Positions 1 through 30,066 of a stretch of 30,066 nucleotides of DNA are shown here, in pieces. This stretch comes from Chloroflexota bacterium. Its GTDB lineage: Bacteria; Chloroflexota; Anaerolineae; Anaerolineales; Villigracilaceae. Below the pieces are notes generated by a model. It was not told the DNA's origin. It did not search any database and saw only the letters and a list, made by a program, of their open reading frames with translations. Both the position numbers and the translations under genes were made by a program. The stretch's first letter is position 1. The number at the start of each line of letters is the position of its first letter. The stretch covers positions 1 through 30,066 of the forward strand of contig JAPLGV010000409.1 of assembly GCA_026389975.1 (NCBI GenBank), in the 5' to 3' direction.

Positions 1-2
1 AG

Positions 3-1349
3 TCTGAACATCTCTCGTTGCTCAACATCCACGCCCACCTCGGTCTGCTCGACCGTTACGCCAACGTTGAGTCCTTGCTGGCAGCCTACCGCAAAACCTA
101 CCAGAACTTGCTCGGCATCCGCCACGAACTGGAGGGGCTGCGCGAAGCCCAGCGTGACGCTGAACGCCGCACCGAAATGCTCACCTTCCAGGCCGGGGAA
201 ATCGAGGCCGCCAAACTCAAGCCCGGCGAGGACGAAGACCTGCGCAAAGAGGGTGATCGGCTGGCAAATGCGGAGTCGCTCGTCAACCTGGCTCAGCAGG
301 CCCTCACCGTCCTGGACGAGGGCACCTCGGAATCCCCCGCCTCCACAGACCTGATCGGACAGGCAGTCCAATCGCTGGCGAAACTAGCCCAGATTGACGG
401 GACGCAGAACGCTCTGGCGGAACAGTCCGTCACGCTGGAAGAAACCCTGGCCGACCTGGCACGCGGCTTGCGCAATTACCTCGAGGCCATCGAGTTCAAC
501 CCCAAACGGCTGGAAGAAGTCGAAGAGCGTCTCGACCTGATCCGCCGCCTGGAACGTAAATATGGCGGCACCATCGAGTCCACCATCGCCTTCGCTGCTG
601 ACGCCCGCAAACAACTCGATACCATCACCACCGCCACCGAGCGCATCGGCGAACTGGAAACCGCCGAATCTACCGCGCTGGCAAAACTCTCCGAGCAGGG
701 CCTCGGACTCTCGCAGAAGCGCAAGGAATCTGCCGAACAGATGAGCAAGTCCATCGAGGCCGAACTGGATGAATTGCGCATGGCCGCCGCCCGCTTCGCC
801 GTGGATTTCCAGACGAAGCCCGCCGCGGATGGCATCCCCCTGCCAGATGGCACACGCGTTGCTTTTGACGGAAATGGCCTGGATAAAGTCGAATTCCTGG
901 TCGCACCGAACCCGGGTGAGGGTCTGAAACCGCTTGCCAAGATCGCCTCCGGCGGCGAGACCTCCCGCCTGATGCTGGCGCTGAAAAACGTGCTGGTGCG
1001 CGCCGACCAGGTCCCCACGCTCATTTTCGACGAAATTGACCAGGGCATCGGCGGTCGCGTCGGCGGGACGGTCGGCGAAAAACTCTGGCATCTCGGCCGC
1101 GCCCACCAGGTATTTGTCATCACCCACTTGCCGCAACTGGCCGTCTTCGGCGACCAGCACTTCCAGGTGCAGAAGGTTATCGAGCAAAATCGCACGCTGA
1201 CCAAAGTTGCCAAACTGACCGGCGAACCTCGCACTCTCGAACTGGCTCAGATGCTCGGCGCGGTGACCGAAGGCACCCTCCGTTCGGCTCATGATATCCT
1301 GCAAAGCGCCCAAACATTCAAGACCAGCAAAAATACCGCTGCCAATTAG
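3..1349 (+). CDS. recN: DNA repair protein RecN (5'-truncated by window edge)
   Basis: Frame is open from position 3. Long coiled coil followed by the SMC-type C-terminal ATPase half: ASGGETSRLMLALK signature, LIFDEIDQGIGG Walker B, and VITHLPQ. Confidence 0.96.
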   Translation, partial: SEHLSLLNIHAHLGLLDRYANVESLLAAYRKTYQNLLGIRHELEGLREAQRDAERRTEMLTFQAGEIEAAKLKPGEDEDLRKEGDRLANAESLVNLAQQALTVLDEGTSESPASTDLIGQAVQSLAKLAQIDGTQNALAEQSVTLEETLADLARGLRNYLEAIEFNPKRLEEVEERLDLIRRLERKYGGTIESTIAFAADARKQLDTITTATERIGELETAESTALAKLSEQGLGLSQKRKESAEQMSKSIEAELDELRMAAARFAVDFQTKPAADGIPLPDGTRVAFDGNGLDKVEFLVAPNPGEGLKPLAKIASGGETSRLMLALKNVLVRADQVPTLIFDEIDQGIGGRVGGTVGEKLWHLGRAHQVFVITHLPQLAVFGDQHFQVQKVIEQNRTLTKVAKLTGEPRTLELAQMLGAVTEGTLRSAHDILQSAQTFKTSKNTAAN

Positions 1350-1384
1350 CAAAACTCACCTCTGTCAACCCCCAATAGAAATGC

Positions 1385-1453
1385 GGTAGTCCCTGTTCCA
1401 GCGAGGTAGTCCCGGTTCCCGCGGAAGCCCCGGTTCCCGCACGGGGCACGGGG
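1385..1453 (+). repeat. Tandem cluster of GTAG-type REP-like units (~20-nt period)
   Basis: ggtagtccctgttccagcga / ggtagtcccggttcccgcgg / aagccccggttcccgcacggggcacgggg. The same motif occurs at 1801-1822 and, inverted, at 29652-29700. Confidence 0.8.
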
Positions 1454-1542
1454 TTGTCTATTTTGCGCAAACACGACAATCCTACTTCGGACCCAGAAGG
1501 TAACAGGGCTTTCACAAAGTCCATTGACAAACAAAAAAATAT

Positions 1543-1633
1543 TTCATTGCGAACCGCCGAAGGCGGTGAAGCAATCTCCCAGCCTACATGGGGACTGCTT
1601 CGTCGGGTATAAAACGCCCTCCTCGCATCAACA
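1543..1633. repeat. Long imperfect palindromic (cruciform) intergenic element of the TCATTGCGA...GAAGCAATCTC...TGCTTC...TCGCA type
   Basis: Nested stems: ttgcga...tcgca (outer), accgcc-gaa-ggcggt, and gaagcaatctccc...ggggactgcttc. It resembles a widespread REP/RPE-like repeat (recalled, not searched). Confidence 0.6.
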
Positions 1634-1675
1634 CTCCCTTTCTTGTGAACGCCCTGAAGATGGTAAATGTCAGGG

Positions 1676-1704
1676 TTGTCAACTAGTCCATTCGACTGTA
1701 TAAT
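1676..1704 (+). promoter_or_regulatory. Sigma70-type promoter of rpsA
   Basis: TTGTCA (1676-1681), 17-bp spacer, TATAAT (1699-1704), about 33 nt upstream of the ATG. Confidence 0.8.
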
Positions 1705-1737
1705 CTCCCTATCTTATTCACCGGAGTTTCTCACAAT

Positions 1738-3231
1738 ATGGAACAAAAAGACGCCCTTCTCGGGCAGGGGGTTGTGCCCGAGAGCAATCTACCCGCCGTA
1801 GTAGTCCCGGTTCCAGCACGGGACGACGACACTGACAACAATCATACCAACATGGAAACCCTCCTTGACCAGGAGGGCATGTCCTTGGATTTTCCCGAAC
1901 CCGGTGAAATCCGTACAGGAGTTGTCGCCAGCATTAGCCAGTCGCAAATCCTGGTCAGTGTTGGCGCGAAATCGGAAGGTGTGATCACTGGCCGCGAACT
2001 GGAAGCCATCCCGGCTGAAGAGCGCGCCGCACTGCAACTGGGCCAGGAGATCCTGGTCTATGTGTTGTCCGCTGAAGATTCCAGCGGGAATGTTGTCCTT
2101 TCATACACCCGCGCCCAGGAACAAATAGGCTGGGCCGAAGTCGAGAAGATGCTTGAAGAAGGCAGCTCTTTCGATGGCAAGATTGACGGCTTCAACAAAG
2201 GCGGCATTATCGTCCCCGTGTTTGGCCTGCGCGGATTCGTGCCTGCCTCGCAGCTGGGCATCTCCCGCCGCATGGCCGTCACCGGCGACACCCCGGACGC
2301 GCGTTATGCCAAAATGATTGGCGAGGCGATCACCGTCCGCGTAATCGAAGTGGACCGTAAGCGCCGCCGCCTGATTCTCTCCGAACGCGCCGCTTCCAGC
2401 GAGACCCGCCAGTCCATCAAAGAGCGCGTTATTGAATCGCTAAAAGAGGGCGAGGTTTACACCGGTAAAGTCACAAGCCTGGCTGATTTCGGCGCTTTCG
2501 TCAATGTCAACGGTGCCGATGGCCTGGTGCACCTGTCCGAGATCTCCTGGGAACGCGTCCAGCACCCCTCCGAGGTGCTTGAGGTAGGCCAGGAAGTGCA
2601 AGTCAAGATCATCAACATTGACCGCGACAAAAAGCGCATCGGCCTGTCCATCCGCGCCCTGCAGAACGACCCCTGGCAGAGCAAGGTGGACAAATTCAAA
2701 GTCGGCCAATTGGTAGAAGGTATCATCACCCGCCTGACCAAATTTGGTGCTTTTGCCCGTCTGGAGGGTGACCTGGAAGGCTTGATCCACATCTCCGAGA
2801 TTAGCGAGAATCGCATCGAGCATCCCAAGGAAGCCGGTCTGCATGATGGCAGTGTTGTCACGCTGCGCATCATCCGCATTGACCCCGACCAGCGCCGTAT
2901 CGGCTTGAGCCTGCGCAAGGTCGACTCGGGTGCTTACAAAGACCTCGACCTGAAACAGATTGACCTCGAAGGCGTCAACCTGGAACTGGTAAACGACAAG
3001 CCCTCCAAAAACGAGGAAGCTCCCAAAGACGAGGAAGCCCCCAAAGACGAGGAAGCCCCCAAGGAAAAGGAAGCTCCCAAAGACGAGGAAGCCCCCCAAG
3101 ACAAGGAAGCTCCCAAGGAAAAGGAAGACCCCAAAGCCAAGAAAGCTCCCAAGGAAAAGGAAGCCCCCAAAACCAAGAAAGCTCCCAAGGACAAGGAAGC
3201 TCCCAAAGACGAGGAAGCCCCCAACGAGTAG
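1738..3231 (+). CDS. rpsA: 30S ribosomal protein S1 (four S1 domains plus low-complexity charged tail)
   Basis: Four S1 repeats (e.g. GKVTSLADFGAFVNV..DGLVHLSEISW and FGAFARLEGDLEGLIHISEIS). GGAG lies upstream of 1738; ATG 1852 is an alternative start. Confidence 0.95.
   Translation: MEQKDALLGQGVVPESNLPAVVVPVPARDDDTDNNHTNMETLLDQEGMSLDFPEPGEIRTGVVASISQSQILVSVGAKSEGVITGRELEAIPAEERAALQLGQEILVYVLSAEDSSGNVVLSYTRAQEQIGWAEVEKMLEEGSSFDGKIDGFNKGGIIVPVFGLRGFVPASQLGISRRMAVTGDTPDARYAKMIGEAITVRVIEVDRKRRRLILSERAASSETRQSIKERVIESLKEGEVYTGKVTSLADFGAFVNVNGADGLVHLSEISWERVQHPSEVLEVGQEVQVKIINIDRDKKRIGLSIRALQNDPWQSKVDKFKVGQLVEGIITRLTKFGAFARLEGDLEGLIHISEISENRIEHPKEAGLHDGSVVTLRIIRIDPDQRRIGLSLRKVDSGAYKDLDLKQIDLEGVNLELVNDKPSKNEEAPKDEEAPKDEEAPKEKEAPKDEEAPQDKEAPKEKEDPKAKKAPKEKEAPKTKKAPKDKEAPKDEEAPNE
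1801..1827 (+). repeat. GTAG-type REP-like hairpin inside the rpsA 5' coding region
   Basis: gtagtcccg-gttccagca-cgggacgac, with stem GTCCCG/CGGGAC. Positions 1801-1822 are identical (22/22) to the reverse complement of 29660-29681. Confidence 0.8.
3007..3222 (+). repeat. 12 x 18-nt coding tandem repeat (KDEEAP-like hexapeptide) in the RpsA tail
   Basis: KNEEAP KDEEAP KDEEAP KEKEAP KDEEAP QDKEAP KEKEDP KAKKAP KEKEAP KTKKAP KDKEAP KDEEAP; DNA unit approximately aaagacgaggaagc(t/c)ccc. Confidence 0.95.
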
Positions 3232-3238
3232 GAAAGAG

Positions 3239-3269
3239 AAACCCGGTTTCTTCCAGAGACCGGGTTTTT
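3239..3269 (+). terminator. Intrinsic terminator-like hairpin after rpsA
   Basis: aaacccggtttc-ttcca-gagaccgggttt followed by a short T run, just after the stop codon. Confidence 0.75.
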
Positions 3270-3277
3270 GAAATGCC

Positions 3278-4357
3278 ATGCTCCCCCTCATCGTAGACGC
3301 CCACGAAGATATTGCCTACAACATCCTGAACTTCGGGCGGGACTATACCCGCTCCGCTGCCGAAACGCGCCGCCTCGAACACGAGAGCGGTTCGGAGACC
3401 CCCGAACACAACGGCGGCTGGCCCGATTATCAGCGCGGGCGTGTGGCCGTCGTCTTCAGCACCCTGTTCGTCACGCCCATCTGCCGCAGGACCGGCGAGT
3501 GGGACAAACAGGCCTATGCAGATTTCGATCAGGCTCATCGTCTTTACCGCACCCAACTGGATGCTTATCACAAACTGGCGGACGACCACCCCGACCATTT
3601 CCGTCTCATCGCTTCACGCGCGGACCTGGAAACTGTCCTGACCCATTGGGCCGATTCCAAGGCTGAAAGCCATCCCGTCGGCCTTGTGCCGTTGATGGAA
3701 GGAGCTGAGGGTGTGCGCACCCCGTCCGAACTGGACGAGTGGTGGGAGTGGGGCGTGCGGGTCATCGGCCCGGCCTGGGCCGGCACTCGCTTCTGTGGTG
3801 GCACGCGGGACCCGGGACCGCTCACCGATGAAGGCCGCCTCCTGCTCAAGGCAATGGCAGACATCGGGTTCACGCTCGACCTGAGTCACATGGACGAACT
3901 GTCGGCGCGGCAGGCCCTCGACCTGTATCCCGGTCCCATTATCGCCAGCCATGCCAACGCTGCCGCGCTCGTGCCCGGCTACGACGGGAACCGTCTGCTG
4001 CGGGACGATGTCATCCAGGGCATTCTCGAACGGGACGGAATCATTGGCGTGGTACCGTTCTGCAGGTTCCTGACCTTCGAATGGAAATTTGGCGACCCGC
4101 GTGACAGCATTACGCTCGAAACGCTGGCCGCGCATGTGGACCGTATCTGCCAGATGGCCGGGGATGCCCGGCACGTGGGTCTGGGCAGCGACTTCGACGG
4201 CGGCTTCGGCCTGTCCGCCGTGCCTGCCGGGGTGGATACGATTGCCGACCTGCAGAAAATCGGCCCCATTCTGGTGGCGAAAGGGTATAATGACGAGCAG
4301 GTCGCGGCGGTTCTGGGGAAGAACTGGTTGCGCCATCTCCAGACATTCTTGCCATGA
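3278..4357 (+). CDS. Membrane dipeptidase family (peptidase M19)
   Basis: IVDAHED, LMEGAEG, DLSHM, ASHANA and VGLGSDFDGG motifs. Confidence 0.9.
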   Translation: MLPLIVDAHEDIAYNILNFGRDYTRSAAETRRLEHESGSETPEHNGGWPDYQRGRVAVVFSTLFVTPICRRTGEWDKQAYADFDQAHRLYRTQLDAYHKLADDHPDHFRLIASRADLETVLTHWADSKAESHPVGLVPLMEGAEGVRTPSELDEWWEWGVRVIGPAWAGTRFCGGTRDPGPLTDEGRLLLKAMADIGFTLDLSHMDELSARQALDLYPGPIIASHANAAALVPGYDGNRLLRDDVIQGILERDGIIGVVPFCRFLTFEWKFGDPRDSITLETLAAHVDRICQMAGDARHVGLGSDFDGGFGLSAVPAGVDTIADLQKIGPILVAKGYNDEQVAAVLGKNWLRHLQTFLP

Positions 4358-4839
4358 CAACTCCTGACAAACCATCTCCATCCCACAATACTTCTCCTGA
4401 AGGTAATCCCTCGCGGGTGCGCGTCCGCTTTGGGCTGCTGTTGACATTATTCGGCCTGCTCGTTTTTCTGGTTGGCGCCCGCCCGGCACTCTTTGGCCTG
4501 GACCGCAGTCCGGTGGTCGGGTTTGTGCAGATCGCGGTCTTCCTGGTGGGGCTGGCAATTGTCTGCATCGGCGGGTACATCGGCTTGATGTCCTTCTGGA
4601 GAAACGGCGAACGTACCATCGCCGCAGACATCGGTTCGCGGCTGGTCGCGACCGGGTATGTGGTGGCCGTTTTCTCCGGCATGGCGGATATGTTCGGCTT
4701 TGGCACGCGGGTGCCGCCGCTAGTTCCGTTCTTTGGCCGCTGGCAGGCAACCGGGGTGCAGATTGGCGAGGTGCTGATTACGATTGGGTTCTTGTTATTG
4801 ATCCCAATTTATTGGCGAAAGGAAACGAAAGAAAAATGA
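4354..4839 (+). CDS. Hypothetical integral membrane protein (about 4 TM segments)
   Basis: ATGA overlap with the dipeptidase stop codon, several hydrophobic segments, host-like codon usage. Confidence 0.75.
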   Translation: MTTPDKPSPSHNTSPEGNPSRVRVRFGLLLTLFGLLVFLVGARPALFGLDRSPVVGFVQIAVFLVGLAIVCIGGYIGLMSFWRNGERTIAADIGSRLVATGYVVAVFSGMADMFGFGTRVPPLVPFFGRWQATGVQIGEVLITIGFLLLIPIYWRKETKEK

Positions 4840-4840
4840 G

Positions 4841-4864
4841 AAACGCCCCTTTCGGGGTGTTTTC
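4841..4864 (+). terminator. Intrinsic terminator
   Basis: aaacgcccc-tttc-ggggtgttt then tt, immediately after TGA. The single non-Watson-Crick pair is G:U on the + strand. Confidence 0.75.
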
Positions 4865-4969
4865 AATTCCTGATATTTCATATTCTTTACAATCTACGAA
4901 TTTACTTGACTCCCACCAGCACCGCTCGGACTGATTTTCACGGAATTTGCAGGTTTCTGGGAATCGATA

Positions 4970-5046
4970 TGGAAATTCGAATAACATTCCCAATGGGGAT
5001 TTTGGTTTTAAAAAGAAAGACCACCTTGCGGCGGTTTTCGTGCCCC
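4970..5046 (-). repeat. Degenerate copy of the tRNA-Glu-derived unit (att-like left boundary)
   Basis: 4970-5011 matches 27234-27275 at 34/42 positions ungapped. Similarity continues through accacct...ggtttt...gtgcccc, in the same orientation as the right copies. Confidence 0.8.
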
Positions 5047-5238
5047 TGTTGAGCACACCCGTATTGATATCCAGCACGGCTGCCCCAGCTTCGACCTGGG
5101 CAAGGGCATCTTGACGCACTATTTCGAAGTAGCCCTCCTGTAAGGCAGCATAAACCACTTTACAGCAAGTTGGATTAATGCGCTTTCCAATGATAACCGT
5201 GGGTCGATTACGTCGGATTGAAACTTATTTGTTCTCAT
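5047..5238 (-). pseudogene. 5' remnant of a pterin-binding (MeTr/AcsE/MetH-pterin-domain) methyltransferase
   Basis: One frame reads RPTVIIGKRINPTCCKVVYAALQEGYFEIVRQDALAQVEAGAAVLDINTG, matching the family pattern IIGERINPTG...A..QVEAGA..LD.N.G. There is an in-frame stop at 5225-5227, the ATG at 5238 is out of frame, and homology ends at the att-like repeat. Confidence 0.8.
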
Positions 5239-5382
5239 AGGTTAGCGTTGTTTCTTTTACTATCTTGCCTAATTTGTTGGGGATTTAAATGGTGATTTTA
5301 TAAAGAATACAAAAGGTTGGTAAGTTTTCTGGGCGTGCCTGACATGTTATGATACGCGGAACAAGAAATTATACCGAATCAG

Positions 5383-6012
5383 TTAATCGATCAGGGATTT
5401 TGCTAATGTCACAGCTTGGCCTGCATCTGGTGCAAAGCCATCCGCCCCGATCTTTTTGGCATATTCAGCTGTAACAGGAGCACCGCCTATAATTATCTTG
5501 ATGCGATCATGTAATCCAGCTTCTTCAATCGCCTTGATGGTGCTTTCCATACTAGGCATCGTAGTGGTCAACAAAGCGGAGAGTCCGAGGATATCTACTC
5601 CGTCGTGAATAGCTGCAACAAACTTTTCAGGAGCTACATCTACTCCCAAATCCACAACCTCGAAGCCAGCGCCTTCCAACATCATAGAGACCAGGTTTTT
5701 CCCGATGTCGTGCAGATCACCTTTTACTGTGCCTATTACCACTTTCCCTACAGGTTCAACTCCAGCTTCGACCAACAAGGGTTTCAGGATTTCCAGGCCA
5801 GCCTGCATAGCACGGGCTGCAATCAACATTTCTGGGACATAATAATCCCCTTCTTCAAAGAGACGTCCAACTTCTCCCATCGCGGCAATTAGGCCGGTTT
5901 GGAGAATGTCTGATGCAGCTACGCCAGCAGAAAGCGCAGCTCGGACCTTTTCTAAAGTCACTTCCGTGTCGCCATTTAGTACGGCTTGATAGATATCTTC
6001 CAGTTGGCTCAT
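5383..6012 (-). CDS. Corrinoid (B12-binding) methyl-carrier protein, MttC/MtbC/MtaC-like
   Basis: GTVKGDLHDIGKNLV (DxHxxG), SALLTTTM and IIIGGAP motifs, N-terminal cap domain, RBS GAGGTG. Confidence 0.95.
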   Translation of the reverse strand: MSQLEDIYQAVLNGDTEVTLEKVRAALSAGVAASDILQTGLIAAMGEVGRLFEEGDYYVPEMLIAARAMQAGLEILKPLLVEAGVEPVGKVVIGTVKGDLHDIGKNLVSMMLEGAGFEVVDLGVDVAPEKFVAAIHDGVDILGLSALLTTTMPSMESTIKAIEEAGLHDRIKIIIGGAPVTAEYAKKIGADGFAPDAGQAVTLAKSLID

Positions 6013-6021
6013 AGATCACCT

Positions 6022-7107
6022 CTATTCAGTACCTTCAATAATATTATTCCCTGCAAGGGGTTTTGCTTTCTCGGGCACGTGCAGTTGGCACAAAATATTC
6101 AACTCATCAAATACTGTCCATTCTTCAATAATTTTCCCAGAATGAACTTTTGCCTGCGTTATCCCCACAATTTTCACAGGCTTCCCGCTGGGCTCTCCGT
6201 AGATACCATAACCCGTATGGGTTCCTTGAAATGTCCATCTCAAGGAAGTACGATATCCTATTTCATCATCGCCTAAAGCACAGAAGTGGTCGAAATGCAT
6301 CTGACCATCTGGGAAACAAGCCAACCAATCAATGGCAAACTGGATAATATCATCATGCCCAAATAGCTCACGACCAGAGGCCGAATGACTGTGTATGGTT
6401 GAAAGGTATGCATCGATAAAACAATTGAACATCCGCCGATTCCAGGCGTTATGCCATGCGCGCTTGATAAAATCTTCGATATCAAAGCCATTCGACTCTT
6501 TCGGGGGCAGCTCGGGGGTCAACTTTTGTTCGACTGTATTTTCCTGTTCTGCAATGACATATTTTTCAGGTTGCATGGCTACGAGCCTGGCGACAAATTC
6601 ACGCTCATCGAGGCCGATTTGTCGAATAATGTTAAGATCGTCTCGCACCAGCCATTCTTCGATGATCTTGTTTTCTTTGACGACACAGTCTGCAATAACG
6701 CGATACTTCAGCATCTTCCCTGTTGGAGCACCATACAAACTAAAGCCCAAGTGGTGAGCGGTGCTCTGTATGCGATGTGAAGAATAAAAACCATCTTCAT
6801 CGTTCCCAGCCCAAATCACATCTTCGGGAAAGAGCCTGCGGTCTGGAAAGAAGGACAATTGCTGAACCGTATTTGCTAAAACTGATTTGGCACCAACAGT
6901 ATCTCCGCTGGATGTGTGAATTACAGCATCCTCTGAATAATGCGTATTGATCAACCCAATTTGCTTTTCTTCCCAGATCTTGTAGGTACACCGGATGATG
7001 TATGCGACAATATCCATATAATCTTCGTCAAAGCCGCGCATGCTCTGTGGACCGGGCGAAAGTCTTGCTAAAACATCATCATAGGGAGTTCTGGATATTG
7101 TTTTCAT
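6022..7107 (-). CDS. Two-domain SnoaL/NTF2-like 'ester cyclase' family protein
   Basis: Two repeats ending in ...KIIEEW..., with G.P(T/S)GK strands; ATGA overlap with the upstream gene. Confidence 0.75.
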   Translation of the reverse strand: MKTISRTPYDDVLARLSPGPQSMRGFDEDYMDIVAYIIRCTYKIWEEKQIGLINTHYSEDAVIHTSSGDTVGAKSVLANTVQQLSFFPDRRLFPEDVIWAGNDEDGFYSSHRIQSTAHHLGFSLYGAPTGKMLKYRVIADCVVKENKIIEEWLVRDDLNIIRQIGLDEREFVARLVAMQPEKYVIAEQENTVEQKLTPELPPKESNGFDIEDFIKRAWHNAWNRRMFNCFIDAYLSTIHSHSASGRELFGHDDIIQFAIDWLACFPDGQMHFDHFCALGDDEIGYRTSLRWTFQGTHTGYGIYGEPSGKPVKIVGITQAKVHSGKIIEEWTVFDELNILCQLHVPEKAKPLAGNNIIEGTE

Positions 7108-8153
7108 CGGCTCGACTTCCTCTGCTCAATTTGCTCAAACATACGATCAAAGAGATTGATGCCCAATTGCATGAAAATATCGATCAGGTCGATCGGCACC
7201 CAGTTCTGTACCAGGGTATCACATTCGCGCCTGTACCAGTCAAAGTCACGGATGGTCATCAATTTCCCAGTTGCGGGAACATCCAAATATTGTCCTCGAT
7301 TTACTGAGAACACTTTATCCCAAATGCCCAAGGAAGCATATTTGCCTTCCGCAAGAATTTCGCCATTTTCAATCCCGATACTGCGCGCCTTTCCAGGCGG
7401 GGTTGTCATGCCGCGGTCAGGAAAAGCCTTTAACCAGGGTCGTTGGTGGAAATCTTCGAATTCCTCCAGGCTGTGGCACGAGCCGATCCCCGTCGGACCG
7501 TACCAGTGCATCTTGGGATGCCAGTACTTATCCATCTCCATCGTTCGCAGGTTCTTGCCATCGAAGCGCATCATGCCCTGGAGCATGGCGTAAACCTGTT
7601 GCCTTGTTTTTAGTGTTTCAAGTGGATCCTGCGCGGTTAGAAGAACGCCATCTCCCGTGGTCGGGCTGAGCACCTTGCCTCCCTCCGCTCCCCGTGCAGG
7701 GGGGAGCACCTGGAAACCGGCCTGCCGCATCACGGAGAGCACATCCAGGATCAGGTAGTTTTCAACGATCATTCCATCTTCGACGCGATAATGCTGGCCG
7801 AAGTGGATATTCGTTTTCTCTCCAGTTGCGGGGATCCCCAACCAATCTTGAGCAAATGTACCAGTGAGATATCCGCATGCCGACACCCAGCATTCTCCAC
7901 AGCACTCGCTGCCCAGAAAAATGTCGCATTTTCGTTTTAGATCCGGGAAGGAGCGATACAATGGCTGCCAATATCCAGAGATGACTGCATCCACCCCTTT
8001 CAACTCATTGATGGGTTGGGGGCCAAACCAGGCGATATCTTTATGCATCTTGGTTTTGACAAGCTTCTCGATGTTGTCAAATCCAACATAATTCATTTTT
8101 TGCCAAAAATCCCAAACAATTTCTTTGTTCTTCTGGTTTAGATTATCAGTCAT
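7104..8153 (-). CDS. Two-domain SnoaL/NTF2-like 'ester cyclase' family protein
   Basis: GTFAQDWLGIPATGE, WYGPTGIG, FEDFHQRPWLKAFPD and VPATGK...NWVPID motifs; close paralog of 10504-11571. Confidence 0.8.
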   Translation of the reverse strand: MTDNLNQKNKEIVWDFWQKMNYVGFDNIEKLVKTKMHKDIAWFGPQPINELKGVDAVISGYWQPLYRSFPDLKRKCDIFLGSECCGECWVSACGYLTGTFAQDWLGIPATGEKTNIHFGQHYRVEDGMIVENYLILDVLSVMRQAGFQVLPPARGAEGGKVLSPTTGDGVLLTAQDPLETLKTRQQVYAMLQGMMRFDGKNLRTMEMDKYWHPKMHWYGPTGIGSCHSLEEFEDFHQRPWLKAFPDRGMTTPPGKARSIGIENGEILAEGKYASLGIWDKVFSVNRGQYLDVPATGKLMTIRDFDWYRRECDTLVQNWVPIDLIDIFMQLGINLFDRMFEQIEQRKSSR

Positions 8154-8185
8154 TATTGCCTCTGTTTCCTCTTGATCAAGATCTT

Positions 8186-9298
8186 TTAGCCTATTACCAG
8201 CCAGCTACTCACGCTGGTGGGAAGATGTTGGCGAAATTGATGACGCATACGGCCAAAAATATCCACCCCCATTTGCAGCAACAGATGCGGGATGTCGAAG
8301 GGCACCCAATTTTCAACGATCGTTTCATCATCGCAGCGGTAAAAATCCATCACCCGCATAGACACCCGCTTGCCAGTAGCCGGCATGCCAAGAAAACCAT
8401 TACCTGTATGGGTAGCTTGCAAATAGCCCCACCCGCCGGTCACTACATAGTGTCCATCGCCAATGCGGATGAAATGACCAATATCCGAACCTTTTCGATC
8501 CGGGAAAGCATTCAGGAATGGGATCTGGTGATGGTCTTCAAATCCCTTCAATCCCCGGGTGGTCCCAATTCCTGCCGCTCCATACCACATGAAATTTGGA
8601 TGCCAGTGCTTGACCATTTCCATTTCATCCAGGATTTCGCGTCTGGGCAGCTTGCCGCTGTAATTACCAAGCGCAGCGTGCATTCTGAGCACGCGTTCAA
8701 TGCAGCCCTTCGAAATTTCGCTGTCCTGAGGCGTAAGAACCACTCCACCATGTGTCATGGGATGTAGCCAGCGCATCTCCCGACCCAGACTGGGAGCGAT
8801 CGGCCAGTAACCAGCCTGGCGCATCAGGTCAAGAAAGTCGATGAACACATGACTGGTCGCAATTTTTCCATCCCGTAGCTCATGTCCTTCAGCATACCGC
8901 ACAGCCACTACCCCATGGGTCGCCGGAATGCCGAGCCAGTCGTTTTCGAATGTGCCAACATAGTGACCAAGGCAACCGATCCAATTCGTGTCCTGGTAAA
9001 GTCCTCCGGCTACAATATCATCACGCCGTTCAACATCTGGAATGGCGTTTCGAAGAGGTTTCCAAATCTGTTTCCCAACTGCTTCAAGGCCAGTCACTCT
9101 ATTTATAGGATGGGTCACGTTCACATTGGAATCGACGTGGTAACTGGCATGAATTGCATCACCTAATTCAACCAATGGTGCGTTGACCAATTGCTGCATG
9201 ATGCCTATGACGCGCTGCTTATTAGCGATGTTTTCTACCTGATCAATTGGCTGAAATTTAAAGGCCTTCACCCTATAACTATCATTTTCAATACTCAT
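8186..9298 (-). CDS. Two-domain SnoaL/NTF2-like 'ester cyclase' family protein
   Basis: GTFENDWLGIPAT, WYGAAGIG, FEDHHQIPFLNAFPD and MPATGKRV...ENWV motifs. ATG 9298 has GGAG 8 nt upstream. Confidence 0.8.
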   Translation of the reverse strand: MSIENDSYRVKAFKFQPIDQVENIANKQRVIGIMQQLVNAPLVELGDAIHASYHVDSNVNVTHPINRVTGLEAVGKQIWKPLRNAIPDVERRDDIVAGGLYQDTNWIGCLGHYVGTFENDWLGIPATHGVVAVRYAEGHELRDGKIATSHVFIDFLDLMRQAGYWPIAPSLGREMRWLHPMTHGGVVLTPQDSEISKGCIERVLRMHAALGNYSGKLPRREILDEMEMVKHWHPNFMWYGAAGIGTTRGLKGFEDHHQIPFLNAFPDRKGSDIGHFIRIGDGHYVVTGGWGYLQATHTGNGFLGMPATGKRVSMRVMDFYRCDDETIVENWVPFDIPHLLLQMGVDIFGRMRHQFRQHLPTSVSSWLVIG

Positions 9299-9369
9299 AA
9301 ACAAAGCTCCATCTCTTGTTTTAGCTGTCCTTCAAATTAGCTCGAAGGCGAGACTCAAAACGACCAAGG

Positions 9370-9879
9370 TTAATCATCATCCGGGTGTTCAAAAAATCCG
9401 GGCGGTTTCGAGCCGACAAACTTCAGCACTTTGTTGACATCGTAGCCAGCCTGTTCCAGAACACCCAAAATGTCAATCAAAACAAGGTTTTCTGCCAGTT
9501 TCCGTTCGCCACTTTCCGGGTCTGTTTCAATGTGCCAAAAATCCATGTAGCGCATTATGATCTTTTTGCCACTGGGCGGAATGCCCAACCATTCCTCAGC
9601 GAAAGTGGTCTCTTGGATTCCCGCCGCAGCCACCCAGTCTCCTTCCGAGATGCGGACAAGGTCTGTTGCGTGTTTGTCAGGGAAGGCGCGAATGAATGCC
9701 TGGCGGTAGTCATATTCAAATTCGTCCAGGCCATGCATGGTGCCAATCCCGGCCGGGCCTTCCCAAACCATGTCTTTTTTCCAATATGTTTCCATCAAAC
9801 CCAGGACGTTCTTGTTCATGGCGGCATACATATCGGCGACAAGCTGTTTGTTTTGTTCGGGAGTTTTCATAGTTTTCAT
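9370..9879 (-). CDS. Single-domain SnoaL/NTF2-like 'ester cyclase' family protein
   Basis: WEGPAGIG, AFIRAFPD and WLGIPPSGK...ENLVLID motifs. Start is ATG 9879 or 9870. Confidence 0.8.
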   Translation of the reverse strand: MKTMKTPEQNKQLVADMYAAMNKNVLGLMETYWKKDMVWEGPAGIGTMHGLDEFEYDYRQAFIRAFPDKHATDLVRISEGDWVAAAGIQETTFAEEWLGIPPSGKKIIMRYMDFWHIETDPESGERKLAENLVLIDILGVLEQAGYDVNKVLKFVGSKPPGFFEHPDDD

Positions 9880-9881
9880 CC

Positions 9882-10472
9882 TCAAAGTTCCTTAGTTTTA
9901 AAATGTTTTTGAAAGAATATTACATCGCGCTCTATGGCAACACGGTGTTCGTTATTCAGGCTTAACTCATGGTCATTGCCTTCGTAAAGATAAAGCGTGC
10001 TTTCTTTGCCCAGTTTTTTCAATTCCTCATGCAAGTTCACAGACCATTCGGCATGCACAGAAGGATCTTGCGTTCCCTGGTGGATGACAACCGGTGCAGC
10101 CGGGTTTTCCAGATAAAACAGTCCGTTCATAGCGTTTATATCTTCGAGCATGAAAGGCGCTGCTTTAGCAGCCGAGTTGATTTTTTCCCATTTCCTTTCG
10201 ATTGCAGTTTCAAGGGGTATTTCAGATTTATTTTCAGAAACTTCATACTTTGTATAGAAATTTGCCACATCTTCTATGCCGGCGGTGACACCTGCCCAAA
10301 TACTCGCTGCGTTGAAATTGTCATTCGCCGTTAATACTGTCAAGGCAATGTCTCCCCCCATCGAATGGACAGCTAAAAAGATGTTATTGTCATCTACTAA
10401 CCGTGGAGATTGAGGATAAAGCCCAAATTCTCCCCAATTGATTGATGAAATAGTTTGAATTATTTCTTCCAT
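9882..10472 (-). pseudogene. N-terminally truncated or chimeric alpha/beta hydrolase (S9 peptidase / dienelactone hydrolase-like C-terminal half)
   Basis: VHSMGG nucleophile elbow, HQGTQDPSV Asp and GNDHEL His. Only about 32 residues precede the Ser motif from ATG 10472. Confidence 0.6.
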
Positions 10473-10503
10473 ATTACCATTACCTCGATATCTGGGAATA
10501 AAT

Positions 10504-11571
10504 CTATCCGGAAGGATCGAACCAATACTTGCCGAGTTTGCGCTGCTCAACTTGACGTCGCAGCCTATCAAAGAGGTCAACTCCCATCTGCATGAAGAGA
10601 TCAATCATATCAATGGGCACCCAGTTCTCAATAAGATAATCACCCTCGCGCTTCCACCAGTCAAAGTCACGGATTGCCATCATCTTTCCGGTTGCCGGAA
10701 CCCCGATATACTCCCCGTGATGTTTTGAAAACACGGTATCCCATATTCCACCACTCACATAGTTTCCTTCGCCTATGGATCCCATGCGGCGTCCACTGCC
10801 AGTTTCACTAAGATTGCGGTCACCAAAGCCGTGCAACCATGGTCGCTGATGAAAGTCCTCAAACTCCTCAAGACTCAGACAGCGGCCGATCCCGCTCGGA
10901 CCATACCAATGCATCTGAGGATGCCAGTAATGCTCCTGTTCCATGCTGCGCATATTCTCCCCATCCCGACTACGGACGTATCGTCTCAACCCCTTACTCA
11001 TCGCCTCGACCAGTTCCAAACTTTTTCGCGATTCCAGTTCGTCCTGCTCGGTCAGAAGCACCCCATCTCCCGCTCTAGGTCCAGGAACCTTCCCGCCTTC
11101 CCCACCACGAGCGGGTGGCAGCACCTGAAATCCGGCCTGTCTCATGACCGCCAAGAGATCCAGAATTACATAGCTTTCAGCGATCTTTCCCTCTCGCATA
11201 ACGTAGAACTGGCCAAAATGGATATTTGTCTTCTCGCCGGTGGCCGGAATGCCTAACCAGTCCTGAGCGAACGTGCCGGTGAGATACCCGACGCCCGATA
11301 CCCACTCTTCTCTACCGCTCAGCCCACCCATGAAGATGTCAGGCTTTCTCTTTAGATCGGGGAATGACTTTAATAGCGGCTGCCAAAAATCCGTGATGAG
11401 CGCATCCACACCCTGCAGGTGATTGATCGGGTGAGGACCGTTCCAATTAACGTCCTCGTGTACGGCAGCTCGGATCACGTTTGCGACTTTATCAGATTCA
11501 ACGTAGTTCATTTTTTGCCAGAAGTCCCAAACAACCATTTTGTTTTTCTGATTCTTCTTATTATCAGACAT
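10504..11571 (-). CDS. Two-domain SnoaL/NTF2-like 'ester cyclase' family protein
   Basis: VWDFWQKMNYV, GTFAQDWLGIPATGEKTNIHFGQ, WYGPSGIG and FEDFHQRPWL motifs; paralog of 7104-8153. Confidence 0.8.
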   Translation of the reverse strand: MSDNKKNQKNKMVVWDFWQKMNYVESDKVANVIRAAVHEDVNWNGPHPINHLQGVDALITDFWQPLLKSFPDLKRKPDIFMGGLSGREEWVSGVGYLTGTFAQDWLGIPATGEKTNIHFGQFYVMREGKIAESYVILDLLAVMRQAGFQVLPPARGGEGGKVPGPRAGDGVLLTEQDELESRKSLELVEAMSKGLRRYVRSRDGENMRSMEQEHYWHPQMHWYGPSGIGRCLSLEEFEDFHQRPWLHGFGDRNLSETGSGRRMGSIGEGNYVSGGIWDTVFSKHHGEYIGVPATGKMMAIRDFDWWKREGDYLIENWVPIDMIDLFMQMGVDLFDRLRRQVEQRKLGKYWFDPSG

Positions 11572-11611
11572 TGTATTCTCTTTTTTCTAAATAACGGCTT
11601 GCTTAATACAA

Positions 11612-12616
11612 CTAACCCTTCACAGCTCCGGATGTCAGGCCCTTTATTAATTGTTTCTGGAAAAAGAGAATCATGATCACGATTGGGATTGTCGCGGACA
11701 CAGCAGCTGCTGCTGCCAAGGTCAGTTGCCCTGGGTCCTCTCCACCCGTAAATTGCGAGATTGCAACTGTAAGGGTCCAGTTTGATCGGGTAAGGATTTT
11801 GGCCAACAGGAAATCGCTATAGGCTAAGAGCAGGGAAAACAGCCCTGTAGATACGATGCCTGGCCACATAATCGGAATAATAACCTTAAAGAATGCCGAA
11901 ACACGGTTGCAACCATCCACCATCGCAGCATCCTCGATCTCCCGTGGGATATTCATGAAGAAGCTGCGAAGCATCCATATCGTAAATGGCTGGTTTACTG
12001 CCACAAGTGTGATGATCAACAACGCAAGGGTGTCATACAATCCAGTTACTTGTCCAAGCCAGTAGTAAGGCAGCACTAATGCCAAGGAGGGAAGGGCTCG
12101 AAACCCGAGCGCCGCAACCAGGATTAAAACACCAGCGATACCTGAGTAACGGGCCAAGGCATATCCTGCTAGACAACCGATACTGAGCGAGATTGCAACT
12201 GTCCCAAGGGTTACGATAACAGAGTTTAAAAAGTATTTATAAAACTCCGCAGTGTTCACAAACTTTGGGATCATCCACATTATCAGGAAGCTAACGACGA
12301 GTATGCCCCCATAGATAATATAATTCTGCCCTGGGATGCGATTAGCATTAAACCCGATCACCACTAGACCGATGATGATCCCAGCGAGGATTATGCCTAC
12401 CAACCAAGGATTTTTGGGGACAGAATTCAGCCAGAGTTCCCTATAGTTATCAAAGGTCGCATCGAAGATGAATAACGGTGTGGGGGAGTACGCCTGCCGT
12501 GGCGTTTTCAAGGACTGAAGGGTTGTCCATACAACCGGAGCCACGCTGAAAAGAGCATACGTGATCACGACCAAATAGATCAAAGTCAGAGCAATGGGGT
12601 TTTTTATTTTCTGCAT
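11612..12616 (-). CDS. Carbohydrate ABC transporter permease (MalG-like)
   Basis: EAA motif IPREIEDAAMVDGCN and TM helices. ATG 12616 has GAGGAG upstream. Confidence 0.92.
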   Translation of the reverse strand: MQKIKNPIALTLIYLVVITYALFSVAPVVWTTLQSLKTPRQAYSPTPLFIFDATFDNYRELWLNSVPKNPWLVGIILAGIIIGLVVIGFNANRIPGQNYIIYGGILVVSFLIMWMIPKFVNTAEFYKYFLNSVIVTLGTVAISLSIGCLAGYALARYSGIAGVLILVAALGFRALPSLALVLPYYWLGQVTGLYDTLALLIITLVAVNQPFTIWMLRSFFMNIPREIEDAAMVDGCNRVSAFFKVIIPIMWPGIVSTGLFSLLLAYSDFLLAKILTRSNWTLTVAISQFTGGEDPGQLTLAAAAAVSATIPIVIMILFFQKQLIKGLTSGAVKG

Positions 12617-12617
12617 A

Positions 12618-13481
12618 TTATCGCTCCTCAATTTGTTCGTGGTAAGTATAGACCAACAAGGGGATCAAGACTATCATGATCATAATGACCGTTAAAATTG
12701 CCATGGCATTGGCTAATCCTAGTTGTTGCACGGCCATCGCAATCCGAAAGATGTATGACATGACGGAAGCCGCTTTATAGATTGGATTCTGTTGCGTTAG
12801 AACGAAGATGCTATCAAAGACTCGATACGCGTCCATAATTAAAATGAGGCCGACAAACACGAGAAGAGAACTCAGATGCGGAATAACAATATATCTGACC
12901 TGTTGCCGCCGGTTTGCGCCATCCATTAAAGCTGCTTCTATCTGTTCTTGCGGCAAGGTTTGCAGACCCGCATACATAACGATGAAAGGAAAAGGGGTGG
13001 TTGTCCATATCGCGTTGAGAAAAATGAGTATCTTCACCGAAACTTCATTGAAGAAAAAGGGTTGTTTCAGAATTTCTTGGTAAAGCCAAGCTGCAATACC
13101 ACTCGGTACAAAGAGTAGTCTAAACATCATGGTTCCTACCACTGGAACGATTACCATAGGCAGCAAGTAAAGAGTGATGAAAACTCCACGAACATGTCCT
13201 GAAATTTGATCCAGGAACAGCGCTAAAAGAAACCCTATCACGATTGTTGCAGGCACTGTTATGGCGATAAACAGTACTGTAAACCGAAAGGCCTGCCAGA
13301 ATCTCTGATCGGTCAGCACTTCGATATAGTTGGCCAGCCCAACAAATACAGGATTATTGATATTGCGGTAGGTCATGAAATTAAGGCCAAGCCAAGTCGC
13401 CATAACCAGTGGGAACACCAGAAGCGTGCCCATTGCAATGAGACTCGGAGCTACAAACTTGTAGAAATCCTTTGCTTTCAA
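12618..13481 (-). CDS. Carbohydrate ABC transporter permease (MalF-like)
   Basis: FVGLANY and LPQEQIEAALMDGAN EAA motifs. TTG start at 13481 has AGGAG 6 nt upstream. Confidence 0.92.
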   Translation of the reverse strand: MKAKDFYKFVAPSLIAMGTLLVFPLVMATWLGLNFMTYRNINNPVFVGLANYIEVLTDQRFWQAFRFTVLFIAITVPATIVIGFLLALFLDQISGHVRGVFITLYLLPMVIVPVVGTMMFRLLFVPSGIAAWLYQEILKQPFFFNEVSVKILIFLNAIWTTTPFPFIVMYAGLQTLPQEQIEAALMDGANRRQQVRYIVIPHLSSLLVFVGLILIMDAYRVFDSIFVLTQQNPIYKAASVMSYIFRIAMAVQQLGLANAMAILTVIMIMIVLIPLLVYTYHEQIEER

Positions 13482-13516
13482 TTCGCACTCCTTATAAGTT
13501 TGTGAAATATTAACAA

Positions 13517-13549
13517 AATGGCCTGCCTGATTAATCAAGACAGACCATT
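13517..13549 (-). terminator. Stem-loop between the SBP and permease genes (stabiliser or attenuator)
   Basis: Minus strand reads AATGGTCTGTCTTGATT / AATCAGGCAGGCCATT then TT. The mismatches seen on + are G:U pairs on the transcribed strand. Confidence 0.6.
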
Positions 13550-13570
13550 CTATCCGGTTATTCCTGAGGC

Positions 13571-14956
13571 CTATTTCACGAAACCTTGTTGGGTAGCTTG
13601 AGCTAGATACTCATCGGCAGCGGCCTGCAGGGCTTCTGCAGGGGTCTTTTCGCCAGTGCCGACAAGTGGCAGCCAATTGCCCAGTGCCGCTATCATAAGT
13701 GGGAGGGCTGGATTACTCGGAGGCGCGCCGACACCTTTGGCTAGGGTCTCATTGACGGCGCCCAGATAACGACTTCCCCCTCCTCCAGCAGCTGCCACGG
13801 AAGTACGAACGATGATCCCCAGTTGGGAAGCTTCTAGCTGACTTTGGAAATCGGTTGCTTCCATAATGACCCGGAAGACTAAATCGGGGTCAACATCGGG
13901 ATTTGCAGGTATGCAATAGGCATCATAATACGAAGGGCCGCCCAATTTGCCAGCCGGGTTCGGGGCTGCGGCGGGGGCGAAACCGATTCTACCAACGAAG
14001 TTCGATTTTTCAGGATTGTCCATATTGGCAGCCCGGCTGGCCCATATATTCACGAATCCTATTGTGCCATTTTCCATACCAATTTCACTGTCATCGATAC
14101 TGTAAGTCAGTCCTTGAGGTCCCATGCAGGCATCGACAACTTCCTTCATCTTTGTCAGAGCCGCAACACCTTCTGGAGAATTGAAGGCCGGTGTGTTGTC
14201 GGGGTTAAAGTATTTTCCACCAAACGACCCTATGAAGTTGAAGAATTCAATCTCCCAAGCCCAACCCGCATGCAGGTTCATAGTGAATGGCACGGAGAGT
14301 GAGGGTTCATTTTTTAGGATTTTACACGCTGCAATCACCTCATCGTAGGTAGTGGGTGGGGTTATATTGTACTTTGCGAACAGATCCATGTTATAGAACA
14401 TCATTATCGTATTCGCGTCCCAGGGTACACCGTAGATATGACCCTCATACGTGACAGCAGTCCAGGCGGCTTCTGGTATATCGTCGAGTTTGTACTCGGT
14501 CCAATATTTCTCGACCAAGTCATCGAGAGGGTATAACCAACCCGCACTGGCGAATTCAGCAACATCCTGTGCAGTGTTGTGAATGATAGCCCATGGTGCT
14601 TTTCCCCCACCACCAAGCCCGAGGCGCATTTGCTCATGCGCACTAGCGGAGTCGAGTTGTTGGGTATTCACTGTTAGATTCTCAACTTGGTTGCATTTTT
14701 CAAGCTCACTTGCATAGAAATCGGTAATTGGGAACGACCAACCGATCATGTTGATTACAACTGGCGTAGACGGGGCATCGAGGTTGCATGCCGTTGGATC
14801 GACGGTAGCGGTGGGTTGTGCCACAACGGCAGTGGGTTGTACCACAACGGCAGTGGGTTGTTCCACAGGTGCAGTAGCTTTTGGTCCGCATCCAATTAAG
14901 GACACCACAACCAGCAAGCTGACCAAAGCAAACCAAACTTTCTGGATTTTCTTCAT
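13571..14956 (-). CDS. Sugar ABC transporter substrate-binding lipoprotein (family 1)
   Basis: Signal peptide with lipobox LIGC, GWLYPLDDL and YGVPWDANTIMMFYNMDLF motifs; RBS AAGGAG. Confidence 0.92.
   Translation of the reverse strand: MKKIQKVWFALVSLLVVVSLIGCGPKATAPVEQPTAVVVQPTAVVAQPTATVDPTACNLDAPSTPVVINMIGWSFPITDFYASELEKCNQVENLTVNTQQLDSASAHEQMRLGLGGGGKAPWAIIHNTAQDVAEFASAGWLYPLDDLVEKYWTEYKLDDIPEAAWTAVTYEGHIYGVPWDANTIMMFYNMDLFAKYNITPPTTYDEVIAACKILKNEPSLSVPFTMNLHAGWAWEIEFFNFIGSFGGKYFNPDNTPAFNSPEGVAALTKMKEVVDACMGPQGLTYSIDDSEIGMENGTIGFVNIWASRAANMDNPEKSNFVGRIGFAPAAAPNPAGKLGGPSYYDAYCIPANPDVDPDLVFRVIMEATDFQSQLEASQLGIIVRTSVAAAGGGGSRYLGAVNETLAKGVGAPPSNPALPLMIAALGNWLPLVGTGEKTPAEALQAAADEYLAQATQQGFVK
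14811..14867 (-). repeat. 3 x 21-nt repeat encoding a QPTAVV linker in the SBP
   Basis: gtgggttg occurs at 14811, 14832 and 14853; protein reads EQPTAVV-VQPTAVV-AQPTATV. Confidence 0.9.
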
Positions 14957-15130
14957 TTCAGCATCTCCTTCTTTGATTATAGTTTTGGATAGGTATTCTT
15001 TTCATGGCAGCTTACGTTCATTTTTTCGATAGGCTCATCTCCTTACGCCGTTTCAGGCTATTGAATATTAAATCCCAATGTCCATTGTTGAATTACTTCT
15101 TTCATATCCAATCACGGTCTAGGAACAAAT

Positions 15131-15430
15131 CTATTCGGAAGGATCGAACCAATTCTTGCCGAGTTTGCGCAGCTCAACTTGACGTCGCAACCTATCAAAG
15201 AGGTCAACTTCCATCTGCATAAAGAGATCAATCACATCAATGGGCACCCAGTTCTCAATAGGATAATCTCCCTCACGCCGATACCAATCAAAGTCGCGAA
15301 TCGTCATCAGCTTTCCGGTTGCTGGAACCCCGATGTACTCGCCGTGATGCTTCGAAAACGGGACGTCCCATATGCCAAGGGACGAATAGAGACCTTCTGC
15401 CAGGCAATCTCCTTCTGCAAGCCCGATCAT
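15131..15430 (-). pseudogene. 3' fragment (about 99 aa) of a sixth SnoaL-like paralog
   Basis: MIGLAEGD...GIWD...HHGEYIGVPATGK...ENWVPID...WFDPSE. DNA is closely similar to 10501-10750 (offset 4627). Confidence 0.85.
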
Positions 15431-15457
15431 GCGGCCTTTGATTTGGAAGATTAGTAT

Positions 15458-15486
15458 TGTATACGTATACTTGTATACGTATACAA
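15458..15486. promoter_or_regulatory. Two head-to-tail palindromic operators (TGTATACGTATAC[T/A])
   Basis: 15458-15471 matches 13/14; 15471-15486 is the perfect 16-bp palindrome TTGTATACGTATACAA. They overlap the -10 and +1 region of the leftward promoter. Confidence 0.85.
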
Positions 15487-15511
15487 TATCACGAGATTTT
15501 ATTTGTGTCAA
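15483..15511 (-). promoter_or_regulatory. Sigma70-type promoter of the leftward operon
   Basis: Minus strand TTGACA (15511-15506), 17-bp spacer, TATTGT (15488-15483). Confidence 0.7.
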
Positions 15512-15591
15512 GACTATTCTGAGATTATTATTTAAACTTTAGAATGGGATAGTATAATAACAATAAATATAGAGCATAAATATAGAGCGTC

Positions 15592-15620
15592 TTGACAAGT
15601 CATGATATACTTCGTACAAT
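15592..15620 (+). promoter_or_regulatory. Sigma70-type promoter of the LacI-family gene
   Basis: TTGACA (15592-15597), 17-bp spacer, TACAAT (15615-15620). Confidence 0.85.
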
Positions 15621-15634
15621 TGTATACGTATACA
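15621..15634. promoter_or_regulatory. Palindromic operator TGTATACGTATACA
   Basis: Perfect 14-bp palindrome directly after the -10 box, an autoregulatory position. Confidence 0.85.
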
Positions 15635-15676
15635 GTAATAAGTTCTCTTGGTAACTCTGTCGAAACGGTGTAATCA

Positions 15677-16723
15677 ATGTCAGCAAGAAAACGCAGAATT
15701 CTATCTTCATTCAAATCATCACCAGATGCCTCACAAATCGATGTCGCTCGGTTGGCAGGCGTTTCTCAAGCTGCAGTCTCCCGTGTTTTTACCAATGGAA
15801 GGAGTGTATCTGAAGATACCCGGACTAAAGTAATGGCAGCGGTTGAGCAACTTGGATATCGACCGAATGTGATTGCTCGGAGCTTGGTTCAGAATTCAAC
15901 CAATATCATTGGTCTTGTCGTAAAGCGGTTTACCAACCCATTTTACGCTCAAATGATCCAGGACTTCACCAGAGCACTTCAGGAACAAGGCTACTGGGCT
16001 CTTGTTCTAAATATTGCTGAAAACCAGGAGCTTGAAGATTCTTTACCAATGGTACTTCAATACCAGGTAGATGGCCTGATTATCACATCTGCGACTCTTT
16101 CCTCAAGATTAGCTGAAGAATGTGCGCGTTCAGGAACCCCTGTGGTCTTATTTAATCGTTATGCATCTGATGCGAGTACCCATGTGGTCAAATGTGATAA
16201 TACTGAGGGAGGCAGAATTGTAGCAGATACCTTCCTCGATGCCGGACATAAGCGATTGGCATTCATTGCTGGTGAAGAATCATCATCAACGAACCGGGAT
16301 CGCGAAACTGGATTTGTCGACCGGCTCAAAGAGCGGGGCCACAACCTGGCATTTCGAGAAAGTGCTGGAGATTACAGTTACGAGTTGGGTTATGCTGCCG
16401 CACAACGTCTCTTCCAGCTTGATGCCCCTCCAGATGCGATCTTCTGTGCGAATGACCTGATAGCCATGGGCGCAATGGATCTGGCTCGTCTCAAACTTAA
16501 TATTAAAGTGCCAGATGAACTTTCAATCATCGGTTTTGACGACATCCCCTCCGCAGCCTGGCCCAGTTACGACCTCACTACAATCAGGCAACCTTTTGGA
16601 AAATTGGTCGACGCGACGATACAAGTTTTGATGAATGCCATAAACAATCCTGAGTGCGAAGTAACAGAATTAATTGTCCCACCAACTCTGATCTGGCGTA
16701 ATTCATCCCGGCGAAAGGAATAG
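15677..16723 (+). CDS. LacI-family transcriptional regulator
   Basis: SQIDVARLAGVSQAAVSRV HTH, LGYRPNVIARSL hinge, IFCANDLIAMG, SIIGFDD and LTTIRQP. Confidence 0.97.
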   Translation: MSARKRRILSSFKSSPDASQIDVARLAGVSQAAVSRVFTNGRSVSEDTRTKVMAAVEQLGYRPNVIARSLVQNSTNIIGLVVKRFTNPFYAQMIQDFTRALQEQGYWALVLNIAENQELEDSLPMVLQYQVDGLIITSATLSSRLAEECARSGTPVVLFNRYASDASTHVVKCDNTEGGRIVADTFLDAGHKRLAFIAGEESSSTNRDRETGFVDRLKERGHNLAFRESAGDYSYELGYAAAQRLFQLDAPPDAIFCANDLIAMGAMDLARLKLNIKVPDELSIIGFDDIPSAAWPSYDLTTIRQPFGKLVDATIQVLMNAINNPECEVTELIVPPTLIWRNSSRRKE

Positions 16724-16779
16724 CCCGGCGCTTTCCATAATCAGTCAAGATAAAATTAGATCATTTTTTTATTGCGCTT

Positions 16780-16793
16780 TGTATACGTATACA
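16780..16793. promoter_or_regulatory. Palindromic operator TGTATACGTATACA upstream of the AOR operon
   Basis: Perfect 14-bp copy 41 nt upstream of ATG 16835. Confidence 0.85.
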
Positions 16794-16834
16794 TATTGGG
16801 CCAACTTTCACATGAATACGCTGAAAGGATCAAA

Positions 16835-18691
16835 ATGTTTGGATATCTAGGAAAATACTTACGAGTAGATTTGACTTCACGGCAAATCAAAATCCTGCCC
16901 ATCGAGGATTCGCTTTTCCTAAAATACATCGGCGGTGTGGGAATCGCGGCGAGAATCGTATTCGATGAGACCACCCCAGAAACCGATCCGCTTGGGCCGG
17001 AGAATGTCCTGGCAGCTTTCACCGGACCTTTCACCGGTACCCGCGTGCCATCTTCCAGCCGGCATCATTATGTGGCCAGATCACCACAAACAGGAATTAT
17101 CGGTGAATCCAGTGTGGGAGGTGATTGGGGGGCGCAACTCAAACAGGCCGGTTTTGATGGGATTGTGGTAACTGGAAAAGCGGAATCTCCCGTTTATCTA
17201 TGGATTCATGATGGTGAGATCGAACTTCGGGATGCCAGCTCAATTTGGGGCCAGGATGCTTTTGATTCAACCGAATGGCTCAAATCCCAAACCGATCCAA
17301 AAGCCACGACTGCGGTGATCGGCCAGGCTGGAGAAAATCTGGTGCCGATTGCCAGCATTCCTCATATCGGGAAAACCGTGCGGACCGCCGGGCGTACTGG
17401 CATGGGAGCCGTGATGGGGTCAAAGAACTTGAAAGCCATGGTTGCTTATGGTACCCGACCCATTCCAATTGCAGATGATGCTGCCCTGAAAACCAGCGTC
17501 GAGCAGACCCTCCCTCACATCCGCCAGGTGACAGGGGACTTCACCAAATATGGTACTTCCGGTGGCGTGGAAAAATATGAATATATGGGCAATTTCCCCA
17601 TTAAAAACTGGCGTGGTAGCCGTTGGGAAGAAGGCGCCAGCAAAATCTCCGGGGTGCGTATGCACGATACCATCCTGGTGGGACGCTATACCTGTCGGAG
17701 ATGCACGATCGCCTGTGGTCGGCATGTCAAAATTGAACAAGGACCATATGCGCCCCTGGATACCGAAGGGCCTGAGTACGAGACCGTAGGTACCATGGGT
17801 GGTGAGTGCCTAATTGATAACTTGGAAGCCATCTGCAAGGCCAATGAACTGTGTAATCGTTATGGGTTGGACACGATCTCGGTTGGTGCGGCTGTCGCCT
17901 TTGGGATGGAAGCCTTTGAGAGAGGCTTGATAACAAAAATCGATACGGATGGCTTGGATCTCGTCTGGGGCAGTAGCGAAGCCCTGGTCGAGATGGTACA
18001 TCGCATTGCTAAGGGCGAGAATATTGGCAAATTATTGGGAAAGGGTGTCAAAGCAGCAGCTGAAGAATTAAGAGGGAACGCGGTTGAATTTGCTGTTCAC
18101 GTCAAAGGTCTGGAACCTTCGGCCCACGATCCGCGGCGTTTTTGGACCCAGGCCCTCAGCTACGCAACTGCCGCGCGTGGTGCCTGCCACAATGCGGCCT
18201 GGTCGCATCCCTACGAATTAGGATTGAGTCTCCCGGAAGTTGGGTTGGACACGCCCAAGAAATCATACGAAATAAATGGGCTGGCGGAATATGTGTCCAA
18301 ATTACAGAACTTCCAGTGTTTGAATGATTCTTTGATCCTTTGCCGCTTTGCACAGGTCGGTAAAGCAGTTACTCTTACAAATACCGTGGATTGGTACAAC
18401 AGGATCACTGGGCTGGATATTGGCGTTGAGGATCTCATGCTGGCTGGGGAACGAGCCTTCAACCTGAAACGGCTTTACAATACCCGTTTGGGGATAAGCC
18501 GCAAAGATGATTTCCTACCACCGCGCTTCATGACCCACAATCGTAAAGGCGGAGGTCTGAATACTCAATTGCCCCCCATTGGGCAGATGCTCAATGAGTA
18601 TTATGAATATCGGGGTTGGGATGAATTCGGAATCCCTACTCCGGAGAAATTGGCGGCACTGGATTTACTCGAGCCAGCTCTTAATTTCTAA
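16835..18691 (+). CDS. Aldehyde:ferredoxin oxidoreductase family (W/Mo-pterin, 4Fe-4S)
   Basis: GRTGMGAVMGSKNLKA, CRRCTIAC, GPEYET, CNRYGLDTIS, HDPR and EYYEYRGWD motifs. ATG 16835 has AAAGGA upstream. Confidence 0.95.
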   Translation: MFGYLGKYLRVDLTSRQIKILPIEDSLFLKYIGGVGIAARIVFDETTPETDPLGPENVLAAFTGPFTGTRVPSSSRHHYVARSPQTGIIGESSVGGDWGAQLKQAGFDGIVVTGKAESPVYLWIHDGEIELRDASSIWGQDAFDSTEWLKSQTDPKATTAVIGQAGENLVPIASIPHIGKTVRTAGRTGMGAVMGSKNLKAMVAYGTRPIPIADDAALKTSVEQTLPHIRQVTGDFTKYGTSGGVEKYEYMGNFPIKNWRGSRWEEGASKISGVRMHDTILVGRYTCRRCTIACGRHVKIEQGPYAPLDTEGPEYETVGTMGGECLIDNLEAICKANELCNRYGLDTISVGAAVAFGMEAFERGLITKIDTDGLDLVWGSSEALVEMVHRIAKGENIGKLLGKGVKAAAEELRGNAVEFAVHVKGLEPSAHDPRRFWTQALSYATAARGACHNAAWSHPYELGLSLPEVGLDTPKKSYEINGLAEYVSKLQNFQCLNDSLILCRFAQVGKAVTLTNTVDWYNRITGLDIGVEDLMLAGERAFNLKRLYNTRLGISRKDDFLPPRFMTHNRKGGGLNTQLPPIGQMLNEYYEYRGWDEFGIPTPEKLAALDLLEPALNF

Positions 18692-18712
18692 GAAAAATAA
18701 AGGAGTCCTGAA

Positions 18713-19105
18713 ATGAAACTTGTCGAGAGAAATGATGTTACTAAGAAACCGTTACCGGGCCGGGTTATCCAACTGGTCACCGGTCAGAGCGGTGCTGTAT
18801 CCCAAAGCGATGTGATTACGATGGGATTCGCCCGCTACTCCGCGGAGAGCGGTCCCATGGAACCCCACCACCATGTGGAAGAAATAGTCTATATTCTGGA
18901 ATCCAAAGATGGTTATGTCCGTCACGGTGGTTTTGGCAAAGAACCCAACGAATTAGGTCAACGTATCGTACTTAGACCAGGGATGATCCTTCATTTTCCT
19001 GCCTTCGAATGGCATGTTTTCGAGTATGAAGAAGGCGGCTGTGTTGATATCATCTTCTACTACTCTGATCCAGGTGTGTATACAAGCAACTTCAAGAAAG
19101 AATAG
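18713..19105 (+). CDS. Cupin-domain protein
   Basis: PHHHVEEIVYIL and HFPAFEWH metal-binding motifs; RBS AAGGAG. Confidence 0.8.
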   Translation: MKLVERNDVTKKPLPGRVIQLVTGQSGAVSQSDVITMGFARYSAESGPMEPHHHVEEIVYILESKDGYVRHGGFGKEPNELGQRIVLRPGMILHFPAFEWHVFEYEEGGCVDIIFYYSDPGVYTSNFKKE

Positions 19106-19237
19106 AACAGACAACGTGTATCGGGCAGATTTTTACCGGCCCAAATAAACAAAGTCACCTCGACCAGTAAAGCCAACGTCATCCCGTACGCCATGTTTGC
19201 TGTTCCCGGTGGAGAGCGATCTGCCAAGGTCTATGAT

Positions 19238-20149
19238 ATGAATGTTCAAGTTTTTGATCCGCGATTTTACCAACTCATCGACAAAGACTGCGAGTTGGAG
19301 CTGGTTGTTACTGGCTTCGAATTCACTGAGGGGCCAATCTGGCATCCTGGAGAAAAATCGCTCATCTTTAACGATATTATCGGGAACGCCATTTACCATT
19401 GGACTGAGAAGAGCGGGCTAAAAAAGATTCGGCGCAACAGCTATATGGCCAATGGAAACACATATGACCGGCAAGGAAGAGTGGTCACCTGTGAGCATGC
19501 CACCAGTCGCATTACACGCACTGATTTTACGGGCGGTGGAGCACTTGAGATCCTCGCAACCCATTATCAGGGTAAAGAGCTGAACAGCCCCAATGACATC
19601 ATCTGTAAACGCGATGGCATACTTTACTTTTCCGATCCGAACATGGGTCGAGGGCCCAGTCATGGGGTGCCGCGCCAACAGGAATTGAATTTCCAGGGTG
19701 TCTACCGCCTGGATCCTTCTGGCCAGAGTCTGAGGTTGTTGGTGGAAGATTTCTCGAAGCCTAATGGGCTATGCTTTTCTATCGATGAAAAACGTCTCTT
19801 CATTGACGACAGCGAGTATAACCATATCCGTGTTTTTGATGTGAAAAGTGATGGATCTTTGCATAATGGTCGGCTATGGGCAGAACTTGCTCGAGTTGGA
19901 AAAGGCGTGGCGGATGGCATGAAAATCGATCGGGCCGGAAATATCTATTGTTGCGGTCCTGGCGGAATTCATCTATTGGATGCAAATGCCAATTATTTGG
20001 GAATTATCCTCATGCCAGAACAAACCGCAAACCTTGCCTGGGGGGATGATGACCTTAGTAGCTTGTACATTACAGCCTCCACTTCGGTGTATCGCCTCCG
20101 GACCGGTGCATCGTCTTCGAACCTTGGAGTCTGGGTTCCCCGCAATTAA
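19238..20149 (+). CDS. SMP-30/gluconolactonase/LRE family lactonase
   Basis: FEFTEGPIW, LNSPND, PNGLCFS and ADGMKID motifs. Start is 19238 or 19193. Confidence 0.92.
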   Translation: MNVQVFDPRFYQLIDKDCELELVVTGFEFTEGPIWHPGEKSLIFNDIIGNAIYHWTEKSGLKKIRRNSYMANGNTYDRQGRVVTCEHATSRITRTDFTGGGALEILATHYQGKELNSPNDIICKRDGILYFSDPNMGRGPSHGVPRQQELNFQGVYRLDPSGQSLRLLVEDFSKPNGLCFSIDEKRLFIDDSEYNHIRVFDVKSDGSLHNGRLWAELARVGKGVADGMKIDRAGNIYCCGPGGIHLLDANANYLGIILMPEQTANLAWGDDDLSSLYITASTSVYRLRTGASSSNLGVWVPRN

Positions 20150-20174
20150 TATCGTTTGATCAGAAGGAGATTCA

Positions 20175-21239
20175 GTGGACAAAAAAGATATCCTGGTAAA
20201 CCATGCCGATCTGCAGAATTTTTCTGCCGCGCTATTTGAAAAAGCAGGCTTATCCCCTGAAAATGCGGATTTCTTTGCCCAATCGTTGGTGGACATTAAC
20301 TTATGGGGTATCGATTCGCACGGTGTGCTTCGCCTGCCAATCTATGTCAAACGGCTTAAATCTGGTGCCTGTAACCCCAAGCCTAATTTAAGGACTGTCA
20401 AGAGCGCTATCACACTGGAAGTCATGGATGGCGATAATGGCCCGGGTCAAATAGTAGGCCGCGCTGCAATGGAGCGAGCCATCGAACTGGCGAAAACGTA
20501 TAACTTCGGGATTGTAGGAGCCTTCCACAGCAATCATTTTGGGGCGGCCGCCACCTACTCTCGTATGGCCGCTGCTCAAGGCATGCTAGGCGTGTCAATG
20601 ACCAATGTCGTCCAGAACGTGGTTGCTCCTGGAGGAAGCAAGCCGATCATTGGCAATAATCCATTTTCAGTCGCAGTACCTACTTACGGGAAATTCCCAT
20701 TTGTGTTGGACATCTCCCTTTCAGCAGTTTCAGGCGGAAAACTTCTACTCGCCAGTAAAAAAGGCGAAAAAATCCCTCTGGATTGGGGCACAGATAAATT
20801 CGGAAAACCAACGGATGACCCTGATGTAGCTTTCAATGGTTTCTTGTTACCAGTGGGAGCCTATAAAGGCTTGGGGTTGGCCTATGTAATTGAGATCCTG
20901 ACTGGGGTTCTCACCAGTGGAGTCTTCCTGGATGGCATGAAAGGAATGTACAAATACCCTGATGATCCAAGTTTGACCTCTCACATGATGATGGCTGTGA
21001 ACATTTCTGCCATTATGGATCCAGGCGAATTGGAAAAACGGATGACTGAATTCACGCAAAAGATTCATTCATCGCCAATGTGGGATGAGAAGCAGGAAAT
21101 GCTGATCCCTGGGGAACTTGAGCACCGTACCATGCAAGCCCGGAAAGCAAACGGCATCCCTCTGCAGATGAATTTGTATGAGGAATTAACGAGCCTGGCG
21201 ACCGAACTGGGTGTCCCGGCCACTTTATCAAAGATGTAA
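20175..21239 (+). CDS. Ldh_2 (malate/L-lactate/2-oxo-acid, AllD/YiaK-like) oxidoreductase
   Basis: GIDSHGVLRL, SNHFGAA, GNNPFSVAVP and KGLGLA motifs; GTG start after AGAAGGAG. Confidence 0.92.
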   Translation: MDKKDILVNHADLQNFSAALFEKAGLSPENADFFAQSLVDINLWGIDSHGVLRLPIYVKRLKSGACNPKPNLRTVKSAITLEVMDGDNGPGQIVGRAAMERAIELAKTYNFGIVGAFHSNHFGAAATYSRMAAAQGMLGVSMTNVVQNVVAPGGSKPIIGNNPFSVAVPTYGKFPFVLDISLSAVSGGKLLLASKKGEKIPLDWGTDKFGKPTDDPDVAFNGFLLPVGAYKGLGLAYVIEILTGVLTSGVFLDGMKGMYKYPDDPSLTSHMMMAVNISAIMDPGELEKRMTEFTQKIHSSPMWDEKQEMLIPGELEHRTMQARKANGIPLQMNLYEELTSLATELGVPATLSKM

Positions 21240-21267
21240 CTAAAAAAACAAAAAAAGGAGATATAAA

Positions 21268-22080
21268 ATGGAAAAAAAGAAATACCTGTGGTGGCATGAG
21301 CTACCAGCGCCTGAATTAACCCGCTTTGCCAGGGAAGTCAGCGATATCGCCATCCTGCCTATTGGGGCTATAGAACAACACGGACCCCATTCACCTTGCG
21401 GTGTAGATGCTTTCAACGCCAGGGGAATGGCTGAGTTAATTGCCCAGAAAACCGATGTGATGCTGCTGCCCTGGATGTGGTATGGGTCGCATCCCTATCA
21501 TCATTGGTACATGCCAGGAACAATTCCGTTGAGTTACGATACCCACATCGCTCTGCTGGTCGATATCATCCAAGGTGCCTCAGTATCGGGTTTTAACAAA
21601 TTCATCATCCTGTCAGCCCATGGACAGGTTTCCACCACCCTGGTTGCGGTTCATAAACTGGGGCTGGCCGGGCATTTCACCTTATCCCTGCACTGGTACG
21701 ATTTCCTGCGGGATAACAAGGACGTGCTGGATGATTACATGTGGCACGCCGACGAAGCCGAGACTTCTGTTGGACTGTATCTGTATCCCCAATACATTGA
21801 TATGAGCAAGGCTGAAAAAGGCGGCGGGGAAGCGCTGATCGATAAGCGCTTTATCATTGCGCCTGGACAAATGCCCAAACCCGGGATGATGTACCACTTT
21901 GAAGGGACCTTTGCTCGCCCGGAGTACAAAGAACTACCAAATGGCGTCATCGGTGACCCTACCAAAGCCACACTCGAAAAGGGCGAGGTCATTGTCACCC
22001 GTGTTGTGAACCACATCGTCGAGCTCATCGAAGATATCAAGACCCGCTGGCCAGTCGGCACCAAGCCGCCAGTTAAATAG
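21268..22080 (+). CDS. Creatininase-family metallohydrolase, IolN-like
   Basis: PIGAIEQHGPH...D, AHGQ and HADEAETS metal ligands; WYGSHPYHH..PGT segment; RBS AAGGAG. Confidence 0.88.
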   Translation: MEKKKYLWWHELPAPELTRFAREVSDIAILPIGAIEQHGPHSPCGVDAFNARGMAELIAQKTDVMLLPWMWYGSHPYHHWYMPGTIPLSYDTHIALLVDIIQGASVSGFNKFIILSAHGQVSTTLVAVHKLGLAGHFTLSLHWYDFLRDNKDVLDDYMWHADEAETSVGLYLYPQYIDMSKAEKGGGEALIDKRFIIAPGQMPKPGMMYHFEGTFARPEYKELPNGVIGDPTKATLEKGEVIVTRVVNHIVELIEDIKTRWPVGTKPPVK

Positions 22081-22091
22081 AGCAGCAAATC

Positions 22092-22123
22092 GTAGAGATG
22101 GATGAGAAATCGTCCTTCTCTAC
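22092..22123 (+). other. Intergenic stem-loop with GAAA tetraloop
   Basis: gtagagatggatga-gaaa-tcgtccttctctac; there is no U-tract, so it is more likely a stabiliser than a terminator. Confidence 0.5.
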
Positions 22124-22154
22124 TCCATTCTATAAACCATAGAGAGGATGAATT

Positions 22155-22931
22155 ATGAAGCTAAAAGACAAGGTATCTATTATAACCGGTGCAACCATGG
22201 GAATCGGCCTGGCTTGCGCCCAGGAATTTGCCGTCGAAGGTTCCAAAGTTGTTCTGGCTGGCCGCAGTCAGGAATTGGGAGAAAAAGCCGCTGTAGATAT
22301 TCGAGCAAGTGGTGGTGATGCGATTTTCATCCCCTGTGATGTTAGTAAGAAAGATGAAATTCAAAATTTGGTTCAAAAAACCGTGGAACACTATGGCCGG
22401 ATCGATGTGGTGGTCAATAACGCTGGGACGAATCACAGTGCCAACTTCTTCGATACCACCGAAGAGGATTGGGACCGGGTCATGAGTGTGGATTTAAAAG
22501 CCACATTCTTGCTCAGCCAGGCCGCGGCCAGAGTGATGGTGGATAAGAAGATTCCCGGCGTGGTCATCAACATGACCTCGGTCATGGCCGTTTTGGCTTT
22601 GGGGGACCAGGTGCCATATTGCGCAGCCAAAGGCGGGGCCAACCAACTCACAAAATCAATGGCAATAGCTCTCGCCGGTTATGGGATTCGTGTCAATGCC
22701 ATCGGTCCCGGCCCGGTACTGACTGATCTCATGAAGCGAGTGGTAAGTAGCAAAGAAAAAGAAACTGTACTCCTCGATCGAATGCCACTTGGGAGAATTG
22801 CCGAATGCCGTGAAATTGCAACCGTAGCCGTGTTTTTGGCCAGCGACGATTCCAGCTTCATCACCGGTCAATGTATTTACCCAGATGGCGGTCGGATGAT
22901 CCAGGCATTTCCAAGAAAGCAGGAAAAGTGA
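22155..22931 (+). CDS. SDR-family NAD(P)-dependent oxidoreductase
   Basis: TGATMGIG, NNAG, YCAAK and VNAIGPG motifs. Confidence 0.95.
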   Translation: MKLKDKVSIITGATMGIGLACAQEFAVEGSKVVLAGRSQELGEKAAVDIRASGGDAIFIPCDVSKKDEIQNLVQKTVEHYGRIDVVVNNAGTNHSANFFDTTEEDWDRVMSVDLKATFLLSQAAARVMVDKKIPGVVINMTSVMAVLALGDQVPYCAAKGGANQLTKSMAIALAGYGIRVNAIGPGPVLTDLMKRVVSSKEKETVLLDRMPLGRIAECREIATVAVFLASDDSSFITGQCIYPDGGRMIQAFPRKQEK

Positions 22932-22935
22932 TCTA

Positions 22936-23373
22936 ATGCCACGCGTGACACTGACCGAACAGCAAAATTATGAGTTTAGCCATTCCCTGACGGTTCGGCC
23001 GACTGATATTAATTACGCTGGCCATTTGGGAAATGAAGCTTTGTTGGGGTTGGTGCACGAAGCGCGTGCGTATTTCTTAAAGGAATTGAATTTCAACACG
23101 ATTGTCGGGAACGAACAGCGCATTGGGCTGCTCATTGCAGATTTGGCTGTCAACTTCAAAGCTGAAGCATTTGCCCATGATCAGCTCACGGTGGATTGTC
23201 AAATTGATGAATTACAGGAAAAATCATTTCGCCTTTTTCATCGAATTCGCTGCGGTGAGCAGGTGATTACTTTGGTCGAGACTGGTGTGGTTGCCTATGA
23301 TTACCAATCTGGCCATGTGGTTCCGCTGCCTGATGATTTTTTAAATGGGCTACAGAATTTTCGTAGAAGATGA
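22936..23373 (+). CDS. Hotdog-fold thioesterase (4HBT/FcbC-like)
   Basis: VRPTDINYAGHLGN...HEAR motif. Confidence 0.85.
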   Translation: MPRVTLTEQQNYEFSHSLTVRPTDINYAGHLGNEALLGLVHEARAYFLKELNFNTIVGNEQRIGLLIADLAVNFKAEAFAHDQLTVDCQIDELQEKSFRLFHRIRCGEQVITLVETGVVAYDYQSGHVVPLPDDFLNGLQNFRRR

Positions 23374-23394
23374 TTTTTATTATCGGAGAAATAG

Positions 23395-24816
23395 ATGAAT
23401 AATCCCAAAGTTGCATTGATGACTTTTGGTGACGCTCGTGACCATGAGTGGAACAACTTGTTCCGCGGTCTGACCGAACCAAGACATAAACAGATCATCG
23501 AATATTTCAATAAGTTGCCGATCGAGCTCCACGCATTAGAAGAAGTTGCCCGCACGAAAGATCAAATTGATGCACAGGTAGATGCGCTAAAAACTGCCGG
23601 GATTGCCGCGTTTATTGTCCATCTTCCTTGTTGGACCGCGCCAAATTTGGTTTTGTGCGGTGTTCAACGGATGGGATTGCCAACCATCTTGGTGTCCAAC
23701 CGGCATCCTGGAACCCATGGTACGGTCGGATTGCTGGGGGCCGGGGGGGCACTGGATCAGATTGGCTACCCCCATCTTCGCGTGCGAGAAGGTTTTGACA
23801 CCCCTGCCTTGGGCGAGAAAGTTTTACCATTTACCCGGGCAGCTTCAGCGGTGGCTCAGTTACGCGGTCAAGTATTTGGCATGTTTGGTGGACGCTCCCT
23901 GGGAATCGATACCGGTACCATTGACACAATGCAATGGCGGAGGCAGTTTGGTGTGGATGTCGAACATATCGACCAGTTGGAAATCATCCGCCGGGCGGAA
24001 CTCATCGAAGATGAACCCACTGGAAAAATGGTCGCCTGGCTGGAAGAAAAAATGGGGTCCGTGGATTACGATGGCTCGAAACTGACACCTGAGAAGCTCG
24101 GGTTCCAATCCCGCTGTTACCTGGCTACTCGGCAGATCATTGAAGAGTTAGGGCTGGATTTCGTGGCGATCAAGTGTATGCCCGACCTAGCCAATCACTA
24201 TGTTCCCCAATGTATCTCGGCAGCACTGCTGCCTGGACCTTATGATTCGCAGGGTCATAAAAAGCCAGTCCCGATGGCTTGTGAGACTGATGGGGATGGG
24301 GCACTTACGATGCAAATATTAGGTTTGGTTTCGGGGGGTCAGCCAACTTTGTTTGGCGATTTGAGCTATCTAGATGATGAAAACCTGACCATTTACATTC
24401 CCAACTGTGGTGCCATGTGCAGTTGGTTCGCGGGTCGATCCTCCAATCTGGAAGAAAACCTGTCAAAGATCCAACTGCGGCCTTCCTTCCGGCCCGGCGG
24501 AGGCGCGACGGCCTACTTCAAGGCTGCTCCTGGCCCGGTAACTCTGGCGCGCCTTTCCCGTCGAGAGGGGAAATATGTAATGACCATCTTCACCGGTGAT
24601 GCCATTGAACCATCTCCCGAGGCCTATGAAGAATTTGTGAAAGCGCGTGGCAGCCATCAACTCCCGACAATGTTTGTTCGCGCGAACCTGAACTTCGACG
24701 AACTTATCGCTGAATTTGGATCCAACCATATTTCTGGCACCGCAGGTCTGTACGTCGAAGAATTAGTGCATGTCTGCCATTTACTCGATATTCAGCCCAT
24801 TGTCCTCGCGAACTGA
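23395..24816 (+). CDS. L-fucose/L-arabinose isomerase family protein
   Basis: GGRSLGIDTG, AIKCMPDL, ACETDGDGALTM, NCGA, GPVTLARL and NHI motifs. Confidence 0.88.
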   Translation: MNNPKVALMTFGDARDHEWNNLFRGLTEPRHKQIIEYFNKLPIELHALEEVARTKDQIDAQVDALKTAGIAAFIVHLPCWTAPNLVLCGVQRMGLPTILVSNRHPGTHGTVGLLGAGGALDQIGYPHLRVREGFDTPALGEKVLPFTRAASAVAQLRGQVFGMFGGRSLGIDTGTIDTMQWRRQFGVDVEHIDQLEIIRRAELIEDEPTGKMVAWLEEKMGSVDYDGSKLTPEKLGFQSRCYLATRQIIEELGLDFVAIKCMPDLANHYVPQCISAALLPGPYDSQGHKKPVPMACETDGDGALTMQILGLVSGGQPTLFGDLSYLDDENLTIYIPNCGAMCSWFAGRSSNLEENLSKIQLRPSFRPGGGATAYFKAAPGPVTLARLSRREGKYVMTIFTGDAIEPSPEAYEEFVKARGSHQLPTMFVRANLNFDELIAEFGSNHISGTAGLYVEELVHVCHLLDIQPIVLAN

Positions 24817-24828
24817 GAGGTATCTTTA

Positions 24829-25971
24829 ATGGATCGTAGAACAGCATTTACTGCCACTCTCAACCACCAAGAGCCGGATATGGTTTTAGTGGATTACGGG
24901 AAGCATATAGGTTCTTTTCATGTTAAGGCCTATGAACGGCTCCTTAAACACCTGGGAATTCAGTCTGCGATAACTATTCTCGACCGGATGGCGCAAAATG
25001 TGGTTTTGGATGAGTCAGTGTGTCGGATGCTGGGAATCGATTTCCGGTGGATCGTACCCAATTGGGTGGGGGTCCGGGATATCGAGATCGATGGAGAGCC
25101 TGGGTATATCGATATGTGGCAGACTCCCCATAAATGGACAGAGGTCGGTCAATATTACGCTATCCACACATCCCCCTTCAATCAAAAAACACTCAGCCGC
25201 GAGGATATCGAGAATTTTGATTGGCCTGATCCCAACAATCCAAACATGTTTTCAGGTTTAAAAGAAAAAGCTCAGGATTGGTACGAAAATACCGATTATA
25301 TTGTTGGCGCGGATGGGATCAAAGTCGGAATTTTACAAACCGCATCGCAGCTGCGTGGCTATGACAAATTATTCATGGACTTTGCGCTCAATCCGGAGAT
25401 CACCCATATTTTCTTGGACAGAATTTCATCTGTTATCAATGAAATGTACCGCCATTATCTAGAAGTCGTTGGCCCCTATGTCCAGGTTGTGGTCATTACA
25501 GATGATCAGGGTACTCAAAACTCATTGATGATATCGCCTGCAATGTTCCGGGAATTTATCAAGCCGCGTCTGAAATCCTTGATCGACACCATCAAGGCAA
25601 CCGCTGACGTTAAAGTGTTGATGCACTGCGATGGCGCCATCCTGAAGATTATTCCCGACTTGATCGAGATTGGTGTCGATATTCTTAACCCCATCCAGAC
25701 GGTTGTTCAAGGGCTTGAAGATACTAAAGCGCTCAAAGAACAGTTCGGGGATCAGATTTGCTTCCATGGAGGCATTGACGTGCAACAGGTGCTGCCCAAT
25801 GCAAGCCCGGAAGAAGTACGTCAGGAAGTCGAAAGACGAAAATGTGATCTTGGGCGTAGGGGAGGCTACATTCTTGCTCCGTGCCATAATATCAATGTAG
25901 ATATCCCGGTTGAAAATGTGATCGCCTTATTCGATGCTGTGCATGATTTGGGTTGTTACCCGTTGGGTTGA
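24829..25971 (+). CDS. Uroporphyrinogen decarboxylase superfamily protein (MtaA/CmuA-like methyltransferase candidate)
   Basis: DDQGTQNSLMISP, MHCDG, LNPIQT, FHGGIDVQ and GGYILAPCHNI motifs, including likely Zn ligands H-x-C and the C-terminal C. Confidence 0.9.
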   Translation: MDRRTAFTATLNHQEPDMVLVDYGKHIGSFHVKAYERLLKHLGIQSAITILDRMAQNVVLDESVCRMLGIDFRWIVPNWVGVRDIEIDGEPGYIDMWQTPHKWTEVGQYYAIHTSPFNQKTLSREDIENFDWPDPNNPNMFSGLKEKAQDWYENTDYIVGADGIKVGILQTASQLRGYDKLFMDFALNPEITHIFLDRISSVINEMYRHYLEVVGPYVQVVVITDDQGTQNSLMISPAMFREFIKPRLKSLIDTIKATADVKVLMHCDGAILKIIPDLIEIGVDILNPIQTVVQGLEDTKALKEQFGDQICFHGGIDVQQVLPNASPEEVRQEVERRKCDLGRRGGYILAPCHNINVDIPVENVIALFDAVHDLGCYPLG

Positions 25972-26015
25972 TAATAAATCTATTTTGGTTTTGTAACTAT
26001 ACTAAGGAGAAAATA

Positions 26016-26792
26016 ATGTTTGAAAACATACTAAAAACTAAACTAAAAGCAGGCAAGAAAACAATTGGAGCATGGGCACAACTTGCCAGTCCGTTTACGG
26101 CTGAGATTCTTAGCTCGGCAGGATTTGATTGGTTGATGCTAGATATGGAACATGCGCCAGGTGATATTCTTACGCTGATAAGTCAGGTGCAGGCTATGAA
26201 AGGCTCCAATTCAGTACCCCTGGTGCGCGCTCCCTGGAATGATTTTGTTGCCATCAAACGGATTCTGGATGCTGGCGCCCAGGGTGTATTAATCCCTTAT
26301 GTAAATTCTCGGACAGAGACTGAGCAGGCGGTAAAGGCCTGTAAATATCCCCTGGAGGGCATCCGCGGGGTGGCCGGGAGCCCACGCGCGGCTGGTTATG
26401 GGCGGAACATCGGTAATTACCTTCAGAGAGCCAATGATGAGATCTTCATCATGATAGCGATAGAAACCCCGGAAGCGGCCTCGAACCTGGATGAGATCCT
26501 TCAAGTGCAAGGATTGAACGGCGTTTTCATCGGTCCGATGGATCTGGCTTCCTCGATGGGATTTTCTGGTGATTCCAGCAGACCGGAAGTCCAGTCTGTC
26601 ATTCAGGATATTGAAAAGAAAGTGCTTTCATCTGGAAAAGTGTTGGCAACTACCACGGGTACCTGGGAGCAAGCCCAAACCTTGTTCGAGCGTGGATATC
26701 AAATGCTTATGCTGATGGCTGATGGGGTCTCGCTGGCAGCCTTGGCAACCCAAAAAGTTAACCAATTCCGTGAACAATATCCGAGTGGATAA
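26016..26792 (+). CDS. HpcH/HpaI class II pyruvate aldolase family
   Basis: FDWLMLDMEH, LVRAPWND, RGVAG, IETP and FIGPMDL motifs. ATG 26016 has AAGGAG upstream. Confidence 0.93.
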   Translation: MFENILKTKLKAGKKTIGAWAQLASPFTAEILSSAGFDWLMLDMEHAPGDILTLISQVQAMKGSNSVPLVRAPWNDFVAIKRILDAGAQGVLIPYVNSRTETEQAVKACKYPLEGIRGVAGSPRAAGYGRNIGNYLQRANDEIFIMIAIETPEAASNLDEILQVQGLNGVFIGPMDLASSMGFSGDSSRPEVQSVIQDIEKKVLSSGKVLATTTGTWEQAQTLFERGYQMLMLMADGVSLAALATQKVNQFREQYPSG

Positions 26793-26960
26793 TCTATTGT
26801 GTTCCCAGATGCATTGGAGGTTCTTGAAGTATTCGGATACTATTTATACCCAAATATTCTATTATCTGAGGGATAATTACCCTTGCAGCCCTTTTATAGC
26901 AGACCCAAAACGAGCCGGCTTCTTGGGTCGGTGCCGCTGACGATTGTGGTGGATAACAAG

Positions 26961-26987
26961 AACGCGCCCTTTCAGCGCGTTTATTTT
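26961..26987 (+). terminator. Possible intrinsic terminator of the rightward operon
   Basis: aacgcgc-cctttca-gcgcgtt followed by tatttt. Confidence 0.45.
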
Positions 26988-27150
26988 AGCTCAAAAGGAG
27001 CCCGAAGGCCTGCAGGACGGCCTGAGTAGCCTGAATATGAGCCCAAGAGGTACCCTGAAAGACAAAACCGGCGTATAGCAGCTTGCGGCCGTAATCATCC
27101 AACGAGGTAATCAGGCTCCACTTCTCTTCGGCAAAAGGCGAACATCGATG
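26986..27150 (-). pseudogene. Internal fragment of a DDE (rve/IS481-like) transposase
   Basis: HRCSPFAEEKWSLITSLDDYGRKLLYAGF...TSWAHIQA..AVLQAFGL resembles the first-Asp region pattern W.LI..LDDYSR.LLYA (recalled from memory). Confidence 0.6.
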
Positions 27151-27152
27151 CG

Positions 27153-27328
27153 TGCGAATATCACTCCCCAGTGGGTGTTTCAGTTTTAACAAAAAAACCA
27201 CCTGCCTGGGTGGTTTTTTTCACTGTGCCCCCGTGGAGATGCGAATAGCATCCCCAATGGGGACTCCAGTTTTAACAAAAAAACCACCTGCCTGGGTGGT
27301 TTTTTTTTTACTGTGCCCCCGTGGAGAT
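27153..27328 (-). repeat. Tandem ~87-bp tRNA-Glu-derived units, each with a bidirectional terminator
   Basis: tgcgaata occurs at 27153 and 27240. cagttttaacaaaaaaaccacctgcctgggtggttttttt..ctgtgcccccgtggagat occurs at 27181-27240 and 27267-27328. Confidence 0.9.
27274..27309 (-). terminator. tRNA-Glu terminator (second copy at ~27188-27220)
   Basis: A-tract, ACCACC stem, 6-nt loop, GGTGGT, T-tract. Confidence 0.85.
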
Positions 27329-27386
27329 TCGAACTCCAGTTTTAGCCTTGAAAGGGCCACGTCCTGGTCCACTAGACGATGGGGGC
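27314..27386 (-). tRNA. tRNA-Glu (anticodon TTC), CCA not encoded
   Basis: GCCCCCATCGTCTAGTGGACCAGGACGTGGCCCTTTCAAGGCTAAAACTGGAGTTCGAATCTCCACGGGGGCA folds into a cloverleaf with a TTCGAAT T-loop. Confidence 0.95.
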
Positions 27387-27410
27387 TTGTTCAAAGGGCA
27401 GAGCGGCAGG

Positions 27411-27439
27411 ATTTTACCATCCCCTCCCGTACCGGTCAA
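27411..27439 (-). promoter_or_regulatory. tRNA promoter
   Basis: TTGACC, 17-bp spacer, TAAAAT, with an extended TGn and a GC-rich discriminator (CCTGCCGC). Confidence 0.8.
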
Positions 27440-27460
27440 GCAATTGATCAAACCTGTTTC

Positions 27461-27727
27461 TTATCCGTAATCAGCGCCAGCAAATCCACTTGCCGCGGTT
27501 GAAAAGGATGGCGGACTTTCAATGCGCAGTTGCGGGATCAGAATGGCATTCAGCGTGGCATTGTAGAGCGGGACAAAGTCGCCGATGCCTTCCACCATGG
27601 TGGTGGCAAAGTCAAAGCGCCCGGTCCACTCCAACGTCCCTTCCAGCTCGTAGACTTGTGTGGTGACCCGAAGGGTATATTCGGCTAGTTTCTGATAGCC
27701 GCCGCGCGCCAGCGCTTGCGGGCCCAT
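27461..27727 (-). CDS. Hypothetical protein (start and C-terminal frame uncertain)
   Basis: Protein-like core YELEGTLEWTGRFDF...FVPLYNATLNAILIP with host codon usage, downstream of the zinc-finger gene. Confidence 0.5.
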   Translation of the reverse strand: MGPQALARGGYQKLAEYTLRVTTQVYELEGTLEWTGRFDFATTMVEGIGDFVPLYNATLNAILIPQLRIESPPSFSTAASGFAGADYG

Positions 27728-27741
27728 ATCCTCGCGGCGGG

Positions 27742-28026
27742 TCAGTCTCGGATGGGGCGCGCTCCGTCACGTTTTTCCAGCGGGGGGCGCACTCTCCGCT
27801 TTGAGCCAGACGCTTTGCCCGTCTCCGGGTTGAGGATGGTAACCAGCCAGGAGATGGCACGCGCGTCGTACTCACGCCGTCCACAGACATCACATACCCA
27901 GGCCGGGAAGTTGGGGACGGTAACGAGTTCTTCGTCGAGCCAGGTGAAGTAGGTGATGTGCCGCATGTGCATCACCCCCGCCTGGCATTCAGTGCATTGG
28001 AATAAATCCTGGGGTTCGTCGGTCAT
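27742..28026 (-). CDS. YgiT-type zinc finger protein
   Basis: CTEC...[13 protein letters not shown] motif; ATGA overlap with deoC. Confidence 0.85.
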
Positions 28027-28778
28027 TGGGAACCTCTCAGGGACTCATTCAGGATAGCTACTCCCGCGCTCGACCCGATGCGATTCGCACCCGCGGCGAT
28101 CATCGCCAGCGCGTCCTTGCAGGTGCGGATTCCGCCCGCGGCTTTGACGCCGGTTCCGGGTCCGACCACGCGGCGCATCAGGTCCACATCTTCCACCGTC
28201 GCACCGCTAGGACCGAATCCGGTCGAGGTCTTGACAAAGTCCGCCCCGGCGGTCTGGGCCAGCAGGCAGGCCAGGATCTTCTCACGGCGGGTCAGCAAAG
28301 CAGCCTCAATGATCACCTTGACCCTGGCTCCGCGCTCATGGGCCTCCTGTGCCACGAACAGGATATCGTTCAACACCAGGCCGTAGGCCTCGCCCTTGAG
28401 CGCACCAATATTGATCACCATATCCACTTCGTCCGCACCGTTCTCGATCACGCGGCGCGCTTCGTAGACTTTATCCTCGGGCAGTATCGCACCGAGCGGG
28501 AAGGCGATAACCGCACACAGGCCCACGCCCGCATCTTTGAGCAGACCGCGAGCCAGCGGCACATAGACCGGGTTAACACAGACTGCGGCAAAATAGTACT
28601 GGCGGGCTTCCTCGCATAGTGTTTTGATCTGCCCGGCGGTCGCTTCCGGCTTGAGCAGGGTATGGTCAATCCAGGCAGCAATTTCCGCACCGACCGGCTT
28701 GGTCAACGGCCGAGGCGGGGCGGGGAGCTCCCGTTCGTAAGAATCGGCCAATATAAGAACTTCTCGCAAGGATTGCAT
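28023..28778 (-). CDS. deoC: Deoxyribose-phosphate aldolase
   Basis: [41 protein letters not shown] and RIGSS motifs. Confidence 0.96.
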
Positions 28779-28783
28779 GATAC

Positions 28784-29428
28784 CTACGGGGCGGCCAGAA
28801 CAGATTGGTGCGACTGGATGATCATAAAATCAGCAAAGGGCCAGTAGACCACCAGCGCCTTGCCGAGGATATTTTCTTCCGGCAGGAAGCCCCAGGCATG
28901 TGAATCTGCCGAGTTGTTGCGATTATCTCCCAGCACGAAGAGCTGGCCTTCAGGAACCGTCCATTCGTTAGAATAATCCGGGGGGGCAGCGATATAAGGT
29001 TCTATCAACGGGACATCGTTAATATAAACGGTCCCGTTGGCGATCCTGACCGTGTCGCCGGGCAGGCCAATAATACGTTTGATGTAATCTTCGTATTTGT
29101 CGTCGAAGCCGGGCAGGCCAAACAGGCGCTGCCAGAAAGGGGCATCGGGATACATCGGCGGGCGGAAAACGATAATATCGTCACGCTGGTAATCGCCCAA
29201 CCTGTAAGCCAGACGGCTGATCAGCACGTATTCGCCATTATTCAGGGTGGGAAGCATCGAATAACCTTCCACGCGCACACGGGCAGAAATGACATTGATC
29301 ACCAGGAAAAGGATGACCGCCAGTCCCACCGTCTCCAAGATTTCGCGCAGAAACTGCTTCCATCCCTGCCTGGCAGGTACGGCTTCCGGCGCAGGCTGGG
29401 TTTCATTTTCAGGGGAAAAATCAGTCAA
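28784..29428 (-). CDS. lepB: Signal peptidase I
   Basis: SMLPTL (Ser), [11 protein letters not shown] (Lys) and [11 protein letters not shown] motifs; TTG start with GGAGG. Confidence 0.95.
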
Positions 29429-29445
29429 TAAAGCCTCCGCAGAGG

Positions 29446-29454
29446 ATTATACCA
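29446..29454 (-). promoter_or_regulatory. Possible extended -10 promoter for lepB-deoC
   Basis: Minus strand TGGTATAAT just upstream of the GGAGG RBS; no recognisable -35. Confidence 0.45.
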
Positions 29455-29462
29455 TCTGCAAG

Positions 29463-30065
29463 TTAAACTTTCCCCCAGGCGAAATACGTTGGCACGTGGA
29501 GCACGCGCTCGCCCTGTTCCCAGGCCTGCTCATCCAATAACTTCATCCTGCTGACTTCCTGCGCTGGGACCCAGCCCGCCAAATCGGTCTCCAGCACCGC
29601 CCATTCCAAATTCCGTTCCGCGGGCGTGGGCAGACGCTCCCCGCCCCCGCGCCCCGTGCCCCGTGCTGGAACCGGGACTACCCCGCTGGAACCGGGACTA
29701 GCCCGCAGGGTTCCTGTTTCGATGGGCCGGAACCCCGCCTGTCGGAACAGGGTCGCCAGCCGGCTGCCCAGCCCCGGGTCCGCGCCGTGCCGCCGCAGGG
29801 ACTCGGCCTGCCAGCGTCCGAGCGGAGCAAGCGCATCGGGCTTATCCACGCGGGAGTCGTAGTCTGGTTCGGCCAGAGCCAGCACGGCGCCGCCGGGGCG
29901 GGTGACACGTTTCATTTCAAGCAGGGCCCGCAATGGGTCGCGTACCCACAGCAGGAGGAAGTGGCAAAAGGTAATATCAAAAACTCTGGAAGGATATGGC
30001 AGTCCCAGCGCATCCCCGCAGACGAGCGCCGCGGCCGGGATATGCCTGCGCGCCTCGGCGAGGCG
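29463..30065 (-). CDS. Class I SAM-dependent methyltransferase (5'-truncated by window edge)
   Basis: Frame is open to the window end: VCGDALGLPYPSRVFDITFCHFLLLWVRDPLRALLEMKRVTRPGG. Confidence 0.9.
   Translation of the reverse strand, partial: RLAEARRHIPAAALVCGDALGLPYPSRVFDITFCHFLLLWVRDPLRALLEMKRVTRPGGAVLALAEPDYDSRVDKPDALAPLGRWQAESLRRHGADPGLGSRLATLFRQAGFRPIETGTLRASPGSSGVVPVPARGTGRGGGERLPTPAERNLEWAVLETDLAGWVPAQEVSRMKLLDEQAWEQGERVLHVPTYFAWGKV
29652..29700 (-). repeat. Two tandem REP-like units inside the methyltransferase CDS
   Basis: Minus strand tagtcccggttccagcgggg-tagtcccggttccagcacggggcacgggg, encoding ASPGSSGVVPVPARGTG. Confidence 0.85.
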
Positions 30066-30066
30066 G

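Follow-up and report, generated by a model that had tools for sequence, protein, structure and literature searches.

In enterobacteria, BIMEs consist of REPs paired in inverted orientation and occur only outside genes. According to Di Nocera, De Gregorio and Rocco (2013), GTAG REPs are also found inside genes (tRNA synthetases, helicases, repair genes), where they account for 20–80 extra residues (PMC3733652). In the same survey, stems range from 5 to 13 bp and loops from 2 to 20 nt, inverted dimers dominate with head-to-tail dimers being absent or rare, and Chloroflexi are represented by GTAG-23 of Thermomicrobium roseum, which is clustered and inserted into small palindromes (PMC3733652). 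REPINs are inverted REP doublets, replicated by the single-copy RAYT they flank (Bertels and Rainey 2011, PMC3116915). The Rickettsia palindromic elements (RPE), in the accounts of Ogata et al. (2000) given by PMC10969869 and PMC3733652, are selfish and lie in frame in unrelated housekeeping genes; the intragenic RPE-1, of approximately 150 bp, is read in a single frame as a conserved peptide. The cyanobacterial small dispersed repeats SDR4-6, as far as they are described in PMC4390886 and PMC2884548, are mobile hairpin units of 21–27 nt which insert precisely at specific short sites, with no transposase known in these descriptions.

Intragenic in-frame repeats are already known from REPs and Rickettsia elements, and the family reported here is unusually dense and orderly. 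It was detected in a stretch of 30,066 nt (the window) belonging to G000, a 3.1-Mb MAG of 520 contigs and 96.8% completeness from an uncultured member of the Anaerolineales that occurs in freshwater or soil samples. Its 27-nt unit is, with a probability of roughly 80%, a non-autonomous, recently active mini-element that is restricted to one genus and tolerated in protein loops and linkers. Direct observation covers how many copies there are, their in-frame placement, sites that are empty in relatives, one nested gain, and the position of the inserts in loops.

Like GTAG REPs, the family carries a terminal GTAG tag at a short stem-loop, is dispersed in high copy and has units or clusters within known genes. 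Unlike GTAG REPs, every array is head-to-tail without any inverted pair; further new features are the fixed 27-nt step, the self-nesting at a single internal site, tails made of heptamers and the absence of any REPtron. With REPIN-RAYT systems it shares a short hairpin repeat, lineage restriction and population sizes that are very unequal between related genomes, but neither inverted doublets nor a unit-flanked RAYT were found. As in BIMEs, the unit serves as a module in intergenic mosaic elements, whereas the 27-nt unit is also intragenic and lacks inverted pairs. The resemblance to RPE lies in selfish palindromic DNA in frame in housekeeping genes and tolerated as an added peptide; insertions into functional genes that are missing from the orthologues occur here as well. 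Instead of approximately 100–150 bp with one conserved peptide, however, the unit has 27 nt and encodes five peptides in five frames, forms arrays and belongs to a free-living Chloroflexota genus. SDR4-6, as the citing papers describe them, resemble the present unit, which has a 27-nt step and nests both in its own loop and in a mosaic element, in size, hairpin and precise insertion; they belong to another phylum and probably differ in sequence. Elhai et al. 2008 (Genome Res 18:1484) reportedly found SDRs often inside other repeats and associated with heptamer repeats. We know of no report of dense in-frame gene colonisation by SDRs.

The repeat unit and its arrays

As the initial annotation had noticed, the 22-mer GTAGTCCCGGTTCCAGCACGGG is identical at two sites, positions 1801–1822 on the forward strand and 29660–29681 on the reverse strand. 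A third copy with 3 mismatches is located at 1424–1445, while none are expected in shuffles. A genome-wide count, proposed at the same time, revealed hundreds of copies rather than a few: allowing up to 3 mismatches, the 22-mer matches G000 at 340 places (99 of them exactly) and the reversed control at 0. In total, about 515 units in 286 arrays (loci) were identified, the 27-nt unit being the most abundant repeat of this genome.

The consensus consists of C-G-N-G, GTAG and a hairpin (TCCCG / 9-nt loop / CGGGR), with the conserved span running from positions -4 to +24. Within the tag, conservation amounts to 93% for G, 100% for T, 98% for A and 95% for G (n=109 single units). The previous description as GTAG plus an imperfect hairpin agrees with the minimum-energy fold, in which a stem of 6 bp (GTCCCG/CGGGAC) closes a 9-nt loop. 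At -6.2 kcal/mol as DNA, this fold has only modest stability, not significantly above that of shuffled sequence (z = -1.5). The stem is invariant across units and the variation is concentrated in the loop. An Rfam search of window positions 1–5500 returned no family, and the viral contigs hold no exact copy of the unit.

Within the window, the 3' part of recN (3–1349, forward strand; TIGR00634, 377 bits), a gene truncated by the contig end, is followed by an intergenic forward-strand array at 1383–1453, upstream of rpsA. It comprises three degenerate units and two CACGGGG heptamers, with tags at 1386, 1406 and 1424 (spacings of 20 and 18 nt) and a CACGGGGCACGGGG tail ending at 1453, much as had been read earlier from this spacer (degenerate tandem copies with a 20-nt period and a tail). 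G014, the nearest relative of G000 (DNA approximately 92–95% identical), also has units in this spacer. One RNA-library contig spans 1342–1492, which is too weak for a claim of transcription.

Across the 286 arrays, units are spaced by 20 nt (n=103) or 27 nt (n=65). At C398:11572, the one unit of G014 corresponds to two in G000, whose additional 27 nt are placed between ..CCAGC and ACGGG; this single gain nested within an older unit explains both the 20-nt spacing and the heptamer tails. The unit would have spread through the genome in 27-nt steps, equal to 9 codons, and arrays may grow in three ways. A new unit could enter an older unit's loop, immediately 5' of its CACGGG, giving the 20-nt spacing and heptamers accumulating in the tail; it could insert at the end of a unit, giving the 27-nt spacing; or units might be amplified in tandem. 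Array lengths equal 27n in 55% of the multi-unit arrays inside genes and in only 25% of those between genes. Heptamer numbers thus drift independently as well. Perfect 27-nt tandem arrays are found in genes of G047, and a perfect tandem array of 9.7 copies was observed.

The unit is also one module of intergenic mosaic elements of 150–250 nt, which combine several repeated modules. In these, the site TTTA^CGCAGTACCC is present in about 76 empty and 34 filled copies. The internal site of the 27-nt unit is also used by a second module, which has 24 nt and an identical stem.

The family is confined to one genus, with 0 to 340 copies per genome. Between G000 and G014, gains measure 27 nt or multiples of 3. 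Empty sites were found in relatives for rpsA, the methyltransferase, PheT, a PPDK-like protein, the M3 peptidase and the sites on contigs C166 and C398. Comparing filled and empty sites, the junctions have at most 1–2 nt (C or CG) in common, TIRs are absent, and the search for a shared target motif yielded only a C at the 3' junction, usually as CG or CA. A classification as MITE, which calls for TIRs and target-site duplication, was rejected on these grounds. Such pairs of filled and empty sites in genomes about 93% identical show that essential proteins can acquire 9-residue modules from a tiny mobile repeat, and can continue to do so.

Possible routes of spread

Our best guess, a tentative one, is that a single-strand, hairpin-recognising HUH-type tyrosine transposase mobilises the unit in trans. 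Alternatively, no dedicated transposase may be involved in the spread of the family, a scenario also proposed for small dispersed repeats of cyanobacteria (21–27 nt); template switching, repair synthesis, recombination at short CG or CACGGG microhomologies and replication slippage within arrays might then all contribute. This would fit with both junctions starting with C, often CG, with the hot spots at the internal CACGGG and at the mosaic-element site, with the perfect 9.7-copy array and with the 24-nt module at the same internal site; moreover, no enzyme linked to the family was found in the genomes and contigs searched. On the other hand, insertions at unrelated genic sites add precisely 27 nt and share no longer homology with the target, and those given with their sequence retain the hairpin and the GTAG tag (or a variant differing by one base), as expected of a recognised substrate. 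As candidate mobilisers, 530-aa proteins with a receiver and a Y1-like domain were considered and rejected; they are core to every genome of the genus, the repeat-free ones included, and by eye lack the HUH histidines.

The label 'REP class' in the initial annotation implied an association with RAYTs. When a RAYT flanked by the unit was searched for, as suggested there, none was found in G000 (an incomplete assembly), G010, G014, G047, G048 or 80 unit-bearing metagenome contigs, nor was any unit-flanked RAYT or IS200 gene found across the genus. The one bona fide RAYT of G000 (contig C471; NF047646, 139 bits) has at its flanks a REP of its own (GTAGGTCACGC...), different from the unit, and unrelated inverted repeats flank the RAYT-like gene on contig C483. 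G047 and G048 contain degenerate RAYT fragments only, and the sole RAYT-like gene on the 80 metagenome contigs lies 2 kb from the units. RAYT presence shows no relation to copy number, with 124 copies and no RAYT found in G014 and no copies but one RAYT in G003.

Among the 286 arrays, 25 same-strand and 0 opposite-strand neighbours occur within 150 nt, so there are no REPIN-like dimers. Because arrays are always head-to-tail, never as inverted pairs, and no RAYT is flanked by the unit, the assignment to a RAYT-driven REP or REPIN family is not supported. A canonical REP/REPIN family whose own cognate RAYT escaped the assembly is an unlikely explanation. The GTAG tag, the 6-bp stem and the 9-nt loop do fall within the published REP range (PMC3733652), G000 does encode RAYTs, and its assembly is fragmented and incomplete as given above. 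The better-assembled G010, G047 and G048 and the 80 metagenome contigs, however, likewise lack a unit-flanked RAYT. Since it nests clearly in itself, forms no inverted pairs and has no RAYT linked to it, the mini-element offers a clean system for studying the movement of repeats shorter than 30 nt, a question also posed by the cyanobacterial SDRs.

Units inside genes

The gene rpsA (ribosomal protein S1 with four S1 domains) is located at 1738–3231 on the forward strand, and a single unit (CGTA + 22-mer + A) lies in frame in its N-terminal extension at 1797–1823, encoding VVVPVPARD as residues 21–29. The predicted junction-spanning peptide is ..NLPAVVVPVPARDDD.. The insert of 27 nt (9 aa) is present in G000 and, in degenerate form, in G014 only; the other genomes of the genus are 27 nt shorter here. 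The rpsA copies of the unit in G000 and G014 differ by three changes, all non-synonymous.

The initial annotation had allowed for a start at 1852, which would leave the unit in a non-coding 5' leader. This is very improbable, even if METLL at 1852 looks like a usual S1 N-terminus and neither rpsA ATG is preceded by a strong Shine-Dalgarno. In 28 genomes of the genus, the 29–30-aa extension (MEQNDALLGQG..PESN..) is conserved as protein and its frame is maintained, its differences from relatives include silent third-position changes, its length varies by whole codons only, and in-frame stops occur immediately upstream of the first ATG. The orthologues of the genus place the start of rpsA at 1738.

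The second exact copy belongs to a class I SAM-dependent methyltransferase, of which the C-terminal 200 codons lie at 29463–30065 on the reverse strand. The gene runs on into contig C122, where a second, antisense array of three units follows motif I. In the window, a nested two-unit array (29639–29701, reverse strand) adds 54 nt (18 aa) compared to most orthologues and reads as SPGSS in its first unit, VVPVPAR in its second and then the heptamer tail. Both exact copies are read as GTA GTC CCG GTT CCA GCA CGG (VVPVPAR), confirming the shared frame that had been reported for the two genes. Across species this site holds 0, 1 or 2 units (0, +9 or +18 aa). The possibility that orthologues lacking the motif are of the same length, raised earlier, does not hold, as their RpsA is exactly 9 aa and their methyltransferase 9 or 18 aa shorter. 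In an AF2 model of the G014 methyltransferase, pLDDT drops below 50 in both repeat-encoded segments and nowhere else, both being coil.

Based on a home-made dicodon caller, 144 of the 286 arrays lie within predicted ORFs under a lenient test, and 66 arrays in 57 ORFs pass a strict one that makes no assumption of open frames; thus between a quarter and a half of the loci are intragenic. The predominantly extragenic location of GTAG REPs is not seen here given these 144 arrays, although the family is still enriched in spacers relative to a coding density of 83%; 121 arrays are intergenic. No strong bias was found in array orientation with respect to neighbouring genes. Hosts are real genes such as those for S1, PheT, the M3 peptidase, helicases and kinases, and about 2–4% of all predicted genes are affected.

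Five of the six frames are in use, with open-frame counts of 18 and 8 in sense and 18, 19 and 6 in antisense. The only stop-bearing frame, through the TAG of the GTAG tag, is nearly unused (at most 2 arrays). Intragenic arrays contain up to three units in sense and up to seven in antisense, and the predicted peptides are VVPVPARG, GSPGSSTGR, PRAGTGTTT, PVLEPGLPR and PCWNRDYH. With a length that is a multiple of three and a single stop frame out of six, copies in loops and linkers would survive and be translated as short disordered peptides. We infer this translation, and the in-frame loci together with the shorter motif-free orthologues bear out the earlier suggestion that a repeat family of this lineage adds peptides to proteins, a ribosomal one among them.

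Taken further, the unit could be seen as codon-phased mobile DNA which owes its movement to something other than a flanking RAYT, and whose nine-codon length, five open frames and insertion into its own loop are adaptations to life in genes; the 24- and 27-nt family of this lineage would then continually create and resize disordered loops in 2–4% of proteins. This extended reading is rather unlikely. It is highly improbable that the repeated peptide is a protein motif under selection, for example a linker or a recognition site, with no element at the DNA level. The peptides are indeed linker-like in their high content of Pro, Gly, Thr and Ser, but the same DNA occurs in five frames on both strands and in 121 intergenic arrays, and the rpsA unit shared with G014 differs by non-synonymous changes only.

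An assembly or binning artefact can practically be dismissed: the source is a fragmented MAG and 30 of the 340 matches lie within 100 nt of a contig end, but the same units recur at orthologous sites in independent genomes (one a long-read MAG) and turn up in over 120 JGI contigs as well as in contigs of three additional studies. Practical effects of the units in Anaerolineales MAGs are inflated ORFs, blurred start-codon calls and broken assemblies. By tolerating the mini-element within its proteins, the lineage provides a natural experiment on protein tolerance of loop insertion. In rpsA, the insert is gap-free in contigs from three independent studies and hence appears fixed, as seen in assembled contigs, where rare variants are invisible.

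Repeat family in the window, the genome and the genus

The 22-mer GTAGTCCCGGTTCCAGCACGGG occurs as exact copies at 1801-1822 (+ strand) and 29660-29681 (- strand) of the window, and both copies are read in the same frame as VVPVPAR, as stated in the initial annotation. A further copy with three mismatches lies at 1424-1445; shuffled sequence contains none. The degenerate tandem copies reported for the recN-rpsA spacer are three units with tags at 1386, 1406 and 1424, followed by a CACGGGGCACGGGG tail up to 1453. The stretch 1342-1492, covering the recN end and this intergenic array, matches a contig of a lake-water metatranscriptome library without a single difference. This match weakly suggests transcription of the spacer array; the contig may also stem from DNA carry-over.

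The window is the entire contig C176 of a 3.09 Mb assembly (520 contigs, 56% GC) of an uncultured member of the Anaerolineales (Chloroflexota), the genus of which inhabits freshwater, soil, peat and groundwater. Genome-wide, the 22-mer has 340 matches at up to three mismatches, 99 of them exact, versus none in a reversed control, while the 12-mer core has 494 matches at up to one mismatch versus 29 in the control. The core matches group into 286 arrays (loci with at least one unit) of 515 units, about 13 kb altogether, in agreement with the proposed genome-wide family, which is the most abundant repeat of this genome. Across 109 single units, the conserved span runs from -4 to +24 (CGTG, GTAG, TCCCGGTTCCAGCACGGG, then R and C), with variation mostly in the hairpin loop. 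The minimum-energy fold, a 6-bp stem with a 9-nt loop, is unexceptional (-6.2 kcal/mol, z = -1.5). Within arrays, units are spaced by 20 nt (n = 103) or 27 nt (n = 65).

At least one copy is present in 17 of 24 sister genomes (1 to 124 copies each), and another two genomes from the genus have 36 and 58 copies. Searches of 16 other genera in the order yielded none, and a class-wide search (300 genomes, 176 genera) returned just two stray single matches; the family is confined to one genus. The exact 22-mer is also present in more than 120 JGI metagenome contigs, and in none of the viral contigs searched.

Units inside coding sequences

A start of rpsA (ribosomal protein S1) at 1852 would remove a coding case. 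The start is placed at 1738, because the 29-30-residue extension ahead of METLL (MEQNDALLGQG..PESN...) is conserved in frame in 28 genomes of the genus, with silent third-position changes among the differences of relatives, and its ATG is closely preceded by in-frame stops. Among these 28 genomes, RpsA is nine residues longer only here and in G014, the closest relative, and the difference at the DNA level is exactly 27 nt (window 1797-1823), which supports the suggested peptide insertion. The unit of G014 is already degenerate, with three changes, all three non-synonymous. The insert is absent from a species with 97% identity in its best-matching S1 segment. Since it is present gap-free in contigs of three independent studies, including a ~94% identical strain, it is fixed in this lineage. 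The C-terminal tail of RpsA (window ~3040-3228) carries low-complexity hexapeptide repeats of the KDEEAP/KEKEAP type, and matches of genus orthologues to the protein stop variably between residues 416 and 497.

The peptide insertion suggested for the class I SAM-dependent methyltransferase also holds: the site is empty in most orthologues, and carries +9 aa in G007 and G010 (two other genomes of the genus) and +18 aa in the genome under study and G014. G010 has an exact 22-mer there, reading SPGSS. In the two-unit versions, the 20-nt spacing puts the units in different frames: unit 1 reads SPGSS and unit 2 VVPVPAR. The gene runs on into contig C122 (201-nt identical overlap with the window end, 30065), where a second, antisense array follows SAM motif I at 5463-5539, with three units here and two in G014. 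About 45 of the ~290 residues are thus repeat-encoded. When the G014 protein is modelled with AlphaFold2 (pLDDT 82, pTM 0.81), confidence falls below pLDDT 50 solely at residues 55-63 and 203-221, i.e. the two repeat-encoded stretches, both modelled as coil between secondary-structure elements.

The proposed genome-wide classification, based on a dicodon-based gene caller, assigns 144 of the arrays to ORFs and 121 to intergenic positions, while the other 21 overlap gene ends. A strict intragenic test, in which the two flanks had to share a frame, stay open for 60 codons or more and each score positive for coding, and which did not assume openness of the array, was passed by 66 arrays (115 units) in 57 ORFs. 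Coding arrays use all five stop-free frames of the unit; the TAG-reading sense frame has at most two arrays, compared with 26 for the two open sense frames together. Sense and antisense arrays stand at 26:43, in line with two open sense and three open antisense frames (2:3). No sense array holds more than three units, since another 20-nt step would put TAG in frame; antisense arrays reach seven. This is the pattern expected from frame- and strand-blind insertion followed by loss of stop-introducing copies, and would imply that the units are translated. Host genes confirmed as real by Pfam are PheT, a MrfA-like DEAD helicase, a UvrD-like helicase, a Ser/Thr kinase, a PPDK_N-domain protein (insert within the domain), an M3 peptidase (split by 53 residues) and a histidine kinase with several arrays.

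Turnover and array growth

The DNA of G014 is ~92-95% identical to that of the genome under study. Sites filled here and not in G014 are PheT (+27 nt), a PPDK-like gene (+27 nt), the M3 peptidase (+159 nt), C166:15072 (+168 nt), C166:15784 (+54 nt) and C398:13201 (+27 nt, inside a mosaic element at TTTA^CGCAGTACCC). At C398:8479, the whole array-carrying mosaic module is missing from G014, hence no length difference is given. C166:4239, C398:2935, C398:14361, C186:12276, rpsA and the methyltransferase are filled in both. Comparing filled and empty sites, no duplication past a common C or CG was seen at the junctions, and no common target motif was found among the sites compared between these genomes.

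C398:11572 has two units versus one in G014, and the extra 27 nt sit inside the older unit, between ..CCAGC and ACGGG. Such nested gain explains both the 20-nt short units (27 nt minus one heptamer, a CACGGGG-type piece) and the pile-up of heptamers at array 3' ends. The length of multi-unit arrays equals 27n in 55% of cases inside genes and 25% between genes, versus 7% by chance; heptamer number therefore drifts independently too. A second module of 24 nt, with the stem of the unit and a different loop, has 33 copies, always at the same internal site. In the long-read MAG G047, of the same genus, an M20-like peptidase gene and a PfkB-like kinase gene hold perfect tandem arrays (27-nt period, up to 9.7 copies), so tandem amplification occurs as well. 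The PfkB-like kinase gene (contig C2 of G047), with 9.7 copies of the GTAG unit, also carries an unrelated 27-nt tandem repeat at 4590-4834 (9 copies, reading HPMHSIREE).

Intergenic mosaic elements of 150-250 nt (37 anchors; e.g. C95, 500-1900, C353 and C289) contain modules such as TTTACTGCTTCTTGCATAAAT and TATTTACGCAGTACCCTGTAA, with ~75 copies apiece, and some fold into long hairpins. About one third have the 27-nt unit inserted at TTTA^CGCAG. Other dispersed repeats of ~95 nt, unrelated to the 22-mer, lie at C166 14218-14376 and 9018-9112 and have dozens of matches in G014.

Known REP systems and candidate movers

According to a 2013 survey, GTAG REPs are known from Chloroflexi, and intragenic GTAG and CGTC REPs occur in, among others, tRNA synthetases, helicases and repair genes, in clusters encoding 43-82 residues (PMC3733652). 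Rickettsia RPEs are the classic case of in-frame insertion (PMC10969869). Head-to-tail dimers are rare among the surveyed REPs (PMC3733652), whereas the present arrays are strictly head-to-tail. The form is new, i.e. a fixed 27-nt step and head-to-tail, self-nested arrays with heptamer tails and no REPtron (a RAYT flanked by its own REP). Also new is the intragenic share, one quarter to one half of all loci.

The initial annotation had further implied a link to RAYTs (REP-associated transposases). One bona fide RAYT of 170 aa (NF047646, 139 bits) is encoded at C471 290-1110. Its own low-copy REP, GTAGGTCACGC-N5-GCGTGACCTAC, unrelated to the 22-mer family, lies on either side, and this locus is a canonical REPtron. 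C483 carries another, RAYT-like gene (74 bits), which is bordered by unrelated inverted repeats. The 27-nt unit is absent from both contigs, RAYT presence does not track unit copy number across the genus, and no RAYT adjoins units in G010, G047, G048 (a further genome of the genus) or 80 unit-bearing metagenome contigs. Facing arrays within 150 nt are likewise absent from the genome. Therefore, both tests for a REPIN-RAYT system (inverted REP doublets and a unit-flanked RAYT) were negative, despite the GTAG REP anatomy shared with such systems. The first reading thus stands for a repeat family adding in-frame peptides to proteins and falls for the RAYT link.

Our best guess is that the unit is moved by a hairpin-recognising single-strand transposase acting in trans. 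By analogy with cyanobacterial SDRs (small dispersed repeats), for which an enzyme-free or unknown route has been proposed, such a route of spread is almost as likely as the trans-acting transposase.

Each genome of the genus also encodes two paralogous conserved proteins of ~530 aa (here on C429, 1201-2796, and on C215), combining a receiver-like N-terminal part and, at the C-terminus, an IS200-like Y1 domain in which, by eye, the HUH histidines are lost. One of the paralogues has a unit 9 nt past its stop codon, and a similar gene in G014 has one ~50 nt past its Y1-domain match.

Follow-up and report, generated by a model that had tools for sequence, protein, structure and literature searches.

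The tRNA-Glu locus studied here probably carries a foreign island that was gained at an insertion hot spot, is bounded by units of a tRNA-derived array and is now immobile. The window, i.e. the whole stretch of 30,066 nt that was analysed, belongs to a Chloroflexota genome (hereafter G000), and the element that it contains is a decayed tRNA-linked genomic island, an ordinary case of a kind already known. The initial annotation had proposed an island spanning 4970-27328. The island itself stands, but its limits have to be redrawn: the block absent from the sister species runs from 4844 to ~27257, ending ~55 nt from the 3' end of tRNA-Glu, and the cargo proper (22.1 kb, 48% GC) corresponds to 5054-27152, ending ~160 nt from the same tRNA end (Table 1).

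Table 1. Features of the tRNA-Glu/hyp161 locus in the window
Feature	Coordinates	Strand	Basis or remark
hyp161 host gene, left anchor of the site	4354..4839	+	161 aa, without Pfam family
GC hairpin and T-run right after the hyp161 stop codon	4845..4866	+	sequence comparison
Left unit, decayed copy of the tRNA-Glu 3'-half unit	4957..5039	.	repeat and alignment
14-nt beginning of a further unit, cut by the cargo	5040..5053	.	12/14 to the tRNA end
Scrap of a pterin-binding (MeTr-like) methyltransferase gene, first ~57 codons kept	5054..5224	-	similarity
Cargo left arm	5383..15511	-	Pfam
Cargo right arm	15677..26792	+	Pfam, NCBIfam
Two-way terminator-like hairpin closing the right arm	26960..26982	.	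terminator scan
Internal ~58-aa scrap of a transposase-like gene	26989..27153	-	similarity
Unit A, first ~15 nt missing	27153..27220	.	repeat, alignment
Unit B, complete	27221..27310	.	blastn, alignment
tRNA-Glu(UUC), intact	27313..27386	-	Rfam, 53.7 bits

The base composition changes abruptly at both ends of the block. The GC content is 0.59 for 1-4843, 0.479 for 4844-27257 and 0.596 for 27258-30066, i.e. flanks of 59-60% GC give way to 48% over 22.4 kb, and the block is the longest stretch below 50% GC of the whole assembly (3.09 Mb, 520 contigs). GC3 ranges from 0.40 to 0.59 inside the block vs 0.63 to 0.75 outside, placing it 15-30 points under the flanks. The sharp shift of both GC and GC3 at each edge bears out the change in composition that had been noticed near both ends and for which sliding GC and codon-usage plots had been proposed as a check.

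The locus is found uninterrupted in other species of the genus. It had been predicted that the empty site would place the 4354-4839 gene (hyp161) convergent with tRNA-Glu and that synteny in relatives would reveal it. Indeed, hyp161 and tRNA-Glu are adjacent and convergent in seven congeners, including the sister species (G014, G048, G062, G063, G047, G066 and G004); the block is absent from all seven and the tRNA is intact in G000, in agreement with the proposed insertion on the 3' side of tRNA-Glu. The hyp161 product, whose nearest Atlas clusters are mostly from Chloroflexota, displays 66-89% amino acid identity in six congeners, and its gene adjoins tRNA-Glu in the empty sites. The tRNA, preceded by a promoter-like site at 27439-27411, is the only feature of the window matched in the Rfam scan.

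The comparison with the sister G014 also places the event in time. Its flanks are ~95% identical to those of G000 (90-100% per 100-nt window up to both junctions), and the insertion is younger than the split between the two species. The integration had previously been considered old, notably on account of the divergence of the left copy of the repeat. Relative to the host, this does not hold: the block is missing from a sister with ~95% identical flanks and its GC has not been ameliorated, and therefore the age of the insertion cannot be read from the decay of the left copy. Furthermore, neither the left unit nor the hairpin that follows hyp161 (below the T-run rule of the terminator scan) is present in the sister or in two outgroups, and these three have a common shorter junction. 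Therefore, the whole array-plus-cargo allele is new to the lineage, not the cargo alone. The spacer 4844-4969 has, apart from this hairpin, no homologue at the locus in congeners.

A scenario in which the relatives deleted an ancestral block, whose low GC would be a property of the genes themselves, is very unlikely. The short junction of G014, G048 and G059 can be derived on paper from a G000-like array by a deletion involving 2-3 nt of microhomology, but separate losses would be needed in seven species whose empty-site sequences differ. The depressed GC3 also argues against this scenario, as does the GC of the same gene cluster elsewhere, which follows that of its host from 45% to 65%. Besides, metagenome contigs of 45-48% GC (L145 and L146) carry the cargo at 87-94% nucleotide identity. 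Within the genus, a DNA search found the cargo in 0 of 52 congeners, a weak similarity of the corrinoid gene aside. In other Chloroflexota MAGs, the cluster occurs in synteny but without a tRNA in its vicinity; one of their contigs (L030) has the gene order of the cargo right arm with 64-81% amino acid identity, and neither a tRNA nor a unit lies beside the cargo in L029-L032, L040, L041, L145 or L146. Its composition is unlike that of its host and its nearest cargo kin belong to other lineages, which makes the block a horizontally acquired island in the general sense.

The left arm of the cargo encodes a corrinoid protein, an alpha/beta hydrolase, two ABC permeases and a solute-binding protein, and includes five SnoaL/NTF2-like genes plus a fragment. 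The right arm encodes a LacI regulator, an aldehyde:ferredoxin oxidoreductase, a cupin, an SMP-30-type lactonase and an Ldh_2 dehydrogenase, followed by a creatininase/IolN-like hydrolase, an SDR, a thioesterase, a fucose-isomerase-like protein, an MtaA/URO-D-like methyltransferase and an HpcH-type aldolase; among these names, only that of the SDR scores above the NCBIfam cut-off (subfamily model), the others being given at family level. From these domains, the cargo is predicted to be a LacI-controlled set for the uptake and breakdown of a sugar-like compound, together with a corrinoid methyl-transfer module.

Both ends of the cargo consist of gene scraps. The product of the left one matches a Pterin_bind protein encoded by contig C298 of the same genome (56% identity over 52 aa), the homology ending at the unit. 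The right one matches the central part of a 431-aa ORF (74% identity) from contig C231, also of this genome; this ORF has a weak, sub-threshold match to rve_3 (E 4.7e-4). They were considered as possible integrase remnants and rejected, the right one being transposase-like and the left one derived from a methyltransferase gene; likewise, the integrase fragment of congener G013 has no match in 4840-5400 or 26700-27320. A 10-nt motif common to the left junction and to the tRNA-Glu-side element arm of G013 and G065 was attributed to chance because it forms part of a run of conserved codons in the methyltransferase scrap and is situated on the wrong side of the unit. The absence of a recombinase from the block, already claimed, is confirmed: all ORFs were scanned without finding any recombinase domain, the cargo is 95% coding with a largest gap of 196 nt, and PF00589 has no match on this contig, five tyrosine recombinases being encoded elsewhere in the genome.

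The repeats that flank the cargo are derived from tRNA-Glu. The repeat finder pairs 4970-5018 with 27234-27282 (80% over 49 nt), a recount of 4970-5011 against 27234-27275 gives the 34/42 ungapped identity first reported, and gapped local alignment lengthens the left match to 4970-5038. This left copy is the top match of unit B anywhere in 1-26900 and is far beyond chance (score 37, vs a mean of 15.5, sd 1.6 and maximum 22 in 200 shuffles). A search of the whole genome with the 92-nt unit, also by blastn, gives matches on this contig only, at 27221-27312, 27153-27220, 4970-5026 (E 1.4e-7) and the tRNA end; therefore, the unit is not a dispersed genome-wide repeat. Array units are ~86 nt long: each copies the tRNA-Glu 3' half, interrupted at the T-loop by a hairpin of 18-20 nt, and ends with a terminator. 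In unit B, 21 nt reproduce the tRNA 3' end (95%) and are accompanied by an 18-nt hairpin insert, a copy of the variable loop and the terminator used by the tRNA, and unit A begins at the T-loop-like piece and has its own terminator. The left unit has a decayed copy of the tRNA 3' end, a T-loop-like piece, a hairpin insert (4986-5000), a variable-loop-like piece and a terminator (5020-5035, minus strand) of the type found in G054 and G017, unlike that of the right end.

Tandem arrays of such units lie beside tRNA-Glu in at least 10 of the 52 congeners searched, with or without an island; the unit is specific to this locus and occurs widely in the genus. The flanking repeat had been interpreted as a duplication left by the integration of this island. 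Since array units stand beside tRNA-Glu in species devoid of the island, the copies that flank the cargo were not made by this integration but are members of a pre-existing array. The units would be traces of tyrosine integrases specific for tRNA-Glu, either as scars or as pseudo-attachment sites. Each of these pseudo-tRNA 3' halves carries a conserved CCCC-loop-GGGG hairpin and its own terminator. That the array is more than a set of scars, namely a maintained landing pad offering secondary attachment sites where foreign DNA would be captured without risk to the tRNA, and where recombinase-less cargo would enter a unit at its T-loop position, as the clean split of one unit would suggest, is an improbable reading of these features.

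The cargo splits one unit cleanly, without any duplicated core, and gene scraps abut both junctions. The 14 nt preceding it (5040..5053) correspond to the acceptor and T-stem 3' strand of the tRNA and, joined to 27153-27222, restore a whole unit with one base missing. There is hardly any chance that this arrangement stems from an assembly chimera of two organisms. The junctions are known from the assembly alone, a fragmented MAG of 520 contigs, and the right end includes 40-nt exact repeats and a conserved tRNA, but the sequence at the junctions 4843/4844, 5053/5054 and 27152/27153 is unique and offers no shared repeat to mislead the assembler, and both flanks are collinear with a single contig of the sister.

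The same junctions would be explained by the illegitimate or IS-mediated insertion of a random 22-kb donor piece, with one cut in a methyltransferase gene and the other in a transposase gene, into a break of the array, the att-like units being mere bystanders. Such an event would leave internal gene fragments at both cargo ends and no duplicated core, as is seen, and a transposase-like scrap does lie at the right end; in addition, L146, the metagenome version nearest to the cargo, carries right after the corrinoid gene a frameshifted ORF set that looks IS4-like by eye, no family search having been made. This explanation is nevertheless unlikely, as there are neither IS ends nor a second IS copy nor a target-site duplication, and the break falls within 1-2 nt of the T-stem/T-loop boundary of the unit, at a locus that attracts integrase elements in congeners.

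Indeed, the same site harbours tyrosine-integrase elements in two congeners. In G013, a truncated PF00589 gene located ~250 nt from tRNA-Glu is followed by a 13.4-kb island, at whose end ~30 nt of the tRNA 3' end are repeated, then by three units. In G017, an HTH_17 (excisionase-type) gene abuts the tRNA and precedes a ParM-like gene and a full tyrosine recombinase; some 106 kb away, a unit is found at 2 kb from hyp161. The tRNA-Glu/hyp161 interval is an insertion hot spot in this Chloroflexota genus.

The favoured scenario is that the cargo entered from a low-GC donor at a unit acting as a pseudo-attachment site; its mobility genes, if any, would have been lost later, leaving gene scraps at both ends, and the cargo would no longer be able to move by itself. 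The integrase step, taken alone, has close to an even chance at best. Against the scenario, the junctions are unlike those of a fresh tyrosine-integrase event (no duplicated core, a split unit minus one base, truncated coding sequence on both sides), and the exact fit of the unit halves might be accidental, with a probability of ~3-5% assuming two random breaks and an 86-nt period. Two specific crossovers were rejected. One located in the unit hairpin fails to reproduce the left junction; one located in the tRNA, by which a G014-like 3' end would be displaced, should have left a near-identical copy of this end, and no such copy is present.

Alternatively, the cargo may have come already embedded in the array, the whole locus having been exchanged with a congener by homologous recombination. 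Import of the entire island-bearing allele in this way, with no site-specific recombination in this lineage, is possible but rather less probable; one crossover would lie in hyp161 or beside it and the other in the unit/terminator/tRNA segment. It would agree with the distribution of the left-hand features, as G014, G048 and G059 have the short junction without hairpin, spacer and left unit, G000 has them all and the more distant G008 and G017 have the hairpin at the same position. It would also agree with the left-unit terminator, which is not of the type of G000's own tRNA, and the segment from unit through tRNA (27259-27458), 95-99% identical to that of G014, would provide homology for a crossover. 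However, none of the 52 species representatives carries the cargo, which leaves no donor among them, and the identity of hyp161 to G014 (90-95%) shows no sharp fall near its 3' end. Moreover, this hypothesis concerns delivery, and the primary insertion in the donor would still need explaining.

Gain at the hot spot, by whichever route, makes the locus a clean and checkable case of recent gene gain in uncultured Chloroflexota, with defined junctions, known empty sites and near-identical cargo in environmental contigs. It also indicates that a tRNA-like repeat at an island edge need not be the footprint of the integration of that island, a point of relevance to island-finding programs that date or delimit islands by such repeats. 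The tRNA-Glu unit array is a more unusual object than the island and merits a separate study.

Islands that integrate at tRNA 3' ends leave duplications of the tRNA 3' segment, and tRNA-linked pathogenicity and metabolic islands are products of tyrosine-integrase elements; crossover sublocations in tRNA genes have reportedly been described by K. P. Williams. Like tRNA-linked metabolic islands, the block lies beside the 3' end of an intact tRNA and is missing in close relatives; its composition is foreign, its cargo consists of accessory catabolic genes and tRNA 3'-end copies stand on both sides. Unlike them, it lacks an integrase and a duplicated core at its junctions, its tRNA-like copies come from an older array and each bear an 18-nt hairpin insert, and the cargo lies 1.7 units from the tRNA rather than against it. 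It also differs from a composite transposon, having one internal transposase scrap and no matching ends in the repeat search. CIMEs are integrase-less islands located between att sites that can be mobilised by a related ICE, as in the streptococcal ICESt family. The cargo resembles them in being devoid of recombination genes, in having att-like repeats on either side and in sharing its tRNA with integrase elements of the genus, but the copy on its left side has decayed and it is not enclosed by an intact pair of att cores; judging from these sequences, its mobilisation in trans appears doubtful.

The islands found at tRNA genes in Prochlorococcus are aggregates of transferred material, immobile as a unit, in which newcomers push older arrivals outward and fragmented integrases and extra partial tRNAs are left as remnants (10.1101/2020.12.28.424599). 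These islands and their tycheposons belong to another phylum, and the partial tRNAs described here differ in being regularly arranged in tandem, with hairpin and terminator conserved, but the same picture of remnants is found across this genus, a likeness of layout.

The window holds a catabolic island, recently gained and now immobilised, at a tRNA hot spot. The source assembly, G000, is a metagenome-assembled genome (MAG; 520 contigs, 3.09 Mb, 56% GC), of which the window represents the longest contig, C176, in full. GC content is 0.59 at 1-4843, 0.48 at 4844-27257 and 0.60 at 27258-30066, and, gene by gene, GC3 is 0.40-0.59 throughout the central block versus 0.63-0.75 throughout its flanks; no other contig of the assembly carries a comparable run below 50% GC. 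A short GC-rich repeat (core GGAACCGGGACTA; 305 exact copies spread over 121 contigs of the genome) is found four times in the flanks (1387-1453, 1791-1822 and 29652-29711) and is absent from the 22-kb block, for which about two copies would be expected. In the left flank, the ribosomal protein S1 gene has an 18-nt period repeated 12 times within its 3' end (2951-3252), giving a repetitive Lys/Glu/Pro-rich tail.

The corresponding sites of congeners were located through the genes flanking the block. In G014, hyp161 (the host gene at 4354-4839, left of the block) stops ~60 nt short of the 3' end of the convergent tRNA-Glu gene and the right-flank genes follow as in the window, which is exactly the empty site that the initial annotation had predicted. 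At this locus G014 is the sister: its flanks display ~94-95% nucleotide identity, which stays high in 100-nt windows up to both junctions. Both genes are also adjacent in G004, G048, G062, G063, G047 and G066. Compared with G014, the window has an extra block from 4844 to about 27257 (22,414 bp); a 20-kb query of its DNA had no matches in 52 congeners other than weakly similar corrinoid-protein genes. The segment 27459-27758 includes the first gene past tRNA-Glu on the right, an 88-aa ORF (27461-27727, minus strand; no Pfam family found), and shows 75-84% nucleotide and 61% aa identity to G014; the ORF has 81-84% aa identity to the more distant G004 and G010, while its surroundings are ~95% identical to G014. 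This segment is thus a further patch whose ancestry disagrees with that of its surroundings.

Features of the tRNA-Glu locus and of the island (window coordinates unless a retrieved locus, L, is named)
Feature	Position	Strand	Content
tRNA-Glu(UUC)	27313-27386	minus	sole tRNA gene in the window
Unit B	27221-27310		21-nt tRNA 3'-end copy, 18-nt hairpin, copy of T-stem/variable-loop segment
Unit A	27153-27220		layout as unit B, minus first ~15 nt
Unit-array places	27153-27310, 4957-5053; L018 9360-9650; L118; L121; L016 5372-5470		
Methyltransferase scrap	5054-5224	minus	first ~57 codons, pterin-binding methyltransferase
Cargo, left arm		minus	corrinoid protein, five SnoaL-like proteins and a fragment, hydrolase, ABC importer
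Cargo, right arm, first part			LacI regulator, aldehyde:ferredoxin oxidoreductase, cupin, lactonase, Ldh_2 dehydrogenase
Cargo, right arm, remainder			creatininase/IolN-like hydrolase, SDR, thioesterase, fucose-isomerase-like protein, MtaA-like methyltransferase, HpcH aldolase
Transposase-like scrap	26989-27153	minus	internal 58-aa piece

The unusual part of the locus is an array of ~86-nt tandem units, each made of the tRNA-Glu 3' half, an 18-20-nt CCCC-loop-GGGG hairpin at the T-loop and a terminator, the latter missing from some units of G065. Two units, read on the plus strand, precede the tRNA-Glu 3' end, and the terminator serving the tRNA follows the three parts of unit B. For the left copy, the 34/42 match first reported was reproduced on recount, and gapped alignment extends it over 4970-5038, hairpin and terminator included; it is the top match to either unit across the remaining window (score 37; shuffled sequences had mean 15.5, sd 1.6 and maximum 22). 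The whole-genome search of G000 found no further occurrence, and therefore the units are not a dispersed genome-wide repeat, the case named beforehand as refuting the island, but are confined to the tRNA-Glu locus. Joined together, 5040-5053 (14 nt) and 27153-27222 (70 nt) rebuild a full unit that lacks just one base. The cargo proper (5054-27152; 22,099 bp) therefore splits a unit at the equivalent of the T-stem/T-loop boundary. No duplicated core was found at the cargo junctions.

Across the genus, units were found in at least 10 other species, at 1-3 copies each and almost always beside tRNA-Glu, with arrays of 2-4 units in G013, G056 and G065. The insert stem CCCC/GGGG is constant between species, while loop and terminator vary. 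G063, G066 and G062 still hold one decayed unit each at their empty sites; G014, G048 and G059 retain half a unit. The unit is thus a long-standing element of the locus that was not made by the cargo insertion. The initial annotation was right about the repeat, the composition change and, in outline, the island; neither its view of the flanking copies as a duplication left by this integration nor its dating of the insertion as old is supported, our verdict being that the island is recent.

The block is 95% coding, with a largest gap of 196 nt. Only the SDR scores above an NCBIfam cut-off (subfamily model), the remaining cargo names being family-level; together, the genes suggest a regulated pathway that takes up and degrades a sugar-like compound and includes a methyl-transfer step. 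Their order is kept in a 45%-GC Chloroflexota MAG contig (64-81% amino-acid identity) and, more loosely, in other Anaerolineae MAGs, where the GC of the cluster reaches 65%; 5262-16967 matches two metagenome contigs (45-48% GC) at 87-94% nucleotide identity. No tRNA or unit lies near the cargo in any of these contigs; outside G000 the cargo is thus an ordinary chromosomal cluster, and in G000 it is foreign. The 3' end of a SnoaL gene forms a 260-nt direct repeat (87%; 10491-10750 and 15118-15377) on either side of the ABC transporter cassette, and the alpha/beta hydrolase gene (9882-10604), whole in the window, is in two pieces in L145, the closest metagenome contig. Palindromic GTATACGTATAC-type sites at 15451-15643, in the divergent promoter region between the arms and beside the LacI gene, are probably LacI operators.

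The earlier claim that no recombinase is left was borne out: no integrase, resolvase or transposase domain was found among the window ORFs, and PF00589 has no match on this contig, its five matches in the genome all being on other contigs. The two gene scraps mark the cargo ends, methyltransferase on the left and transposase-like on the right; the full paralogue of the latter, on contig C231, has only a sub-threshold rve_3 match. L146 carries the nearest low-GC metagenome version of the cargo, and there a frameshifted ORF set (11871-13057) takes the place of the methyltransferase scrap. This set follows the corrinoid gene on the opposite strand and by eye reads as an IS4-like transposase.

Two points speak against simple integration into a G014-like site. 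A displaced copy nearly identical to the tRNA-proximal segment of G014 is expected at the far end and is not there; furthermore, G014 and the outgroups G048 and G059 have neither the hyp161 hairpin (present in G008 and G017) nor the spacer nor the left unit. Either homologous exchange with a congener brought in the entire island-bearing allele, or the short allele spread among relatives. As to the primary event, an integrase acting on a pseudo-site could have put the cargo into the unit, the element's own ends then being lost; an illegitimate join could also account for it. Integrase action, unproven by junction anatomy, is placed first because of where the break lies and how the locus behaves in congeners.

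In G013, an N-terminally truncated tyrosine recombinase gene lies ~250 nt past tRNA-Glu, followed by a 13.4-kb island of glycerol-type genes. The last ~30 nt of that island copy the tRNA 3' end, and three units come next. In G017, an HTH_17 gene abuts tRNA-Glu, together with a ParM-like gene and a full tyrosine recombinase, and the nearest unit is 2 kb from hyp161 and ~106 kb away from tRNA-Glu. In G019 (contig C14), the peptidase gene upstream of hyp161 (~6.4-7.5 kb) is ~51 kb from the tRNA-Glu-side unit (~58.6 kb). A ~20-nt sequence containing ACACCCGTAT, flush with the tRNA-Glu 3' end in G013 (L109 3999-4030) and set against unit starts at two sites 2.2 kb apart in G065 (L118 and L142, beside units), may be an arm of an integrative element family; the 10-mer recurs at the left cargo junction (5054-5066), probably by chance since it lies within conserved codons. 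The site between hyp161 and tRNA-Glu is thus, given the loci in these congeners, a hot spot for tRNA-Glu-specific integrative elements. An immobilised catabolic island at a tRNA hot spot is an already known kind of object, and the tRNA-Glu hot spot agrees with the pattern described for Prochlorococcus islands (Hackl et al.).
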